A DNA stretch of 64,000 bases from an uncultured Acidobacteriota bacterium. GTDB taxonomy: Bacteria > Acidobacteriota > Thermoanaerobaculia > UBA5066 > Gp7-AA6. Positions 1 to 64,000 of the stretch are shown here, piece by piece; positions within the stretch are counted from its first letter, which is position 1, and every line of letters begins with the position of its first letter. A program made the position numbers and the translations under genes. The notes below the pieces were generated by a model. It worked only from the letters and a program-made list of their open reading frames with translations, was not told the origin of the DNA and ran no database searches. Where the stretch lies: positions 135,856-199,855 of the forward strand of contig CAVRXJ010000022.1 in assembly GCA_963725095.1 (NCBI GenBank). The letters run 5' to 3'.

Positions 1-899
1 ACGGGACCGTGTCGCGGCTCGAGGAGAACGTCTACCGCTGGACCGCGGCCGACCCGTCCCTGCGCTGGTTCCAGCAGAACGCGCTCGGCCTGAAGGTTCA
101 GATCGAGGACATCTCGGAGCAGATCGCCTCGCTCGCCCTCCAGGGCCCGACGTCGGGCCGCCTCCTGAAGCACGTCGCGGAGGGGCCGATCGAGAACCTC
201 AAGTATTTCCGGGTGACGAAGGCGAAGATCGCCGGCGTGCCGGTCGACATCTCGCGCACGGGCTACACGGGAGACCTCGGATACGAGATCTGGATCCCCT
301 GGAAGGAAGCGGGCAAGGTCTACGACGCGCTGATGGAGGGCGGGCGCGGGTTCGACATCCATCCGGCGGGCATGCTGGCGCTCGACGTCGCGCGGATCGA
401 GGCCGGGCTCCTGCTCATCGACGTGGACTTCCAGAGCAGCAAGAAGGCGATGATCGAGTCGCAGAAGTATTCGCCCTTCGAGATGGGCCTCCACCGGCTC
501 GTGGACCTCGACAAGGGCAAGTTCGTCGGGCAGCGGGCCCTGCGCGAAGAGAAGCGCAAGGGGCATCCCCGGGAGATCGTGGGGTTCGAAGTCGACTGGA
601 CGCGCGTCGAGGAATTGTTCGACGCGGTGGGACTTCCGCCGGGGGTGCCCGCCGCGGCCTCGCGCGTGGCCGTGCCGATGTACGGCCGCCTCGGCCAGGT
701 CGGGAAGGCCACGTCGACGACCTGGTCGCCGACGCTGAAGAAGCTGATCGGGCTGGCGACCGTCGCGGCGGAATACGCGGCCGTCGGAACGAACCTCGAG
801 ATGGAGCTGACGGTCGAGGCCGTCCGGCACAAGGTTCCGGCCACCGTCGTCAAGACGCCGTTCTTCAACCCGAAGCGCAAGACCGCGACCCCGGTCTGA
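1..899 (+). CDS. Aminomethyltransferase (GcvT-like, folate-binding) family protein, 5'-truncated by window edge
   Basis: ORF 9..899 stays open to base 1. Translation has GcvT-family core strings (ISRTGYTGDLGYEIWIP, HPAGMLALDVARIEAGL, GKFVGQRAL). The usual N-terminal ~100 aa are missing. Confidence 0.8.
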   Translation, partial: GTVSRLEENVYRWTAADPSLRWFQQNALGLKVQIEDISEQIASLALQGPTSGRLLKHVAEGPIENLKYFRVTKAKIAGVPVDISRTGYTGDLGYEIWIPWKEAGKVYDALMEGGRGFDIHPAGMLALDVARIEAGLLLIDVDFQSSKKAMIESQKYSPFEMGLHRLVDLDKGKFVGQRALREEKRKGHPREIVGFEVDWTRVEELFDAVGLPPGVPAAASRVAVPMYGRLGQVGKATSTTWSPTLKKLIGLATVAAEYAAVGTNLEMELTVEAVRHKVPATVVKTPFFNPKRKTATPV

Positions 900-921
900 G
901 TTCCCGTTCCGGGAGGGTTCG

Positions 922-2044
922 ATGAACGGTTCACTCTCCGAAGTCCTGAAAAGCTACGACGCGGAGGCGTCGCTCGAAGACGCCTGGACGATCCCCGCTC
1001 CCTACTACGTCGACCCGAGGGTGACGGAGCTCGAGCGCCAGACCGTCTTCTCGCGGACCTGGCAGATGGTGGCCCGCGCCGATCAGCTCGCGCAGCCGGG
1101 TCAGTTCGTGACGGCCGAGCTCGCGGGAGAGCCGATCGTCCTCGTCCGGGGCGAGGACCGCGTGCTGCGCGCGTTCTTCAACGTCTGCCGCCACCACGCC
1201 GCCGCCGTCGAGCCGCGCGCGGCAGGGACGACGCACCTGCTGCGCTGCCCGTACCACGGCTGGACGTACTCGCTCGAGGGACAGCTGAAGGGAACCCCGG
1301 ACTTCGCGGGCGTCTGCAACTTCGACAAGGCGTCCAACGGCCTTCAGCCGGTCGCCGTCGGCGGAGTGGGAAAAGTTCGTCTTCGTCAAGCTCGAGCCGG
1401 GAGGGCCGACGCTGACGGAGTACCTCGGGGATCTCGTGCCGCAGTTTGCCCCGCTCGGGCTCGACCGGTACCACTTCGTCGAACGTCGCGAGTGGACGTT
1501 CGAATGCAACTGGAAGGTCTTCGTCGACAACTACCTCGACGGCGGGTACCACGTCCCGCACCTGCACAAGGGGCTCTCGTCGGTGCTCGACTACAGCCAG
1601 TACACGATCTCCAACGGCGATCGCTACTGCCTCCAGCAGGCTCCCATCACGCACGAGAACGCGGAGGGCGACGTCGCGGCGGTGCGCACGGGACCCCGGG
1701 CGCTCTACTACTGGCTCTATCCGAACTTCATGATCAACTGGTACGAGGGGGTCCTGGACACCAACCTCGTCCTGCCGATCTCGGTCGGCCGCTCGCGGGT
1801 CATCTTCGACTTCTACTTCACCGACGTCGCGACCCCCGAAGCGATCGCGCGCAACAAGGCGTCGATCGACGTCGGCAACCGCGTGCAGGACGAAGACCTC
1901 GCCATCTGCGACGCCGTCCAGAAGGGCCTGGGCTCGCGGGCCTACGTGGCCGGGCGCCTCTCGGTGCGGCGGGAGGGGGGCGAGCACCTGTTCCACCGCA
2001 TGCTCGCGGCGGATCTGAAGGCGGGAGCAGGCGAGGGGCGCTGA
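922..2044 (+). CDS. Rieske [2Fe-2S] ring-hydroxylating oxygenase alpha subunit (choline-monooxygenase-like), one frameshift near 1365
   Basis: ATG 922 preceded by GGGAGGG. Rieske motif CRHH...CPYHGW in the 922 frame. The frame jumps +1 at VAVG|EWEKFVFVKLEPGG into ORF 1436..2044, which carries the catalytic-domain string NWKVFVDNYLDGGYHVPHLH. Confidence 0.85.
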
Positions 2045-2114
2045 GGCAGTCCTGAGTCCTTAAGAGAACCGCTCGAGCCGGTCGCCGGGCGCTTCGAGCC
2101 CCGATACATTCAGA

Positions 2115-2213
2115 TGTCATTCCGAGGCCCGCAGGCCGAGGAATCCCAGACATCTTGCGCCGTAGCGCGGGTCCTGCCGAGTTTGGGATCCCTCGCTATC
2201 GCTCGGGATGACA
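2115..2213. repeat. Palindromic ~100-bp intergenic element (REP/MITE-like), copy 1
   Basis: Left arm tgtcattccgaggcccgcaggccgaggaatccc (2115-2147). The right arm (2185-2213) reverse-complements to tgtcatcccgagcgatagcgagggatccc. It generates the spurious ORF MSFRGPQAEES... A second copy lies at 4264-4364. Confidence 0.6.
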
Positions 2214-2427
2214 ACCTCCACTCTTTTCAGAACCCTGCCACGGACTCGTCGCTTAGTCACGCTGGCGGCGCTCGTCGCGGCGCCGGTCCGACGTCGAAGG
2301 CGTCCCGACCGAGAATCGGCGCTCGGTGCGGCGGTGAGCGCGGCGGCGTTCTTTCGCCCGGCGCTCCCTCGCGGCGCGATCTTCTTTCGAGTGGCTCACC
2401 TTCCGATTGTGCGTCATCGCGGGCGCT

Positions 2428-2856
2428 CTAGTAAACCCCGCCGGTCAGGTGCACGATCGCGGTCCAGAGCCCGCGGCTGAATCGGAAGGAGAGGATCGGA
2501 AAGACGACGGCCGCCGTGCACCAGACGATCAGGCTCGTGCGGACGGTCCAGAGCGGCCCGAACCCGACGCCGATCATCAGCACGAAGGCGGTGACGAAGG
2601 TGTTGATGTCGAGCGAGCCCACCCACTGTCCGTGCTCGCGGGCGAAGCCGACGCCGCAGCAGGCGCAGTGGTCGTTCATGCCGAAGTAGGTCCGGAAGAG
2701 CTTCCCCTTGCCGCAGACCGGGCAGCGCAGGCGCAATCCCCGCCAGACCACCTTGCGCCAGTAGCCTTCCGGGAACCGGGCGGGCCGCCGGGCCGTCGCC
2801 GTCCACGGCAGAACGGCTCGGGGCGCTGGGGTCCGGGGCGCTTCCACAAGGGACAT
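2428..2856 (-). CDS. DUF983 domain-containing membrane protein
   Basis: ATG at 2856 inside ORF 2428..3207. Zinc-ribbon-like CPVCGKGKLF...HCACCG followed by two hydrophobic segments, typical of DUF983. Confidence 0.8.
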   Translation of the reverse strand: MSLVEAPRTPAPRAVLPWTATARRPARFPEGYWRKVVWRGLRLRCPVCGKGKLFRTYFGMNDHCACCGVGFAREHGQWVGSLDINTFVTAFVLMIGVGFGPLWTVRTSLIVWCTAAVVFPILSFRFSRGLWTAIVHLTGGVY

Positions 2857-2888
2857 AGTAGCCAACGGGAGGGGCGCCGGCGACGGCG

Positions 2889-3806
2889 TCAAAGCGAAAT
2901 CCGCAGTCCCTGCGGGGCGACGGACAGGCCCTGGGCCTCGAGCTCCCGGATGGCCGCCTCGTCCCAGAGCAGCCGGTTGGTGTGGTTCAGGTGCACGAAA
3001 TAGACCCGCGCGGCAGGCTTTCCGGCCGCGGTCAGGCGCCGCGCCGTGTCGGGCACGAGCGGGTGGGGGATGTCGGCGATCGACCGGCCGGGGATCTCGT
3101 CGGCGGAGAAGAAGGTTCCGTCCAGAAACATCGTGAGACCTGCCTCCGCCGCGAACGTTTCGAGCCTCCGGTCCCACTTCTCCCAGCGGTCGATGTCCGG
3201 CAGCCACAGCAGCCGTCCCGACGGCCCCTGGAGGAGGTAGGCGACGGTGTCGGAGTCCTCGTCGCGGTGCGGAACCTTGAGGGCGGTCGCCCGCAGGCCC
3301 GGCGTCAGCGAGAACTCCCTGCCGGGCTCGATCTCGCGGATCGCGATGTTGCCGCGCTCGACAAGACGGCTCCAGGGGCGGTTCTCCCGCAGGAACCTGG
3401 CCATGGAGGGGGTGCAGTAGACGGGCAGGTCGCGAGTGGCCGCGACTTCGCGCCCGAGCTGCGCGAGACCCAGGTAGTGTCCGACGTGGGCATGTGTGAG
3501 GAGGATCGCGTCAGGCATACCTCCCAGCTCCTCCACCTGCGCCGCGAAGTCGGGCGTCGCGTCGATCAGGAATCGCTTTCCCGCCGCCGCATCGACGAGG
3601 CCGAGCGAGGCCACGCGGTGGCGCTTCGAGGGGTCCTTCCGGGCCGCGACGCACAGCTCCTGGCGGCAGCCCAGGTGCGGCACGCCGCCGTCCTGGGCGT
3701 TTCCGAGGACGATGGCCTCGACCGATCCCGCGCCTGGGCCGCCTCCGGAAGCGGTCCGCGCCAGGGCCGCGAGGACCAGCGCCGCCGCTAATACGCGCCG
3801 CCTCAT
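2889..3806 (-). CDS. PqqB-like MBL-fold metallo-hydrolase with signal peptide
   Basis: Intact 305-aa ORF. N-terminal signal MRRRVLAAALVLAALARTASG, MBL motif LLTHAHVGHY, and overall PqqB-family pattern (GNAQDGGVPHLGC, FLIDATPD, YFVHLNHTN). Confidence 0.8.
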   Translation of the reverse strand: MRRRVLAAALVLAALARTASGGGPGAGSVEAIVLGNAQDGGVPHLGCRQELCVAARKDPSKRHRVASLGLVDAAAGKRFLIDATPDFAAQVEELGGMPDAILLTHAHVGHYLGLAQLGREVAATRDLPVYCTPSMARFLRENRPWSRLVERGNIAIREIEPGREFSLTPGLRATALKVPHRDEDSDTVAYLLQGPSGRLLWLPDIDRWEKWDRRLETFAAEAGLTMFLDGTFFSADEIPGRSIADIPHPLVPDTARRLTAAGKPAARVYFVHLNHTNRLLWDEAAIRELEAQGLSVAPQGLRISL

Positions 3807-3833
3807 GATCTAATAAGGCCTCCGGAGGTCATT

Positions 3834-4247
3834 ATGTCCCGCTCGCTTCCCCGTGACACCGCACGCGCGCTGGCGCCCATCGTCGTTCCGCTGGTCACCA
3901 AAGTCGCGCTGCCGATCTTCATCGAGAGCCTGCGCAAGCGCCGGCCCTTCGACGGCGACGCCTTCTTCGCGCAGGCGAGCGAAGGCCTGAAGAAGGGCTT
4001 CCAGAAGGCGCGTCCCGACCTCGAGGAGGTCAAGGACGAGGCCGTCGAGCGCGGCGCGCAGCTCTACGAAGACGCGCGCAAGCAGGGCGAGGAGCTCGTC
4101 GAGCTGCTGGCCGAGAAGGGCTCGAAGCTCGCGGAAGAGTGGCTGGGCGACGTGCGGCCGCGCCGCCGGCGCCGGATCCGGTGGGGCTACGTCCTCGGCG
4201 TCGTTGCCGTGATCGGCATCGGCGCGGCGATCATCGGGAGAGAGTGA
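3834..4247 (+). CDS. Hypothetical tail-anchored membrane protein
   Basis: ATG 3834 with GGAGG 5 nt upstream. Charged helical middle (EELVELLAEKGSKLAEEW) and C-terminal TM WGYVLGVVAVIGIGAAIIG. No family recognised. Confidence 0.5.
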   Translation: MSRSLPRDTARALAPIVVPLVTKVALPIFIESLRKRRPFDGDAFFAQASEGLKKGFQKARPDLEEVKDEAVERGAQLYEDARKQGEELVELLAEKGSKLAEEWLGDVRPRRRRRIRWGYVLGVVAVIGIGAAIIGRE

Positions 4248-4263
4248 CGCGCGCTCCGCGCGC

Positions 4264-4364
4264 GTCATCCCGAGCCGTCTTCGGCGAGGGATCCCGGACT
4301 ATTCCGGGGCCCGACGGATTTCGAAAAAGTCCGGGGTCCCTCGCGCCTTCGGCGACTCGGGACA
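4264..4364. repeat. Palindromic ~100-bp intergenic element (REP/MITE-like), copy 2
   Basis: gtcatcccgagccgtcttcggcgagggatccc ... ggggtccctcgcgccttcggcgactcgggacaa. Same arm consensus (GTCAT[TC]CCGAG-hairpin-GAGG[AG]ATCCC) as 2115-2213. Lies between the convergent 3' ends of 3834..4247 and ettA. Confidence 0.6.
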
Positions 4365-4375
4365 AATACAAACGG

Positions 4376-6059
<1,684 letters not shown>

Positions 6060-6073
6060 AAGAACCGCGCAGT

Positions 6074-6805
6074 CTACCCCGAAACCGGCGCCTCGCCCAG
6101 GTTGATCCCCATCGTGCCGAGCAGCCGGTTCTCGTAGCGGGCGTTCGCGAAGCCGGCCTCGCGCATCAGCTGCGCCACACCGCGCTGCGCGGGGAAGCGT
6201 TCGAGCGAGTCCGGGATGTAGAGGTAGGTCTGCGGGTCGCCGTGGAAGAGCCAGCCCATCGCCGGCATGGCGGTGCGCAGGTAGGCGCCGTAGAGGGCGC
6301 GCGCGATCGGGTTGTCGGGCTTGCCGAAATCGAGGATGACGGCGCGCCCGCCCGGCGCCAGCACGCGGCGGATTTCCGCGAGCGCCGCCGGCAGGTCCGC
6401 GACGTTGCGCAGGCCGTAGCTGACGGTGACGGCGTCGAACGAGCCCGTCGGGAAGGGGAGGCCGAGCGCGTCGGCCTGCACGAAGGCGCTGCGGCGGCCC
6501 TCCGCGGTCTTTCGGCGCCGCGCGACGGCGAGCATGGGCAGCGTGAAGTCGGCGCCCGTGACCGGCCCGGCGCCCTGCTCCTCCGCGAGAAAGCACAGGT
6601 CGCCGCTGCCGCAGCAGAGGTCGAGAACGCGCGCGCGCGCCGCGCCTCCCGACAGCGCCAGGCGGACGGTTTCCCGCTTCCAGCGCCGGTGCATCCCGAA
6701 GCTCATCAGGTCGTTGACGAGGTCGTACCGCCAGGCCAGGCGCGAGAACATCTCGCGCACCCGGGCGGCGCGCTTCTCGTCGTAGGAGAGGTACTTGTTC
6801 GGCAT
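6074..6805 (-). CDS. ubiE: Demethylmenaquinone/ubiquinone C-methyltransferase UbiE/MenG
   Basis: Intact 243 aa. UbiE-family strings [21 protein letters not shown] motif [24 protein letters not shown]. Confidence 0.9.
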
Positions 6806-6873
6806 CCGCGGGGCCTGATTATGCGACGGCGGGACGAAATGTCCCGCGATGTTGTAAGGTTTTGACGATCAGC

Positions 6874-8771
6874 ATGAGCGAACCCTCCCGCAAGCACGTC
6901 AGCGAGGCCGAGGCCCGGCAGGTGGCCGAGGAGGCGCGCGAGACCGAGTGGACGGCGCCGAGCTTCTTGAAGGAGCTCTTCCTCGGCAACTTCCGCCTCG
7001 ATCTGGTGCATCCGTTCCCGGCGGCGCCTCCCGAGCGCCCGGAGTTCCGGGCCTTCCGCGAGGCCATGACGAAGTTCCTGGCGGAGGAGGTGGACGCGGA
7101 CCGGATCGACCGCGAGGGGAAGATCCCGCCGAAGGTCATCCAGCGCCTGGCGGAGCTCGGCGCCTTCGGCATGAAGGTCCCGAAGGAGTACGGCGGTCTC
7201 GGCCTGTCGCAGCTCGAGTACGGCGAGATCATGAAGCTGCTCTCGAGCTGGGACGGCAACCTCGTCACGCTGCTCTCGGCGCACCAGTCGATCGGCGTGC
7301 CGCAGCCCCTGAAGCTCTTCGGCACGAAGGAGCAGAAGAAGAAGTACTTCCCGCGCCTGGCGAAGGGCGCGATCTCCGCCTTCGCCCTGACCGAGGCGCA
7401 GGTGGGCTCCGACCCGGCGAACCTCGCGACGACCGCGACGCGCACGCCCGAGGGCGACTACATCTTGAACGGCGAGAAGCTCTGGTGCACCAACGGCACC
7501 GTGGCCGAGCTCTACGTCGTCATGGCGAAGCACCCGGACACGAAGAAGATCTCCGCGTTCATCGTCGAGCGCGACTGGCCCGGGGTCGAGGTCGTGACGC
7601 GCTGCCACTTCATGGGGCTGCGGGCGATCGAGAACGGCGTCATCCGCTTCACGAACGTCCGCGTGCCGCGCGAGAACCTCCTGCTCGCGGAGGGGCGGGG
7701 CCTGAAGCTCGCCCTCGTGACCTTGAACACCGGCCGGCTGACGCTGCCCGCCTCCTGCGCGGCGTTTGCCAAGCGCTGCCTCGAGGTCTGCCGGGTCTGG
7801 TCGAACGAGCGCGTCCAGTGGGGCCAGCCGATCGGCAAGCACGACGCGATCGCGCAGCTGCTCGCCGAGATGGCGGCGACGACGTTCGCCATGGAAGCCG
7901 TTTCGGACCTGGCCTCCGCGATGGCCGACATGGGCGACCGCGACATCCGCCTGGAGGCGGCCGTCGCCAAGATGTGGAACTCGGAGGAGGGCTGGAAGCT
8001 CGTCGACCGCACGATGCAGATCCGCGGCGGCCGCGGCTACGAGACGGCGGATTCGCTGCGCGCGCGCGGCGAGAAGGGCGATCCCCGTCGAGCGCATGAT
8101 GCGCGATTTCCGCATCAACCTGATCTTCGAGGGCTCCTCGGAGATCATGCGCCTCTTCATCGCGCGCGAGGCGCTGGACCGGCACCTCGCCGTCGCGGGC
8201 GACCTCTTCAATCCGAAAGTCCCGACCTCCCAGAAGCTCGGGAAGGCCCTTCCGCGTTTCGTCGGCTTCTACGCGAAGTGGTATCCGTCGCGGTGGATCG
8301 GCTGGGGCCACGCGCCGCGCTTTGGCGAGTTCGGGCCGCTCGCGCCTCACGTGCGCTACCTCGAGCGCACGACGCGGCGCCTCGCGCGCGCGCTCTTCCA
8401 CATGATGGCCCGCTACGGCCCGAAGCTCGAGAAGCGGCAGGCGCTGATCTTCCGGGCCGTGGACATCGGCGCGGACCTCTTCGCCATGTCCGCCGCCGTC
8501 AGCCGCGCGCAGCAGATCCGGAAGGCCGGCAGGCCCGAAGCCGACCGCGCCGTCGAGCTCGCCGACATCTTCTGCCGGACGACCCGGCGGCGAATCGCCG
8601 CGCTCTTCTCCGGCCTGCGCTCGAACGACGACGTCGCGAAGTACCGGACCGCGCCGCCGCATCCTGGACGGCGAGCACGAATGGCTCGAGTCGGGGCTCG
8701 TTCCGTTCGATCCGGTCCGGGAGCTCTCGGAGGAGCTTCTTCCGCGGGAAGCGGTCGCCGGCCGAATCTGA
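6874..8771 (+). CDS. Long-form acyl-CoA dehydrogenase, two frameshifts (near 8070 and 8652)
   Basis: ATG 6874 (TTG 6862 also possible). ACAD strings [38 protein letters not shown], then +1 frame [24 protein letters not shown], then +1 frame [14 protein letters not shown]... to TGA 8769-8771. Confidence 0.9.
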
Positions 8772-8791
8772 ACTGACACTCCGGCCCATTC

Positions 8792-11522
8792 ATGAAACTC
8801 GGCGCGGCGGCCTTCTCCGGCGTCGTCATCCTCGCCCTGTTGGCGGCCCCGGCCGGCGCCGCGTTTTACACCGTCACGAACACCAATGACTCGGGAGCGG
8901 GGTCGCTGCGGCAGGCGATCCTGAGCGCCAACGCGGTCGCCGGGGCGACACGATCCGGTTCAGCATTCCCGGGTCCGGCGTCCATACGATTGCGCCGACC
9001 TCGGCGCTGCCGGCGATCACGAGCCCTGTCACGATCGACGGGAGCGCGCAGCTCGTCGAGATCTCCGGCGCGAGCGCTCCCGATGGCACCGACGCCCTGC
9101 GCGTCACGGGAGGCGGGAGCACGATCCGCCGCCTGACGATCAACCGCTTTCGGCAGCTCCTTTTCGGCGGCGGCGGCAATGCGATCGTGCTCGAGTCGGG
9201 AGGCGGAAACGCGGTGTTCGGCTGCATGATCGGCACCAACACCGCCGGGACCGTCGAGCTCGGCAACGGCGGAAACGGGATCGCGATCGTGGACTCCCCG
9301 AGCAACGTGATCGGCGGCGACGGTGGATCGCTTCAGAGAAACGTCATCGCCGGGGGCTTCGTGGGCGTTTTCATCAAGGGAGCGGGTTCGACCGGAAACA
9401 TCGTCAGGGGCAACCGCATCGGCCTCGGGAACTCCCTCGCGGCGGGGTTCGGGACGGCCGGCGACGGCGTCGTCCTTCGGGAGGGAAGCGGCAACCAGAT
9501 CCTCGGCAACCTGATCGGCGACAACACCGGCAACGGGATCGTGGTCAGCGTCGGGGCGACGGGGAACCTCGTTCAATCAAACGCCATCGGAGTCGAGACG
9601 GGTCCCGGCAGCGAGCCTCTCGGCAACGGCGGCGAGGGAATTCAGGTCAACGCCGCTTCCGGAAACACGATCGCCGGAAATCGGATCATCTGGAACGGCC
9701 GGAACGGAATCCTGCTCTTCAACGGCGCCAGCGGCAATCTCGTGCTGGGGAACTTCGTAGGCACCAACGAGGCGGGAACGGCGAATCTCGGCAACGCCGG
9801 CAACGGCATTCTCGTCACGGAAGGCGACGACAACCAGGTCGGGGGAATCTCGCCGGCCGACCGCAACTTCGTGTGCGGCAACGGCGCCAACGGGATCCGG
9901 CTTCGCAGCGGCAGCTCCGGAAATCTCGTTCGAGGCAATTTCGTCGGCGTAGGCCCCACCGGCGCCGCCAACGGCAACGGCGACGACGGGATCGAGATCA
10001 ACGACGGCGCCCACGACAACGTGATCGGCGGAAAGAGCGCCGGGGCGGGCAACGTCGTCTCCGGTAACGCCGTCAACGGCGTTCGGATCACGGACGCCAC
10101 GACGGCCGGAAACATCGTGCAGGGGAACTGGATCGGATCGGACGCGACCGGGTCTGCCGCGCTCGCAAACGCCGGCCACGGCATCCGAATCGAGAACGGC
10201 GCTCACGACAACAAGATCGGCGGGGCCGCCGCCGGTGGCGGCAACACGATCGCCTTCAACGGCGGCGCCGGTGTCTTCGCCGAATCCGGCGCGGGCAACG
10301 CGATCCTCGGCAACCTCATCCGCGGCAACGGCGGGCTCGGGATCGATCTCGCGCCCGAGGGCGTGACGGCGAACGACGCGGGAGACGCCGACTCGGGCGC
10401 CAACCAGCTTCAGAACTTCCCGGAACTGACGGCGGCCGCCTCGAGCGACGGCACGACGGCCGTGCAGGGAAGCTTGAGCGGCGTTCGCCGCCACGACCTT
10501 CCGGATCGAGTTCTTCGCGAGCGTCCTCTGCGACGCGTCGGGACACGGCGAAGGGCCGCTTCTTCCTCGGCGCGACGGATGTCGCGACGGACGCCGGCGG
10601 CAGCGCGGTCTTCAACGCGTGTCGTTGCCGGTCGCGGCGCGCGGCCCGTTCATCGCCGCCACGGCGACGGACGCGGCCGGAAACACGTCGGAGTTCTCGG
10701 CGTGCGTGACGGTTCCGGGACCGACGGTCTTCGAGCGTCGTCTCCGACGTCCGGCCCCGCGGCGGGCGGGACGGAAGTCACGATCACGGGCTCCGACTTC
10801 CAGGACGGCGCGGCGGCGCTCTTCGGGGGTATCGCGGGCTCGGGCTCGGTCACGGGCGGCACGACGCAGATTGCCGTGACGACGCCGGCGCTCGCTCCCG
10901 GCACGCTGAACGACGTGACCGCCGTCAACCCGAACACGCTTTCGGGGACGCCGCCCGAAGGCCTGGCTCGCGGACTTCTCCGACGTGCCACACGGATACC
11001 TCTTTCACGTCGCCGTCGAGAAAATCTTCCGCGCCGACATCACGACCGGTTGCGGGGGCGGCGAACTACTGCCCCGGCGAGCCGGTCAACCGTGCTGGCA
11101 TGGCGGTCTTTCTCCTGCGCGGCGAGCACGGCGGCGCGCACCAGCCGCCGGACGCCAAGGGAGGAGTCTTCGACGACGTTCCGCTCGGGACGTTTCTCGG
11201 GGCGTGGATCGAGGAGCTGGCGGCCGAGGAAGATCACGACCGGCTGCGGGCAGGGCAACTACTGCCCCGAGGCTCCGGTCACGCGCGCCGGGATGGCGGT
11301 CTTTCTGCTGCGCGCCAAGCACGGCGCCGACTACCATCCGCCGGCCGGCGCGGGGGACGTCTTCGACGACGTTCCGCTCGGGACGTTCCTCGGCGACTGG
11401 ATCGAGCAGCTCGCCGCGGAAGGCATCACCGCAGGCTGCGCCGCGAAGCTCTTCTGCCCGGATCAGCCCGTGACCCGCGGCGAGATGGCGGTCTTCCTGG
11501 TCCGGACGTTCGGCCTGACTGA
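8792..11522 (+). CDS. Secreted parallel beta-helix repeat protein with C-terminal IPT/TIG and three Cys-containing SLH-like repeats; at least 8 frameshifts
   Basis: Signal peptide [23 protein letters not shown]. Long run of right-handed beta-helix repeats (GNxIxGNxIG...NGxxGI). IPT-like [16 protein letters not shown]...[12 protein letters not shown]. Three repeats of F.DVP..F..WIE.LAAEGIT.GC....YCP..PVTR..MAVFL. Pieces lie in ORFs 8792, 9187, 10619, 10985, 11100. The stop is ambiguous (11516-11522). Confidence 0.75.
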
Positions 11523-11526
11523 CGCC

Positions 11527-12477
11527 CTACGCCAGCCCCGGCACCTCGTCGGTTCCCTCGTTGATCCCTTCGAAGAGGATCGTCGAGAGGTAGCGCTCGC
11601 CCGTGTCGGGCAGCATCGCCAGGAGCACGGAGCCCTTGGGCGCCTTTTCGGCGACCTTGCGCGCCGCGGCGAACGTGCCGCCGGAGGAGATCCCGCAGAA
11701 GATCCCTTCCTTGGACGCGAGGTCGCGCGCGGCGTCGCGGGCCTCGGTGTCGCTGACCGTCACGATCTCGTCGTAGACCTCGCGGGAGAGGACGGCCGGG
11801 ATGAAGTCCGGCGTCCAGCCCTGGATCTTGTGGGGCTTCCACTCGTTGCCCGTCAGGAGCGCGGCGCCTTCGGGCTCCGTCACGATGACCTTGATCTCCG
11901 GCCGGGCCTTCTTCAGCATCTCGCCGGCGCCCGTCAGCGTCCCGCCCGTGCCGTAGCCGGTGACCCAGTAGTCGAGCCTCTTGCCGGCGAAGTCGCGCAG
12001 GATCTCCGGCCCGGTCGTGTTGCGGTGGTACTCGGGGTTGGCCGGGTTCTCGAACTGCCGCGCCAGGAACCACCCGTTCTTCTTCGCGAGCTCCTCGGCC
12101 TTCTTGACCATTCCGCTGCCCCTCTCGGCCGCCGGCGTGAGGACGACCTTGGCCCCGAGGATGCGCATCAGCTTTCGCCGCTCGATCGAGAAGCTGTCCG
12201 ACATCAGGGCGACGAAGGGGTAGCCCTTCGCGGCGCAGACCATCGCGAGCGCGATCCCGGTGTTTCCCGACGTCGCCTCGACGACCGTCTGGCCCGGCTT
12301 CAGCGTGCCGCGCCGCTCCGCGTCCTCGATGATCGCGATGGCGAGCCGGTCCTTGACCGAGGAGAGCGGGTTGAAGGCCTCGCACTTGACGTAGATCGTG
12401 ACGCCCGAAGGCGAGAGCTTGTTGATCCGCACGACGGGCGTGTTGCCGATGGTTCCGAGGATGTTTTCGTGAATCAT
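11527..12477 (-). CDS. cysK: Cysteine synthase A (O-acetylserine sulfhydrylase)
   Basis: ATG at 12477 inside ORF 11527..13116. 316 aa with the PLP lysine motif [19 protein letters not shown] and GTGGT loop. Intact. Confidence 0.95.
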
Positions 12478-12680
12478 GGCTTTCCGTCCTTTCGCTTCGG
12501 CTGAATGAAAATCGGGGCACGGGGCCGAAAGATTCCGCCGCCGGCCAGACCCGCCGGGCGCGGCTGACATCGGCCCTGGGCGCCGAAGGATCGGGCGGCG
12601 TCTGGAACGGGCGGCGGCGATCGCGGCATTCATCAAGGCGCCATTGCTCCCTCGAGAGAGCGTAGGATATGCGATCCAAT

Positions 12681-14083
12681 ATGAAGAGAAAATTGCTTCT
12701 TGCCGCGATGAGCCTCCTCGTGACGACCGCCGCCCCGGCCGCCCCCCGGACGATGCGGCGTGGACTACGACCACACGGGCAACGCGACCGAGGAGCGGTT
12801 CGCCCGTCGATCGGGTGGTGCTCGAGCCGCTGGAATGGCCCGGCAATCCGGCCCGACCTCTCGACGACACGAACCTCGGGACGTATTTCTTCGAGGTCAT
12901 CGACCGCAAGACCAACCGGGCCGTGTACTCGCGGGGATTCGACTCGGTCTTCGGGGAGTGGGTCACGACGGACGAGGCGAAGGAGCGCTGGCGCACGTTC
13001 TCGGAGTCGCTGCGCTTCCCGGCGCCCTCGGCGCCCGTCCAGATCGTCGTGAAGCGGCGCGACAAGAACAACGCCTTCCGCGAGGTCTGGACCACGGTCG
13101 TCGACCCGAACGACATGTTCGTGGACAGCGCGAAGCCGGCGCCCGTCGGACCCCTGATCGAGATCGAGAAGCACGGGCCCCCCGCGCAGAAGATCGACTT
13201 CCTGCTCCTGGGCGACGGCTACACGGCCGCCGAACGGGGGAAGTTCGAAAAGGACGCCCGGCGGATGACGGAGATGCTCTTCGCCGTCGAGCCCTACCGG
13301 TCGCGCCGCAACGACTTCAACGTCTGGGCTCTGTGCCCTCCGACGGAGGAGTCCGGCATCGCGCGCCCCTCGACCGGAATTCACCGGCGCTCGCGCATCG
13401 GCGCGGCCTACGACGCGTTCGGCTCGGAGCGCTACATCCTGACCTTCGAGAACCGTTCCTTCCGCGACGTCGCCTCGTTCGCGCCGTACGAGTTCGTCGA
13501 GATCCTGACGAACTCCCGCACCTACGGCGGGGGCGGCATCTTCGGCCAGTACGCGACGGCCGCCGCCGACAGCCTCTGGGCGCCCTACCTCCTCGTGCAC
13601 GAGTTCGGCCACCACTTCGCCGCGCTCGCCGACGAGTACTACACCTCGGCGGTGGCCTACGGCGCCGCGGCCGAACGCGTCGAGCCCTGGCAGCCGAACG
13701 TGACGGCGCTCGCCGACCCGGCGGCGCTGAAGTGGAAGGACCTGGTCGCGCCCGGGACGCCGCTGCCGACGCCCTGGCCCAAGGAACGCTTCGAAGCCGA
13801 GCAGAGCGAGGCCCAGAAGAAGCGGCGCCAGATCCGCGCGGAGCGCGCGCCCGAGGAAAAGATGGACGCCCTCTTCCAGCAGGAGAAGGAGGCGTCGACG
13901 AAGCTGCTCGGCTCCGACGCCTACTCCGGGAAGATCGGGGCCTTCGAGGGCGCGATGTACGAGAGCAAGGGCTTCTACCGGCCCCGGGCCGACTGCATCA
14001 TGTTCACCCGCGACGACGTCGGCTTCTGCGCCGTGTGCAGCCGGGGAATCACGACCGTGATGGATCTCTACACCGCCCGCTAG
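12681..14083 (+). CDS. Peptidase M64 (IgA-peptidase family) with signal peptide, two frameshifts (near 12757 and 12800)
   Basis: MKRKLLLAAMSLLVTTAAPAAP signal (frame of ORF 12669). M64 N-domain VDYDHTGNATEERF (ORF 12760 frame). Remainder in ORF 12644 frame with DFLLLGDGYT and zinc motif HEFGHHFAALADEY. Confidence 0.85.
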
Positions 14084-14146
14084 GACCTCGAAACTTTCCC
14101 GGGTCCCACGCCGCGTGCGTAGAATCCCGTTCAGGTTGACCCTTCC

Positions 14147-15432
14147 ATGAGCTTTCGACGCGGGCTCCAGCTGGCCGGCTTCGCCCGCCGCCACCTCGGG
14201 CGCATGGCCCGGGGCCGGCGCGAGGTGATGGCGCACCTCGCCGCGCCGCGTCCGGAAAACCTTCCCATGCCGACCTTCGTTCAGCTGCGGGTCACCAACC
14301 TCTGCAACCTGCGCTGCAAGATGTGCGGGCAGTGGGGCGATACGGGCATCTACCGCTCCGACGGGTTCTCCGCCTCGGCCACCGACGGCGAGAGCGAGCG
14401 CGACCGGATCCGGGAGCTGATCGGGTTGAACCGCCAGCTCGCGCTCTCGGACTACGTGCGTCTGCTCGACGAGATCGCGCCCTGGAAGCCGATCGTCTCG
14501 CTCTTCGGCGGCGAGCCGCTCCTCTATCCCGACATCCTGCCGCTCGTGCGCGAGGTCAAGAAGCGGGGCCTGACCTGCACGGTGATCACGAACGGAGGCC
14601 GGCTCGAGCCGTACGCGAAGGAGCTCGTCGAGGCCGGCATCGACTCGATCGCCGTCTCGATCGACGGCCCGCCCGAGGTCCACGACCGCATCCGCGGGAA
14701 AGGCGGACAGCTTCCAGAAGGCCGCGGCGGGCGTGCGGGCCGTGGCGATGTGGCGCGAGAGGCTCGGCCGGCCGGCGCCGATGCAGATCGCGATCCTGCC
14801 GGTCACGGAGCTGAACCTCGGATCGATCGCGCCCGCCGTCGAAGCGCTGCGCGAGCTGCCGCTCGACACGATCAACGTCGGCCTGCGCTGGTTCGTGCCC
14901 GAGGGAAGCGGGAGCCGAGTACGAGTCGCGTCATGCGCGAGCACGTTCGGCGTCTCGGGCGATTCCTGGAAGGGCTTCGACTTCGACTGGTCCAAGGCCG
15001 GCGCCTCGAAGACGCGGCAGATGACCGACCTCGTGAAGCTCCTCAAGGGTCTGAAGCGCCGCCGCTACCTCGACTCGGCGGCGGGGAAGCCCTGGGTCTC
15101 GTTCGTCCCCGACGTGCCCGGCCGAAAAGGTGCCCGAGTACTTCTCCGACTTCTCCCAGACCTTCGGCCACAACCTGTGCCCCGTCGCCTGGTACTTCGC
15201 CCAGGTCGAGCCCGACGGCGAGGTCTGCTTCTGCGGGGACTTTCCCGACTACTTCATCGGCAACGTGCGCAAGCAGCCGTTCCGCGACGATCTGGACGGG
15301 GGAGAAGGCCTGGAAATTCCGCGAGAAGCTCGCGAAGGAGCCCCTCCCCATCTGCGCCCGCTGCTGCGGCAACTACGTGTACGGGAAGTGGGAACGGCCG
15401 CCGCTCGCCGCGAACTCCGAGAAGCCCGATGA
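14147..15432 (+). CDS. Radical SAM/SPASM-domain protein, at least 3 frameshifts (near 14705, 15128, 15288); 3' end uncertain
   Basis: CX3CX2C motif VTNLCNLRCKMCG, GGEPLLYPD, TNGG. C-terminal Cys-rich SPASM/twitch-like region CPVAWYFAQVEPDGEVCFCGDFP..GNVRKQPFRDIWTGEKAWKFR..PICARCCG. Segments in ORFs 14147, 14733, 15130 and back to the 14147 frame, where no stop occurs. Nearest stops in other frames are at 15430-15432 and 15453-15455. Confidence 0.8.
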
Positions 15433-16365
15433 GCCAGTCGGCCCAGAACCGGTAGAAGTTGAACCACTGCGTCGGGTGGTCGCGGATCACGCGCTCGAGG
15501 TCCGCGGCGACGCGGCCCATCATGCGGGCGGCGTCTTCCTCGGGGGAGGTCGCGGGATCGGCGTCGAGGGGCTCGCCCCAGACGTTGTAGTACGCCCCGT
15601 CCGGGCGGCGCAGGAAGAAGCCCGGCAGGATCGGGCAGCCGCAGAAACGGGCGAGCAGGGCGGGGGAGCGCAGGAAGGGCGTCGGGCGGCCGAAGAACGG
15701 CACGGTCGACCTTGTCCTCCGGGTAGGCCCGGTCGACGAGCATCGCGACGGCCCGGCCGCCGTCGATCGCCGTGCGGACGCGGAAGGCGGTGGACATGGA
15801 GCTGCCGATGTCGATCGACTCGACGCCGACGCGGTCGCGCAGCTGCTGGCGCATCTCCTGAACGCGCGGCGAGAGCTCGGGCTGGCCGACGACCGCGGGC
15901 GTCAGGCCGTGGCGGCGCAGCGTCACGGCGCCCATCTCCCAGTTGCCGACGTGGCCGGTGACGAGGAGGAATCCCCTCCCGCCGCGCCGGGCGCGGTCCA
16001 GGACACGGGCGTCCGCGTCGAAGGTCTCGATCCGGGGCGTGAAGGCCTCGCCCCGGAGCCGCCACGTGTCGATGGTGTGCCGGCCGTACTCGAAGAAGAC
16101 CCGGCGCACGGTCCTTTCCGCCTCGTCCTCCGAAAGGCCCAGGGCCTTCCGGAAGTTGTCCCGCATCCCCGCTTTCGTCTTCGGAAAGAAAGGTCACGGC
16201 GAGCGAGTTGCCGACCAGGTTGACGCCGTTCAGAACGGCCATCGGAAGCCACCGCCCGCCGTAGTGGAGACCCCCGTAGACGACGCGGTTGGAGAGGCCG
16301 TGGCTCACCCATTTCGTGCGCGCGCGCAGGGCGTGCCTATCGGACATCGCAGCGGGACTATACAA
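15373..16365 (-). CDS. Lysophospholipid (LpxL/HtrB-type lauroyl/myristoyl) acyltransferase family protein, two frameshifts; 3' end uncertain
   Basis: Three collinear pieces: MSDRHALRARTKWVSHG... (ORF 15520..16365); FLLVTGHVGNWEMGA (HX4-type acyltransferase motif) and AMLVDRAYPE (ORF 15249..16166); FFGRPTPFLRSPALLA...DHPTQWFNFYRFW (ORF 15254..15703). The family normally ends shortly after the QWF.F.RFW string (~15440). The formal stop of that frame is only at 15254. Confidence 0.75.
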
Positions 16366-16376
16366 TTCGGGTGGGA

Positions 16377-17825
16377 ATGAACGTTCTCCTCGTCCGCCCC
16401 GACCCGGGCAACGAACGCTTCGGCCTGGGACCCTTCTTTCGGGTGGAGCCGCTCGGCCTCGAGTACATCGGGCAGGCCCTGCGCGAGCGCGGGCACCTGC
16501 CGACGATCGCGGATCTGCGCTTCGGCCGCGGCCTCGCCTCCTGGATCCGCCGCACGCGGCCCCGCGTCGTCGGGATCTCCGGGATGCACGCGCTCGAATA
16601 CGACCGGATGCTCGAGACCGCGCGGGAGATCCGCCGGATCTGTCCCGAGGCCTTCATCGTGGTGGGCGGCCACGCCGCCGCGGCCTACTCGGCGCCGCTC
16701 GAGCGCGACGAGGTGGACGCGATCTGCGTCGACGACGGGGAGGAGGTCGTTCCGGCGCTGGCGGACGCGCTCGCGGCCGGCCGGTCCCCCTCCACCGTGC
16801 CCGCCCTGCGCCTGCGCACGCCGCGACGGCTGGATCTCGACCGCGCCGCTCTCCGAGCGCACGGGCCTCGACCGCGTCCCCCGTGCCGGCGCGCGATCTC
16901 GTCGAGCGCTACCGCAACCGCTACCACTGCCTGCTCTTCAAGCCCGTCTGGCTGATCGAGACGGCCCGCGGCTGTCCCTTCCGCTGCAACTTCTGCTCGG
17001 TGTGGCAGCTCTACGACCGCTCCTTCCGCGAGCGGTCGATCGGGGCCGTCGTCGACGACTTCGCGTCGGTCGGCGACAGCGTCTTCGTCGCCGACGACCT
17101 CTTCTGGAACCACCCGGCGCGCAGCCTCGAGCTCGCGCGAGGCCCTGAAGAAGCGCGGCGTGCGCAAGCGGTGGCTGCTCGTGCAGACCCGCACGGACCT
17201 CGTGTGCCGGCATCCGGACCTGCTCGAGGCCTGGCGCCCGCTCGCGAAGGACTTCGACATCTTCTTCGGCCTCGAGTCGGCCTCCGACGCGGGCCTGGCG
17301 AGCGTCGTGAAGGACGCCCGCATCTCCTCGAGCGTCGAGGCTGCGCGCCTCTCGCGCTCGCTCGGCTACGGGGTCACGGGCAACTTCCTCGTCGATCCCG
17401 ACTGGTCCGAGGGGGAGTTCCGCGAGCTCTGGGACTTCGTCGCGCGCCACGGCTTCGAGCGCGCCGGCTACACGATCCTGACGCCGCTGCCCGGCACCGA
17501 CCTCTACCGCAAGCTCGCGCCCGCGCTCGCCGGCCAGCCCTGGTTCAAGTACGACATGCACCACGTCCTCTGGGAGCCGCGCCTGGGCGCGAAGCGCTTC
17601 TTCGAGCTGTACGCGGAGACCTGGCGCCGGTCGATCCTGAACACGAGCGGCCAGAAGAGCTGGCTCGACTGGATGCGGCAGATCCGGCCCGCGCAGATCC
17701 CGTACCTGACGCGCGTGCTCTGGCGCACGCAGCGGATGATGAACGCCGAGGCCTACCTCAAGGAGCACGGGGCCTGTGCGGTCGAGCCGGCGCGCCTGCC
17801 CGGCCGGGTCCTGGAGGCTTCGTAG
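16377..17825 (+). CDS. B12-binding-domain radical SAM protein, three frameshifts (near 16822, 16877, 17138)
   Basis: N-terminal cobalamin-binding-type Rossmann region (VVGISGMHALEYDRMLETAREIRRICPEAFIVVGGHAA). Radical SAM motif ETARGCPFRCNFCSV. C-terminal FGLESASD...LTPLPGTDLY...WFKYDMHHVLWEP. Head-to-head with the acyltransferase gene (starts 12-30 bp apart). Confidence 0.85.
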
Positions 17826-17866
17826 ACCACCCGGCGCTCGATTCCGCCCTTCCTCGCTTCGACGTC

Positions 17867-18406
17867 GTGAAACGCCACGCGCTGCCGGTCGCGGCGTCCG
17901 CCGCGCGCGTGTGGGAGGCGCTCCAGCATCACGAGTTCGCGTCCTCGGGGCTCGGGAGGCTTCTGATGACGGTGCGCGGCTACGGCCGGCGGGCGACGCA
18001 GAGCCGGGGAGCCGGGACGTTCTCCGAGAGGATCGAGCGCTTCGGCTTCGTCAAGCTCGCCGAGGTCCCCGGGCGCGAGCTCGTGTTCGGCCTGGCGGGC
18101 CGCTTCTGGAGGCCGGACGGAGGCTTGCGGCGCCTGACGCGGGAGGAGTTTCTCGCCTTCGCCGAGGAAGGCTCGGTGAAGGCCGCCTGGAACCTGCGGG
18201 TGACCGAGACCGCGGCGGGGCAGAGCGAGGTCTCGACGGAGACGCGCGTGCTCGCGTTCGGCGCGGCGGCCCGGCGCAAGTTTCGGATCTACTGGACGGT
18301 CATCGAGTCGTTCTCCGGGCTGACGCGCCGCGCCATGCTGCGCGGGATCCGCCGCGCGGCGCTCGAGGGCGGGGGAGGGATGCCGGAAAAGAGGAGGGAA
18401 GAATGA
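17867..18406 (+). CDS. Hypothetical protein (SRPBCC/DUF2867-like guess); start uncertain
   Basis: Tail of ORF 16289..18406 after the stop of the B12-rSAM gene: RFDVVKRHALPVAASAARVWEAL...FGLAGRFWRPDGG...RRKFRIYWTVIESFSGLTRRAML. The first in-frame GTG is at 17867, but conserved-looking residues begin ~17850, so a start or frame problem is possible. Confidence 0.5.
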   Translation: MKRHALPVAASAARVWEALQHHEFASSGLGRLLMTVRGYGRRATQSRGAGTFSERIERFGFVKLAEVPGRELVFGLAGRFWRPDGGLRRLTREEFLAFAEEGSVKAAWNLRVTETAAGQSEVSTETRVLAFGAAARRKFRIYWTVIESFSGLTRRAMLRGIRRAALEGGGGMPEKRREE

Positions 18407-18879
18407 CATTGCTCGGAATCGGTCTCGGTCTCGTCCTGCTGGCGGCGCCGCCGCCGGCGGCGCCGGCTGCCGAAGGCGCCGTGGCGTCGGTGCTGGACGG
18501 CTGGCACGCCGCTGCGGCCGCCGCCGACGAGGAACGGTACTTCGCGTACTTCACGCCCGACGCCGTCTTCCTCGGGACCGACGCCACCGAGCGGTGGACG
18601 CGGGACGAGTTTCGCAAGTACGCGCATCCCTACTTCGCCAAGGGCAAGGCCTGGAGCTTCAAGTCCGTGGCGCGCCACGTCGCCTTTTCGCCGGACGGGA
18701 AGGTCGCGTGGTTCGACGAGGACCTCGCCACACCGAACCTCGGCCCGTGCCGCGGGTCCGGCGTGCTGCTGCTGCAGAACGGGCAGTGGAAGATCGCGCA
18801 GTACAACCTGTCGGTGCCGATCCCCAACGACCTGATGGATCAGGTCAAGGCGCTGATCGAGAAGGGGGCGAAGAAGTAG
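18403..18879 (+). CDS. NTF2-like (SnoaL/DUF4440-type) secreted protein
   Basis: ATG 18403 overlaps the upstream TGA (ATGA), with GAGGAGGG upstream. Signal MTLLGIGLGLVLLAAPPPAAPAAEG. Then VLDGWHAAAAAADEERYFAYFTPDAVFLGTDATERW..., typical of the NTF2-like fold. Confidence 0.75.
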   Translation: MTLLGIGLGLVLLAAPPPAAPAAEGAVASVLDGWHAAAAAADEERYFAYFTPDAVFLGTDATERWTRDEFRKYAHPYFAKGKAWSFKSVARHVAFSPDGKVAWFDEDLATPNLGPCRGSGVLLLQNGQWKIAQYNLSVPIPNDLMDQVKALIEKGAKK

Positions 18880-18955
18880 GGGGGCGATCCCCCTCACCGC
18901 CCCCTCTCCCCGCGTCGGGGGGTGCGTGGCGAGACCCCCTTATGCTTGACGGCCG

Positions 18956-19874
18956 ATGGGGATCTCTCTCGGTTCGGAAGCCTCCGACGTCGCGGTCGGC
19001 GGCCGCGTCGTCCGGCTGACGAACCTCGGGAAGGTCTTCTGGGAGGACCCGGGCATCACGAAGGGCGATCTCCTGCGCTACTACGCGGAGGTCGCGCCGT
19101 ACCTGCTGCCGCACCTGAAGGACCGCGCGATGGTGATGAAGCGGTATCCCAACGGCGCCGCCGGCAAGTTCTTCTTCATGAAGCAGGCGCCGTCGCCGCG
19201 GCCCGACTGGATCGAGATCTGCTCGGTCGAACACTCGTCTGGCAAGGTGATCCATTTCCCGATGGTCCAGGACCTGGCCTCGCTGCTCTGGGTCGTCAAC
19301 CTCGGGTGCATCGACCTGAACCAGTGGTACGCGCGCTGCGACGACCTCGACCGGCCGGACTACGTCCACTTCGACCTCGACCCGACGCCCGGCGCCACGT
19401 TCGCGACGGTGCGGGAGGCGGCGCTCGTCCGTGCGGGAGGCCCTCGAAGAGCTGCGCATGCCGGCCTACGCCAAGACGACCGGCTCGCGCGGCATCCACG
19501 TCTACGTCCCGATCGTCCGGGGCCCGACGCAGAAGCAGGTCTGGGAGTTCGCGCGGCAGCTCGCCCTGCTCTGCGAGGCGCGGCATCCGAAGCTCCTGAC
19601 GACGGAGTACCGCGTCGCCAGGCGGGCGACGAAGCGCGTCCTCGTCGACTACAACCAGAACGCCTGGGGCCAGACGCTCGCGTCGATCTACTCGGTGCGC
19701 CCGACGCCGCGTGCGACGGTGTCGACGCCCGTGACCTGGAAGGAGATCGAGCGCGGGGTCGCCATCGAGGACTTCCGCCTCGACAACGTCCCGGCGCGCC
19801 TCCGGAAGGTCGGCGACCTGTGGAAGCCGATGACCGCCGCCCGCGGACGGTTTCGGCTCGAGAAGTTCTTCTAG
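18956..19874 (+). CDS. Stand-alone LigD-type NHEJ polymerase/primase domain protein, one frameshift near 19425
   Basis: LTNLGKVFWEDPGITKGDLLRYYAEVAPYLLPHLKDRAMVMKRYPNG...VHFDLDP, then +1 frame AYAKTTGSRGIHVYVPI...VLVDYNQNAWGQTLASIYSVRP (LigD Pol/PrimPol catalytic signatures). Confidence 0.85.
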
Positions 19875-19950
19875 CGCTCCTCCTACGGCCCATAGAGCAG
19901 CCACTGGAAGACATTGACCAGGAACTTCGCCCCCGCGGCCCGCCCGGGCG

Positions 19951-22900
19951 TCAGGGCAGGCTGAAGGTTCGGGAGAGGAAGACCGCCATCTCGCCCCGGG
20001 TCACCAGGCCGTCGGGGCAGTACTGGCCGCCGCCGCAGCCGCTGGTGATGCCCTCGCGGGAGAGCTCCTCGATCCAGTCTCCGAGGTAGGTTCCGAGCGG
20101 AACGTCGGTGAAGAGGTCGCCCGTCGCCGCGGGCGGATGGTAGCCGGCGGGATGCTTGGCCCGAAGGAGGAAGACGGCCATCGACGCGCGGCTGACGAGC
20201 GCGTCGGGACAATACTCCGTCGCGCTGCAGCCGCTCGTGATGCCTTCGCGGGCGAGCTCTTCGATCCAGGCGCCGAGGTAGGTTCCCAGCGGCACGTCGG
20301 TAAAGAGGTCACCCGTCGCGGCCGGCGGATGATAGCTTCCGCCGTTCTTTCCCCGCAGCAGGAAGACCGCCATGCTCGACCGGTTCACCTGGTCGGCCGG
20401 GCAGTAGTTTCCGAGGCTGCATCCAGAAGTGATCCCGGCCCGGAAGATCTTCTCGATCGCCTTATGGTACGGATGGGGAGTCGGCACGTCGGAAAAATCC
20501 GCCATGTACGCGCGCAGCAGCTCGCCGCTCTGTCCGTCGGGGTTGCTCGTCACGACGTCGTTGAGCGTTCCGGGCGGCAGGGGAGGAGCCACCGCCGAGA
20601 TCGCGGTCGGACCCGAGACGACCACGTCGCCCGCAGGCACGCCGCCAATCAAGACGGTGGCGCCGGCTTCGAAGTTGTCACCGGTGGCCGTGATCGTCAT
20701 CGCTCCGGAGGCGGGCCCCGAGGTCGGCACGATCGCGGCCAATTCGGGTGCGCAGAGCACGACAGTCGTTCCAGCAACCGCCGTGTTGTTGGACGCGCCC
20801 GGGTCGCTCGTCGCAGCCGACACGGAGACCGCCGCGGTGACCGAACCCTCGTTGGCCGGCGCCGTTGCGGAGAGGACGATGGCCGGCGCGTCTCCCACGT
20901 CGAGGCTCATGCGCGAGCAAGTGACGGGGGTTGAGCCAGCGCAGCTCCACCCGTCTCCGGAAGATGACAGCAGCGAGGCGCCTGCGGGAAGAGTTGCCGT
21001 CACCGACACGGACGACGCCACGGTCGGCCCCGCATTGTGAGCCGTCAGTGTGTACGTCAGACTACCTCCGGCACAGGCTTCCGACGGCGAGGGCCCTGCG
21101 GAGATCGAGAGGTCCGCCGCGCGGTACGTGGCTCCGTACGTCGCCGGAGACGCGCCCGCCACGATTCCGTGGCTCGCCGTGCCGCCGTCGGACCAGAAGG
21201 CGAACCCGTAGGGAATCCCGCCCAGGCGTCTGCGTCGGTGAGGCTTGGATTGTCACCTCGGAGCCGACGATGACGGTCTGGACGAACGGCGTCGTGCCCC
21301 CCCCGGTGGCCACAGTCAGCGGCATTCCGGACGGGTTCGATTGGAAGGTCAGCAACACGGTCTGCGGGTTGAGCGCCACGGTCTTGGTGTGCGTGAGACC
21401 GTTCGAGTTGATCGCCGTCAGCTTCAGCTCGAGGGAGGACGGGTACTCGTGGTCGGGCGCCGAGAACGATCCGCTGGCGACTCCTGGAAATGTCTGAACG
21501 GTATGGGTGTGGCAGTTGGCCGGGCAGTGCCGGATGAGGAGCGTCCACGACAGGGCGGAGGCGGGCAGGGTGCCATCCTGCGGGTCCGTCGCATGGCCCG
21601 AAAAGGTGATCGTGTCCCCGACTTTCCAGATGAGGGTCGGCGAGGGCGAGTCGATCGTCGCGGTCGGGGAGACGCCGCCGACGACGACCGTCAGCGGGTC
21701 GCTCACCGCCGATACGCCGTGATTGTCGGTCACACGGAGCGCGCGCCGTGTGAGAGCCGGGCTGCGTGTAGACGAAGGTCGGACTGATCAGCGTCGAGTC
21801 TTGGTAGGTCCCTTCATCCTCGAAGTCCCAGGCATATGTGATCGTGTCGCCGGGCCGCGCGGCGTGGGACCCGGAACCGTTGAACTGCACCGTGAGCGGG
21901 GCCGATCCGGAAAGGGGAGCCGCCGTCGCCATGGCCGTGGGCGCAAAGCTCTGGACGCGCCGGATCGTGCCTCCGCCGTGGTCTGCATAATACAGGTCAC
22001 CGCCCGGCCCAATCTGCAGGTCAACGGGCGTCGCGGCCCCGGCGATGAAGGTTGCGCGGGTCGACGGCACCGGCTTGCCCTGCGCGTCGGGAAACATGAC
22101 CCAGATGCACTGGCGCGAATAGTCGCCAAAAAACAGTGCCCCTTCGTAGCTCGCCGGGTAGCTGCCCGTACCGTAGAAAGCAAGGCCGGAAATCGACGAG
22201 CTACCTGTCGGACAGGTCTCGCCGGAGACGACCTTGCTGGTGTGCGCGTACTTGTAAGACGGGCTTATGACCCCGCTGGATGAGTTGTAGAGGTTGTTGC
22301 AGAGCGAGAGGTTGGCCGCCTGGTAGCCGGCCTGCGGGGCGGCGCCCTCGTAACACGGCCAGCCGAAGTTCGCCACCGGCGAACCGGTCGGATTGGCGAG
22401 CTGATTGATCTCTTCCCACGAGCCCCAGCCCACGTCGCCGATCCAGAGTGATCCGGTTCCCGGTTGTATCGTGAAGCGGAACGGATTGCGCAGGCCGTAC
22501 GCCACGACGCGCTGCGCGATCGGGTCGGTGCTGCGCAAAGAGCGGGTTGTCCGGAAGGGCATTGCCGTTGCCGTCCACGCGCAGGATGGCGCCATTGGTC
22601 AGGACCGGGCCGCCGGCGGCGCGCAGAAGGCTCTGGCTGCGCAGCGAACCTCCTTCGGCATCGGGCGATGCCAGCGGAGTTCCGACGGGCAGGGGCGGGT
22701 CTCCCAGGGGATTCTTGGGAATGCCGAACTGCCCGTAGTCCACGTTGTTGAAGCTGGAGCCATCGCCTCCGCTGACGTAGAGGGAACCATCGGGCCCGAA
22801 GTGCAGGTCGCCGATCGAGTGGCTGGGGAACTGCTGGCCCCAGGCTTCGAGGAGGACCTCCTCCACGCCGGTCATCACGCTTCCGGCGGCGGTCAGGCGC

Positions 22901-23334
22901 GACAGGCGTCCGCTGATCACACAGCCGTTGGCCGTGCCGGGCGGATTGGGGCAGCCGTCGTTCCAGGTCGGCGCGGTGCCCCCGATGGGCGCGTCATAGC
23001 TGTAGAGCACATAGACGTAGGGCGTCGTCGGAAAGTTGGGGTGCAGCGCGAGGCCGAGAAGCCCCCGATCCCAGTAGTCATCGATCTCCGTGCGCAGGTC
23101 CGCGAAGATCGTCGGCGTCGGAGAGGAAAGGCTCTCGAAGACCTTGATGAGACCGCTTTTTTCCGCGACGAAGACCCGTCCGTCCGACGCGAACCGCACG
23201 GCGGTGGGGCGGGTCAATCCCGAGAAGACGATCGTCTCCTGGAATCCCGGAGGCAGCGTCGCGGCACCCGTCTTGATCGCCTGGAAAAAGGCGAGCAGGA
23301 CGGCCGCCGCGAAGATGGTGCGGCGCGATCTCAT
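19951..23334 (-). CDS. Secreted multidomain protein: PQQ-dependent sugar dehydrogenase-like beta-propeller, PKD, Ig-like, DUF11-like, IPT/TIG and three Cys-containing SLH-like repeats; 3 frameshifts (near 22540, 21740, 21215)
   Basis: MRSRRTIFAAAVLLAFFQAIKTGAA signal. SGDH-like strings LPPGFQETIVFSGLTRPTAVRFASDGRVFVAEKSG, GLLGLALHPNF, YGLRNPFRF. PKD APLTVQFNGSGS..YAWDFEDEG. LTYTLTAHNAGPTVAS (DUF11-like). IPT, then 3x F.DVP....WIEEL.REGITSGC...YCP. Ends ...FLSRTFSLP. Confidence 0.8.
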
Positions 23335-23382
23335 TGGCCCTCGGAAATCATCCTTCGTTTCGCCCGGACGCTGCAAAGCAAA

Positions 23383-24150
23383 CTACGACCCGAACTCCCG
23401 CGGTTGTCCAGATTTTGACGGTTTCCGGCGAAATCGACCCTGAATTCTATCCCTCACGGGGGCCCCGCCTGACCCTCGATAGTCGCCCGGAGCGCGTGCG
23501 CTATCCGACAGGCGGGAAAGGGTTTCCGACAGCTCCCGACGGGAGGCCGCGAGGCCCTCGGCCAGGCCGTTTCGCTCCCGGATTCCCACGGCCTCGCGCA
23601 GTGCCGAGGTGCTGCGGGAGAGGTGCTCCTGCGCCCGCCCGGGCTCGAGCTCCGAGAGGCGCCGCAGGGCAAGCCCCATGTTGTGCAGGGTCACCCCCCG
23701 GGCGATCTCCCGCTCCGGGGTCCGCCAGACGAGGGCCTCGAGGAAGAGGCTGACGGCCTCCTGGAGCTCGGTGCCCGTGCGGCCGAGGTTCGAGAGCGCC
23801 GTCGCCAGGTTGTGGAGCGCCCGGGCCCTCCACCCGTCTTCGGCGTGCGCGGCGAAATGCTTGAGCGCCGCTGCGAAGCAGATGCGGGCGCGGGAAAGAT
23901 CGGCCGCCGGTCCCGGGCTACCGTAGAAGACGCCGGCGTTGTGGAAGAAGCGGGCCTGCGCCTCGGTCGAGTCGAAGGTGAATCCCGGCAGCGCCTCCCA
24001 GAGGTCGTCGGCGAGCAGGCGCGCGGTGTCCTCGTCGCCCCGCTCTCGCAATTCTTCCTGCGCGCGGAACCACTCGCGATAGGCCGCGGTCGGCGAACCG
24101 GCGAACGCCCCGCGAAAGTGTTCGAGGAGTTGCGAGATCCCGTCGTCCAC
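23383..24150 (-). CDS. TPR-like hypothetical protein (last gene of the 27.0-23.4 kb operon); 3' end uncertain
   Basis: GTG 24150 lies 5 nt after the upstream stop. Helical-repeat strings ALHNLATALSNLGRTGTELQEAVSLFLEAL and VTLHNMGLALRRL. The C-terminal ~35 aa overlap the promoter region of the next gene and may be read-through. Confidence 0.55.
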   Translation of the reverse strand: MDDGISQLLEHFRGAFAGSPTAAYREWFRAQEELRERGDEDTARLLADDLWEALPGFTFDSTEAQARFFHNAGVFYGSPGPAADLSRARICFAAALKHFAAHAEDGWRARALHNLATALSNLGRTGTELQEAVSLFLEALVWRTPEREIARGVTLHNMGLALRRLSELEPGRAQEHLSRSTSALREAVGIRERNGLAEGLAASRRELSETLSRLSDSARAPGDYRGSGGAPVRDRIQGRFRRKPSKSGQPREFGS

Positions 24151-24155
24151 GGGCC

Positions 24156-25238
24156 CTAGCCGCGCGGCGTCCGGGTGGGAGTCGGCGTTTCTTCCTCGTA
24201 ATAGACGCCGGGCTTCCGCGTCGGGCCGGCGGTCGGCTCGCTCGCGGCCGGCCGGGGACGGGACGTCGGGCGCGGCGTGAGTGTCGGAGGCGGCGGGGGA
24301 GTCGGCCGCTCGGGAGTCGGCGTGTCGGTCGCGGTCGGCGTGGGAGTGGGCGTCGGAGACGGCGTCGGGGTCGCCGTGGGCGTCGCGGATGCGGTCAGGA
24401 GCGCGCGGGCCGTCTGCGTCCTTCCTTTCGGGAGGGGTGTCGGAGGAATCCTCTCGCCGAAGATGACGACGGGTCGCTTGATGGTCGGCGTCGGCGGAGC
24501 GGTCGGTCCCGCGGCCGCAGGCGCAGGCGGCGGCGCGGCGGACGTCGGTCCGGGGGTTGGCGGCCGGGCGATGGTCGGGGCCGGAAGCGGGAACGTGGGT
24601 GTCGGCGGTCGCGTGATGGTGGCCGGAACGGGGAACGTCGGTGTGGGCGGACGCGTGATCGTCGCCACCGGAGCCGCCTGCGGCTCCGCAACCGGAGGCG
24701 CTGGTGTCGGCGGCCGGGTGATCGTGGCGGCCGGAAGCGGGAACGTCGGCGTCGGCGGTCTCGTGATCGTGGCCGGCACGGCCGCCTGTGGCGCCGAGAC
24801 GGGCGGGGCCGGTGTCGGCGGACGAGTGATCGTCGGCGGCGGAGGCGGAGCCGTCGCGGGTGGCGGCACGGGGGTGGGCGGGAGCGTCATCGTGGGCGGC
24901 GGAGCCGGGGCTGCAGCCGCGGCGGGAATCTTCGTCGGCGCAGGCGTGGGCGGCCGTGTGGGAGTAGCAGACGGGGCCGCCGCGACAGGCGCGGCAGGAA
25001 TCGCGGTCGCCGCCGTCGGCGCGGGAGTCGGCGGCCGCGTGGGCGTGGCAGCCGGCACAGCGGGAGCCGGCGTCGCTTTTTGCGGGGCTTTCGTCGGAGC
25101 CGCCGACGGAGCCGGCTCCGGAGCGGCTTTCGGCGTCGGTGTCAGGAGCCTCGCGACGATGACCTGCGTCGGGTGGCAGGCCCCCGCGGGGATCGTCAGG
25201 GCGGCGAGCAGCAGCGTCCGCGCGAGGGTCTTTCTCAT
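24156..25238 (-). CDS. Pro/Thr/Ala-rich repeat protein with signal peptide (possible lipoprotein)
   Basis: MRKTLARTLLLAALTIPAGAC then ~330 aa of low-complexity sequence with eight T[PI][TA]RPPTP units. Short non-repetitive patch IKRPVVIFGERIPPTPLPKG. Codon frame supported by the mirrored Gly-rich antisense ORF. Confidence 0.6.
   Translation of the reverse strand: MRKTLARTLLLAALTIPAGACHPTQVIVARLLTPTPKAAPEPAPSAAPTKAPQKATPAPAVPAATPTRPPTPAPTAATAIPAAPVAAAPSATPTRPPTPAPTKIPAAAAAPAPPPTMTLPPTPVPPPATAPPPPPTITRPPTPAPPVSAPQAAVPATITRPPTPTFPLPAATITRPPTPAPPVAEPQAAPVATITRPPTPTFPVPATITRPPTPTFPLPAPTIARPPTPGPTSAAPPPAPAAAGPTAPPTPTIKRPVVIFGERIPPTPLPKGRTQTARALLTASATPTATPTPSPTPTPTPTATDTPTPERPTPPPPPTLTPRPTSRPRPAASEPTAGPTRKPGVYYEEETPTPTRTPRG
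24549..25046 (-). repeat. In-frame tandem coding repeats (TITRPPTPTFP[LV]PA-type units)
   Basis: Protein residues 78-243 of the 25277 ORF numbering. Units TPTRPPTPAPT x2, TITRPPTPAPPV..PQAA x2, TITRPPTPTFP[LV]PA x3, TIARPPTPGP. Confidence 0.7.
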
Positions 25239-25297
25239 CGTGTCAGGCGCGAAGCATACCGCGGCTGGCGGGGTCAACCGAGGCGTTTAAGGTGCGG

Positions 25298-26402
25298 TTA
25301 CTCCCGGAAGTAGCCGTGCAGGTTGTGCAGGGCCTGGCGGTCGATCTTGCGGCGGCGCAGGGACTCGCGCAGCAGCGCGAGCGCGGCGAATCCCTCGGGG
25401 ACCATCTGCTCTTCGTCGATGATCGGCAGCGCCGCGCGGACCTCCCACTCGGCCTGGGCGTCCTGCTCGGTCTGGAGCAGCGCGTCGGCCAGCACGAGGT
25501 GGATTGCGGCGGCGTCGCCCCGCATGCCGACCTGCTCGGCGTCGCGGACGGCTTCGCGGTAGGCGTCGATCGCCTCGATCGGCTTGCCCTGCTCGCGGAG
25601 GATGTCGCCGACGCACCAGCGCAGCTTCACGAGGCCGACCTGGCTGTCGGACCTCTTCAGGAGGTCGAGCGCCTGGCGCGCGTAGTCGAGCGCGGCCTGC
25701 GGGTTCGCCCTGGAGGCGGTAGAGCTGCGCGAGGTTGTTCGCCGCGGGGGCGAGGAGCTTCAGGTCGCCTCCGACCTGCGCCTCCCCGTAGACTTCCCGG
25801 AAGACCTCGGCCGCCTTCGAGAAATCGCCCGTTTCGCGGCAGGCGATGCCTTCGAGGAATCGGCACTTCGAGGCCTCGTCGAAGAGGCCGAGCTTGCGCG
25901 AGCTCTCGGCCCAGACGGGAGCGAGCTCCAGGACCTCGTCGAAACGTCGCTCTTCCATCGCGAGGGCGAGCTTCTGGTAGGCGAGGCGCGCAAAGTGCAC
26001 GCTGGGGTTGGCGACGCGAACGAAGTTCGACTCGGCGCGGTCGAACCAGCGTCGGGCCTCATCGCGCCGGAAGAGGATGCGGTTCGCGCCGCCGGCCAGC
26101 AGCGCGAGCTCGCCCAGGAAGTACTCGCGCTCGTCGAACTCGCCGATCTTGCGGACGGGGCGGGCGAGGAATCCGTAGAAGAACTCCGCGTCTTCGGCGA
26201 CGACGGCCGGTGCCGTCTCGATGCGCCGGGTGAGGGCCTCGCAGAGGGCCAGCAACACCTCGGGATGCTCGAAGCGCAGCTCCCGCACGCGCTCGGCGCG
26301 CTCGCTGATCGGGACGTCGAGGACGCGCTCGGCGGCGGCGCGCCCCTCCTGCACGGAGACGCTCTCGTGGAGCGCGGGGAAGCGGACGAGCTCGCCCCTC
26401 AA
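25298..26402 (-). CDS. TPR-repeat protein of unknown function, one frameshift near 25700
   Basis: The proposed TTG start 26402 overlaps the upstream TGA (TTGA). ORF 25287..26567 frame (…NNLAQLYRLQG) continues in ORF 25298..25630 (…GDILREQGKPIEAIDAYREAVRDAEQ). Repeated TPR-like helices. Confidence 0.6.
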
Positions 26403-26782
26403 GAGTCCTCCTCCGAGCCCGCTTCCGGGGGCTTCGGCTTCTCGAGGCCCCGCTCGATCTCGATGGCGATGACTTCGGGCCCGAGTGTGAGGGAGCGCGT
26501 GAGGCGGTCGTCCTCCGCGAGCAGGTCCTCGAGCCGGGAGATCGAGTAGACGTGCCCGGCCCGGCAAGCCATCAGGAGCAACTCGGAGCGCAGAGACTCC
26601 GGCCGACGGCTTCCCGGTCGCCGACAGAATCGCTGGAACCAGTCGTAGAGGCGCTGCTCGACTTCCGTGGCTTCCTTGGGCGGAAGCCGGTAGTTCGTGA
26701 CGAGGGCCCTCTCGATCAGCGGCAGGATCTGCCCGAAGACCGAGGCGGCCTCCTTGTTGCGTCCGGTGAAGGTCGAGGACAT
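26399..26782 (-). CDS. Hypothetical protein, faint resemblance to sigma-70 region 2 only
   Basis: ATG 26782 (TTG 26791 also in frame). ILPLIERALVTNYRLPPKEATEVEQRLYDWFQRFCRR...LRSELLLMACRAGHVY loosely mimics ECF sigma region 2.1-2.4 spacing. No region 4. Acidic tail. Confidence 0.5.
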   Translation of the reverse strand: MSSTFTGRNKEAASVFGQILPLIERALVTNYRLPPKEATEVEQRLYDWFQRFCRRPGSRRPESLRSELLLMACRAGHVYSISRLEDLLAEDDRLTRSLTLGPEVIAIEIERGLEKPKPPEAGSEEDS

Positions 26783-26882
26783 GGAGCTCAACCGGGTCCT
26801 TCCGGGTGAAGTCCCTGTCTTCGTCGGGCGCTCTCGGCGCCAGATGGCGAAACGCTTCGAAGTCGTCGCAAGAGTCGTTCGA

Positions 26883-26999
26883 TCAGAACGGGATGTGACT
26901 CTGAACCTTGATCGGAAACGGCTTTTCCGCCGGCTTGGGCGCCGGAGTCGGCTGAGGCTGTGTCTGGACCTGCGCGCTCTGAGTGGAATTGGAACCCAT
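26883..26999 (-). CDS. Unannotated 38-aa ORF (MGSNSTQSAQVQTQPQPTPAPKPAEKPFPIKVQSHIPF)
   Basis: Below the 60-aa cutoff of the ORF track. ATG 26999 preceded by AAAGGAG with 8-nt spacing, ~95-nt leader from a near-consensus promoter, TGA at 26885-26883. First cistron of the operon. Confidence 0.45.
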   Translation of the reverse strand: MGSNSTQSAQVQTQPQPTPAPKPAEKPFPIKVQSHIPF

Positions 27000-27090
27000 G
27001 GCTGGAATCTCCTTTCGCGTAAAGAAACGAATATCCACCTACCCCGGGACTTGAGAAAAAGTGAAACTCACCAGGACAGAAACTGGCCAA

Positions 27091-27118
27091 ATCATACGCC
27101 TGCGACGTCCGCCGTCAA
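27091..27118 (-). promoter_or_regulatory. Putative sigma-70-type promoter (TTGACG-N16-TATGAT) for the small ORF/unknown operon
   Basis: The minus strand reads aaaaagtgcTTGACGgcggacgtcgcaggcgTATGATttgg. Located in a locally AT-richer 190-bp gap. Confidence 0.4.
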
Positions 27119-27192
27119 GCACTTTTTGACGCCGGCGGCCCTCCGGACGCTCGCCGGAGCGGCAAGTGCCCTTTCGTCAGTGCTTTGAGTCC

Positions 27193-30100
27193 TCACGGCA
27201 GGGAGAATGTCCTCGCCAGAAAGGCCGCCATTTCGCCCCGCGTGGTCGTCTTGTTCGGACAGAAATCGCCGCCCCCGCATCCCACCGGTGATGCCTTCGT
27301 GCAGCAGCTGCTCGATCCAGCGCGCGAATGGGTCGCTCGCCGGCACGTCATCGAAGAGCCCGACGGCGGCCGGCGGCTGGTAGCTGCCGCCGTGCTTGGC
27401 GCGCAGGAGCATCACCGCCATCGAGGCGCGGTTGACCACGGCGCCGGGCAGTAGTTGCCCATCCCGCAACCGGTGGTGATCTGTTCCGTCAGGAGCTGCT
27501 CGATCCACGGCGCCCCGAAGGCGTCGGCGGCGACGTCGCCGAAAGCCGTTCCGGTCGCCGGCGGCGGGCGCGAACGACGACCCGTGCTTTCCCCGCAGCA
27601 GGAAGATCGCCATCTGGTCCCGCGTGACCGCCGCGTCCGGGCAGTAGCTTCCGGCGTTGCAGCCCGTGGTGATCCCCGCGCGGAAGATCTTCTCGACGGC
27701 GTTGTGGAAGAGCTGGCTCGGCGGGACGTCCAGAAAATCCGCCATCCACGCCTTGGGGAGCGTTCCGCCGCAGGCGTCGGGGTTGCCGACGACGACGTCG
27801 TTGAGAGTCCCGGGAGAGAGCGCGGGCGTCGTCGCCGTGATCTGTGTCTCGCCGGGCACCGCGACGCTGCCGGCGTCGGCGCCGCCGATCGCGAGCGTCG
27901 CGCCGGTCTGGAAATCCTTGCCGGCGATCGTCACGGCGGTTCCTCCGGCGGCGGGGCCCGAGCGCGGCGAGATGGAAGCGGGAGCGGGCAGCACGATCGC
28001 GAACGCCGTGACGAATGCGTCCGTCGTTCCGCCGAGCGTGTCGTCGGCGGGATCGGCGGTCGGGAAATCGCTCGAGCTCGTTTGCCCGGCGACGAAGTCG
28101 TTGCCCGCTCCGTCGAGCGCGACGCCGTACGCCGCGTCGGTGCCGGCGCCTCCGAGGTAACTCGCGAACGAAAGGCCGGCCGGTCCCGGGATCGGAGGGG
28201 CGGATCATCGCGAAGAAGGCGTCGTAGCCGCCGCCGCTGCCGGGCTGCAGCGGACAGGTGCGCTGCGGGAAATCGCCGGAGACGGTGAACCCGGAGACGT
28301 GGGCGACGCCCTGCGCGTCGAGCGCGAGGCCGAAGCCCTCGTCGTCGTTCGAGCCGCCGAGGTACGTCGCGTAGAAGAGCGCCGCTGCCCCGGCCAGGTC
28401 CGGGTCGATCCTCGCGAAGTGGGCGTCGAAGACGCCGCCGAACGTGCGCTGGACGGCGTCGGGCGTCGTCGCGAGCGCGTCGGAGCTCGTCGTGCCGATG
28501 ACCGCGAGCTTGCCGTCCCCCTCCGCGAGGATCGTGTAGCCGTCGTCGTAGCCGGCCCCGCCGAGGTAGCTCGAGAGGAGCAGGCCCGATCCCGCGGCGT
28601 CGAAGAGCGAGACGAAGCCGTCGTAGCCGCCGCCCGTCTCCTCCTGGAACGGGCTCTCCGTCGGAAAGTCGGTCGAGGCCGTCCGCCCGGTCACCGCGAG
28701 GACGCCGCCCGGGCCCCGTGCGATGCCGAACCCCTGATCGTCGCCGCTTCCGCCGAGGAAGGTCGAGAAGACGAGGGACGCCGCGCCGGACTTCGACGTG
28801 TCCAGGCGCGCGAGGAAGGCGTCGCTCGACGGCGTCGCAGGCGCCGTCGGTGCCGCAGGATTCGTCGAGGACGCCGGCCGTGCTCGGGAAATCCGCCGAG
28901 TAGGTCTGGCCGGTGATCCAGGCGTTGCCGGAGTCGTCCACGGCGACGGCCCAGGCGCCGTCGCCGTTGGAGCCGCCGAAGTAGGTCGCGTAGAGGAGCG
29001 ACGAGCCGTCGGCGCCGAGCTTGGCGAGGAAGCCGTCGGCGCCGATGCCCGCCGCCGAGCCGAACGCGGTCTGGTAGGCGCCGGCGGTGGTCGGAAATTC
29101 CGCGCGGGCGATCCCCGCGACGTAGGCGACGCCCGCGCCGTCGACGGCGATGCCGACGCCCACGTCGTCCCCGGTTCCGCCGAGGTAGGTCGCGTAGACG
29201 AGGGATTCGGCACCGGTCTGCGACGGATCGATCTTGGCGACGAAGGCGTCGCTCGCCGCGCTGTCGCAGTTGCCGTCGGAGCCGCAGTCCGCGTCGATCG
29301 GACCGACCGTCGGAAAGTCCGTCGAGAGCGTCGAACCCGGTCACGTAGGCCTTGCCGGAGGCGTCGGCCGCGATCGCGTAGGCGATGTCGTCGCCGCCGC
29401 CGCCGAGGTAGGTCGATTCGAAGATCCGCGTGTCCACGAGCAGGGCGCGCGCGATGAGTCGTAGCCCCGGGGAAATGTGAGGCCGATGCTCCCGTCGGCG
29501 TGGACGGCGCGGCGCGCCATCCTCCGCGAGCTCCGATCTCCCGCGCCTTCCTGCCAGGCCTCGGGCTCGCCTGCCGCCGCTTCGGGTCGCGTTTTCGCGC
29601 TCCGGTCGCGCAGGCGCCATCGGATCAGCGACGGGTCGACTCCGGGCGCGACGACGAAAGTGCTCCGGATCGTTCCGCCGGCGCTCTCCAAGCGCAGGTC
29701 GATTCCGGGATAGAGCCCGCGGTAGAGGAGCCCGCGATAGGCGGGCAGCCCCGAACGCCAGCGTGCCGGATTGCTGCCGCGCAGGTAGCTGATCTTCGCG
29801 GCGATCGGATCGATTCCGGATACGGCCGGGTCCGGCTGCGCGCCTTCGAAGGAAATCGCGCCCAACCGAAACGGCCTCGCGTGCGGGCCTGCCTCGAGAC
29901 GTCGAGCCGCGTCCCGCTCGCCGGGGCGGAAAGGGCCGGCGTCGCCGCGCGCGGCGTCATCCAGATGATCTGCCCGGACGTGAAGAGCACCGTGCGCCCG
30001 GCGATCGCCGCCTGGAAGCGGATGTCCGGCCCGTCTGTCCGGCGTTGGGAACGAAGAAGGCCGGGATCTTCGCGGCGTTCTCAGCCGGCGCGAAGGTCCC

Positions 30101-30214
30101 GCTCTTCAGGTTCGCCGCGCCCGCCGGAAAGGGAGCCGCGAGGACGAAGGAGCAGACCGCCGCGGCCAGAAGGGCCCGAATCTGGGAGGGAATGCGGGGA
30201 TCGAGACACGACAC
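27193..30214 (-). CDS. Secreted SBBP beta-propeller-repeat protein with C-terminal IPT/TIG and three Cys-containing SLH-like repeats; many frameshifts
   Basis: Candidate GTG 30214 next to GGAGG. Signal IRALLAAAVCSFVLAAPFPAGAA. N-domain IPAFFVPNAGQT...ISYLRGSNPARWRSGLPAYRGLLYRGLYPGIDL. Repeated YATYLGGS..D.G.GIA.D..G.A.V.G.T.S.DFP units spread over ORFs 28691, 27931 and 27489. IPT GPAAGGTAVTIAGKDF. 3x SLH-like, ending GEMAAFLARTFSLP with TGA at 27195-27193. Confidence 0.75.
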
Positions 30215-30485
30215 ACCTCCTCGTGGAAACGGGTTGAGGGATCGCGCGGTGTCGGAAAGTGCGCGGGACCTGGACGATTCGCTTTCGATCCTGACGGGTG
30301 GGGTACCCCGGATCCGGACGCCGTCGCGACGGACACCCGTCGATGCGAGCCGACGTTCCATGCTCCTCCGCTCGGAGCGCGCCGATTTGTCTGTTGATTC
30401 CCGAGCGGAGGGTCTAGGGGAAGACGCGAACGGGTCCTTCCGCTGGATCCAGGCTCGGGATCCGACCGCCTATTGTAGCGCCGTC

Positions 30486-32086
30486 CTAGAGGGTGCGGAC
30501 GAAATCCGCCGCGTCCTGACGCCAGACCGTAACCCCGCAGAAACGCTCCCCTTCGGGGCAGACCGGGCGGACCCCCGCGTGGTGCCGCAGCGTGCAGGGC
30601 GGCAGGAGCCAGGGCCCGATGCGGGGGTTGACCTCGCGGATCTGCAGGGTCTCGTCGAGCGAGGCGCGCCAGATCTCTTCCTGGGCGTTGTAGCAGAGGC
30701 GCATGGCGAACTTGTGGTGGAGGTTCAGGAGGTCGGCCGACTCGGTGAAACGGATCGCCACGGCGTTGGGCAGGAGGTAGGCGGCGTGCTCGTCGGAGAC
30801 GCCCCGCTCGCGCAGGCGGCGGATCGCGTCCCAGGTCTCTTCCATCGTCGTCCGGTAGAGCTCGCGCCGCTTCCGGAATCTCGGGGAGCAGCATGGGCAC
30901 GACGTAGTCCGGCTCATCCGAGAGGTACGCCGGCAGCGCCGGCCGCGAGCCCGGTGTCATCCGGTGCCGCTGGTCCTGGCTGTCGGCCGTGTGGGAGAGC
31001 TTCTTGCGGAAGGTGTACGACGGGTGGAACATCGCCCGCGAGAGCTTTCCGTGCGTCGGTCAGGGTGAGGGTCTCGCCGAGCAGGCGGTTCCTGGCGGGG
31101 TCGAGCACGAGGCGGATCGCCTCGTCGTCGGAAAGGGACGCGCGCGGCAGGCCCAGGATCTCGCGCACCGCGGAGGCGAGCACCTCCTCGTTGTTGGCCT
31201 TCCAGTCGACCAGCCGCGAGACGCGCCCTCCAAGCTCCTCGTCGAACTCGCGCCGAAACGCGGCGGCGCTCGCGCGGGGCGCCCGCAGAGACTGAAAGAT
31301 CTCGTACTCGGGAGTTTCTTCGAGCGGGATCGGATCCTGCAGCACGGCCGCGTAGAGCGGGTCGTGGCGGAGGACTTCCTCCACCATCTGGCCGACGACC
31401 TCGCGCTGCTCGGCCGGCGCGTCGAAGGACTCGCAGAGCCGCCAGTAACGGAACAGCGTGATTCCGGAGATCGTGTGGTACAGGTAGGCGAACGTTGCGA
31501 CCGGCAGGACGTAGCGCGCGATTTCCTGCGCGCGCTTCTGCACCGCGCCGGCAAACCTCGCGCGGCCGTCGCCCCGGGTGCGGCCCGGAAAGATGCCGAA
31601 GTACCGCTCCCCGGCGGCGGGCGTCAGCAGCTCCGTCAGGCGCCGGTAGGCCTCCTGCTGGCGCCGGGCCTGCCGCTCGTAGATCTCCCGCTCGGCCGCG
31701 CCCATGGCCGGGATCGCATACGTGCCGGGCTTGACCTCGACGTAGCGCTGCGAGACCTGCTCGGAGTTGTAGAAGGGGTGGCTGTGGAGGAAAGTCCAGA
31801 GGAACTGCCGCGAGACGTTCTCGAGGGCGAACTGGAAGTGCGCGTGCTGGAACGTCGTGTGGTGGCCCGCCTCGTAGATCGAGCGCGCGAGCGCGTCGCG
31901 GCGCTCCGGCCGCGCGGACGCCTGATCTTCGGTGATGATCCCCTTGGAGGAGTAGCAGGTGCGCGCCGTCGCGACGACGTTCTCGAAGGGCCGCTCGAAC
32001 GCGTGGACGAGGCGAACCTTCGGAGGCGGCGAAGAGAAGGCGAAGGTGCGCCCGCCAACTGGGAGACTCGACATCGAGTCCCTCAT
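30486..32086 (-). CDS. Two-domain ThyX-like (FAD-dependent thymidylate synthase family) protein, two frameshifts (near 31040 and 30890)
   Basis: Domain 1: GHHTTFQHAHFQFALENVSRQFLWTFLHSHPFYNSEQVSQRYV (ThyX pattern with RHR replaced by HSH). Domain 2: SYTFRKKLSHTADSQDQRHR. Tail ...LNLHHKFAMRLCYNAQEEIW. Pieces in ORFs 30914, 30106 and 30486. Confidence 0.8.
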
Positions 32087-32200
32087 TGTAGTCGTGTTTC
32101 AATCTGCGCCGGCAGAGGACAGCGCCGCTCTGCGTGTGATCGCTGGCTCCGATGTCCGGGCCTGACGGGAGTAGAGTCCTGGAGGGGAGCGAGAGAAGCC

Positions 32201-33052
32201 ATGTCCCTCGAAGGGTCGATGGAAGAACAGGCGGACTCGCGCCTGCTCGAGGCGGCGCGGCGAGGAGATGCGCCGTCGCTCGAGGCCCTGCTCGAGCGAC
32301 ACCAGGCGCAGGTGTACCGCTTCGGGATGAAAATGTGCCGGGATCCGGAGGATGCACGGGACGTCTTGCAGGACACCCTGCTCGCAGTGGCAAAAGGCGT
32401 TCGGGACTTCCGGGGCGCGTCCTCGATCTCGACGTGGCTCTATTCGATCGCCCGAAGCTTCTGCATCAAGAAGAGGCGGCGAAGCAAGTTCGCCCCGCAA
32501 GCGGAGGGCTCTCTCGATGGGGACGCGGCGTCTGAGGCGGCGCGGCTGACGGAGCCAGGCCAGAACCCGGACGAACTTCTCGCCGGCAAAGAGGTCCGGC
32601 ATGCCCTCGAGGAGGCAATCGGCGCGCTCGATCCCATGTACCGCGAGGTTCTGCTGCTGCGGGACGTCGAGGGTCTGTCGGCGTCGGAGGTCGCCGAGGT
32701 GCTCGGCGTGAGCGTGCAGGCGGTGAAGAGCCGGCTGCATCGCGCGCGGCTTTCGGTGCGCGAGTACATTGCGCCGTTGCTCGGAATTGGGCGGCAGCCG
32801 GGAGCCGCGTCGCCCGGAACCTGCCCCGACGTGCTCGACCTCCTTTCGCGGCATCTCGAGGGCGAGATCAGCGCGCAGGTCTGTGTCGAGATGGAGCAGC
32901 ACGTCGAAGCCTGTGCCCGCTGCCGTGGCGCCTGCGAGTCACTCAAGAGCACCCTCGCCCTCTGCCGCACGAGCCCGGCCCTGCCGGTGCCTCGCGCGGT
33001 CCAGGATGCGGTCCGCGTCGCGGTCCGGAACTTCCTGTCCGAGTCGGCCTGA
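32201..33052 (+). CDS. ECF sigma-70 factor fused to a C-terminal ZAS-type zinc-finger (anti-sigma-like, Cys-rich) domain
   Basis: Region 2 (DARDVLQDTLLAVAKGVRDF..STWLYSIARSFCI) and region 4 (EVLLLRDVEGLSASEVAEVLGVSVQAVKSRLHRAR). Then CPDVLDLLSRHLEGEISAQVCVEMEQHVEACARCRGACESL with the H-x3-C-x2-C motif. No TM segment. Confidence 0.85.
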   Translation: MSLEGSMEEQADSRLLEAARRGDAPSLEALLERHQAQVYRFGMKMCRDPEDARDVLQDTLLAVAKGVRDFRGASSISTWLYSIARSFCIKKRRRSKFAPQAEGSLDGDAASEAARLTEPGQNPDELLAGKEVRHALEEAIGALDPMYREVLLLRDVEGLSASEVAEVLGVSVQAVKSRLHRARLSVREYIAPLLGIGRQPGAASPGTCPDVLDLLSRHLEGEISAQVCVEMEQHVEACARCRGACESLKSTLALCRTSPALPVPRAVQDAVRVAVRNFLSESA

Positions 33053-33084
33053 ACCCTTTCCGCCACGGCCGGCTCTCACCAGGC

Positions 33085-33489
33085 ATGGAGGCCAGAAGGG
33101 CGACGGTCCAGGTAACTGAGGAGACTTTCAGCGCGACTGTTCGAGAGGGCATCGTGATCCTCGACTTCTGGGCCGCGTGGTGCGGACCGTGCAGGGCGTT
33201 CGCACCGGTTTTCGACGCCGCCGCGGCCCGGCACCCCGACGTCGTGTTCGGGAAGGTCGACACGGAGGCCGAGCCCGGGCTCGCCGCCGCATTCGATGTG
33301 CGGGCGATCCCGACGCTCATGGTGTTGAGGGAAGGCGTGCTGCTTGCCGCGCAGCCCGGAGCGATGACCGGCGCGGCGCTCGACGAGCTCGTCGAAAAGG
33401 TGCGGGCACTCGACATGGACGAGGTGCGGCGAGGCCTCGACGCCGAGCGGCCGGCCACCGGGGAGGCCACGGAGCCGGAGGGCATCTGA
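33085..33489 (+). CDS. trxA: Thioredoxin
   Basis: Intact 134 aa. Active site FWAAWCGPCR, IPTLMV cis-Pro loop. ~25-aa acidic C-terminal extension. 32 nt downstream of the sigma gene. Confidence 0.9.
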   Translation: MEARRATVQVTEETFSATVREGIVILDFWAAWCGPCRAFAPVFDAAAARHPDVVFGKVDTEAEPGLAAAFDVRAIPTLMVLREGVLLAAQPGAMTGAALDELVEKVRALDMDEVRRGLDAERPATGEATEPEGI

Positions 33490-33917
33490 TGGAAGGCGCC
33501 CACGCGGAGAAGGCGCCTGGACGATTCCCGCCACGGCGGTGTTGAGGCCGGTCGGGCGCTTGTCGCTGCCGGCCGGGGCAAGGTTCGGGTAGCGGCGCAA
33601 GCCCTCGACCATGGGCTGATCGCCCGCGGGTGCCGCTCCGCGTGAGAGCGCAGAAGATTCCGGGCCTTCCTTCCCAGAAAGCCCGAACCCTTTTCGCGCC
33701 GCTGGGCTCGTACCCGATATGGACAACGGGATCGGACTCGTGGCGTTGCTCGCGATCTGGATCGTTCTCCAGGTCTGGGTGCTGCCGAAGCTCGGGGTGC
33801 CCACTTGAACGGCGCCCGCAGCGCGCCGGTCGGCGCGCAGGGAAGGTCAGGGGGACAAGCCCGATCGGGATGCGTTGCCGTGAGTTCCACACGTCCCTCC
33901 GACTCGGCGATGAAGCG

Positions 33918-35207
33918 ATGAAGCTCGTCACGCTTCTCGTTTTCCTTGCGGCGCCGGAATCACTGACGCTGCAGGAAGCCGCATCCCTGGCGGCGGCCGG
34001 GGCCCCTTCCGTGGAGCGCGCCCGGGCCGAATCTGAGCGGGCGCGCGCATCGCAGTCCTCGGCGCACGCGGCGCTGGGCCCGGCTCTCTTCGGAGACTTC
34101 GGCTTCCTGTCCTCGAACAATCCCGTCACGGCCTTCTCCCTCGCGCTCGAGCAGCAGCGCTTCTCGGCGGAGGAGTTCTTCCGGTCGAATCCGAACGATC
34201 CGCCGTTCACGAAGGACTGGAGCGCGGGCGTGGCCGCCGCCTGGGAGATCGATCTCTTCGGCTCGGCGCGCGCCGCGGCCCGCGCGGCGGACAGCGCCGC
34301 CGAGGCGGCAGAGCGCGCGGCGCGGCGGACCGGGGACGGCGCGGCACTGCAGGCGATCGCGGCGTTCGTCGAAACGCGGCGGGCCGAGGAGACCCTGGCG
34401 ATCGTGGGAGAGCGGGAGGCTGATGCGCGCAAGGACGAGGCCCTGGCGCGCTCGCTCTTCGAGCAGGGCCTCACGACCTCCGCGGATTCCGCGCGGGCTC
34501 TTGCCGTCGTGGCCGAGGTCCGTGCCGAGGCAGCCGGCTTTCGCGCCGCGGCCGCGGTGTCCCGCGCGGCCCTGGCCACCCTGATCGGTGAGCAGGCCGC
34601 GGCGAGACCGCTGGCGCCGCTGCCGGCGCCTGCCGCCGCACCCGAGACTCCCGGGTCTCCGCGCGACGACGTCGCCGCGGCCGAGTTTGCCGCCGAGGCG
34701 GCGCACCAGGCCGCGCGGTCGGCGGACGCATCCCGGTGGCCGTCCCTCGTGGTGACGGGCCGTTACGAGCTGCACGCCCCGACTCCGGGCGGCCGGTACG
34801 GCGAATCGGGCACCGTGTTCGGGGGATTCCGAGTTCCGATCTTCGCTTCGGGCGCCGTCGCGGCGCGCGTGGCCGAGGCGCGGGCGCAGGCTCGGGCCGC
34901 GGAGGCGACGCTCTCGGAACGACGCCGGACGGCGCAGAGCGAAGTCGTCTCGGCCCGGGTCCGGGCCGAGGCCGCGACGGCGCGGCTGGCCGCCTTCGAG
35001 GAAGCGGAGTCGGCTGCCCGGCGCGCGCGCGAAATCCAGCAGGCGCGATACGAGGAAGGCGCCGCGAGCCTCTCGGATCTGCTCGAGACGCGCGCGGCGG
35101 AGCTTCGCGCGCGCCAGGGCGCAGTGGGAGCGGCGGCCGACCGGGTACTCGCGGAGGCGAACCTGCGCATGGCACTGGGGTTGCCGCCCATCGAGGAGAA
35201 CCCATGA
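33918..35207 (+). CDS. TolC-family outer membrane efflux protein
   Basis: ATG 33918 inside ORF 33630..35207. Short signal MKLVTLLVFLAAP. Two OEP-type helical repeats (LTLQEAASLA..., ...ARYEEGAASLSDLLETRAAEL..A...LAEANLRMALG). Confidence 0.8.
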   Translation: MKLVTLLVFLAAPESLTLQEAASLAAAGAPSVERARAESERARASQSSAHAALGPALFGDFGFLSSNNPVTAFSLALEQQRFSAEEFFRSNPNDPPFTKDWSAGVAAAWEIDLFGSARAAARAADSAAEAAERAARRTGDGAALQAIAAFVETRRAEETLAIVGEREADARKDEALARSLFEQGLTTSADSARALAVVAEVRAEAAGFRAAAAVSRAALATLIGEQAAARPLAPLPAPAAAPETPGSPRDDVAAAEFAAEAAHQAARSADASRWPSLVVTGRYELHAPTPGGRYGESGTVFGGFRVPIFASGAVAARVAEARAQARAAEATLSERRRTAQSEVVSARVRAEAATARLAAFEEAESAARRAREIQQARYEEGAASLSDLLETRAAELRARQGAVGAAADRVLAEANLRMALGLPPIEENP

Positions 35208-36247
35208 AACGGACGATTCTGGCGGCGCTCGGGGCCCTGCTCGCAGCCGGCTGCGCGCGACACCCTCCGGCGAACAAGCCCGAGGTGATTCGGACGCTGG
35301 CGACGGCCGTCGTCGAGCGGCGCGAACTGCCGGATCGCATCGAGATCGACGGCACGGTGATCGGCCGGCAGGAAGCGGTTCTTTCGAGCCGGCTCGCGTC
35401 GACGGTCGTGGAGGTCGCGGCAGTTCCCGGGCGGACCGTGCGGGCGGGAACCGTGCTGGTTCGGCTCGATCAGCGGGAGGCCGACGGGGCGCTCGAGAGC
35501 GCGCGCGCGGCTCTGCAAACCTCCGGTTCCGCGCTCGAGCTGGCCCGCCGCAACCGCACGCGCTACGAAAAGCTCGAAAGGCGCGGAGCCGCGGCGATCG
35601 TCGAGCTCGAGAGAGCGCGCCAGGACGAAGCGGCGGCGACGTCCGCGGTGGCTTCGGCGGAGGCGTCGGTGCGCCGCGCCGAGACGGACCGCGGTCAGGC
35701 GGTCCTGGTGGCCCCGTTCGACGCCATCGTGGTGGAGAAGATGGTCTCTCCGGGCGATCTGGCGGCGCCGGGACGCCCCCTGGTTCGCGTGGCGTCGGTC
35801 TCGGGGCGTCGCATCGAGGCCGCTCCCGGCGAGGAACAAGTGGCCTTGCTCAGGGAAGGGGACCCCGTGGAAGTGATCGTGGGCGGCCAGCGCCGGCTCG
35901 GCCAGGTGGCCGAGATCGTCGGCGCCGTCGATTCCGCCACACGCCGACGGACCGTGCGGGTGGACCTGCCGGCCGGCGAGAATCCACCCGTCGGCTCCTT
36001 CGCGCGGCTTCTGCTGCCGGGCCCCGCGCAACCGCGGCTGATCGTGCCGACGCGGGCCGTGAGGGAGCGCGGAGGGCTCGAGCTCGTCTGGGCGGTGACG
36101 CCCGAAGGTCTCGCAGACCTTCGCTACGTTCGCACGGGCGCCTCTCCACGAGGGCGGCCTCGTCGAAGTGCGCTCCGGGCTCGCCGCGGGCGAGCGCGTG
36201 GTCCTCGACCCGCCCTCCGACCTCGAAGCCGGCACGCGGGTCCGGTC

Positions 36248-36251
<4 letters not shown>
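35204..36251 (+). CDS. RND efflux periplasmic adaptor (MFP/HlyD family) lipoprotein, one frameshift near 36140
   Basis: ATGA overlap with the TolC stop. Lipobox LLAAGC. Coiled-coil plus barrel strings (VLVAPFDAIVVEKMVSPGDL, GSFARLLLPG). The end VEVRSGLAAGERVVLDPPSDLEAGTRVRS is in the +1 frame. Confidence 0.85.
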
Positions 36252-39521
<3,270 letters not shown>

Positions 39522-39731
39522 ATGAAACGCTCGTTGAACGATTGGTTGCGCGGGATCGCCGGGACGTTCGTCCTGTTGTCGCTCGCGCTGGGGTGGTTCG
39601 TCCACCCGGCGTTCTTCCTCTTCACCGCATTCGTCGGCGCCAATCTGCTGCAGTCGGCCTTCACGGGCACGTGCCCGATGATGGCGATCCTGCGCCGGGT
39701 GGGCGTTCCGGAGAGCGTGGCGCGTCCGTGA
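39522..39731 (+). CDS. DUF2892 (YgaP-like two-TM) small membrane protein
   Basis: ATG 39522 with AAGGAG 7 nt upstream. [57 protein letters not shown] matches the DUF2892 pattern (R...G...L......F.G..L..S...G.CP). Confidence 0.7.
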
Positions 39732-40009
39732 AGCTCCTGGTGATGGTCGTGCCGCGCGAGGCGCGAGACGAGGCGGAGGCGGCGCTGCAGGCGGCCGGAG
39801 CGGTCGGCTTCACGGAGATCCCGACGGTCTACGGCGAGGGAGGCACAGGCCTTCGCTTCGGATCGCGCAGCGCACCGGGCGTCTCGGACCTGATCTTCGT
39901 CGCCGTAGAGGACGGCCGGCTCGGTCCGCTTCGGGAAGCCCTTTCGGCCGCCGGGACGCGGCTTGGCCGCAGACTGCATGCCTTCCTCGTCCCGGCCGAG
40001 GAGCTCTGA
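39728..40009 (+). CDS. Small P-II-like/DUF3240-like protein (tentative)
   Basis: The GTG overlaps the upstream TGA (GTGA). 93 aa [39 protein letters not shown]...[12 protein letters not shown] has a beta-alpha-beta-like pattern of P-II-type proteins. Weak assignment. Confidence 0.45.
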
Positions 40010-40049
40010 AGGCGTTTCGTCGATCCCGAGAGGCCCGGGAAGCCGCCGG

Positions 40050-41228
40050 CTATCCCCAGCGGGGCGGATCGTCGGGATTGATTCCGAGCGCGATCTTCGC
40101 GACGAGCTCGTGCGTCAGCGCCGCGTTGGCGGGATGGAAGCGCCCGGCCCGCGCGTCGCGGAAGAGCCGCTCGAGCTCGGACTTCTTGAACATCCCGAAG
40201 CCGCCGGAAAGGTCGAGCGCGGTGTCGACGACCCTCCAGGCGCCTTCGACCGCGCGGTACTTGGCCGTGACGATCTTCGCGGGCCAGGCTCCACCGTGGT
40301 CGACGCCGTCGGACCAGTCCGTGGCGACTTTCTCGATGAGCGCCTCGATCGCATCGAGCTCCATGGCCATGTCGGCGACGCCCCACTGCATCGCCGGGTG
40401 GTGCGCCATCGAGCTGGAAACGGCCAGGGACTTTCGCTTCTTCAGCGAATCGACGGTGAGGTCGAAGGCGCGCCGCGCGAGCCCGTAGTAGACGTTGGCA
40501 AAACCGAGCAAGGCCCAGGCGAAGACGGAGAGCACGAAGATGTCCACGCCGGCCGCCCCCGGGGGGACGATCCTTGCGATCTTCGCGTCCGGGATGAAGG
40601 CGCCCTCCAGGATCGTGTCGTCGCTCTGGGTCGCCCGCATTCCGAGCACGTCCCACGTCGGCTCGATCCGGTATCCCTTCGCGTCGCGGGCGAGAAAACC
40701 GTGGACGATCCGAGGGGCCTTCGGGTCGCTCGCGTCGAGGCCGTGGAGGCCGAGGAAGTCCCACACCGGCGAGAGGCTGCCGAAGGACTTCCGGCCGGTG
40801 AAGCGGTAGCCCCCCTCGGCCTTCTCGGCGCGCGTCGTCGAGAGGAGCACGGGCAGGTCGTGACCCGTCTCGGCGTGTCCCGCGGCGAAGATCTTGCCCC
40901 GACCCGCCTCCTCGAGGATCCAGTCGCAGGAGGGGTCGCCCTTCCCCCGCACCTCCCGGGCGACCCCGCACCAATAGACGTGCATGTTGACGGCGAGCGC
41001 GGTCGCCGGGGCATGGTAGGCGAGGCGCCGAGCTTCCCGACAGTACTGCGCGAGCGTGAAACCGAGGCCCCCGAGCTCGCGCGGAACCACCATCTTCAGG
41101 TACAGGGTCTTCCGAAGGTCCTCGAAGTCCTCGGTGAAAAAGCGGTTCTCCCGATCGTAGACGGGCGCCCGCTCGTGGAAACGGAGGAGGAGCTCGTCGG
41201 ACAGGATCGGGACGGGCGGGTTTGCCAA
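40050..41228 (-). CDS. Acyl-CoA dehydrogenase family protein
   Basis: Intact 392 aa. TTG start with GGAGG 6 nt upstream. ACAD-fold strings ([55 protein letters not shown]). Confidence 0.9.
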
Positions 41229-41329
41229 GGCCGGCCTCCCTCTCGCGAGCGAGACATCCCCGCCCGCCGCGTCGGGCCCTTTCGGAACGTTTGAATCAAC
41301 CGGCCCGAACGGGCCATAGTCTATGTTGG

Positions 41330-42544
41330 ATGAAAGTCCCGGTCTACATGGACACGCAGGCGACGACGCCGGTCGATCCGCGCGTGCTCGAGGCGATGCT
41401 GCCGTACTTCACCGAGATCTTCGGCAACGCCGCCTCGCGCAGCCACGTCTTCGGCTGGGAGGCGGAGGCCGCGGTCGAGGAGGCGCGCCACCAGATTGCC
41501 TCGGCGCTCAACGCGCAGGACAAGGAAGTCGTCTTCACGAGCGGTGCGACGGAGTCGGACAACCTCGCGATTCTCGGCGTCGCCCGGATGTACGGGCAGA
41601 AGGGGCGGCACATCGTGACCGCGGCGACCGAGCACCACGCGGTCCTCGACGCCTGCCTGGCCCTCGAGCGCGAGGGATTCGCGGTCACTCGGCTCGCCCC
41701 GGACCCGACGGGCCGCATCGCGCCCGAGCAGGTGCGCGAAGCGCTGACCGACGGCACGATCCTCGTTTCGATCATGCTGGCCAACAACGAGATCGGAACG
41801 ATCCAGCCGCTCGAGGAGATCGGCGCCGCATGCCGCGAGCGGGAGGTGCTCTTCCACACCGACGCCGTGCAGGGCTTTTGCAAGATTCCCTTCGACGTCG
41901 AGGCGATGCGCGTCGATCTCGCCTCGGTCACGGCGCACAAGCTGTACGGGCCCAAAGGGGTCGGCGCGCTCTACGTGCGCGGCAAGGGCCCGCGCGTGCG
42001 CCTCTCCCCGCTCTTTCACGGAGGCGGACACGAACGGGGTCTGCGCTCGGGGACGCTCAACGTGCCGGGCATCGTGGGCTTTGGCGAGGCGGTGCGGATC
42101 GCCGTCGAGGAGCGGGACACCGAGGCGCGGCGCCTGCGGTTGCTGCGCGCGCGGCTGGACGCGGGAATCCGCGCGCGGGTGGACGGCGTCTCCCTGAACG
42201 GCGCCCCGTTGCCGTCGATCGACGGCAACGGCGAGCTCTTGCCTGGTGAAGTCGAGCGGCGCCTGCCGGGCAACCTCAACCTCTCCTTCGCGGGGGTCGA
42301 GGGTGAGGCGCTGCTGATGGGCTTGAAGGACCTGGCGGTGTCTTCCGGCTCGGCGTGCACCTCGGCCTCGATCGAGCCCTCTCACGTGCTCCGCGCGATC
42401 GGCGTTCCCGATGCGTTGGCCCATGCCTCGATCCGATTCGGGCTCGGGCGATTCTCCACCGAAGAGGAAGTCGATTTCGCGGCGGGCGCGGTCGAAAAAG
42501 CCGTGCGCCGCCTGCGCGAAATGACGCCGATCCCGCGCGGCTGA
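41330..42544 (+). CDS. iscS: Cysteine desulfurase IscS
   Basis: Intact 404 aa. [33 protein letters not shown]-lysine region [17 protein letters not shown], active-site loop [36 protein letters not shown]. Confidence 0.95.
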
Positions 42545-42566
42545 GCCGACGGCGGAGCGAGAACCC

Positions 42567-45500
42567 GTGCTCGAGGATCTGATCCGGGGCCTCCCTTTCC
42601 ACGGCGAGCTTCTGGAGAGGCTTCGCCGCGGCGCGTCCCGAACGGTCGTTTCGGGCGGCGTCGGCGCCCTTCCGGGACTGCTCCTGGCGGCGCTCGCCGC
42701 CGATCTCGGACGCCGCCTGGCCGTCGTCGTCGCGGACGAGAAAGAGGCCGAGCGCCTGGCCCAGGATCTGGCGGCCGGCGGAGCCTCCGGGGTCTTCCGC
42801 GCGCCGGGGCCCACGCTCACGCCCTACCAGCGCATCCCGCCCTCGCTCAAGGCCCGTCGCGACGAGTTCCGGTTGCTCGCCGCCCTCGGCAGCGGCTCCG
42901 GCGTGTCCGCCGTGGTGCTGCCGGCGCACGGCCTCTTCACCCGGCTGCCCGCTGCCCGCGGCGCTGGCCCTCCTCTCCGTCGATCTGGCGGAAGGCGAGG
43001 ACGTCTCGCTGCCGCGCCTGACGGCCCGGCTGACGGAGATCGGCTACCGGCGGGGGGACCTCGTCATCGAGACCGGAGACCTCGCCGTGCGCGGCGGCCT
43101 CTTCGACGTCTTTCCTCCGGACCGCGAGCTTCCGCTGCGGGTGGAGCTCGAGGGGGACCGCGTCGTTTCGATCCGCGTCTTCGATCCCGACACGCAGCGC
43201 TCGAGCGACCGCCTCGCGGCGGCCAGGATCCCGTCCTTTGCGGCCGCGCGGGAGTCGTCGGAGGAACGCGACCTGCTCGCCGCGCGCATCGGCCGGCTCC
43301 CGTCGGAAGCCGAGCGCCTCGTCTTCGCGCCGGCCGTGACGGCCATGCCGGCCGGCTGGCTCGACCACGCGGGCGACGCCCTGCTGGCCGTGATCGAGCC
43401 CGCGCGCGTCGAGGAAGAAGTCGCCGCCTTCGCCGAGCGCATCGCCGCCGACCGCGATCCGGACCGCGATGCGTTCGCCCCGGAGGAGCTGCTCCACCCG
43501 ACCGCGCGGATCCGGGAGACGCTCGCCGCGGCCCCGCTCGCCTTCGATCGCCTGGGCCTCTCGGAGGGCGATGCCCTGCGGCTGCCGGCCGAGGCCATCG
43601 CCGGGCACGGCGGCCGCACGGCGGAGGCGGCGCAGGAGATCTCCGCGCGCGCTCTCGGGCGGCGAGGAGGTGTTCCTCGCGGCCCGCGCGACCGGAGGGG
43701 CCGAGAAGGCCCGCCGCTTCGCCCGCGAGTACGAGATCGCGGTCTCCTCCGACCGGGAGCCGGGAGCGCTCGTCGTGCTCCCGGCCGAGATCTCGGCGGG
43801 TTTCCGCCTCCGCGCCCCGCGGCTCGCGCTCTACGCGGAGAGCGAGATCTTCGGCGAGGAGAAGCCGTCCGCGACGCCCCGCGGGCGCCTCTCGGAAGCC
43901 TTCCTGTCGGACCTGCGCGACCTGAAACTGGGCGACGCCGTCGTGCACCGCGACTACGGCATCGGACTCTTCAAGGGCTTGAAGCGCGTGCCGGTCGAGG
44001 GCCAGGAGCGCGAGTTCATGGAGATCGGCTATGCCGAGGAGAAGACGCTGCTCCTGCCCGTGGACCGGTTCGACCTGGTGCAGAAGTACTCGGGGCTCGA
44101 GGACGCGCCGCCGGTGCTCGACCGCCTGGGCGGCGCCGGCTGGGGACGGCGCAAGGCCTCGGTCAAGCGCGCCATGCGCGACATGACCGACCAGCTCCTG
44201 AAGCTCTACGCCCGGCGCCGCGTCGCGCCCGGCTTCACCTTCTCGAAGGACTCTCCCTGGCAGAAGGAGTTCGAGGACGCCTTCGAGTACACCGAGACGC
44301 CGGACCAGGCGCAGGCCATCGCCGACGTGAAGCGCGACATGCAATCCGACCGGCCGATGGACCGGCTCCTCTGCGGCGATGTCGGCTACGGGAAAACGGA
44401 GGTCGCCATGCGCGCGGCCTTCAAGGCCGTGCTCGACGGCAAGCAGGTGGCCCTCCTCGCGCCGACGACGGTGCTCGCGGACCAGCACTTCCGGACGTTC
44501 CTGCGGCGGTTCGCGGCCTTTCCCGTCACGATCGAGCTGCTCTCGCGGTTTCGCTCGCGCGCGGAGCAGAAGGAGATCGTGGCGCAGGGTGGCCGACGGC
44601 GCGGTCGACATCCTCATCGCGACGCACCGGATGCTCGGCAAGGACCTGGCCTTTCGCGATCTCGGCCTGCTGATCGTGGACGAAGAGCAGCGCTTCGGCG
44701 TCGCGCAGAAGGAGAAGCTCAAGGAGTGGCGCACCTCGATCGACGTCCTCGCGATGTCGGCGACGCCGATCCCGCGTTCGCTGCACCTCTCCCTTTCCGG
44801 CCTGCGGGATCTCTCGATCATCGAGACGCCCCCGCGCGACCGGCTGGCGATCGAGACCCAGGTCGTCGCCGCCAAGCCCGCGGTCATCCGGGAGGCCATC
44901 GAGGCGGAGATCGCGCGCGGCGGGCAGGTCTTCTTCGTGCACAACCGCGTGGAGTCGATCGGCCGCGTCAAGGACATGCTCGAGAAGCTCGTCCCCTCGG
45001 TGCGGATCGCCGTGGCGCACGGCGCGATGCGGGAGGCGGAGCTCGAGAAGGGCGATGCGGCGCTTCCTGACGCGGGAAGCGGACCTCCTGCTCGCGACGA
45101 CCATCATCGAGAACGGCCTCGACATCCCGTCGGCCAACACCATCCTGATCGACCGCGCCGAGACGTACGGCCTCGCGCAGCTCTACCAGCTCCGCGGCCG
45201 CGTCGGGCGCAGCGACCGGCCCGCGTACGCGTACCTCCTCGTGGATGAGACGGCCGCCCTTTCGGACGTGGCGCGGCGCCGCCTCGCCTCGATCCAGGAG
45301 TTCTGCGATCTCGGCGCCGGGTTCCGGATCGCGGCCAAGGACCTGGAAATCCGCGGGTCGGGCAACATCCTCGGCGGCGAGCAGTCGGGGCAGATCGCGT
45401 CGGTCGGTTTCGAGACCTACCTGCAGCTGCTCGAGGAGACGATCCGCGAGATCCGCGGCGAGGAGCGCGAGCCCGAGCGCCTCGTCACGCTCTCGCTCGG

Positions 45501-45918
45501 CCTCGACCTGACCATTCCGTCGGGGTACGTCGCCGACGAGAACTGGCGCATGATGATCTACAAGAAGATCGCGAGGGCGCGCGACGAGAAGGCGCTCACC
45601 GACACCCTCTCCGAGATCGCCGACCGCTTCGGGGAGCCGCCCCCGGCCGTGGCGCGCCTGGCGGACTACGCGCGCATCCGGATGCGGGCCGAGCAGCTGG
45701 GCGTCCATTCGGTGACGTCGCAGGCCGGGCGCGTGCACCTGCGCTTGACCGAGGGCGCCGCGATCGACCCCGAGAGCCTGCTCGAGCTCGTGCGCGCGAC
45801 GCCGGGCGCCGCGCTCACCCCCGGAGGCGTCCTGACGCTTCCCGCCCCGCCGGGCGGGGAGCTTCCGGGCGCGGTCCTCTCGTGGCTGGCGCGGCTCGGG
45901 CGGCGGGCCGCGGCCTGA
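42567..45918 (+). CDS. mfd: Transcription-repair coupling factor Mfd, four +1 frameshifts (near 42950, 43650, 44590, 45050)
   Basis: Collinear pieces in ORFs 42567, 43087, 43469, 44379 and 45055. GDLAVRGGLFDVFPP, CarD-like LKLGDAVVHRDYGIG, helicase motifs LLCGDVGYGKTEVAMRAAF, LLIVDEEQRFGV, SATPIPRSL, QLRGRVGRS, and the TRG region. Confidence 0.95.
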
Positions 45919-45967
45919 AGGATCCTTCGGAATTCCGAGGTCCGCGTTCGTGTTATGTAATCCCGTC

Positions 45968-46941
45968 ATGCGAAAGCCCGCCCTGACGCTGGCATTCGCT
46001 CCTCTGGGCCGCCGCCGGCTCCGGGGCCGAGCTGATCGAGACCCTCGTCGCGCGGGTCAACGACCAGCCGATCACCCACAGCGAGTTCGAGCTGCGGTGC
46101 ACGATGGAGCTGCGCGGCAACGTCGACCTCGCCGGCCGGCGCCGGGTGCTCGACGAGCTGATCCAGGAGAAGCTGCTCGAGGAGCGCGCCAAGCAGCTCG
46201 ACGTCGCAGGCCACGGACGCCGAGGTCGAAGAGGCCGTCGAGCGCGTGAAGCGGCAGTACAACCTCGCCACGGACGCCGAGTTCGACGCCGCCCTCGCCC
46301 AGTCGAAGATGACCCGCGACGACCTGAAGAAGCAGCTGCGCCAGACGATCACGATGCAGAAGGTCGTCGGCCGCGAGGTCAGCGGCAAGCTGCAGATGAA
46401 CGACGACGTCCTGCGACTCGAGTACGAGCGCCGCAAGGACGAGCTCTACAAGACTCCCGAGCACGCGCACGTCTCGGAGATCGTGCTGCGGTTCTCGCCC
46501 GACGACGCCGAGGCGCGCCAGGCGGCGGTCGCCAAGATCGAGGAGGCTCGGGCCAAGATCAAGGCCGGAACGCCCTTCGCGAAGGTCGCCGAGGAGATTT
46601 CCGAGGGCAACGCCCGCAGCCGCGGCGGCGATCTCGGGACGGTCGCCCGGGGAGAGCTCCTGCCGGCCCTCGACGCCGCGGTTTTCGCCGATCCTCCGCA
46701 GGAGTACCCGGCCCCGACCCTCCTGCCGGGCTCGGTCCACCTGTTCCGGGTGGAGGACCTCACGCCGGCCGGCTACAAGCCCTTCGCGGAAGTGCGCTCC
46801 GACCTGCAGAAGCGCATGAGCGAGAACATCTACGACAAGCACTTCAACGACTTCATCCAGAAGCTGCGCCACGAGGCCTTCATCAAGATCTACGATCCGG
46901 CGCTCGCGCAGGCCGAGGAAGCGGAGAAGAAGGCGTCGTAA
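45968..46941 (+). CDS. SurA-like parvulin-type peptidyl-prolyl isomerase, two frameshifts (near 46005 and 46210)
   Basis: Signal MRKPALTLAFA.., SurA-N-like ELIETLVARVNDQPITHSEFE...LDELIQEKLLEERAKQL, then the parvulin domain HVSEIVL...GTPFAKVAEEISEG..RSRGGDLG...GSVHLFRVED. Confidence 0.8.
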
Positions 46942-46944
46942 CCG

Positions 46945-47813
46945 CCCTTTCGCTTCCGTCCGGTTTTTCCTTCGATGCGGTCGTGCGATCGCACGGCTGG
47001 TACGACCTGCCCCCGTTCTCCTACGACCTCGTCGGCGGGAACGCTCCGGATGACCGTCGCGGGCCGCACCCGGACGAAGACCGCGGAAGTCACCTTCCGG
47101 TCGTCCGGCGGACGGTTGACCGCGTCCGGAGGAGGATCTCTCGCCGGCGGCCCTCCGGCGCCTGGCGTCGCGGGTCTTCTCTCTCGACGTGGACCTGGCG
47201 GCGTTTGCGGGAGCGGTCGACGATCCCGCCCTGTCGCGCGCCCTCGCCCGCGGCGGCGGCCGGATGCTGCGCGCCGCGACCCTCTTCGAGGACGCCGTGA
47301 AGATGCTCCTGACCACCAATTGCTCGTGGGCCGCGACGCGCGGCATGGTGGAGCGGCTCATCGCTCTCGCGGGCGCAGGGGGCGGCGCTTTCCCTTCGCC
47401 CGAATCGGTCGCCGGCCTGACGGCGCGGCGCCTGCGCGAGCGCGTGCGCTGCGGCTACCGGGCGGAGGCCCTGCGCCTCTTTGCCCGGCGCGTGGCCTCG
47501 GGACGCGATCGACCTCTCGGCTTGGGAGGACCGGTCGCGGCCCGCAGAAGACATTCGCGGCGAGATCGTTTCCGAACGCGGCTTCGGTCCGTACGCCGCG
47601 GAAGGGCTCCTGCGAATCCTCGGGCGCCACGATTTTCTGGCGCTCGATTCCTGGACGCGCCAGAAGTACCGCCGTCTCTACCCGGGTCCGGCCCGGTCGA
47701 CCGACCGCGCGATCGCCCGACGCTACGGTGGCTACGGCTCGCTGCGCGGCCTCGCGATGTGGCTCGACCTGACGCGGGACTGGCACGAGGGCGAAGAGAA
47801 ATTGTGGCCGTGA
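46945..47813 (+). CDS. HhH-GPD superfamily DNA glycosylase-like protein, at least 3 frameshifts; start uncertain
   Basis: SFDAVVRSHGWYDLPPF (N-terminal), LFEDAVKMLLTTNCSWAATRGMVERL, FPSPESVAGL, and the hairpin-helix-hairpin region IVSERGFGPYAAEGLLRILG. Pieces in ORFs 46104 (tail), 46975, 47189 and 47481. Confidence 0.65.
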
Positions 47814-47887
47814 GAGCGCCCCGCCACAGCCTGTCGCCCCCTTACGCCTGATTCGCGCCCCTAATTTTTTTAGGCAAACGCTTTCCC

Positions 47888-47917
47888 TTGACTAACAAAC
47901 CACGGCGCTCCTAACAT
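47888..47917 (+). promoter_or_regulatory. Putative dcw-cluster promoter (TTGACT-N18-TAACAT) with upstream A/T tract
   Basis: cccTTGACTaacaaaccacggcgctccTAACATcc. The A/T tract ctaattttttta at 47861-47873 could act as an UP element. ~75 nt upstream of the mraZ ATG. Confidence 0.4.
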
Positions 47918-47925
47918 CCCCCGCA

Positions 47926-47960
47926 GTGGTCTAATCTGGAAAAAAGTGGGGGAAAGTGGT
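47926..47960 (+). promoter_or_regulatory. Putative MraZ operator: four GTGG[GT]/TGGA boxes in 10-bp register
   Basis: GTGGT (47926), cTGGA (47936), GTGGG (47946), GTGGT (47956). Exact 10-nt phasing between the predicted -10 and the mraZ start, analogous to the GTGGG direct repeats bound by E. coli MraZ. Confidence 0.45.
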
Positions 47961-47992
47961 CCTGATCTCCGTATCGGGACACAGGAAGAAGG

Positions 47993-48439
47993 ATGGATCG
48001 CTTTCGAGGGAGCGCGCCGGCCCGTCTCGACGAGAAGGGCCGACTGAAGGTGCCGAATCTCTTCCGGCAGCAGATCGAAGAGGCCTTCGGGCCGGAGCTC
48101 TTCGTGACTTCGCTGCACGGGCGCGAGGTCCTCGTCTATCCGCTTTCGATCTGGCAGGCGCTGGAAGAGAAGCTCGCCGCGCTGCCGGCGATCCACCGCG
48201 CCAAGCGCAAGTTCTTGGAGCGGGTCAACTACTACGGCCAGGGCGGGGCGATGGACGGCCAGGGGCGCGTCCTGATCCCGCAGATCCTGCGCGACGCGGC
48301 CCGGCTGCCCGCCGACGTCGTGGTCACGGGAAACATCGATCACCTGGTCGTTTCCGACCGCGGCGCGCTGTCGACGCGCCTGGCCGGCGAGGACTTCACG
48401 CCCGAGGACTACGACGAGCTGTCGAAGCTGCTGTCGTGA
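47993..48439 (+). CDS. mraZ: Transcriptional regulator MraZ
   Basis: Intact 148 aa. Two SpoVT/AbrB-like halves (DEKGRLKVP... and DGQGRVLIPQILR). Confidence 0.95.
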   Translation: MDRFRGSAPARLDEKGRLKVPNLFRQQIEEAFGPELFVTSLHGREVLVYPLSIWQALEEKLAALPAIHRAKRKFLERVNYYGQGGAMDGQGRVLIPQILRDAARLPADVVVTGNIDHLVVSDRGALSTRLAGEDFTPEDYDELSKLLS

Positions 48440-49452
48440 GCGAAGCGACGCGCGTCGACCGCCCGGAGTCGACAGGGGGAAGGGGAGACGGACGAGCTTG
48501 AGAAGCCCGCGCACACGCCGGTTCTTCTTCGGGAAGTCGTGGAAGGGCTGCGTCCGGAGCGCGGGGGCTTCTTCGTCGACGCGACGCTCGGCGCCGGCGG
48601 CCACGCGCAGGCGCTGCTCGAACACGGCCCCGGGCTGCGGCTGCTCGGGATCGACCGCGATCCCGACGCGCTCGCGCCTCGCGCGACGGCGCCTCGCGCC
48701 GTTCGGCTCCGCGCGTGGAGTTTCTGGAAGGCGATTTCTCCGAGCTCGACGCGTTGCTCGCGGGCCGCCCGGCGCCCGACGGGATCCTCGCCGATCTCGG
48801 CGTTTCTTCGATGCAGCTCGAGACCCCGGCGCGCGGATTCTCCTTCCGCCGGGACGGGCCGCTGGACATGCGCATGGGCCGAAGTGGCCGCAGCGCCGCG
48901 GAAATCGTCGCGGCGTCTTCGGTCGAGGAATTGACGCGGATTTTCCGCGAATACGGGGAGGAACGGATGGCGGCAAAGATCGCGCGCGGGATCGTGTCGG
49001 AGCGGGCGCGGGGGCCCATCACGACGACTCGGCAGCTGGCCCGTATCGTGGCGAGCGCGAAGGGATCGCGCGAGAGGATCGATCCGGCCACCCGGGTGTT
49101 CCAGGCGCTGCGCATCGAGGTCAACCAGGAGCTGGTGGCCCTCTCCCGTTTCCTCGCCGCGGCCGTCAACCGCGCCAACGCGCGCGGGCGCCTCGCCGTC
49201 ATTTCCTATCACTCCCTGGAGGACCGGCTCGTCAAGGAGACCTTCCGGCGCGAGTCGGGGATGTGCCTCTGCCCGCCGCGCATCCCGCGCTGCGTCTGCG
49301 GGACACGCACGCTGCTGCGCGTGCTGACGCGCCGGCCCCTCTGCCCGTCGGAAGCGGAGCGCCAGGCGAACCCCCGATCCCGCAGCGCGCGCCTGCGCAT
49401 CGCCGAGAAGCTCGAAGAGCCGACGGCGGTGTTCGAGAGCGCCGAAGTCTGA
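48436..49452 (+). CDS. rsmH: 16S rRNA (cytosine1402-N4)-methyltransferase RsmH, two frameshifts (near 48475 and 48690)
   Basis: GTGA overlap with the mraZ stop. [75 protein letters not shown]. Confidence 0.9.
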
Positions 49453-49485
49453 GACGCGACGGCCGATGGAGCTGAGAACGTCCTC

Positions 49486-49852
49486 ATGAGCACCGCCGCC
49501 TACGCGCAGGGAAAGCGCGTCGAGAACTTCCACCTGACGCGGGAGCGGGACCGCCGCCGCGGGCGCGAGCTCGCGACCTTCCTCCTCGTCGGGCCTGCCC
49601 GTCGCCTGCGCGCTGCTGGTCTACGCGGCGCTGCACATCGAGACGGTGCGCGTCGGGTACGCGCGCGAGGCCCGCGTGCGGCGTGTCGTCGAGCTCGACG
49701 AGCAGAACCGGAAGCTGCGCGCCGACCTGGCGCGCGCCTCATCGCCGGAGCGCGTCGCCGCGCTGGCGGCCCGAAAGAAGCTCCATCCGCCGGTGCCCGG
49801 GCAGATCCAGTACGTCGAGGCGGCGCGGCCCGAAGGGACGCCGCGCCCGTGA
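49486..49852 (+). CDS. ftsL: Cell division protein FtsL-like, one frameshift near 49590
   Basis: Position between rsmH and ftsI. Single TM (LATFLLVGLPVACALLVYAALHI across two frames), then coiled-coil RVVELDEQNRKLRADLARASSPERVAALA. Confidence 0.6.
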
Positions 49853-51883
49853 ACGCGCTCTCGACGGGGCGGGCGCGCTGGTTCGGCCTGCTGCTCCTGC
49901 TCTGGGGCGGCGCCGTGGTCGGCCGGCTCCTCCAGGTCCAGGTCGCGCAGGGCTCGAAGTACCGGGCGCGCGCACAGCGGCAGCAGGAGCGGCGCGTCGA
50001 GGTGTCGCCGCGGCGCGGTTCCATCCTCGACCGCAGCGGCCGGGAGCTCGCGGTCTCCGTCGAGTGCTCCTCGATCTACGCGATTCCCGACGAGGTGGAA
50101 CGGCCGGCCGCGGTGGCCCGGGCGCTCGCGGGCCTGCTCGAGACGACGCCGGGCGAGCTGACCGAGCGCCTGTCCCGCGACGTGGGGTTCGTGTGGCTCC
50201 GGCGCAAGGTCGATCCGGCCGTCGCCGAACGGGTGAGTCAGATGAAGCTCCCCGGGATCCACTTCGCGACGGAAAGCCGCCGCTCCTACCCGAAGGGTGC
50301 CGCTCGCGGCGCCGCTTCTGGGCTACGTCGGCACGGACGACCGCGGCCTCGGGGGGCTCGAATACTTCTACGACCGCACGATCCGCGGCAAGCCCGGCGA
50401 GATCGTCGCCCTGAGGGACGCGCGGCGGTCGACCTACGGAGAAGCCGAGGCTCCCGGACGGCCGCCGGAGGAAGGCGCCACGCTCGAGCTGTCGATCGAC
50501 TCGGGCGTCCAGTTCGCCGTCGAGCGCGAGCTCGCGGTCGCCGTGGCCGAGGCGGGCGCCCGGTCGGGGACGGCGGTGCTGCTCGATCCCTGGTCGGGCG
50601 AGATCGTCGCGATGGCGAGCGTTCCGAGCTTCGATCCGAACCGCTTCAACCGCTTCCCGGCCGAGTCGCGGCGCAACCGCGCCATCGCCGACGCCTACGA
50701 GCCCGGATCGACCTTCAAGATCGTGACCGGCTCGCTCGCGCTCGAGCAGAAGGTCGTCTCCTTGAACGAGTGGATCGACACCTCCAACGGAGCGATCCGG
50801 GTCGCCGGGACGACGATCTCCGAGCACGATGGGAACCGCTTCGGGTCCTTGACGCTCGCCGGCATCTTCGAGCACTCCTCCAACGTCGGGCATCATCCGG
50901 GTGGGGATGCGCGTCGGGCCGCAGCGGCTCTTCGAGGGCGCGAGCGCCTTCGGCGTCGGACGCACCACGGGCGTGGACCTGCCGGGGGAGAACCTCGGCC
51001 TCTTCCGGCCGCTGCCGCGCTGGTCGGCGCTCTCGTGCGCCTCGATCTCGATGGGCCAGGAGGTCTCGGTCACGGCGCTGCAGCTGGCGCGGATCGTGGC
51101 CGTCGTGGCCAACGGCGGGCATCTCGTCTCGCCGCACGTCGTGCGCCGGATCATCCTGCCGGACGGGCGCGTCGAGTCCCTCGCGCCGCCGCCGGCCGTG
51201 CGCGTCCTTTCCGCCGAGACGGCCGCGGAGCTCGGCCGCATCCTCGTCGGCGTCGTGGAGCGGGGCACGGGAACCCGCGCGTCGATTCCGGGGTTCACGG
51301 TCGCGGGCAAGACCGGGACCGCGCAGAAGGCCGGGCCCGGCGGTTACCAGCCCGGCCGCTACGTTCCCAACTTCGTCGGCTTCGTGCCGGCGGAGTCTCC
51401 GCGCCTGGTCGGCGTCGTCGTCATGGAAGAGCCGCACGGGAAGTACTACGCGGGAGAAGTCGTCGCTCCCGTGTTTTCGCGAATTGTCTCCCAGGCCCTC
51501 TCGATCCTCCGGATTGCGCCCGAGGAGCAGCGAGTGCCCGCCACGGTGCTCGCCGCCTCCTCGGGCCCTTTTTCCCCGCCGGCGTCGTCCCGGCCTCCTC
51601 CCGGCGGGTGAGCGGGATCGAGCGCCTGGAGTCCGCGCCTGCCTCGGACGGGATTCCCGACGCGACGGGGCTCTCGGCGCGGCAGGCCCTTGCGCTCTTC
51701 GCGCGCCGGGGGATCCCCGTGCGCCTGGAAGGCACCGGCTTCGTTGCCGAGCAGCACCCGCCGGCCGGCGCCGCCTGGAAGCCGGGAGCCGTCGTGATCC
51801 TCTCGCTCTCGGAAGACGCCGCGGCGGTCTCCCGATCCGGCCGCGCGCGCGAGGAGACGCCCTCCGCGACACCCGGGCCGTGA
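49849..51883 (+). CDS. ftsI: Peptidoglycan D,D-transpeptidase FtsI (class B PBP) with C-terminal PASTA domain, three frameshifts (near 50300, 50893, 51600)
   Basis: GTGA overlap with ftsL. TM WFGLLLLLWGGAVVG, dimerisation domain RGSILDRSGRELA, active-site STFK (GSTFKIV), SSN (HSSNVG), KTGT (AGKTGTAQ). Tail IPDATGLSARQALALFARRGIPVRLEGTGFVAEQHPPAG is a PASTA pattern. Confidence 0.9.
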
Positions 51884-53346
51884 GGCTCGTGGAATTGCTT
51901 TCGGCCCTGCCGGGAGCCGACCCCGCCCCCCCGGCGCCGACCCGGAGATCCGGCGCGTGGCCCACGACTCCCGGCGTGTGGAGCCGGGAGACCTCTTCGT
52001 CGCGATTCGCGGCGAGAAGGTCGACGGCCTCTCCCACGTGCCGGAGGCGATCGCGCCGCGGCGCCGCGGCGGTCGTCGCGGAGCCGGCGGCGCCCGGGCC
52101 GCTGCCCGTGCCGTGGGTCCGCGTGCCGCAGGCGCGCCGGGCGCTGGGGCTGCTCGCGGCGCGGCTGGCGGGCAATCCCGCGGAACGGCTCGTGCTCGCC
52201 GGCGTGACGGGGACCAACGGCAAGACGACGACGGCGGCGCTCCTGCAGGCCGCTGCTCGAGCGGCGCTTCGGCGACGCCGGTTTCCTCGGGACGATCGGC
52301 TACCGCGTGGGCCGCCGCGAGCTGCCGGCGGACCGCACGACCCCCGACGCGGCCCTCCTCCAGGAGCTCCTGGCGGAAATGGTCCGCGAAGGCGTCCCCG
52401 CCGCGTCGATGGAAGTCTCCTCCCACGCCCTGGCGCTCGACCGGGTCGAGGGGTGCCGCTTCGATCTGACGGTCTTCACGAATCTGACGCGCGATCACCT
52501 CGACTTCCACCGCGACATGGAGGGCTACGGCGCGGCCAAGCGCCGGCTCTTCGACCTGCGAAAGCCCGGAGCGCCGGCGGTCGTCAACGTCGCGGATCCC
52601 TTCGGCCGCCGTCTGGCCGGGCAGGTCGGCGGCCGCGTCGTCACGTACGGCCCCGCCGGCGAGGCGGCGGATCTGCGCGCCGAATCGGTCGTCTGCGATC
52701 TCTCCGGCGTCTCCTTCGACGCGGTCTCGGCGGCCGGACGCCTTCCCGTGCGCTCGCCCCTGCTCGGCCGGTTCAACGTCGACAACCTGCTCGCGGCCGC
52801 GGCCGGCGGCCTCGCCCTGGGCATCGCGGCCGACGAGGTCGCGGCGGCCCTCGTCCTCCGTCCGCACCGTGCCGGGCCGGCTCGAGCGGGTGGAGGCGGG
52901 GCAGTCCTACGCGATCCTCGTCGACTACGCGCACACGCCGGACGCGCTCGAGCGGCTGCTCGCGGCCGTGCGCGAGCTGACCGACCGGAAGATCATCCTC
53001 GTCTTCGGCTGCGGCGGGGACCGCGACCGCGGCAAGCGCGAGCCGATGGGCCGCATCGCCGGGAACGCGCGCCGACATCCCGATCGCGACCTCCGACAAT
53101 CCGCGCTCCGAGGATCCGGAGGCCATCCTTTCGGACGTCGAGCGGGGCCTCGCGGCCTCCGGAGCGACGAAGTACCTGCGCATCGCCGACCGCCGCCAGG
53201 CGATCCGGGCCGCGATCGATCTGGCCAACCCGGGGACCGTGGTCGTCATCGCGGGCAAGGGGCACGAGACGACCCAGATCATCGGCGAGCGCGAGGAGCC
53301 GTTCGACGACCGCGCCATCGCGGCCGAGCTCGCGTCGCGCACATGA
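51880..53346 (+). CDS. murE: UDP-N-acetylmuramoyl-L-alanyl-D-glutamate--2,6-diaminopimelate ligase MurE, about 5 frameshifts
   Basis: GTGA overlap with fts[90 protein letters not shown]. Confidence 0.9.
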
Positions 53347-54727
53347 ACTTCACGCTGTCCGACGTCGCGCGGGCGCTCGGGGTCGCGGCTCCCGGCGGAC
53401 GTGCCGTTGACGGGGGCCGCCGTCGATTCGCGCGCCGTGCGGCCGGGGGATCTGTTCGTGGCCCTGCCGGGAGCGCGGGTCGACGGCCACGACTTCGCGT
53501 CGGAGGCGGTCGGAAAGGGGGCCGCGGCGGTCCTGGCGGAGCGGGCGTTGCCGGGCCTCGAGGGCCGCGTGCCCGTCGTGGTGGTTCCGAACACGGGGGA
53601 TGCGCTCCTGGCGCCTGGCGGCCTGGCTCAAGCGCCGCGCGGGTTTCCGCCTGGCCGCGATCGCCGGCTCGGCCGGCAAGACGACGACCAAGGAGTTCGC
53701 GGCGGCGATCCTGTCCCGGCACTGTCTGGTCGGCAAGACTCCCGGCAACCAGAACAGCGCGATCGGATTCCCGCTGTCGGTCCTGAACCTCTCTCTCGGG
53801 CCGGACTGGATGGTCGGGGAGATGGGGATGAGCGCGCCCGGGCGAGATTTCGCGCCTCTCCCGCCTCTTCGAGCCCGACGTGGCCGCGATCACGCTGATC
53901 GCGCTCGAGCACCTGGAGTTCCTGGGCTCGCTCGACGCGATCGCCCGGGCCAATGCGGAGATCCTGGAGGGCCTGAAGCCCGGCGGGACGTTCGTGGTGA
54001 ATGCCGACGACCCGCGGATCGTCGCGATGGCCGCGGCGCACGCCGGGCGGATCCTTCGGTTCGGGACGGCCGCGGCCGCCGACGTGCGGGTCGAGCAGGT
54101 CGTCGACGGGCGACCGCGGCTCGCGCTTCCGGCTGAAGGCGCCGTCGGGCGAGGCGGCGATCGCGCTGCCTCTTCCCGGGGCGCATCAGGTTGCCAACTT
54201 CCTCGCGGCGAGCGCCGTCGCCCTCGCGGCCGGCGCCTCGGTGGAAAACTGCGCCGAAGCGGCGGGCAAGCTCGCGCCGGCGGCGCACCGCGGCGAGTCG
54301 CGGCGGCACGCCTCGGGGGCGCTGCTCTACGACGACGCGTACAACGCGAGCCCGCCGTCCATGCGGGCGGCGCTCGACACCCTGAAGCTGCTTCCCGGCA
54401 AGCGCAAGATCGCCGTCCTGGGCGACATGCGCGAGCTCGGCCCCGAGTCGGAATGGTGGCACCGGGAGACCGGCCGCTACGTGCTGGGCCGCGCCGATCG
54501 GCTCATCTGCGTCGGTCCCCTCGGACGCTTCCTCGCCGACGGCGCCATCGAGGCCGGTTTCCCGCGTCTCGGAAGTCCGGACCCTCGACACGCCGGAGCA
54601 TGCCGCCAACCTGCTCAACTCCATGCTGGACGCGGGCGACACCGTCCTCTTCAAGGCTTCGCGGGGCGTCGGGCTCGAGCGCGCGGTCGGCCTGCTCGCC
54701 CGCCCTCTCACGGAGGCCGGCAAGTGA
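53343..54727 (+). CDS. murF: UDP-N-acetylmuramoyl-tripeptide--D-alanyl-D-alanine ligase MurF, about 5 frameshifts
   Basis: ATGA overlap with mur[107 protein letters not shown]. Confidence 0.9.
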
Positions 54728-54757
54728 CGCCGACGCCGGAGCGGCAGCGAGAGGCTG

Positions 54758-55844
54758 ATGCTGTACTACTGGCTCTACCCGCTCGCCAGGCATTACCCGC
54801 TCTTCAACGTCTTTCGGTACATCACGTTCCGGACGGCGATGGCGGCGGTCACGGCGCTGCTGCTCCTGCTCGTGCTCGGCCCGTCGATGATCCGGATGTT
54901 GAAGCGCCGCCAGATCGGCCAGTCGATCCGGGAGGAAGGGCCGCAGTCGCACCGGGCCAAGGCGGGCACTCCCACGATGGGCGGCCTCCTGATCCTGCTG
55001 GCGATCACCGTGGCCACGCTTCTGTGGATGGACCTCTCGAACCGCTTCGTGTGGATCGCGCTCGGCACGCTGCTCGCCCTGGGCGCCGTCGGCTTCGCCG
55101 ACGACTACACGAAGGTGGCGCGCAAGCGCAGCCTCGGGCTGACCGGACGGGGCAAGCTGCTGCCGCAGTTCCTCGTCGCCTTCGCCGCGGCATGGGCGAT
55201 CGAGCAGTGGGCGACGCACGGCGCCTTCTCGACCGTCCTGACCTTCCCGTTCCTGAAGAAGTTCCTGCTCGATCTCGGTCTGCTGTACGTTCCTTTCGTG
55301 GCGGTCGCTGCTCGTGGGCTCCTCGAACGCCGTGAACCTGACCGACGGGCTCGACGGGCTCGCCATCGGCGCCGTCGGGATCGCGGCCGGCACCTACGGG
55401 GTGCTCGCCTACGTCACGGGAAACGCGGTCGCGGCGCGCTACCTGCAGATCCTGTTCGTCCCTCCGTCCGGCGAGCTTGCGGTCTTCTGCGGGGCGATCG
55501 TGGGCGCGTCGCTCGGCTTTCTCTGGTTCAACTGCCATCCGGCCGACGTCTTCATGGGCGACGTGGGATCGCTCCCGCTCGGCGGCGCGATCGCGGCGGT
55601 CGCCGTGATGACCAAGCAGGAGATGCTCCTGGCGATCGTGGGCGGCCTCTTCCTGATGGAGGCGCTCTCGGTGATCATCCAGGTCGTGTCCTTCAAGACG
55701 ACGGGACGGCGCGTGTTCCGCATGGCGCCGCTCCACCACCATTTCGAGCTCGCGGGCTGGGCCGAGTCGCGCGTGATCATCCGCTTCTGGATCCTGGCGC
55801 TCTTCTTCGCGGTCGCGGCCCTGTCGACGCTGAAGCTGCGATGA
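54758..55844 (+). CDS. mraY: Phospho-N-acetylmuramoyl-pentapeptide transferase MraY, one frameshift near 55300
   Basis: [33 protein letters not shown], then +1 frame [33 protein letters not shown]. Confidence 0.95.
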
Positions 55845-57249
55845 GCGCGCAGACCGGAGAGAGCGGCGCCGCGGATCCTGCCCGAGAAGGTGGCGGTGCT
55901 CGGTTTCGCGCGCAGCGGGCGCGCCCTCGCGATCGCCCTGCGGGACCGGGGAGTGGCGGTGGCGGTCGCCGACGAAAAGTCCGAGAGCGCGTTTCCGGAC
56001 GCCGGCGCCCTGCGCGAGCGGGGCGTCGACGTTCTTTTTCGGCGGTTTTCCCGAGGCGCTGCTCGACGGCGCCGGCTGGCTCGCCGTTTCACCGGGCGTT
56101 CCGCTGACGGCGCCCGTGGTCGCCGCGGCGCGGGCGCGCGGAATTCCGGTCCTGGCCGAGTTCGAGGTGGCCTGGCGCATCGCCGAGAGCGAGTCGGCGG
56201 GCCCGAACCGATGGGTCGCCGTGACCGGCACCAACGGGAAGTCGACGACGACGGCCTGGATCGCGGACGTCCTGCGCCGCGCGGGACGTCCGGTCGCGCT
56301 GGCCGGGAACATCGGGATGCCGCTCTCGGCGTTCCTGTCCGAGCGTGCCGCCCGCGACTTCGTCTGCGAGCTGTCCTCCTTCCAGCTCGAGGCCGTGGAC
56401 CGCTTCGCGCCGCAGGTCGCGGTGCTCACCAACATCACGCCGGACCACCTGGACCGGTACCCGGACCTCGATGCCTACGCGCGCGCCAAGCGGCGCCTCT
56501 TCGAGCGCCAGGACCGGGAGGGATTCTCCGTCGTCAACGCCGACGATCCCCTCGCCGCCGCCTCTCCCACGCCGGCGCGGCGGGTCCCGTTCTCGCGGAC
56601 GGGGCCGGTCGAGGGCGGCGTCTGGGTCGAGGAGGGGATGATCGTCTCGGGGGTGAGCGGCGCTCCCGAGCGCCTGCTGCCTTCCGGCGAGCTCGCGCTC
56701 CCCGGGGCGCACAACCTGGAAAACGCCCTGGCGGTGACGGCCGCCACCGAATGCCTCCAGACTTCCCGCGACGCCCTGCGGGAAGGGCTCACGCGCTTTG
56801 CCGGCCTGCCCCACCGCAGCGAGCTCGTGGCGCAGGCGCGGGGCATCCGCTGGATCAACGACTCGAAGGGGACCAATGTGGACGCCACGCGCAAGTGTCT
56901 GGAGGGCTTCGCGGACGGGACCGTCATCCTGATCCTCGGGGGCCGCGACAAGCACGGCGATTTCGCGTCGCTGTCGGGCAGCGTCGCCCGGGCCGCGCGC
57001 CTCGTGCTGACGATCGGAGAGGCGGCGGAGACGATCGAGCGGGCCCTCGGGGCCGCCGTGCCGTTCGAGCGCGCGGGAACGATGGAGAACGCGGTGCTCC
57101 GGGCCGGAGAGGTCGCGCGGGCGGGAGAGACGGTCCTGCTCTCGCCGGCCTGCGCGTCCTTCGACGCGTACGGCAACTACGAGGAGCGCGGGCATCACTT
57201 TGCGACGCTGGCCCGCGCGGTGGCCGCCAAGACGCCGCGTGAGGAGTAA
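55841..57249 (+). CDS. murD: UDP-N-acetylmuramoylalanine--D-glutamate ligase MurD, two frameshifts (near 55870 and 56045)
   Basis: ATGA overlap with mra[75 protein letters not shown]. Confidence 0.9.
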
Positions 57250-57260
57250 GGCGGAGACCC

Positions 57261-58364
57261 ATGGCCCGTAAGCTCGCGAGCGACAAGATCCTCTTCGTGG
57301 CGCTGGTCGCGTTGTCCCTGTTCGGGTGCGTGATGATCTACAGCGCTTCCGCCGTCTCCGCCGCGCAGACGGCCGGCAGCCCCTACCGTTACCTCTTGAA
57401 GCAGATCGGCGCGCTGGCCGTCGGGGGGCTCGCGGCGTTCGCCGTCTACCGCACCGACTACCACCGGTTCGCCCGCCCGTGGGTCGTCTACGGCGTCTAC
57501 GGGCTGACCTTCCTCCTCTGCGTCGGCGTGCTCTTCCGCCCGCCGATCAACGCCGCCCGGCGGTGGCTCGCGGTCGGGCCGGCGACGCTGCAGCCGTCGG
57601 AGCTGCTCAAGATCGGCCTGGTCCTCGTGCTGGCCTCGCAGGTGGCGGGCAAGGCCGGCAAGCCCGGCGGCGTCGACCGCGCCGTCCTGCCTTCGGCCGT
57701 CCTGACGATCCTCGCCGCGGGTGTGGTGATGCTCGAGCCCGACATGGGGACGGCCGTCTGCTACGTCGTTCTCTGCGCCGTGGTGCTGTGGCTGGCGGGC
57801 GCGCGGGGACGGGTCTTCGCCTTCGGCGCCGCGGCGGCCGTTCCGCTGCTGGCGGTGATCGCCCTTTCGGCGGGCTACCGGAGGGCGCGCCTGTTGTCCT
57901 TCCTGCGTCCCGAAGCCGATCCGCTCGGCGCCGGGTTTCAGGCGCTGCAGTCGCTCATCGCCGTGGGCGCCGGCGGCTGGCTCGGCAACGGGCTCGGCGG
58001 CAGCCGGCAGAAGCTCTTCTTCCTGCCGTACCCGCACACCGATTTCATTTTCGCCATCGTCGGCGAGGAGCTCGGGTTCGTCGGCGCCGCGGCGCTCGTC
58101 GCGGCCTTCGGCGTGATCGCCTGGCGCGGGATGCGGGCCGCGCGGCGCGCCCCCGACGCCTTCGGGGCCTTTCTGGCGGCCGGGGCGACCGCGATGATCG
58201 TCGTGCAGGCCGCCATCAACATGAGCGTCGTTCTCGCCTTGATGCCCACCAAGGGGCTGCCGCTGCCGTTCATTTCCTACGGCGGGTCCTCGCTCGTGGC
58301 CTCCTGGCTCGCCGCGGGGTTGATCCTGAACGTCTCGCAGCACGAGGTGGTGCGCAGTGAGTGA
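57261..58364 (+). CDS. ftsW: SEDS-family peptidoglycan glycosyltransferase FtsW
   Basis: Intact 367 aa, ten hydrophobic segments. LQPSELLK, FLPYPHTDFIFAIVGEELG, GLPLPFISYGGSS. Confidence 0.95.
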   Translation: MARKLASDKILFVALVALSLFGCVMIYSASAVSAAQTAGSPYRYLLKQIGALAVGGLAAFAVYRTDYHRFARPWVVYGVYGLTFLLCVGVLFRPPINAARRWLAVGPATLQPSELLKIGLVLVLASQVAGKAGKPGGVDRAVLPSAVLTILAAGVVMLEPDMGTAVCYVVLCAVVLWLAGARGRVFAFGAAAAVPLLAVIALSAGYRRARLLSFLRPEADPLGAGFQALQSLIAVGAGGWLGNGLGGSRQKLFFLPYPHTDFIFAIVGEELGFVGAAALVAAFGVIAWRGMRAARRAPDAFGAFLAAGATAMIVVQAAINMSVVLALMPTKGLPLPFISYGGSSLVASWLAAGLILNVSQHEVVRSE

Positions 58365-59488
58365 GGGGCCGGGGACGGATCGTCTGCAAAATGGATGAGG
58401 ATCGATCCGTTGGCACATACGTGATCGCCGCCGGAGGAACGGGAGGCCACATCTTTCCGGGAATTGCGCTCGCGCGCGAAGTGGCAGCCCGCCGGCCGGG
58501 CGCCCGGGTCGTGTTCGTCGGGACGGACCGCGGGATGGAGGCTCGGCTCGTGCCAGCCGCGGGCTTTCCGCTCGAGACGGTGAGCGCCAGCGGGTTTGCG
58601 GGCAAGGGGCTCGGCGCGCGGATGCTGGCGCTCGCCCGCCTCCCGCGTCGGGATCCTCGAGGCCAGGCGCCTTCTGCGCCGTCTGTCGCCGCGCGCGGTG
58701 GCCGGAGTCGGCGGGTACGCCAGCGTCCCCGTGATCCTCGCGGCCCGGTCGCTCGGCGATCCCGACGCTCATCCACGAGTCCAACGCCCTGCCCGGGGAT
58801 CGCCAACCGGTTCCTCGCCCGCGTCGCCACTCAAACGGCCGTGGGGCTCGAAGCCGCCCGTTCCAGGCTTCCCGGAGCGGCGACAGTGACGGGCAATCCC
58901 GTCCGGGCCGAGTTCTTCGCGGCGCCCCCGCTCGACGCCGGCAGGAGCCCCCGCCGCCTCCTCGTCTTCGGCGGAAGCCAGGGGTCCGCGGCGCTCAACC
59001 GCGCGATGTCGGAGGCCGTGCCTCATCTGGCGGCCGCCGGGCTCGAGGTCATCCATCAGACGGGCGAGAAGGGGCTCGCCGCGGCGCGGGCGGCCTGCCC
59101 GAACCTGCCCGCGGGCTGGCGCCTGGAGCCCTTCCTTCCGCTGCTCCACGAGCAGATGTCCTGGTGCGACCTGGCCGTCTGCCGCGCCGGCGCGTTGACG
59201 CTTTCCGAGCTCGCGGCGGCAGGGCGTCCGGCCGTGCTCGTGCCGCTCTCGACGTCGACGCACGGCCATCAGCTCGAGAACGCCCGCGCCTTCGCGGAGG
59301 CGGGAGCGGCGGTCGTGCTCGAGGAGAAGGACCTTTCCGGCCCGGCGCTGGCCCAGGCCGTCCGCCGGCTGATGGGGGACCCGGCCGGCCTCGCCCGCAT
59401 GGGGCAGGAGGCTCGGCGGCTCGCGCGCCCGGATGCCGCGGCGCGGCTCGCCGACCTCCTCTTCGGGATCGAGCGGGAGGCCGCGTGA
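58361..59488 (+). CDS. murG: UDP-N-acetylglucosamine--N-acetylmuramyl-(pentapeptide) pyrophosphoryl-undecaprenol GlcNAc transferase MurG, three +1 shifts (near 58645, 58758, 58797) that restore the frame
   Basis: GTG 58361 (GTGA overlap with ftsW) or ATG 58391. AAGGTGGHIFPG. Middle section read in other frames gives GVGGYASVPVILAARSLG / IPTLIHESNALPG / IANRFL. C-terminal GGSQGS, RAGALTLSELAAAGRPAVLVP, HQLENA. Confidence 0.9.
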   Translation: MRGRGRIVCKMDEDRSVGTYVIAAGGTGGHIFPGIALAREVAARRPGARVVFVGTDRGMEARLVPAAGFPLETVSASGFAGKGLGARMLALARLPRRDPRGQAPSAPSVAARGGRSRRVRQRPRDPRGPVARRSRRSSTSPTPCPGIANRFLARVATQTAVGLEAARSRLPGAATVTGNPVRAEFFAAPPLDAGRSPRRLLVFGGSQGSAALNRAMSEAVPHLAAAGLEVIHQTGEKGLAAARAACPNLPAGWRLEPFLPLLHEQMSWCDLAVCRAGALTLSELAAAGRPAVLVPLSTSTHGHQLENARAFAEAGAAVVLEEKDLSGPALAQAVRRLMGDPAGLARMGQEARRLARPDAAARLADLLFGIEREAA

Positions 59489-60874
59489 GGTTTCTCCGGC
59501 TGCGCCGCCTGCATTTCGTCGGGGTCGGGGGCGTCGGCATGAGCGGCCTGGCGGAGATCCTCCTGCTGTCGACCCCGCTCGAGATCTCGGGATGCGACCT
59601 GCAGCGCTCGGAGAACACGGATCGCCTGGCCAGGCTCGGCGCCCGAATCGCGACCGGGCACGATCCGGCGCACGTGAAGGACGCCGATCTCGTCGTCATT
59701 TCTTCGGCGGTCGGCGAGTCGAATCCCGAGGTCGCGGCGGCGCGCGCGGCGGGTCTCCCGGTCATCCGGCGCGCCGAGATGCTCGGCGAGATCATGCGCT
59801 TGAAGCAGGGCATCGCCATCGCCGGCACGCACGGGAAGACGACGACCACCTCGATGACGGGCCTCGTGCTGACCGAGGCGGGCTTCGACCCCACGATCGT
59901 CGTCGGAGGGCAGGTCCGGATCCTGGGGACGGGGGCGCGGCTGGGCGCGGGCGAGTTCCTGGTCGCCGAAGCCGACGAGTTCGACCGCTCCTTCCTCGAG
60001 CTCACACCGGTCGTGGCCGTGATCACCAACGTCGAGGCGGATCACCTCGACACCTACCGGGACCTCGACGAGATCGTCGACGCCTTCACGGCTTTCGCCA
60101 ACCGCGTCGCCTTCTACGGAGCCGTGATCGGCTGCGCCGACGACCCGGGCGTCGCGCGCGTGCTCGCGCGGGTCAAGCGGAGGGTCGTGACGTACGGGGA
60201 GTCGCCGGAGGCGAGCCTGCGGGCGCGCGACATCCGGCCCGACCCCGCCGGGAACGACGTTCGAGGTCTGGGAGGGCGAGCGGTGGCTGCTCGGGACGGT
60301 CCGGCTTCCGATCCCCGGGCGACACAACGTCGCCAACGCCCTGGCCGCCGTCGCCGTCGGCCGCGAGCTCTCGATCCCGTTTCCCAAGATCGCCGCCGCG
60401 CTCGCGTCGTTCTCGGGTGTGGTCCGGCGGTTCGAGACGAAGGGCGAGCGGGCCGGGGTGCTCGTCGTCGACGACTATGCCCATCACCCGACCGAGATCG
60501 CCGCGACCCTCGCGGCCGCGCGGCAGGTCTATCCCGGCAAGCGCCTGGTGGCCCTCTTCCAGCCGCACCTTTTCTCGCGGACCCGCGACTTTGCGGCCGA
60601 ATTCGGCCGGTCTCTCTGCGCGAGCGACGTGGCGGTCGTCACGGACGTCTACCCCTCGCGGGAGAAGCCGATCCCCGGGGTGACGGGCGAGCTGATCGCC
60701 AGGGCGGCCCGCGACTCCGGGCATCGCGAACGTCGTCTATATTGCTGAAAAGAAGACGGTTGTCAGATGAGATCGAGAAGCTTCTGCGGCCCGGAGACCT
60801 TCTTCTGACCATGGGGGCGGGTGACATCGTGCGCGTGGGCGAGGAGTTTCTGGCGCGGAGGATCCCGTGGCTGA
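59485..60874 (+). CDS. murC: UDP-N-acetylmuramate--L-alanine ligase MurC, at least 3 frameshifts; 3' end approximate
   Basis: GTGA overlap with murG. HFVGVGGVGMSGLAE, IAGTHGKTTTTSM, EADEFDRSF, TNVEADHLD, GRHNVANALAA, DDYAHHPTEI, FQPHLFSRTRD, LLTMGAGDI. TGA at 60872-60874 is reachable only after a further shift. Confidence 0.9.
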
Positions 60875-61634
60875 TACCGGCTTCCTGCGCCGGGGGCGTG
60901 TCCTGCCACGGCGAAAACGCGCCCTGGCCGCCGTTCGCATCTCGGTGCTCGCGGTGCTGGCCCTCGCCGCGCTTCTGGCGGTCGGGCGCCTGCTCTCGGG
61001 CTCGCTCCTGACGCTGGCGCGCTTCGAAGTTTCTGGCAATCAGCGGGCGCGCACCGAAGAAATTCTGGCCGCACTCGCTCCGTACCGAACGAAGAACCTG
61101 TTGACGCTCGACCTCGCCTCCGCCGCGGACCGTCTCCTCGCGCACCCCTGGATCGAGAGGGTCACGCTCTCCAAGCGCTTTCCCGACGGCCTCGAGGTGC
61201 GCGTGTCCGAGCGGCGCGCCGTCGCGCTCTGGCGGGACGGATCGGCGCGCCTGATGTTTCTCGGCATCGACGGCCGACCGATCGCGCCGTATGACCCTCG
61301 CGCCGACGCGGCGGACTACGTGATCGTCCGGGGCGAATCCCGCGCGCTGCCGGAGCTGGTCGACCTGCTCGAAGATCTCCGCGCGCACAACCCCGAATAC
61401 TTTGCCGCGCTCTCCGAAATCGATGCGTTGCCCGACGCCGGATTCGGTATGATGGATTCGATCTTTCGGAGGCCGGTGCGAGTTCTCCGGCGGGACGCTT
61501 CCGAAAAAGTCGCCGCGCTGCTTCGGGTGCGCAGTCTGATGGAGAGACGGGGTTGGGAGGCTCGGGCCATCGATCTTCGCTTCGCGGATCAAATCGTGCT
61601 GGTGGGCGCCTGGGGTGCAGGAAATTCCTTGTGA
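60867..61634 (+). CDS. ftsQ: Cell division protein FtsQ (POTRA domain)
   Basis: Intact 255 aa from GTG 60867. TM ISVLAVLALAALLAVG. POTRA FEVSGNQRARTEEILAAL. FtsQ-type beta domain. Confidence 0.85.
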   Translation: MADTGFLRRGRVLPRRKRALAAVRISVLAVLALAALLAVGRLLSGSLLTLARFEVSGNQRARTEEILAALAPYRTKNLLTLDLASAADRLLAHPWIERVTLSKRFPDGLEVRVSERRAVALWRDGSARLMFLGIDGRPIAPYDPRADAADYVIVRGESRALPELVDLLEDLRAHNPEYFAALSEIDALPDAGFGMMDSIFRRPVRVLRRDASEKVAALLRVRSLMERRGWEARAIDLRFADQIVLVGAWGAGNSL

Positions 61635-61737
61635 GGCCCGAAGGAACCGAGAGGGGAGAGGGACGAAATCTTTGGCCGATGTTTCCGCTCGCCCTTCGCC
61701 TCCCGCGTCCCCTTTCCCGGCCCACGGCTTCCTGAGA

Positions 61738-62964
61738 ATGGCCAAGCCCGAGAATTTTCTCGTCGCCTGCGACATCGGTTCCTCGAAGATCTGCGTCCTG
61801 ATCGGCGAGCAGAACGCCCACGGCTCGCTCGACGTCATCGGAAAGGGAGCCGCCGCCAACCGCGGCACCCGCAAGGGGAACATCGTCAACGTCGACGCCA
61901 CGATCGAGGCCATCAAGCGGGCGGCCGAGGAGGCCGAGATCATGGCGGGCGTGCAGATCTCCCGGGCCTGGGTCGGCGTCTCGGGATCGAACGTCCGCTC
62001 CTTCAACAGCCGGGGCGTCGTGGCGGTCGCCGGCAAGGACCGGGAGATCACCCGGGACGACGTCGCGCGGGTCATCGACGCGGCGCGCGGGGTGCAAATC
62101 CCTCAGGATCATGAGGTTGTGCACGTCGTCCCGCGGGACTTCACGGTGGACGGACAGGACGGCGTGGCCGACCCGGTGGGCATGGTGGGCTCGCGCCTCG
62201 AGGCGGACGTGCACGTCGTGACGGCGCCCGGTGGCGGTCACGCAGAACGTCGTGACCTGCATGAACAAGGCGGGCATCGAGGTGGTCCAGCTCGTGCTCG
62301 AGCAGTTCGCCGCCGCCGAGGCGGTCCTGACGCCCGACGAAAGGGAGCTCGGGATCGCGCTCGTCGACATCGGAGGCGGGCACGACGGAGCTCGCGGTCT
62401 ACCAGCGCGGGTCGATCGCCCACACCGCCGTGATTCCGATCGGCGGGGATCACTTCACCAACGACCTCGCCGTGGTCCTGCGGGCGCCGATCACGGACGC
62501 CGAGCGGATCAAGAAGAAGTACGGCTGCGCCCTGCGCTCGGCGGTGGGCGAGGACGAGATGGTCGAGGTTCCGATGGTCGGCGGCCGCGCGCCGAAGCTC
62601 TGCCCGCGCACGACCCTCTCGGAGATCCTGCAGCCGCGGGCCGAGGAGCTGCTCTCGCTCGTGCGCGAAGACCTGCAGCGGCTCGGGCCTCGACAAGGAG
62701 ATCCGTTCGGGCGTCGTGCTCACCGGTGGCGGCGCCGAGCTCGAGGGCCTCGTCGAGGTGGCCGAGGGCATCTTCGAGGGCCCGGTGCGTCGGGGAGTTC
62801 CGGCGGGCGTCGGCGGCCTCGTGGACGTCGTGTCGCGGCCGGAGTGGGCGACGGCGACCGGGCTCCTGCTCTACGGCCACCGCTACAAGCCCCGGCGGCG
62901 CCGCGCCGAAGGCCTGTCGCGGATCACGAGCTCGGTGGCGAAAGCCTTCCGAGAATTCTTTTGA
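61738..62964 (+). CDS. ftsA: Cell division protein FtsA, three frameshifts (near 62230, 62385, 62690)
   Basis: FLVACDIGSSKICVLIGE, GTRKGNIVNVDAT, VVHVVPRDFTVDGQDGV, NVVTCMNKAGIEV, LVDIGGG, GGDHFTNDLA, VLTGGGAELEGL. The C-terminal amphipathic tail ...VAKAFREFF is typical of FtsA. Confidence 0.9.
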
Positions 62965-63005
62965 GTCCCAGGCGAAAGGAAATTCCGCGAGGGAGGGAAC
63001 GCGCG

Positions 63006-64000
63006 ATGATCGAGTTCGCAGGCGACGACAAACCGCATCGGCTCTCGATCGAGTTGGAGGGCGGCGACGCCTCGCCCGGCGACGATCAAGGTGATCGGGG
63101 TCGGGGGCGGCGGAACCAACGCGGTCAATCGGATGATCGCGGCCGGTCTGCGGGGTGTCGAGTACATCGCCTGCAACACGGACCTGCAGGCGCTGCGCCT
63201 GGCCGGTGCGCCGCTGAAGATGCAGATCGGCTCGAGGCTGACCAAGGGGCTCGGCGCGGGCGCCGATCCGGACGTCGGCCGCAACGCCGCCCTCGAGGAT
63301 CAGGAGAAGCTCTCGCAGATCGTCAAGGGCGCCGACATGGTCTTTCTGGCGGCGGGACTGGGCGGCGGCACCGGCTCCGGCGCGGGGCCGATCATCGCCA
63401 AGCTCGCGGCCGAGGCCGGCGCACTGACCGTCGCGGTCGTCACCAAGCCCTTCGATTTCGAGGGAAAGAAGCGGATGCGCCAGGCCGAGCGCGCGGCGCG
63501 CGAGCTGCGCGACCACGTCGACACGCTGATCACGATTCCCAACCAGCGCCTGCTCTCCTTCGTCGAGAAGAACACGCCCTTGAACGAGGCCTTCAAGACC
63601 GCCGACGACGTGCTGCGCCAGGCGATCCAGGGGATCTCGGACCTGATCAACTGCCCGGGGGAGATCAATCTCGACTTCGCCGACGTCAAGAAGATCATGT
63701 CGGACATGGGCCGCGCCCTGATGGGCACGGCGACCGCCGAGGGGGAGAACCGCGCCGTTCACGCCGCGCAGGCGGCGATCAGCTCGCCCCTGCTCGAAGA
63801 CGCCTCGATCGAGGGCGCGCGCGGCATCCTCATGAACATCACGGGCGGGGCGGACCTGACGCTCTTCGAGGTCAACGAGGCCGCGGAGATCATCCAGCAG
63901 GCCGCCGATCCGGAGGCGGAGATCCTCTTCGGGTGCGTGCACGACGAACGCCTGTCGGGCATCGTGAAGGTCACCGTCATCGCCACGGGCTTCGACCGCG
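63006..64000 (+). CDS. ftsZ: Cell division GTPase FtsZ, 3'-truncated by window edge, one frameshift near 63080
   Basis: ATG 63006 with GAGGGAGGGA upstream. After a -1 shift: [17 protein letters not shown], tubulin signature [38 protein letters not shown]. Open to base 64000. Confidence 0.95.

Follow-up and report, generated by a model that had tools for sequence, protein, structure and literature searches.

A triple SLH module with a conserved cysteine pair at the C-termini of three exported proteins of an uncultured acidobacterium

Three genes in the window, the stretch of 64,000 nucleotides of DNA from an uncultured soil acidobacterium that was analyzed here, encode proteins with different heads and a common C-terminal cassette, which consists of an IPT/TIG domain (PF01833) followed by three S-layer homology (SLH) repeats (PF00395). 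In all nine repeats of the three proteins, we found the motif G-C-x5-C-P with a tyrosine or phenylalanine before the second cysteine, together with an invariant arginine. The Cys-pair SLH is widespread, and although the anchoring system to which it belongs is well known, this variant is unstudied. Taken as a whole, it is quite probable that the genes encode enzymes or binding proteins that are held by a TIG spacer and a triple SLH module on a pyruvylated glycan, with the cysteine pair of each repeat as a disulfide and with frame shifts that are artefactual.

Different heads on a shared C-terminal cassette

The sequence features described in the following with their coordinates are real and go beyond chance. 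Gene A (8792..11522, plus strand), which had to be read in three frames, begins with a signal peptide (8792-8866) and a right-handed beta-helix/NosD-like head (about 8947-10482; Pfam Beta_helix 1.2e-13 and NosD 3.5e-10 with the stitched protein). These are followed by the IPT/TIG domain (10738..10950; PF01833, E 5.4e-8) and the triple SLH region A1-A3 (10958..11517), which is distributed over the frames 10958-11062, 11064-11228, and 11230-11517 and has the GC-x5-CP motif and Arg43 in each repeat.

Gene B (19951..23334, minus strand) has the most complex architecture, with a signal peptide (23257-23334), a PQQ-type glucose/sorbosone dehydrogenase (GSDH) propeller (about 21945-23256), a PKD domain (21744-21902), an Ig-like middle part (21221-21739), a DUF11 domain (20755-21117), the IPT/TIG domain (20521..20754; PF01833, E 2.6e-10), and the triple SLH region. 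In this gene, the SLH region lies in a single intact frame (19954..20496; PF00395 2e-13 in 3 stretches), with repeat B1 at 20341-20496, B2 at 20149-20304, and B3 at 19954-20112. Gene C (27193..30214, minus strand) starts with a signal peptide (about 30110-30214), which is followed by DUF7948 (29611-29868), SBBP beta-propeller repeats (about 28058-29434), the IPT/TIG domain (27761..27988; PF01833, E 7e-11), and a triple SLH region in pieces (27196..27736). Its repeat C1 is located at 27581-27736, C2 extends from 27445-27543 on into 27281-27442, where C3 also begins, and the end of C3 is found at 27196-27282.

The initial annotation had proposed that three giant secreted proteins share an identical C-terminal cassette of an IPT/TIG domain and three SLH-like repeats with two cysteines each, and the Pfam profile searches bear out the core of this proposal. 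PF00395 matched the stitched proteins with 41.9-46 bits and the intact open reading frame of gene B with 50.5 bits (curated cut-off 20.8 bits), and PF01833 matched all three with 33.2-44.1 bits and E-values of 5e-8 to 7e-11 (cut-off 20.9 bits). The cysteine pair is present in nine of nine repeats, each of which is about 52 aa long. The word "identical" holds for the architecture but not for the sequence, as the cassettes are pairwise 57-61% identical over about 259 aa (E 1e-96 to 1e-117). Likewise, all three proteins have signal peptides, in agreement with secretion, whereas "giant" is generous for lengths of about 910 (A), 1126 (B), and 1000 aa (C). That the shared anchor carries different heads was confirmed by the Pfam assignments, namely beta-helix/NosD in A, the GSDH propeller with PKD and DUF11 in B, and DUF7948 with SBBP repeats in C. 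The protein ends had been given as TFGL or TFSLP and are indeed TFGL, TFSLP, and TFSLP in A, B, and C, respectively. A role of a C-terminal TFxLP as a sorting signal was considered and rejected; TFxLP is simply where helix 2 of repeat 3 ends.

The cassette is not confined to the window. In the genome of about 4 Mb, we found 41 cassette loci of three architectures and 38 PF00395 matches, and a TIG end of the PGTLNDV type stands before 6 of these 41 cassettes. With 41 loci, the module would be the general display device of this organism for Sec-exported enzymes or binding proteins, and the IPT/TIG domain may serve as a spacer between head and triple SLH in A, B, and C. The genome also encodes five single-SLH proteins, which by analogy might trimerize in the fashion of OmpM. 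The best Pfam SLH matches on contig C2 were considered as a Cys-free canonical tether, and this was rejected, as the cysteine pair is present there and the SLH is single and C-terminal. Proteins with the Cys-bearing form number at least several thousand and come from Acidobacteriota, Anaerolineales, Myxococcota, and sulfur-oxidizing Gammaproteobacteria, and in the genomes tested, csaB was always found alongside the Cys-bearing module. For the proteins, an SLH annotation already exists.

Fold, ligand groove, and cysteine pair of the module

AlphaFold2 modeled the module of gene B (192 aa) from a 40-sequence alignment with a pLDDT of 94.4, a pTM of 0.88, and six helices; a single-sequence AlphaFold prediction of the 403-aa open reading frame of gene B was of no use (pLDDT 35). 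The model of the module superposes on the SLH trimers of Sap and SpaA. With Foldseek, it matched 3PYW with an E-value of 4.9e-9 and TM-scores of 0.79/0.85, and the best 15 matches were all SLH trimers, including SpaA with bound 4,6-Pyr-ManNAc. A profile of the module matched Sap (6BT4, 3PYW) over all three repeats with an E-value of 1e-15 and further matched SbsB, OmpM, and SlpA. According to the model, the fold of the module is a pseudo-threefold, three-pronged SLH spindle.

In SLH trimers, a backbone flip at SLH-Gly29 gates ligand binding, SLH-Arg43 binds the pyruvate and forms a salt bridge to the ligand, and SLH-Trp13 contributes stacking (PMC6081394). SLH-Gly29 (in GIIxG; Gly25 of the repeat model) is present in 9 of 9 repeats here and in 757 of 758 repeats overall, and SLH-Arg43 (in TRAE; Arg39 of the repeat model) in 9 of 9 and in 755 of 758. 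SLH-Trp13 is found in six of the nine repeats and is replaced by alanine in repeat 1 of A, B, and C, and as repeat 1 therefore lacks this residue in all three proteins, not all grooves need be active. The module most likely binds a pyruvylated cell-envelope glycan, for which the co-occurrence with csaB described below gives indirect support. The cargo would be held non-covalently by the module on an envelope glycan pyruvylated by a CsaB-type pyruvyltransferase, and the same residues as in Gram-positive SLH trimers would be used, with the flip of Gly29, the salt bridge of Arg43, and the stacking of Trp13.

A csaB gene is present in the genome. Its stitched product scored 215.7 bits with TIGR03609 (cut-off 213.1 bits), and the gene is located at 57-58 kb of contig C3, flanked by cassette genes at 46 and 64 kb. 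Co-occurrence of cassette and csaB is perfect among 31 relatives, with csaB in 12 of 12 genomes with and in 0 of 19 without the cassette (Fisher p = 7e-9, a value that ignores kinship). When 151 genomes of the phylum were sampled, csaB was found in all 8 carriers of the cassette, compared to 13 of the 143 other genomes. The distance between csaB and cassette genes is only a few kb in the genomes G002, G001, G008, G009, G011, G172, and G125, and likewise in Sedimenticola, a gammaproteobacterial MAG, and Holophagales. The island of the relative G002 comprises genes for a CsaB-GT-GT-methyltransferase protein, a GT-C membrane protein, and a GT4, together with at least six cargo genes. An island of this kind, with csaB fused to glycosyltransferases, would supply the glycan. 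A UDP-GlcNAc 2-epimerase gene is found at the edge of the island in this genome (G000, C3:70534-71505) and in G002 (C1:3359717); this enzyme (MnaA, PF02350), the source of UDP-ManNAc in the canonical Gram-positive pathway (P. alvei/B. anthracis type), is encoded in 27 of 31 genomes and is not specific to cassette carriers. The ManNAc transferase TagA/WecG (PF03808) of the same pathway was not found in this genome or in 30 relatives, with positive controls, and an LCP (LytR-CpsA-Psr) ligase (PF03816), by which the polymer is joined to peptidoglycan, was not found in this genome, in G002 (97% complete), or in G022 (98% complete), with positive controls in Bacillus, Thermus, Deinococcus, and Thermotoga. 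As neither TagA nor an LCP ligase was found in these searches, the ligand glycan and its attachment may differ from the textbook secondary cell-wall polymer (SCWP). We infer glycan binding as well as an attachment site, which may be the peptidoglycan, the outer membrane, or the surface.

The cysteines are located at SLH-30 and SLH-36, where they bracket the loop that adjoins the binding groove (residues 37/43, 101/107, and 165/171 in the 192-aa model of the gene B module). The first one directly follows Gly29, and the second one directly precedes the proline that leads to the TRAE helix. In 349 homologues, 1059 of the 1061 distinct repeats retain both, a count that includes a second homologue search seeded with a protein having a Cys-less repeat. 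The spacing of the homologous repeats varies from x5 to x13 with both ends kept, and the number of cysteines is even in 208 of 243 homologue cassettes. In the sole pair-less repeat of this genome, both cysteines are lost; as two repeats lost both and one lost a single cysteine, hardly any power is left for a test of "both or neither". From this pattern of conservation, the cysteine pair of each repeat most probably forms a local disulfide, which would close an otherwise flexible inter-helix loop that lines each ligand groove. We found no description of the Cys-pair SLH variant in the literature. The cysteines discussed in the LysBT1 SLH paper are unrelated to the pair and form no disulfides.

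Frame shifts, ligand, and redox state: alternative readings

All three genes are broken in the window by one-base frame shifts, across which the initial annotation had read. We counted about 9 in A, 3 in B, and at least 10 in C; in A and C, several fall within the cassette. The only intact open reading frame encodes the last 403 aa of gene B (19951-21162). As they stand in the deposited sequence, these frame changes would fit decaying pseudogenes with real frame shifts, but this has hardly any likelihood in view of the neighborhood and of the relatives. The adjoining acyl-CoA dehydrogenase gene, housekeeping genes, and csaB show the same kind of breakage, and the completeness of the genome is only 67.6% on 31 contigs. 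In addition, the orthologue of gene B in G002 is one uninterrupted frame, to which stitched B is collinear end to end with 67.9% identity and 3 gap positions, and the frames used for stitching have no premature stops. The frame shifts are thus most likely assembly errors and not gene decay. It is also very improbable that the module acts independently of a pyruvylated glycan, by direct binding of plain or polyamine-modified peptidoglycan in the manner of the SLH of Negativicutes OmpM, or by mediating protein-protein assembly. Such a function would be compatible with the negative searches for TagA and LCP ligase, the enzymes for synthesis and attachment of the classical ligand, and with the OmpM-type SLH among the sequence matches. 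However, the perfect co-occurrence of cassette and csaB in the 31 relatives and their genomic linkage across phyla speak against it, and the invariance of the pyruvate-binding Arg43 and of Gly29, as well as the pyruvyl-ManNAc-binding trimers as best structural matches, argue for the pyruvylated ligand.

With respect to the cysteines, the pairs could in principle remain unoxidized in an anaerobe's periplasm, coordinate a metal, or act as a redox switch that reshapes the groove loop and regulates attachment. Cultured Thermoanaerobaculia are known as anaerobes, the recognized oxidases for disulfide generation, DsbB and VKOR, were not found in this genome, and among the 31 relatives, DsbB was found in none and VKOR in six, with neither of them in the cassette-rich genomes G002 and G022 (97-98% complete). 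As the pair adjoins the glycine with the gating backbone flip, a redox change could plausibly alter binding. On the other hand, two thiols at a distance of 5-13 residues without another conserved His, Cys, or Asp nearby are a poor metal site, and since the three loops line three separate grooves, a joint metal site is not possible. The type II cassettes of the genome have 10 cysteines, with the extra ones coming in twos, the same pair is invariant also in the homologues from Gammaproteobacteria and Anaerolineales, and a DsbA-like gene (PF13462) is present. We therefore regard cysteines that are not in disulfides as unlikely and prefer the local disulfide.

Relation to known SLH systems and significance

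Like Sap and EA1 of Bacillus anthracis (3PYW, 6BT4) and SpaA of Paenibacillus alvei (6CWC and others), the module has three tandem SLH repeats with the same fold (TM 0.65-0.85), conserves Gly29 (GIIxG), Arg43 (TRAE), and Trp13, and occurs in a genome with csaB. In contrast to these proteins, it has the cysteine pair at SLH-30/SLH-36 in every repeat and is C-terminal to enzymes, whereas the SLH trimers of Sap, EA1, and SpaA are N-terminal to an S-layer lattice protein. The Gram-positive proteins bind a CsaB-pyruvylated SCWP, whereas the host here is an LPS diderm of the Gracilicutes with negative searches for TagA and an LCP ligase, and its type of CsaB differs from the Gram-positive one in being fused to glycosyltransferase and methyltransferase domains.

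C-terminal SLH triplets are also known from exoenzymes and cellulosome anchors of Firmicutes, such as the xylanase and pullulanase of Thermoanaerobacterium and SdbA/OlpB of Clostridium thermocellum, which resemble the proteins described here in that varied catalytic heads share a C-terminal triple SLH. To our knowledge, the SLH repeats of these anchors are without cysteines. Their hosts are monoderm, and the ligand is a peptidoglycan-linked SCWP. With OmpM (Veillonella, Selenomonas; 8BYM) and SlpA (Deinococcus, 7ZGX; Thermus), the module has in common that SLH are used in a diderm envelope, and the SLH tether in Thermus and Deinococcus is csaB-dependent (preprint 10.1101/2021.05.31.446380). 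OmpM and SlpA are trimeric, and their chains bear a single SLH at the N-terminus, ahead of a coiled coil and a beta-barrel porin, whereas three SLH are present in one chain here, C-terminal to soluble heads and with no barrel according to Pfam.

Anchoring by SLH and CsaB is the textbook way in which S-layers, enzymes, and even the outer membrane are held on the wall in Gram-positives and diderm Terrabacteria. A broad survey reported that Gracilicutes practically lack it and that Chloroflexi have lost it (preprint 10.1101/2021.05.31.446380). The acidobacterium analyzed here puts the Cys-bearing SLH module on about 40 exported proteins, in a group that was reported to be nearly without the system. 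A far-reaching and rather doubtful extension would be that the Cys-pair SLH and the CsaB-glycosyltransferase island form a horizontally mobile system, by which dozens of enzymes are displayed on a pyruvylated glycan with neither LCP attachment nor TagA priming, in LPS diderms (Acidobacteriota, Gammaproteobacteria, and Myxococcota) and in Anaerolineales. The target would then be unlike that of Gram-positives and diderm Terrabacteria, and the disulfide-locked groove loop would be adapted to it. An outer-membrane-anchored or surface-exposed glycan is an example of the placement in this extended reading.

Provided that the pair is a disulfide, it would lock the loop adjoining Gly29, the residue that controls ligand binding by its flip, and would thus stiffen a carbohydrate-binding site in a simple manner that is open to testing. 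In practical terms, the value is modest. The negative searches for LCP ligase and TagA hint at a ligand glycan without a link to peptidoglycan. If this applies, the module would illustrate how an LPS diderm retains enzymes at its surface, which would be relevant to the retention of exoenzymes by uncultured bacteria of soil and sediment.

Gene structure and domain layout

The three genes named in the initial annotation, here called A, B, and C, are real, but the ORF list and three-frame translation showed that none of them (0/3) can be read through in one frame. There are about nine frame changes in gene A (8792-11522, plus strand), three in gene B (19951-23334, minus strand), and at least ten in gene C (27193-30214, minus strand), and the only intact ORF in the three genes consists of the last 403 codons of gene B (19951-21162). 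The acyl-CoA dehydrogenase gene adjoining gene A (6862-8776, plus strand) and the pyruvyltransferase gene csaB on contig C3 of the source genome (57273-58179, minus strand) are split in the same way over at least two frames by single-base indels. In G002, a 97%-complete relative of the same genus, the orthologue of gene B is one uninterrupted frame, with which the stitched gene B product aligned over residues 1 to 1126 (67.9% identity, three gap positions). Because this orthologue is a single frame collinear with stitched B, we read the frame shifts in genes A to C as likely assembly indels. Single-base indels are common throughout this assembly (4.0 Mb in 31 contigs; the window, C22:135856-199855, has 70% G+C), which explains the low marker completeness of 67.6%. 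At about 32200-33052 (plus strand), the frame of an ECF-type sigma factor is extended at its C-terminal end by a stretch bearing an H-x3-C-x2-C (ZAS-like anti-sigma) motif; possible explanations are a sigma/anti-sigma fusion and an assembly indel that merges two separate genes.

Domains were assigned on the frame-corrected, stitched proteins. All three share a signal peptide, a distinct head, an IPT/TIG domain, and three repeats of about 52 residues that match Pfam SLH above the cut-off. The proposed diversity of heads was borne out, with a right-handed beta-helix/NosD in A, a GSDH PQQ-type propeller followed by PKD, an Ig-like part, and DUF11 in B, and DUF7948 with SBBP propeller repeats in C. 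The C-terminal cassettes had been described as identical, which holds for their composition of TIG and three SLH repeats and for the G-C-x5-C-P motif; the consensus F-x-D-V-...-G-[IV]-T-x-G-C-x5-[YF]-C-P-x3-V-[TNS]-R-x2-M-A-x-F-L is found in all nine repeats. It does not hold for their sequences: as mutual identity is only 57-61% over about 259 residues, the cassettes are, by sequence, paralogous rather than identical. The initial observation is thus confirmed, subject to the broken frames of the three genes. Between B and C, within an operon, lies a gene (24156-25277, minus strand) for a 373-aa protein that, after a signal or anchor segment, consists almost entirely of Pro/Thr/Ala repeats (TITRPPTPAPP units).

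SLH fold and position of the cysteines

The module is a true SLH trimer, in support of the SLH-variant interpretation originally put forward. In sequence-profile searches, it also matched SbsB, OmpM, and Deinococcus SlpA. AlphaFold2, using a 40-sequence alignment, predicted two helices per repeat (pLDDT 94.4, pTM 0.88), and the 15 best Foldseek matches in the PDB were all SLH trimers, including Sap (3PYW, TM 0.79/0.85) and SpaA-SLH with bound 4,6-pyruvyl-ManNAc. The SLH identity of these proteins is already present in annotation, with homologues named 'S-layer homology domain-containing protein' in the source databases; our literature searches turned up no description of the Cys pair.

The canonical SLH ligand site has been described by Blackler et al. 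(PMC6081394), who reported that ligand binding needs a backbone flip of SLH-Gly29 and that the inter-helix loop after this residue runs along the groove and shows flexibility in crystals. In an alignment of 758 repeats, Gly29 was kept in 757 and SLH-Arg43 in 755. Both residues are retained in all nine repeats of A, B, and C, with Trp13 retained in repeats 2 and 3 and replaced by Ala in repeat 1. The first Cys of the pair is at SLH-30, immediately after Gly29, and the second six residues further on at SLH-36, immediately before an almost invariant Pro, whereas Sap has Asn or Thr and Glu at these positions. Judged from the aligned positions, the pair brackets the flexible groove loop.

Cassette repertoire and the disulfide question

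Searching the source genome with an HMM derived from the nine repeats of A, B, and C gave 127 domain matches, which cluster into 41 loci: 16 with type I triples (the kind seen in A, B, and C), 20 with type II triples, and five with single C-terminal SLH domains. Six of the 41 cassettes (four type I, two type II) are preceded by a PGTLNDV-type TIG end. Type II cassettes, found at C3:31121-40458 and 18 other loci, start with LHVGxSFxDVP, end with LYGP, and carry two extra Cys in each of repeats 2 and 3. The single Cys-pair domains (C2:62217-62366, plus strand; C2:32829-32978, minus strand; C23:1046-1195; C27:15180-15332; C29:315968-316090) end in ALGLF or ALGLY, and by analogy, these proteins could act as trimers in the manner of OmpM/SlpA. 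One triple (C3:224088-224627, minus strand) is not C-terminal: the 1,321-aa open frame that contains it continues beyond it with a long domain.

We consider it likely, though well short of certain, that the Cys pair forms a disulfide. The module-bearing proteins are exported, and of the 1061 distinct repeats collected from 349 homologues, 1059 had both Cys, with both ends kept even as the spacing ranged from 5 to 13 residues. The extra Cys of type II cassettes occur two at a time, with one in the linker (Y-x-C) and the other in helix 1 (F-C-K), giving 10 per cassette, and 208 of the 243 homologue cassettes had an even number of Cys. The only repeat without the pair in the source genome, where we saw no other Cys-less SLH repeat, had lost both residues, and a DsbA-like gene is present. 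Against a disulfide, a search for oxidases in 31 genomes of this order found DsbB in none and VKOR in six, with neither found in two near-complete, cassette-rich genomes, and one homologue repeat among the 1061 had lost the second Cys only.

The host is an LPS diderm, as LpxC, four Omp85-family genes, and two secretins are present. Diderms of this order export many proteins rich in Cys pairs despite this sparse occurrence of DsbB and VKOR.

CsaB, the glycosyltransferase island, and distribution

The suggested genome searches yielded further cassette proteins and also csaB: the PS_pyruv_trans gene on contig C3 has cassette genes on either side (46 and 64 kb), and its stitched product scored above the TIGR03609 CsaB cut-off. 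The 31 genomes compared within the genus, family, and order comprise 12 with both cassettes and a CsaB match and 19 with neither, both states occurring inside one genus. A set of 151 genomes sampled evenly across the phylum included 8 cassette carriers, all 8 with CsaB, and 143 others, of which 13 had it. The Fisher values (p = 7e-9 and 4e-8, respectively) overstate the case because kin are not independent, but the pattern still requires several joint gains or losses. In addition, csaB and cassette genes are separated by only a few kb in at least seven genomes of acidobacteria and in one MAG each of Sedimenticola, a gammaproteobacterium, and Holophagales.

In G002, CsaB is the N-terminal part of a multi-enzyme of about 1,870 residues (L083:13663-19515, equal to C1:3335662-3341514, minus strand), in which the pyruvyltransferase is followed by a coiled coil, GT1/GT4, GT2, a second GT1-like stretch, and a methyltransferase; the homologous stretch of the source genome is C3:52669-58179. 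Adjoining it is a 1,130-residue PMT_2-like GT-C membrane protein, and the island also holds a GT4, a 992-residue protein without a Pfam family, and at least six cassette genes. A UDP-GlcNAc 2-epimerase is found at the island edge in six genomes, including the source genome. The Gram-positive pathway, in contrast, has TagA/WecG and an LCP ligase; the former was found in 0/31 genomes and the latter in 0/3 searched, with working positive controls. Priming and attachment of the ligand glycan may therefore follow another route, with peptidoglycan, the outer membrane, or the cell surface as candidate sites; the most novel possibility would be a glycan with no link to the wall.

At E <= 1e-3, the 192-residue module matched 54,048 cluster representatives, a number that falls to 3,121 at E <= 1e-30, and at least 5,894 of the candidates scored in a word-index search were matches. 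Named carriers include Thermoanaerobaculia, Vicinamibacteria, Holophagales, Myxococcota, Sedimenticola, the isolate Thiolapillus brandeum, and, within Anaerolineales, Ca. Villigracilis, which has CsaB above the cut-off. As a broad survey described SLH/CsaB as practically absent from Gracilicutes and lost in Chloroflexi (preprint 10.1101/2021.05.31.446380), the carrier lineages are exceptions to this picture of SLH/CsaB distribution.

Follow-up and report, generated by a model that had tools for sequence, protein, structure and literature searches.

A conserved acyltransferase and HpnR-like radical SAM gene pair as a candidate envelope-lipid tailoring module in an uncultured Acidobacteriota bacterium

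Five genes lie between positions 14147 and 18879 of the window, the whole 64-kb stretch of DNA that was analyzed from an uncultured soil Acidobacteriota bacterium. A radical SAM enzyme with a SPASM domain (14147..~15455, plus strand) is encoded tail-to-tail with an acyltransferase of the LpxL/LPLAT family (Pfam Lip_A_acyltrans; ~15440..16347, minus strand). The acyltransferase in turn stands head-to-head with a radical SAM enzyme carrying a cobalamin-binding domain (B12-rSAM; 16377..17825, plus strand), the two start codons being separated by a 29-nt divergent spacer (16348..16376). Two small plus-strand genes follow, one for a protein with an SRPBCC-like fold (~17834..18406; no Pfam match, fold model) and one for a SnoaL_3/NTF2-like protein (18403..18879; Pfam), which overlap in an ATGA at 18403-18406. 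Direct reading, together with Pfam searches on frame-repaired translations, agreed with the initial annotation on the five genes, their order, orientation and domains, including the convergent and divergent arrangements and the ATGA overlap. Intergenic gaps are 64, 29 and 76 bp, and genes otherwise overlap, at two junctions.

In this sequence, frame breaks interrupt all three enzyme genes. We mapped the breaks against locus L083, the closest relative in which the three are intact (88–91% nucleotide identity), and found 11 one-base insertions and no deletions. Six lie in the SPASM enzyme gene (about 14699, 14897, 14928, 14941, 15120 and 15288), two in the acyltransferase gene (about 15707 and 16184) and three in the B12-rSAM gene (about 16823, 16889 and 17138). 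Because the essential genes mraY, ftsA and mfd show the same type of break elsewhere in the window, and the L083 genes are intact, we read all 11 as assembly errors and not as marks of pseudogenes. For the convergent genes, this sequence does not allow the 3′ ends to be located, and there is no in-frame stop near the expected end of the SPASM enzyme gene.

The B12-rSAM, 481–482 residues long after repair, comprises a B12-binding domain (PF02310, 51.1 bits) and a Radical_SAM domain (PF04055, 37.1 bits), and its CPFRCNFC motif (CxxxCxxC) is invariant in the ortholog alignment. The repaired protein is 95% identical to P0001 over 100% of the length. By far its closest curated family in NCBIfam is HpnR (TIGR04367), followed by BchE at 101 bits; residues 19–465 align end to end with positions 16–461 of the 490 in the HpnR model. 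The profile check proposed in the initial annotation nevertheless gave 227.5 bits against an equivalog cut-off of 650. Ten more distant relatives likewise score 200–343 bits, all below 650, and the next relatives outside the clade, at 31–44% identity, also fall short of the HpnR cut-off. Judged by these profile scores, the B12-rSAM is a member of an HpnR-like class B family but not HpnR itself. Hopanoid genes were recognized neither in the window nor in the 8–10 kb flanks of related loci, and SD23, the only cultured member of Thermoanaerobaculia, lacks shc, hpnCDE and hpnR (PMC5462960). Some members of the family carry the IMG label "hopanoid C-3 methylase", which is probably an over-annotation. 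The nearest solved structure is 9ccb (E = 1.3e-13), the B12-dependent glutamine C-methyltransferase MgmA/QCMT (PMC11796369).

The acyltransferase (~306 residues, start ATG at 16347-16345; intact ortholog at 3681-4601 in L083) matches Lip_A_acyltrans (PF03279) at 98 bits, against a cut-off of 22.3. It has a hydrophobic N-terminal segment and the motif GHVGNWE, an HX4E-type sequence matching the catalytic HX4(D/E). All NCBIfam equivalogs for LpxL, PIM and lysophospholipid acyltransferases are missed 3–10 fold: the best match, NF005120, reaches 78.3 bits (cut-off 273) and the PIM acyltransferase model 68.1 bits (cut-off 209). The protein is as far from the PIM and lysophospholipid acyltransferase models as from LpxL/LpxM. 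In the spacer between the acyltransferase and the B12-rSAM, a TACAAT hexamer at 16361-16366, 10 nt ahead of the B12-rSAM ATG, occupies the same site in 25/25 orthologous loci, with variable bases around it. A full sigma-70 consensus was not found in the spacer, and the conserved hexamer is probably a -10 region shared by two short-leader or leaderless transcripts.

The SPASM enzyme (~420–430 residues after repair, motif CNLRCKMC) matches Radical_SAM at 83.9 bits and SPASM (PF13186) at 50.1 bits, against a cut-off of 21.5. Its orthologs, 415–440 residues long and 75–90% identical across Thermoanaerobaculia, are restricted to the Thermoanaerobaculia-type clade; the SPASM enzymes of the NC10 and Geobacter clusters described below are not among them. 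The full SPASM form has seven cysteines. In an alignment of 37 orthologs only five cysteines of the C-terminal domain are invariant (C343, C361, C401, C404 and C405), so that a single auxiliary cluster, not a pair, may be bound in this family. The best NCBIfam matches are cofactor enzymes (tungsten cofactor maturase, NirJ and AhbD), all below cut-offs, and the Foldseek neighbors are generic SPASM/twitch proteins, including PqqE, SkfB, CteB and SuiB. Identification as the tetraether synthase Tes, for which a profile check had also been proposed, was rejected: Pfam shows only Radical_SAM and SPASM, without the HMPTM/Tes zinc ribbon, and its 25 top-scoring NCBIfam families do not include Tes (NF045702, cut-off 450). 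No PDB sequence match to GDGT-MAS was obtained, and the GDGT-MAS structure 7tol comes only at rank 22 in Foldseek (TMq 0.36).

The SRPBCC-like protein, ~185 residues in relatives, has no Pfam or NCBIfam match at E ≤ 0.01. It has 411 homologs; of the 120 listed, none is a named protein and none carries a precomputed Pfam domain. Its gene has no canonical start codon upstream of the well-modelled first strand. The AlphaFold2 model (pLDDT 86.7, pTM 0.81) runs beta-alpha-alpha-beta(x6)-long alpha, the order of a helix-grip fold. Its top PDB matches in Foldseek are SRPBCC, Bet v 1, ZhuI and CoxG proteins, and almost all of the 50 best are SRPBCC at a probability of about 1, with TM-scores of only 0.3–0.5. 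The label "SRPBCC-like" thus holds for the fold and finds no counterpart in a sequence match to a member family. The initial annotation had described the last gene product as NTF2-like with a signal peptide; this protein of 158 residues does contain a SnoaL_3 domain (PF13474, 109.9 bits, cut-off 22), and its hydrophobic N-terminus is a putative signal peptide. The SnoaL gene follows the SRPBCC-like gene within ~0.5 kb in eight loci, adjoins the B12-rSAM gene in one and is 3.5–7 kb away in five others; it is linked to the cassette only loosely. In two loci (L064 and L067) a paralogous B12-rSAM gene is followed by a paralogous SRPBCC-like gene.

We then compared gene order in related genomes, all 47 ortholog-level genome matches being MAGs. 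The acyltransferase lies within about 325 bp of the B12-rSAM in 25/25 Thermoanaerobaculia-type loci with upstream flank (tblastn), and direct reading of the 25 loci places the two 29–35 bp apart. Comparison of the window with eight more distant loci shows about equal conservation (74–91%) of the B12-rSAM, the acyltransferase and the SPASM enzyme. The unrelated cysK and M64 genes, too, keep their synteny in Thermoanaerobaculia, so that adjacency inside this class is a weak argument for counting the SPASM, SRPBCC-like and SnoaL genes as part of the module.

Beyond the class, B12-rSAM orthologs of 54–72% identity lie close to an acyltransferase homolog in NC10, Vicinamibacterales, Geobacteraceae and a further Acidobacterium ("ACB1"). 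In NC10 (2/2 loci) and "ACB1" the acyltransferase gene directly follows that of the B12-rSAM on the same strand; it is found 3.2 kb upstream in 10/13 Vicinamibacterales loci and shares an operon with the B12-rSAM in one Geobacteraceae locus (L022). The NC10 ortholog is 72% identical to the window enzyme, and in both NC10 loci (L019 and L039) the pair is adjacent to a gene for a Tes-family tetraether synthase that passes the NCBIfam equivalog cut-off (474.9 bits, cut-off 450). The other NC10 neighbors are LolA, a SPASM radical SAM enzyme, a second B12-rSAM, an ATP-grasp protein and an alpha/beta hydrolase. These genes share one strand, are separated by at most 30 nt and form an apparent operon. 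Neighbors in Vicinamibacterales include a DUF2062/methyltransferase, YdjM, a GT2, an MMPL/RND exporter, a LolA-like protein, a FabF-like KS and an SDR; those in Geobacteraceae are PagL, a GT2 and a DUF3473 deacetylase. Lack of co-localization with the acyltransferase in other genomes had been named in advance as speaking against the proposal, and it was found in at least four loci with both flanks of at least 5 kb: one in Syntrophobacteraceae (L024), one in Myxococcota (L043) and two in Vicinamibacterales (L041 and L045). Two further Myxococcota loci were uninformative and are excluded from this count. The association of B12-rSAM and acyltransferase is nonetheless real and extends beyond local synteny, given its presence in every Thermoanaerobaculia-type locus with upstream flank and its rearranged orders in other lineages. 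We conclude that the divergent acyltransferase/B12-rSAM pair is the conserved core of the locus.

The pair recurs in lipid clusters of other phyla, once beside Tes, and so is a candidate for membrane lipid tail modification. With moderate confidence, we interpret the region as an envelope-lipid tailoring module built around the divergent acyltransferase and the HpnR-like B12-rSAM, a module whose substrate and chemistry we infer. The lipid-tail tailoring suggested by the initial annotation is supported in part, by the B12-rSAM/acyltransferase link and by the lipid-gene neighbors elsewhere; the SPASM enzyme does not resemble Tes, and the B12-rSAM falls short of HpnR. Speaking against a lipid module, no gene for an ACP, KS, Tes, Mss-like or ether-lipid enzyme was recognized in the window. 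The B12-rSAM would generate a 5′-deoxyadenosyl radical from SAM and, with methylcobalamin, add an alkyl group to an unactivated carbon in the alkyl chain of a lipid, most likely by C-methylation; class B radical SAM enzymes also catalyze non-methylation reactions, for example ring formation, contraction and dehydration. The acyltransferase would attach, or re-attach, the modified acyl chain to an anchor in the membrane, which would be a lipid A-like glycolipid or a lysolipid. For the other three proteins we infer that the SRPBCC-like protein could bind a hydrophobic substrate or product and keep it available to the cytoplasmic enzymes, that the clade-specific SPASM/twitch enzyme could carry out a second radical step, and that the putatively secreted SnoaL-like protein would be at most peripheral. 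Tightly conserved and uncharacterized, the acyltransferase/B12-rSAM pair is a good candidate for a modifier of membrane lipid tails.

These genes may instead be coincidental neighbors, an unlikely reading in which the acyltransferase is an ordinary lipid A secondary acyltransferase in an LpxL/LpxM role and the radical SAM enzymes serve an unrelated pathway, for instance cofactor, tetrapyrrole or small-molecule modification. The acyltransferase does belong to PF03279, with lipid A lauroyl acyltransferases as its best NCBIfam matches, and the cofactor enzymes matched by the SPASM protein and the BchE match of the B12-rSAM point the same way, but these NCBIfam matches fall 4–8 fold below cut-offs. 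Synteny also extends to the housekeeping gene cysK, and several B12-rSAM orthologs have no acyltransferase nearby. Coincidence would nevertheless have to account for a pairing that recurs in three gene orders and four lineages, each time among lipid genes, and for two start codons flanking a 29-bp spacer with an invariant motif.

It is improbable that the cassette methylates or cross-links the long iso-branched chains of membrane-spanning lipids (iso-diabolic acid/brGDGT type) in anaerobic Acidobacteriota. The apparent NC10 operon, with its Tes-family enzyme, is consistent with such a function. Tes and Mss are missing from most iso-diabolic acid-producing Acidobacteria (PMC13159169), no enzyme is named for the C5/C6 methylation of brGDGTs in the literature that we found (PMC10087280, PMC13274423, PMC13459092), and methylation of tetraether chains by a B12-rSAM has a precedent in Gmm (PMC11214058). 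Against this, the SPASM enzyme is unlike Tes, and Tes was found neither in the window nor within 8–10 kb of any Thermoanaerobaculia-type locus. The suggested comparison with cultured organisms that make iso-diabolic acid or brGDGTs (Solibacter usitatus, Koribacter versatilis, Luteitalea pratensis and Thermoanaerobaculum aquaticum) yielded no B12-rSAM ortholog from these four among the best 80 genome matches, and our literature search found no paper naming both Thermoanaerobaculia and brGDGTs. As a long shot, the B12-rSAM and the acyltransferase, with the SPASM enzyme and an SRPBCC-like carrier, could provide a missing tailoring step of bacterial long-chain or membrane-spanning lipids. This step would be the mid-chain C-methylation that defines penta- and hexamethylated brGDGTs or, alternatively, another route of tail coupling in anaerobic Acidobacteriota without Tes and Mss.

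Peptide maturation is very improbable, in line with the initial annotation, which had thought it the less likely reading. In a RiPP pathway, the SPASM enzyme and a B12-dependent C-methyltransferase would tailor a ribosomal peptide, and the adjoining M64 peptidase would be the protease. Both enzyme types are frequent in RiPP clusters, and PqqE, SkfB, CteB and SuiB figure among the structural neighbors of the SPASM enzyme; weak NCBIfam matches to WgkB, StsB, ApyD and rSAM_ocin_1 (46–69 bits), however, lie 4–14 fold under cut-offs. Gaps of at most 76 bp and overlaps at two junctions leave no room for a precursor gene; none was found in the gaps of the cassette, and none is conserved in related loci, even in relatives with toxin-antitoxin pairs or large genes between the SPASM enzyme and the acyltransferase. 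Across phyla the partner of the B12-rSAM is an acyltransferase among lipid genes, neither a peptide nor a peptidase.

That the cassette is decaying and dead in this organism is scarcely credible: eleven frame-disrupting insertions do fall within 3.2 kb, but each is a +1 event, mraY, ftsA and mfd are broken in the same way, and the repaired proteins are 95–97% identical to intact orthologs, with no stops or other damage.

The tailoring module that we favor has partial counterparts in several known systems. With the late acyltransferases LpxL/LpxM, the window acyltransferase shares PF03279, the HX4E-type motif, a hydrophobic N-terminal segment and a similar length, although it scores below every equivalog cut-off. 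Coupling of lipid tails is catalyzed by Tes/GDGT-MAS and Mss, radical SAM enzymes that carry auxiliary clusters; the SPASM enzyme of the window is not Tes-like. In aryl polyene (APE) clusters, the part for attachment and export consists of the ApeD acyltransferase, the ApeJ GT, the LolA-like ApeL, the RND protein ApeM, the KS proteins ApeO/R and the KR ApeQ (PMC8253772). The same set surrounds the Vicinamibacterales B12-rSAM orthologs (LPLAT-type acyltransferase, GT2, MMPL/RND exporter, LolA-like protein, KS and SDR), whereas the window has the acyltransferase alone. Descriptions of APE clusters do not include a B12-rSAM, and aryl-starter genes were not seen here. Gmm (GMGT methylase) and GrsA/B are B12-binding radical SAM enzymes that tailor archaeal tetraether chains (PMC11214058, PMC13459092), a likeness drawn from published descriptions. 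They cluster with other radical SAM lipid enzymes, as the NC10 relatives of the window B12-rSAM adjoin Tes; they differ in being archaeal, whereas the window B12-rSAM has bacterial hosts and an ester-type acyltransferase as its partner. The hopanoid C-3 methylase HpnR differs in its surroundings, the conserved partner of the window B12-rSAM being an acyltransferase and not hopanoid genes, but it has the same two-domain architecture and a similar length, and its substrate is a membrane lipid that it methylates at an unactivated carbon.

Pfam searches of frame-repaired translations recovered the five genes of the initial annotation at 14147–18879, in the order it gave, within a window of ~70% G+C. 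They encode a radical SAM enzyme with a SPASM domain (SPASM rSAM; Radical_SAM + SPASM, plus strand, 14147..~15455), an LpxL-family acyltransferase (AT; Lip_A_acyltrans, minus strand, ~15440..16347), a radical SAM enzyme with a cobalamin-binding domain (B12-rSAM; B12-binding + Radical_SAM, plus strand, 16377..17825), an SRPBCC-like protein with no Pfam family (plus strand, ~17834..18406) and a SnoaL_3 protein (plus strand, 18403..18879; its ATG overlaps the TGA of the preceding gene). The best-supported reading is that the AT/B12-rSAM pair would form the core of an envelope-lipid tailoring module. For the lipid-tailoring cassette originally proposed, this core is well supported; the membership of SPASM rSAM and SnoaL, and a role in tail coupling, are not.

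In the window sequence, all three enzyme genes have interrupted reading frames. Alignment to L083, the closest intact relative (a JGI metagenome contig with 88–91% nucleotide identity to the window), identified 11 single-base insertions and no deletions: six in SPASM rSAM, two in AT and three in B12-rSAM. Not all 11 lie in homopolymers, over the stretch comparable with the intact relative, and their removal yields proteins 95–97% identical to intact orthologs. A GC3 frame plot revealed the same stepwise frame drift throughout the window, and frame shifts, mostly +1 steps, recur every 0.4–1 kb, for example in mfd (42678–45846), mraY (54728–55841) and ftsA (61738–62940), whose stitched fragments each gave one colinear Pfam alignment over the frame junctions. 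Because these essential genes are broken in the same way and cannot all be dead, the frame breaks are assembly errors, and we rejected the possibility that the cassette consists of pseudogenes. The pattern looks like that of an unpolished long-read assembly; 'MFD' MAGs (metagenome-assembled genomes) with long contigs are the source of many of the related loci. ORF-based annotation of this record, of any kind, will come out fragmented. The 3' ends of SPASM rSAM and AT could not be placed, as neither gene has a stop at the expected place in its frame. In the window (15380–15470), ~38 nt separate the last conserved residues of these convergent genes, versus ~60 nt in the related locus L002, and stop codons are absent from all three minus-strand frames across this interval, at the AT end. 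We conclude that the two 3' ends overlap or are corrupted.

Gene neighbourhoods were scanned in one genome per GTDB species, keeping the best 80 loci with B12-rSAM homologues and mapping cassette genes by tblastn. AT lies immediately upstream of B12-rSAM, and divergent from it, in all 25 Thermoanaerobaculia-type loci (B12-rSAM identity of at least 74%) that have an upstream flank. This junction is nowhere interrupted, unlike that between SPASM rSAM and AT: SPASM rSAM is directly past AT in 17 such loci, lies 2–9 kb off in three owing to inserted genes, and was not seen in L007 and L017, which have a long upstream flank, nor in three loci with a short one. Between the two genes, L083 carries ParE/Phd and MazE/PIN toxin-antitoxin pairs (2328–3684) and L001 carries two large genes, for a 1314-aa surface protein and an M4 peptidase (1251–8948). 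The SRPBCC-like gene is found less than 1 kb downstream in 22 Thermoanaerobaculia-type loci; the SnoaL gene is ~0.5 kb or less 3' of it in eight loci, next to B12-rSAM in one and 3.5–7 kb off in five. Since cysK and the M64 peptidase gene are likewise syntenic with the cassette, adjacency inside the class is, on its own, weak evidence.

A complete dcw cluster, read by eye (48026–63999; mraZ, rsmH, ftsL, ftsI, murE, murF, mraY, murD, ftsW, murG, murC, ftsQ, ftsA, ftsZ) and confirmed with Pfam for mraY and ftsA only, places the cassette in ordinary core chromosome. At 8777–11556, 19951–21162 and 27275–29461 the window encodes several secreted repeat proteins of large size, of NosD-like beta-helix and TIG/PKD-like types. 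Their ends carry repeated segments resembling S-layer homology (SLH) domains ('...MAVFLLR.KHG...PP...FDDVP...'), and their relatives in L001 and L002 gave faint or weak SLH matches only.

By direct reading, the start codons of AT and B12-rSAM are 29–35 bp apart (16348–16376 in the window). Within this spacer the hexamer TACAAT is invariant, 8–13 nt 5' of the B12-rSAM ATG, in 25 of 25 loci (L001–L018, L023, L025, L026, L044, L047, L049 and L083) and in the window, while the surrounding bases vary. A promoter scan found neither a full sigma-70 consensus nor a -35 element, and a terminator scan gave no more terminator-like sites than expected by chance. The conservation of the hexamer suggests a shared -10 region that may drive two leaderless or short-leader transcripts. 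Neither the Rfam nor the tRNA scan of the window returned a match, and the cassette thus has no cobalamin riboswitch.

B12-rSAM orthologs with 54–72% identity occur in NC10, Geobacteraceae and other Deltaproteobacteria, Syntrophobacteraceae, Myxococcota, Vicinamibacterales and the 'ACB1' Acidobacterium, and their association with AT outside the class is stronger evidence than synteny inside Thermoanaerobaculia. Co-localisation with AT in other genomes, as the initial annotation envisaged, holds in part. In NC10 (L019, 8001–17386; L039), an apparent nine-gene operon includes, in this order, B12-rSAM, AT, a Tes-family radical SAM, LolA, a SPASM rSAM, a second B12-rSAM, an ATP-grasp protein and an alpha/beta hydrolase. 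In 10 of 13 Vicinamibacterales loci, B12-rSAM faces MMPL/RND, GT2, AT, YdjM and DUF2062/methyltransferase genes, and after it come genes for a LolA-like protein, a FabF-like KS and an SDR; the conserved cluster centred on the ortholog in Vicinamibacterales MAGs (L029–L037, L042, L046; ~1600–12300) also includes a DUF3473 deacetylase. A Geobacteraceae locus (L022) carries, on one strand, a DUF3473 deacetylase, GT2, SPASM rSAM, AT, an unknown gene, a B12-rSAM paralog and the B12-rSAM ortholog, and AT (62% identity) comes after B12-rSAM in ACB1 (L050). AT is absent for at least 5 kb either side of the ortholog in L024, L043, L041 and L045, and five more loci have flanks too short to be informative. 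Another Geobacteraceae locus, L020, has a PagL gene near the ortholog.

The SRPBCC-like protein has 411 homologs, most of 183–185 aa, and none of the 120 listed carries a name or a Pfam domain. Its AlphaFold2 model (pLDDT 86.7, pTM 0.81) has helix-grip topology, and its Foldseek matches in the PDB are almost all SRPBCC proteins (ZhuI, PR-10/Bet v 1, CoxG, norcoclaurine synthase, PYR/PYL, Ups1), with a probability of ~1 and TM-scores of only 0.3–0.5; it is therefore SRPBCC-like in fold and a new family in sequence. The first strand (FDVVKRHAL; pLDDT 97) is encoded straight after the B12-rSAM stop, in the -1 frame, and no ATG, GTG or TTG lies between the two in the window (17825–17870) or in the error-free L083 (6076–6160). 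The internal starts chosen by gene callers would truncate the fold; the missing start could be explained by non-canonical initiation or by translational coupling of some kind.

The closest curated family to B12-rSAM is HpnR, the hopanoid C-3 methylase, and its nearest solved structure (9ccb, E 1.3e-13) is the B12-dependent glutamine C-methyltransferase MgmA/QCMT (PMC11796369); together these suggest C-methylation of an unactivated lipid-chain carbon. Within the proposed module, B12-rSAM would methylate such a carbon, AT would place the chain onto a membrane anchor, with the SRPBCC-like protein perhaps holding the hydrophobic ligand. Methylation is not the only reaction that class B radical SAM enzymes carry out (PMC13459092).

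A link of the cassette to membrane-spanning lipids is plausible given the adjacent Tes gene in the NC10 operon, but its probability is low: tblastn at E ≤1e-6 found no Tes-like gene in either the window or the Thermoanaerobaculia-type loci, no B12-rSAM ortholog from cultured brGDGT or iso-diabolic acid producers was among the best 80 genome matches, and all 47 ortholog-level matches are MAGs. Most iso-diabolic acid-making Acidobacteria lack both Tes and Mss (PMC13159169), and neither PMC10087280 nor PMC13274423 names an enzyme that methylates brGDGTs at C5/C6. The NC10 Tes-family protein passes the cut-off of the Tes model (474.9 bits against 450) and has the HMPTM zinc ribbon. The NC10 cluster is by itself a candidate bacterial membrane-spanning lipid cluster. 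SPASM rSAM of the window belongs to a clade-restricted family as tight as that of B12-rSAM. It was rejected as Tes-like, as it has neither the zinc ribbon nor a PDB sequence match to GDGT-MAS, which ranked 22 in Foldseek (TMq 0.36). Its structure model (pLDDT 74.4) resembles generic SPASM/twitch enzymes (PqqE, SkfB, BlsE, DesII, CteB, SuiB, anSME, MoaA), and it has only five invariant C-terminal cysteines. In the NC10 and Geobacter clusters, the SPASM rSAMs are only 24–26% identical to it, and only within the radical SAM core; they are analogues and not orthologs.

HpnR, which the initial annotation put forward for checking, is the nearest NCBIfam model to B12-rSAM and aligns end-to-end, but at 227.5 bits against a cut-off of 650; AT and SPASM rSAM fall well under every equivalog cut-off. 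None of 10 more distant B12-rSAM relatives tested reached the HpnR cut-off. The cultured strain SD23 lacks shc, hpnCDE and hpnR (PMC5462960), which makes hopanoids unlikely substrates, and we rejected B12-rSAM as a genuine HpnR. More than 120 cluster representatives match the repaired protein at 78–95% identity; nearly all are 481 aa long and, where named, they are labelled Thermoanaerobaculia or Acidobacteriota. The family ends sharply, the next full-length relatives being at 44%, 39% and then 31–36% identity in a library clustered at 50%. Members including P0003, P0013, P0018 and P0025 carry a 'hopanoid C-3 methylase' label in IMG/JGI at about one third of the HpnR cut-off, probably an over-annotation that could lead biomarker gene surveys to overcount hpnR. 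A second, paralogous B12-rSAM family (36–42% identity; L048, L051–L082) is widespread in Thermoanaerobaculia, Holophagae and 'Multivoradales'; its 33 loci had no conserved neighbours and were uninformative. A paralog of the SRPBCC-like gene directly follows the B12-rSAM paralog in two of them (L064, 9609–9944; L067, 9414–9899). A RiPP cluster, already considered less likely at the outset, was rejected for want of both space for a precursor gene and a conserved precursor.

The cassette, whose lipid-tailoring function is unproven, merits experimental follow-up. On land, branched GDGTs are in wide use as a palaeothermometer and pH proxy; in the reviews and papers to 2026 consulted here, the methylation that defines the proxy has no named enzyme and the producers are described as poorly constrained. 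In abundant, uncultured Acidobacteriota of soil and sediment, conservation of the HpnR-like B12-rSAM family is very strong. Its pairing with an acyltransferase, together with the apparent NC10 operon that holds a Tes-family synthase, provides a concrete gene set for expression and testing. If the product is another envelope lipid, class B radical SAM enzymes would gain a new class of substrate, and defining it would correct the automated 'hopanoid C-3 methylase' labels, which could mislead surveys of biomarker genes. A review from 2026 on radical SAM enzymes that modify lipids covers Tes, Mss, Gms, GrsA/B, Gmm, Cds, HpnH/J/P/R, Jaw5 and ladderane candidates (PMC13459092); it includes neither the B12-rSAM family nor its pairing with AT. 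The Vicinamibacterales clusters match that half of aryl polyene clusters which serves attachment and export (PMC8253772).

Follow-up and report, generated by a model that had tools for sequence, protein, structure and literature searches.

We asked whether five adjacent open reading frames, p1 to p5, on the minus strand of a 64,000-nt stretch of DNA (hereafter the window) from an uncultured Acidobacteriota bacterium form a system of their own, and what such a system might do. An earlier note, made from the sequence, had described them as an operon and a candidate for an undescribed envelope-signalling or surface module. All five ORFs lie where it placed them. The near-consensus, sigma-70-type promoter that it reported ahead of p1 (27091-27118, minus strand; TTGACG-N16-TATGAT, preceded by an A-tract) is the sole promoter-like match in 6.5 kb (0.2 expected in shuffles), and 12 close related loci have TTGAC[ATG]-N15/16-TATGAT, again with an A-tract upstream; the promoter spacer is 15 nt in contig L021, and L015 and L025 carry the form TTGACA-N19-TATAGT. 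The 5' leader (27000-27090, minus strand) is present, at about 85 nt rather than the ~95 nt given earlier, and ends in the Shine-Dalgarno sequence GAAAGGAG, placed 8 nt before the p1 ATG. This sequence or a one-base variant was found ahead of p1 in every locus listed, the leader block CCCGGGGTAGGTGG.ATTCGTTTCT is kept across the close clade, and an Rfam search with the leader returned no match.

The earlier layout required some correction. The gap between p1 and p2, given as 92 nt, is 91 nt to a TTG start or 100 nt to an ATG start; the remaining junctions stand, with a 4-nt overlap (TTGA) of the p2 stop and p3 start at 26402/26399 and gaps of 59 nt between p3 and p4 and 5 nt between p4 and p5. 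The p2/p3 overlap is present in 7 of 7 gene-called relatives and is an arrangement typical of translational coupling. More consequentially, p3 (25298-26402, minus strand) is not one intact ORF in the window, as had been assumed: an additional base at 25706 puts the gene out of frame, the true C-terminus is encoded by the ORF at 25298-25630, and the other frame continues as Arg-rich junk to 25287. Removal of base 25706 restores a protein of 367 aa, and contig L021, 96% identical to the window, encodes an intact 367-aa p3 (P0181) that is 99% identical.

The extent of the conserved unit emerged from a comparison with 63 related loci, all of them Acidobacteriota MAGs or metagenome contigs, in which every host of the triad is uncultured. 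Of the assessable p2 loci, 54 of 57 have p1 and 56 of 59 have p3, in the order p1-p2-p3 in all cases; the triad is still seen at 28% p2 identity (L018), and orphan p2 genes with neither p1 nor p3 number three. Downstream, p4 and p5 follow as in the window in 14 loci, a sigma-region-2-only (sigma2-only) protein and a second p3 paralogue follow in 19 of 40 assessable loci, and 7 loci have neither gene pair. The neighbourhood conservation that the earlier note had proposed to check is therefore strong for p1-p2-p3, whereas p4 and p5 occur only at p2 identities of at least 76%; they are absent wherever p2 is 53% identical or less and also from L024 (p2 83% identical), where, as in 18 other loci, the sigma2-only gene and second TPR paralogue replace them. 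The conserved unit is the first three genes only, inherited together in a fixed order with their own conserved promoter. Its proteins have no signal peptide and no membrane segment, and it is a self-contained cytoplasmic module of Acidobacteriota.

The two remaining genes are lineage-specific passengers and no part of a fixed five-gene unit. p4 (24156-25238, minus strand) encodes a 360-aa repeat lipoprotein rich in Pro, Thr and Ala, accessory and confined to one clade. As the earlier note had held, it appears to be an exported low-complexity Pro/Thr protein, with a lipoprotein-type N-terminus (MRKTLARTLLLAALTIPAGAC), 31% Pro, 19% Thr, eight copies of RPPTP and TRF arrays; it matches no Pfam or NCBIfam family. 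Its orthologues (44-52% identity) are restricted to the loci with p2 at least 76% identical, and its length varies, with a 54-nt in-frame indel relative to L021. p5 (23383-24150, minus strand), a helical protein likewise accessory and found in one clade, always accompanies p4; its length is 255 aa here but 213-232 aa across 12 orthologues, and its tail differs from that of L021 by 17 nt of indels. A sub-threshold Pfam match (TPR_12, E 0.017) was obtained for p5, with no match in a PDB search and no real similarity to p3.

The first gene of the triad (26883-26999, minus strand) specifies a 38-aa hydrophilic peptide, MGSNSTQSAQVQTQPQPTPAPKPAEKPFPIKVQSHIPF, that matches no Pfam or NCBIfam family. 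Its 48 distinct versions, 38-49 aa long, share an N-terminal STQTVxVP, conserved across clades, and a C-terminal [KR]P[RF]F[STP]I[KT][LIV]xxx[VI]Px, and none of the 48 has an N-terminal hydrophobic segment. Divergence at codon positions 1/2/3 comes to 0.16/0.20/0.33 over the full length and to 0.17/0.09/0.28 for the final 13 codons. Because third-position divergence exceeds that at the first and second positions, and because the 48 variants keep both ends, we read p1 as coding; this pattern points to a translated peptide under purifying selection that is strongest at the C-terminus. We also observed that the last residue is variable and that the FxI[KT][LIV] pattern is suggestive of a binding strand.

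p2 (26399-26791, minus strand) is an all-helical protein of 127 aa from an ATG start (26399-26782) or 130 aa from a TTG start (to 26791) located 5 nt after GGAAGGA. It carries the motifs WFxRFxRRPGS, MACRAGHVY and LGPEVIAxE, and its Cys is invariant throughout the wider family. Its 84 close homologues are all Acidobacteriota hypothetical proteins, and the family comprises 99 representatives at E<=1e-3. Pfam, NCBIfam and PADLOC searches gave no match, nor was there a PDB sequence match; the AF2 model (pLDDT 83, pTM 0.75, six helices) found no significant Foldseek match (best E-value 1.7). No DNA-binding or RNAP-binding feature could be demonstrated in p2.

In the AF2 model of p3 (pLDDT 89.7, pTM 0.87, 18 helices), an N-terminal domain of four helices precedes seven TPR-like helix pairs. 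The Pfam and NCBIfam matches of p3 are limited to generic TPR models (TPR_12 at 3.9e-16), with weak NCBIfam matches to TPR chaperones and assembly factors such as SctY and Ycf3, and so the earlier view that nothing here belongs to a nameable family beyond generic TPR holds for p1 to p4. At the level of structure, the top Foldseek matches comprise pLS20 Rap with Phr* (E 1.4e-6), RapF with PhrF, RapJ, RapF-ComA, RapH-Spo0F and phi3T Rap with peptide, the last at TMq 0.64 and TMt 0.66. The Rap alignments span the full length, about 370 columns in proteins of equal length, and LGN and APC5 come close behind. In a profile search NprR, RapJ and RapF aligned co-linearly, with query residue 178 facing chain residue 180-184, whereas for the TPRs at sequence level, generic TPR proteins (CTPR, LGN/Pins) match better than Rap. 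On the predicted model, then, the best full-length structural matches of p3 are Rap receptors, and the likeness is one of architecture.

A connection to transcription comes from the relatives. The sigma2-only proteins near the triad are stand-alone sigma2 domains of 100-135 aa; one scores 29.7 bits with Pfam Sigma70_r2 (cut-off 24), the PDB matches of the family are the sigma2 domains of SigR, SigJ and SigH, and no sigma4-only partner adjoins their genes. The p3 paralogue beside the sigma2-only gene (X-p3) bears an extra domain, X, that resembles the N-terminal domain of p3 and amounts to an additional copy of it. In L022, which also has an ordinary ECF/ZAS-TPR pair, X is fused to a p2-like domain with a sigma2-only gene adjoining, and P0117 and P0141 join a p2-like domain to GerE/LuxR HTH domains. 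Since the window's own operon contains no sigma2-only gene, the sigma link rests on the relatives; it is real at the level of context because genuine sigma2-only proteins share the operon in many of them. The earlier suggestion of an undescribed system is thus upheld for p1-p2-p3, a conserved, unannotated system with its own conserved promoter in dozens of uncultured Acidobacteriota, often adjoining a 'half' sigma factor.

By analogy with Rap, we tentatively propose, as our favoured reading though short of an even chance, that p3 is a cytoplasmic receptor that holds p2 and takes the C-terminus of p1 as its ligand, which would make the triad an undescribed peptide-controlled switch with a sigma-linked output. 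The N-terminal domain of p3 would hold the small helical p2, and the extended C-terminal segment of p1 ([KR]PxFxI[KT][LIV]xxx[VI]Px) would lie in the TPR groove and alter the tightness of that hold, so that the amount of p1 would set the level of free p2. Because p1 has no export signal, such a switch would be intracellular; it might, for instance, report how p1 is being made or degraded, and would not serve quorum sensing. Its output would probably be transcriptional and tied to sigma-type factors, because sigma2-only and X-p3 genes come next in the operon in roughly half of the assessable relatives, and because p2-like domains occur in fusion with X and with LuxR-type DNA-binding domains.

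The sigma link could also be more direct, although we consider this unlikely: p2 might be a highly diverged sigma region 2 that docks on the beta-prime clamp helices of RNAP, serving either as a decoy or as one half of a split sigma factor, with p3 as anti-factor and p1 as anti-anti-factor or accessory. The gene order p2-p3 is that of the sigma2-only and X-p3 pairs in the same operons, and the HTH domains fused to p2-like domains are of the LuxR/GerE type, which shares its fold with sigma region 4. Split sigma factors are known, SigO-RsoA among them (PMC7826278). In hhalign, residues 8-47 of p2 align with regions 2.1-2.2 of the sigma2-only family in the register anticipated from visual inspection (24-33% identity over 36-38 columns; P 0.011-0.012 with two different p2 alignments), but with a probability of just 3.5-3.8%, or 0.1-0.3% against single or thin ECF profiles, and the likeness stops before regions 2.3-2.4. 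The ECF sigma factor CnrH stands at rank 10 in the p2 Foldseek search, not among significant matches and at a TM-score of 0.42, whereas the true sigma2-only family readily finds sigma2 structures. Moreover, 0 of 47 p2 family members match Sigma70_r2 even at E<=10, a PDB profile search with p2 found no sigma, and L022 has a sigma2-only gene beside a p2-like domain, which argues that these are different parts. The similarity of p2 to sigma region 2 is weak and not significant. Of the earlier description of p2 as sigma-region-2-like, the claim about the protein itself was not upheld (HMM and fold searches negative, hhalign P about 0.01), and what survives is the presence of genuine sigma2-only proteins in the operons of relatives.

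It is quite unlikely that the triad is instead a non-regulatory chaperone or adaptor set, in which p3 would be a scaffold that accompanies p2 and p1 or keeps them stable (for purposes such as assembly, proteolytic targeting or storage) and the sigma2-only neighbours would be clients or coincidence. TPR proteins are generic scaffolds, LGN/Pins and APC subunits follow Rap in the Foldseek results, SctY and Ycf3 are among the weak matches, and the triad has no DNA-binding domain; yet the sigma2-only link recurs in 19 loci, HTH regulators carry p2-like fusions, and the triad has its own promoter outside any structural or secretion gene cluster. p1 might also act only in cis, as a leader or arrest peptide whose stalling at the conserved C-terminus controls p2-p3 together with a structured p1-p2 spacer, an explanation that we judge decidedly unlikely. 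Arrest peptides show their strongest constraint on the last codons, as do the last ~13 codons of p1, and p1 always lies directly upstream, preceded by a conserved and very strong ribosome-binding site. As the sequences of 12 loci show, the spacer (26792-26882, minus strand) opens, after the p1 stop codon, with a conserved box of about 25 nt (CGAACGACTCTTGCG.CGACTTCGA), followed by a GC-rich inverted repeat (GGCGCcgagaGCGCC here) that differs in sequence between loci. However, RNAalifold on a MAFFT alignment found no consensus structure in the spacer, Rfam gave no match, no T-tract follows the hairpin, and L016 and L017 have a shorter spacer, of 32-38 nt; within p1, STQTVxVP is likewise conserved across clades, the last residue varies, and FxI[KT][LIV] resembles a binding strand. 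The slimmest chance falls to the earlier reading of all five genes as an envelope-signalling or surface module. The p4 lipoprotein and the flanking TIG/SLH and GSDH/PKD/SLH genes speak for it, as does a GSDH/SLH gene after p5 in 8 loci. The two SLH genes do flank the operon as the note had said, but both are frameshift-fragmented in the window (their products have 581 and 1212 aa in L021), the upstream one occurs in only 3 loci, and the upstream flank changes to ThyX in L001 and L024 and to GDE in L002. As a description of the conserved unit, this module is largely refuted: the core lacks a membrane or exported part, p4 and p5 are missing from distant relatives and L024, and the reading is unsupported, since its only basis is a lipoprotein confined to one clade and flanks that differ from one relative to the next. 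The proper partner of p4 and p5 is probably the downstream GSDH/PKD/SLH exoprotein gene rather than the proposed switch.

Several known systems resemble parts of the triad. LGN/Pins has a TPR superhelix of similar length to that of p3 (Foldseek E about 2e-5; profile about 1e-15 on the central repeats), matched in complexes with partners such as Inscuteable, NuMA, FRMPD1 and Frmpd4, but it is eukaryotic, lacks a four-helix domain at the N-terminus and aligns at a lower TM-score (0.41-0.48). SigO-RsoA is not known to come with a TPR protein or peptide. That pair divides sigma2 and sigma4 functions between separate polypeptides (PMC7826278) and so resembles the relatives' sigma2-only proteins, in which sigma2 stands alone; unlike SigO-RsoA, these have no sigma4-only partner beside them, and the window has no sigma2-only gene. 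In ECF sigma/anti-sigma pairs, as in p2-p3, the gene of a small helical protein overlaps the next gene, whose product is a larger partner; TPR domains regulate ECF sigma factors from within anti-sigma factors or sigma extensions, as in ECF42 (PMC7826278), and real sigma region 2 proteins share the operon with the triad in relatives. In contrast to such pairs, however, p2 is not detectably a sigma and lacks region 4, p3 has no known anti-sigma domain and, unlike the ordinary ECF/ZAS-TPR pair in L022, no zf-HC2, and the triad has an extra peptide gene. Set beside Rap-Phr (RRNPP/RRNPPA; Bacillota, plasmids and phages), the triad departs on two of five RRNPP features, in that p1 is hydrophilic, without a Sec or PptAB-type export signal, and does not adjoin p3, its gene lying upstream with p2 between peptide and receptor genes. 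Its operon also encodes a third, dedicated partner protein, its hosts are Acidobacteriota whereas RRNPP systems were described in Bacillota, and p3 is similar to Rap in sequence at the generic TPR level only. Both nonetheless combine a cytoplasmic receptor of ~370 aa, built from an N-terminal helical bundle and about seven TPRs, with a co-encoded peptide of ~40 aa whose conserved part is C-terminal. In Rap, the N-terminal bundle binds partner proteins (Spo0F, or the DNA-binding domain of ComA) and not DNA, with an affinity that changes upon peptide binding (PMC9765709).

The five minus-strand genes of the operon comprise p1 (26883-26999), encoding a peptide of 38 aa; p2 (26399-26782), a small helical protein of 127 aa counted from an ATG; p3, a TPR protein beginning at TTG 26402 with a 4-nt overlap with the p2 stop; p4 (24156-25238); and p5 (23383-24150). 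These positions are as an earlier note on this DNA had placed them. The window is 70% G+C, and the TTGACG-N16-TATGAT promoter ahead of p1 (27118-27091, minus strand) is the sole promoter-like site in 6.5 kb, where 0.2 would be expected. An alternative TTG start for p2 at 26791, which would give a 130-aa product, is more likely than the ATG; it sits 5 nt past GGAAGGA, and GTG or TTG is kept at this place in relatives. The p3-p4 gap (25239-25297, minus strand) contains TTGACC-N13-TATGCT, with a spacer too short for the promoter-scan rules; it is at most a possible separate start for p4 and p5.

The earlier note described p3 as one open reading frame, overlooking a frameshift that breaks the gene in the window. 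Past ...LYRLQG the reading frame continues as Arg-rich junk, and a separate ORF (25298-25630) encodes the genuine C-terminal end; deletion of one base at 25706 makes p3 whole again, at 367 aa. On L021, a contig 96% identical to the window, p3 is intact (P0181, 99% identical), and that single base is the exact difference between the two sequences around 25706. Comparison of window positions 20761-36415 with L021 further revealed 36 gap openings across 11.4 kb. The TIG/SLH and GSDH/PKD genes flanking the operon are, like p3, split across frames in the window, whereas L021 encodes an intact 581-aa TIG/SLH protein, 1212-aa GSDH/PKD/SLH protein and 367-aa p3; the p5 tail in the window carries 17 nt of indels. 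Given the single-base difference from an intact gene, the number of gap openings and the split flanking genes, the p3 frameshift is most likely an assembly error, and a real lesion at 25706 is less likely. The L021 lengths also show that the SLH neighbors, previously called giant, are smaller than that.

Related loci were gathered from three sources: species-representative genomes gave 14, every one from an Acidobacteriota MAG, metagenome contigs gave 41, and exact-protein look-ups contributed too. HMMs for every part were run over the whole set, in which 63 loci carry a p2 gene. Where enough upstream sequence was available, p1 was found in 54 of 57 p2 loci, and p3 was found in 56 of 59. The order p1-p2-p3 holds without exception, such that p2 lies between p1 and p3 every time. 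This conservation supports the earlier reading of the genes as an undescribed system, with one revision: what had been taken for a five-gene operon of unknowns has a conserved core of three genes, which we refer to as the triad, followed by a variable p4 and p5. The triad is retained at p2 identities as low as 28% (L018), and its flanks differ even among close relatives, including ThyX (L001, L024), an SLH protein (window, L021) and GDE (L002). A promoter of the form TTGAC[ATG]-N15/16-TATGAT, together with an A-tract, is shared by 12 close loci, and in all listed loci p1 follows the ribosome-binding site GAAAGGAG, with at most one base changed. The 4-nt p2/p3 overlap, an arrangement typical of translational coupling, was called in 7/7 gene-called loci.

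Acidobacteriota are abundant in soil and poorly understood. All 84 close homologs of p2 are annotated as hypothetical and derive from this phylum, from Thermoanaerobaculia wherever a class is named, and nearly all carriers of the triad are uncultured. Orphan p2-family genes occur in three loci. One of these (L052, 4950-5381) is 40% identical, without p1 or p3, and neighbors a multicopper-oxidase-like gene, a small Cys-rich ORF and an ArsR-type regulator; the others are in L053 and L054.

The peptide p1 was seen in 48 different forms, 38-49 aa long. In all of them, a conserved STQTVxVP at the N-terminus and [KR]P[RF]F[STP]I[KT][LIV]xxx[VI]Px at the C-terminus are connected by a Pro/Gln/Glu-rich linker whose length varies. 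None of the 48 has an N-terminal hydrophobic segment; hydrophobic residues form a stretch solely in the C-terminal FxIxL motif. Divergence at the three codon positions is 0.16/0.20/0.33 overall and 0.17/0.09/0.28 in the last 13 codons, a pattern by which the sequences show p1 to be a translated product under purifying selection. Directly after the p1 stop, in the p1-p2 spacer (26792-26882, minus strand), lies a conserved box of ~25 nt, CGAACGACTCTTGCGCCGACTTCGA, found at the same position in 11 loci. It is followed by a GC-rich inverted repeat that varies in sequence among loci and has no T-tract after it; RNAalifold on an automatic alignment of the spacer gave no consensus structure, and leader plus spacer had no match in Rfam. 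Two metagenome proteins, P0030 (161 aa, joined at the p2 start codon) and P0094 (163 aa, without the first p2 helix), appear to be direct p1-p2 fusions. They were seen at the protein level only and may be real fusions or assembly artefacts, and we left them out of the evidence.

The TPR protein p3 contains 34-residue helix-turn-helix repeats recognized by TPR profiles, with Pfam matches to TPR_12 (3.9e-16), TPR_1, TPR_2 and others. Its AF2 model (pLDDT 89.7, pTM 0.87) has four N-terminal helices followed by seven helix pairs. The top Foldseek matches to this model are Rap receptors, proteins of equal length that align end to end, among them the pLS20 Rap-Phr* complex (E 1.4e-6), RapF bound to PhrF, phi3T Rap with peptide (TM 0.64/0.66), RapJ, RapF-ComA and RapH-Spo0F. 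LGN/Pins, APC5 and designed TPRs came after the Rap proteins. In sequence, the central repeats of p3 are closest to generic TPRs, and NprR, RapJ and RapF are matched co-linearly at E 1e-6 to 1e-4. Searches of all five products against Pfam, NCBIfam and PADLOC gave generic TPR matches and nothing else, p2 having no match in any of them.

Two kinds of cassette follow the triad. Orthologs of p4 and p5 are confined to 14 loci in which p2 is at least 76% identical to that of the window. In 19 loci their position is taken by a protein of 100-135 aa that consists of a genuine sigma-70 region 2 and nothing else (PF04542, 29.7 bits against a cut-off of 24), hereafter sigma2-only. One such locus, L024, has a p2 83% identical to the window's, and seven loci have neither cassette. 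The sigma2-only gene is followed by a p3 paralog of 476-492 aa with an extra N-terminal domain, X, weakly similar to the N-terminal domain of p3. Examples of this pair (X-p3 denoting the paralog) are L016 7547-9392, L020 5495-7431, L024 3078-4098 and L025 3333-5181, in which the sigma2-only proteins are 114-132 aa; the TPR gene overlaps the sigma2-only gene in L025, and the TPR protein is cut by the contig end in L024. We found no sigma4 partner near the sigma2-only genes of these four loci. A sigma2-only gene in L022 lies beside one that joins X to a p2-like domain. An ECF and ZAS-TPR pair in the same locus was considered as a third paralogous module and set aside as an ordinary anti-sigma pair. 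Homology searches with sigma2-only returned 304 proteins, each representing one 90%-identity cluster; PF04542 was present in all 120 of the matches listed, and the family profile matches the sigma2 structures of SigR, SigJ and SigH. Downstream of the intact triad in L017 (7575-8196) are short fragments, in several frames, of sigma2-only and X-p3, remnants that suggest recent loss of the cassette.

In the p4-p5 cassette, p4 is a candidate Pro/Thr/Ala-rich repeat lipoprotein; its putative signal peptide and lipobox read MRKTLARTLLLAALTIPAGAC in the window, where the -3 residue is atypical (Ala), and ...LALTLPGC in L001. The helical p5 is restricted to the p4/p5 clade. We rejected the idea that it is a decayed copy of the other cassette, since no relationship was found between p5 and X-p3, p3 or the PDB. 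In 8 loci of this clade the next gene after p5 is GSDH/PKD/SLH, and p4 and p5 may therefore belong with it. The envelope-signaling module envisaged in the earlier note was not supported. The core proteins p1, p2 and p3 are small and soluble.

The earlier note also called p2 sigma-region-2-like, and here p2 fails the defining tests of a sigma factor. It has no sequence match in Pfam, NCBIfam, PADLOC or the PDB, and p1 likewise matches no Pfam, NCBIfam or PDB entry, leaving two of the three core proteins without any. PF04542 was detected in 0/47 p2-family members at E<=10, with the neighboring sigma2-only protein (29.7 bits) and the window's own ECF sigma factor (56.6 bits) serving as positive controls. 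A PDB profile search with p2 returned no sigma factor, and neither sigma region 4 (Sigma70_r4) nor an HTH was matched. The AF2 model of p2 is all-helical and confident (pLDDT 83); Foldseek found nothing significant with it (best E 1.7), the ECF sigma factor CnrH ranking tenth (E 4.4, TM 0.42). By hhalign, p2 residues 8-47 fall on regions 2.1-2.2 of the sigma2-only family, covering helices 1-2 only and weakly so (P 0.011-0.012, probability 3.5-3.8%), in the register that the note's author must have seen; alignments to a thin ECF alignment and to a single sigma2-only sequence were negative (probability 0.1-0.3%). The last two helices of p2 (LGPEVIAxE) are acidic and are followed directly by the end of the protein. 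A full HMM search extended the family to 99 representatives, across which one Cys and one Ala alone are invariant, and some members join the first p2 helices to GerE/LuxR HTH domains or to X. p2 itself may be remotely related to sigma region 2, and the earlier label points to a real link at the level of context, the sigma2-only genes in relatives. Some 5 kb upstream of the operon, the window encodes a 283-aa ECF sigma factor (32201-33052, plus strand; Sigma70_r2 and r4_2) with a fused C-terminal zf-HC2 (ZAS-type anti-sigma) motif. L021 has the same gene, with a thioredoxin gene beside it.

Other kinds of system were weighed for the triad. A toxin-antitoxin or defense function was dismissed on the lack of a PADLOC match and of mobile-element context; with no match of p2 in plasmid or phage collections, the triad does not look mobile. 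A RiPP pathway was rejected as well, p1 being free of Cys and the triad having no associated modifying enzyme. A DUF692 (MbnB/TglH) and DUF2063 (HvfC_N) gene pair does lie near the triad in L002 (9552-12201) and L025 (5296-7603), on the minus strand; it is convergent with the triad and missing elsewhere. Beside this pair, L002 has a 140-aa Cys/Gly/Lys-rich ORF with repeated CxGKNSCKGKGGC units and L025 a 146-aa ORF at the equivalent place. The cluster itself has the look of a RiPP-type locus or of one for a metal-binding peptide.

In Rap proteins, partners are held by the N-terminal helical bundle, and peptide bound in the TPR domain alters affinity (PMC9765709). By analogy, in the working that we propose as the likeliest, the N-terminal domain of p3 would hold p2, and the extended C-terminus of p1 would sit in the TPR groove of p3, tuning that hold. 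Three observations fit this proposal: the 4-nt p2/p3 overlap, the fusions of X to p2-like domains or to p3, and the occurrence of X-p3 beside sigma2-only. Taken as a set, the three agree with a family in which small helical proteins, linked to transcription, are kept by Rap-like TPR partners. As p1 carries no export signal, such a switch would operate within the cell and would not serve quorum sensing. The triad appears to be of the peptide and TPR-receptor type of regulation, and there is a fair chance that it is something more distinct. We regard as rather doubtful the furthest-reaching version, in which the triad would be the first peptide-gated Rap-like TPR switch outside Bacillota, intracellular and with a non-secreted peptide, and, with sigma2-only and X-p3, a new control of transcription initiation in Acidobacteriota via half-sigma or sigma-mimic proteins held by TPR receptors. 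If the mechanism is true, the peptide/TPR-receptor logic of Bacillus quorum sensing would extend to an intracellular switch in another phylum, and stand-alone sigma-region-2 proteins with TPR partners would come into view in large number (304 clusters).

Among known systems, SigO-RsoA, a split sigma factor, comes nearest to stand-alone sigma2 domains (PMC7826278). The ECF survey in that work kept only sequences having both sigma2 and sigma4 domains, so sigma2-only proteins would have been dropped by its pipeline; our literature search on such proteins found nothing relevant, and among the papers searched none linked Acidobacteria with RRNPP, the family of peptide/TPR-receptor systems that includes Rap-Phr of Bacillus. 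RRNPP systems are recognized by a propeptide of 10-100 aa, its secretion, a receptor of ~250-500 aa, TPRs in that receptor and genes that are direct neighbors, with secretion through a Sec signal or as an SHP-like hydrophobic peptide for PptAB (PMC10075063). Three of these five hold here: p1 is 38-49 aa, and p3 is 367 aa and contains TPRs. We did not file the triad as RRNPP because p1, as judged from its sequence, is without an N-terminal hydrophobic segment, and p2 separates p1 from p3 throughout.
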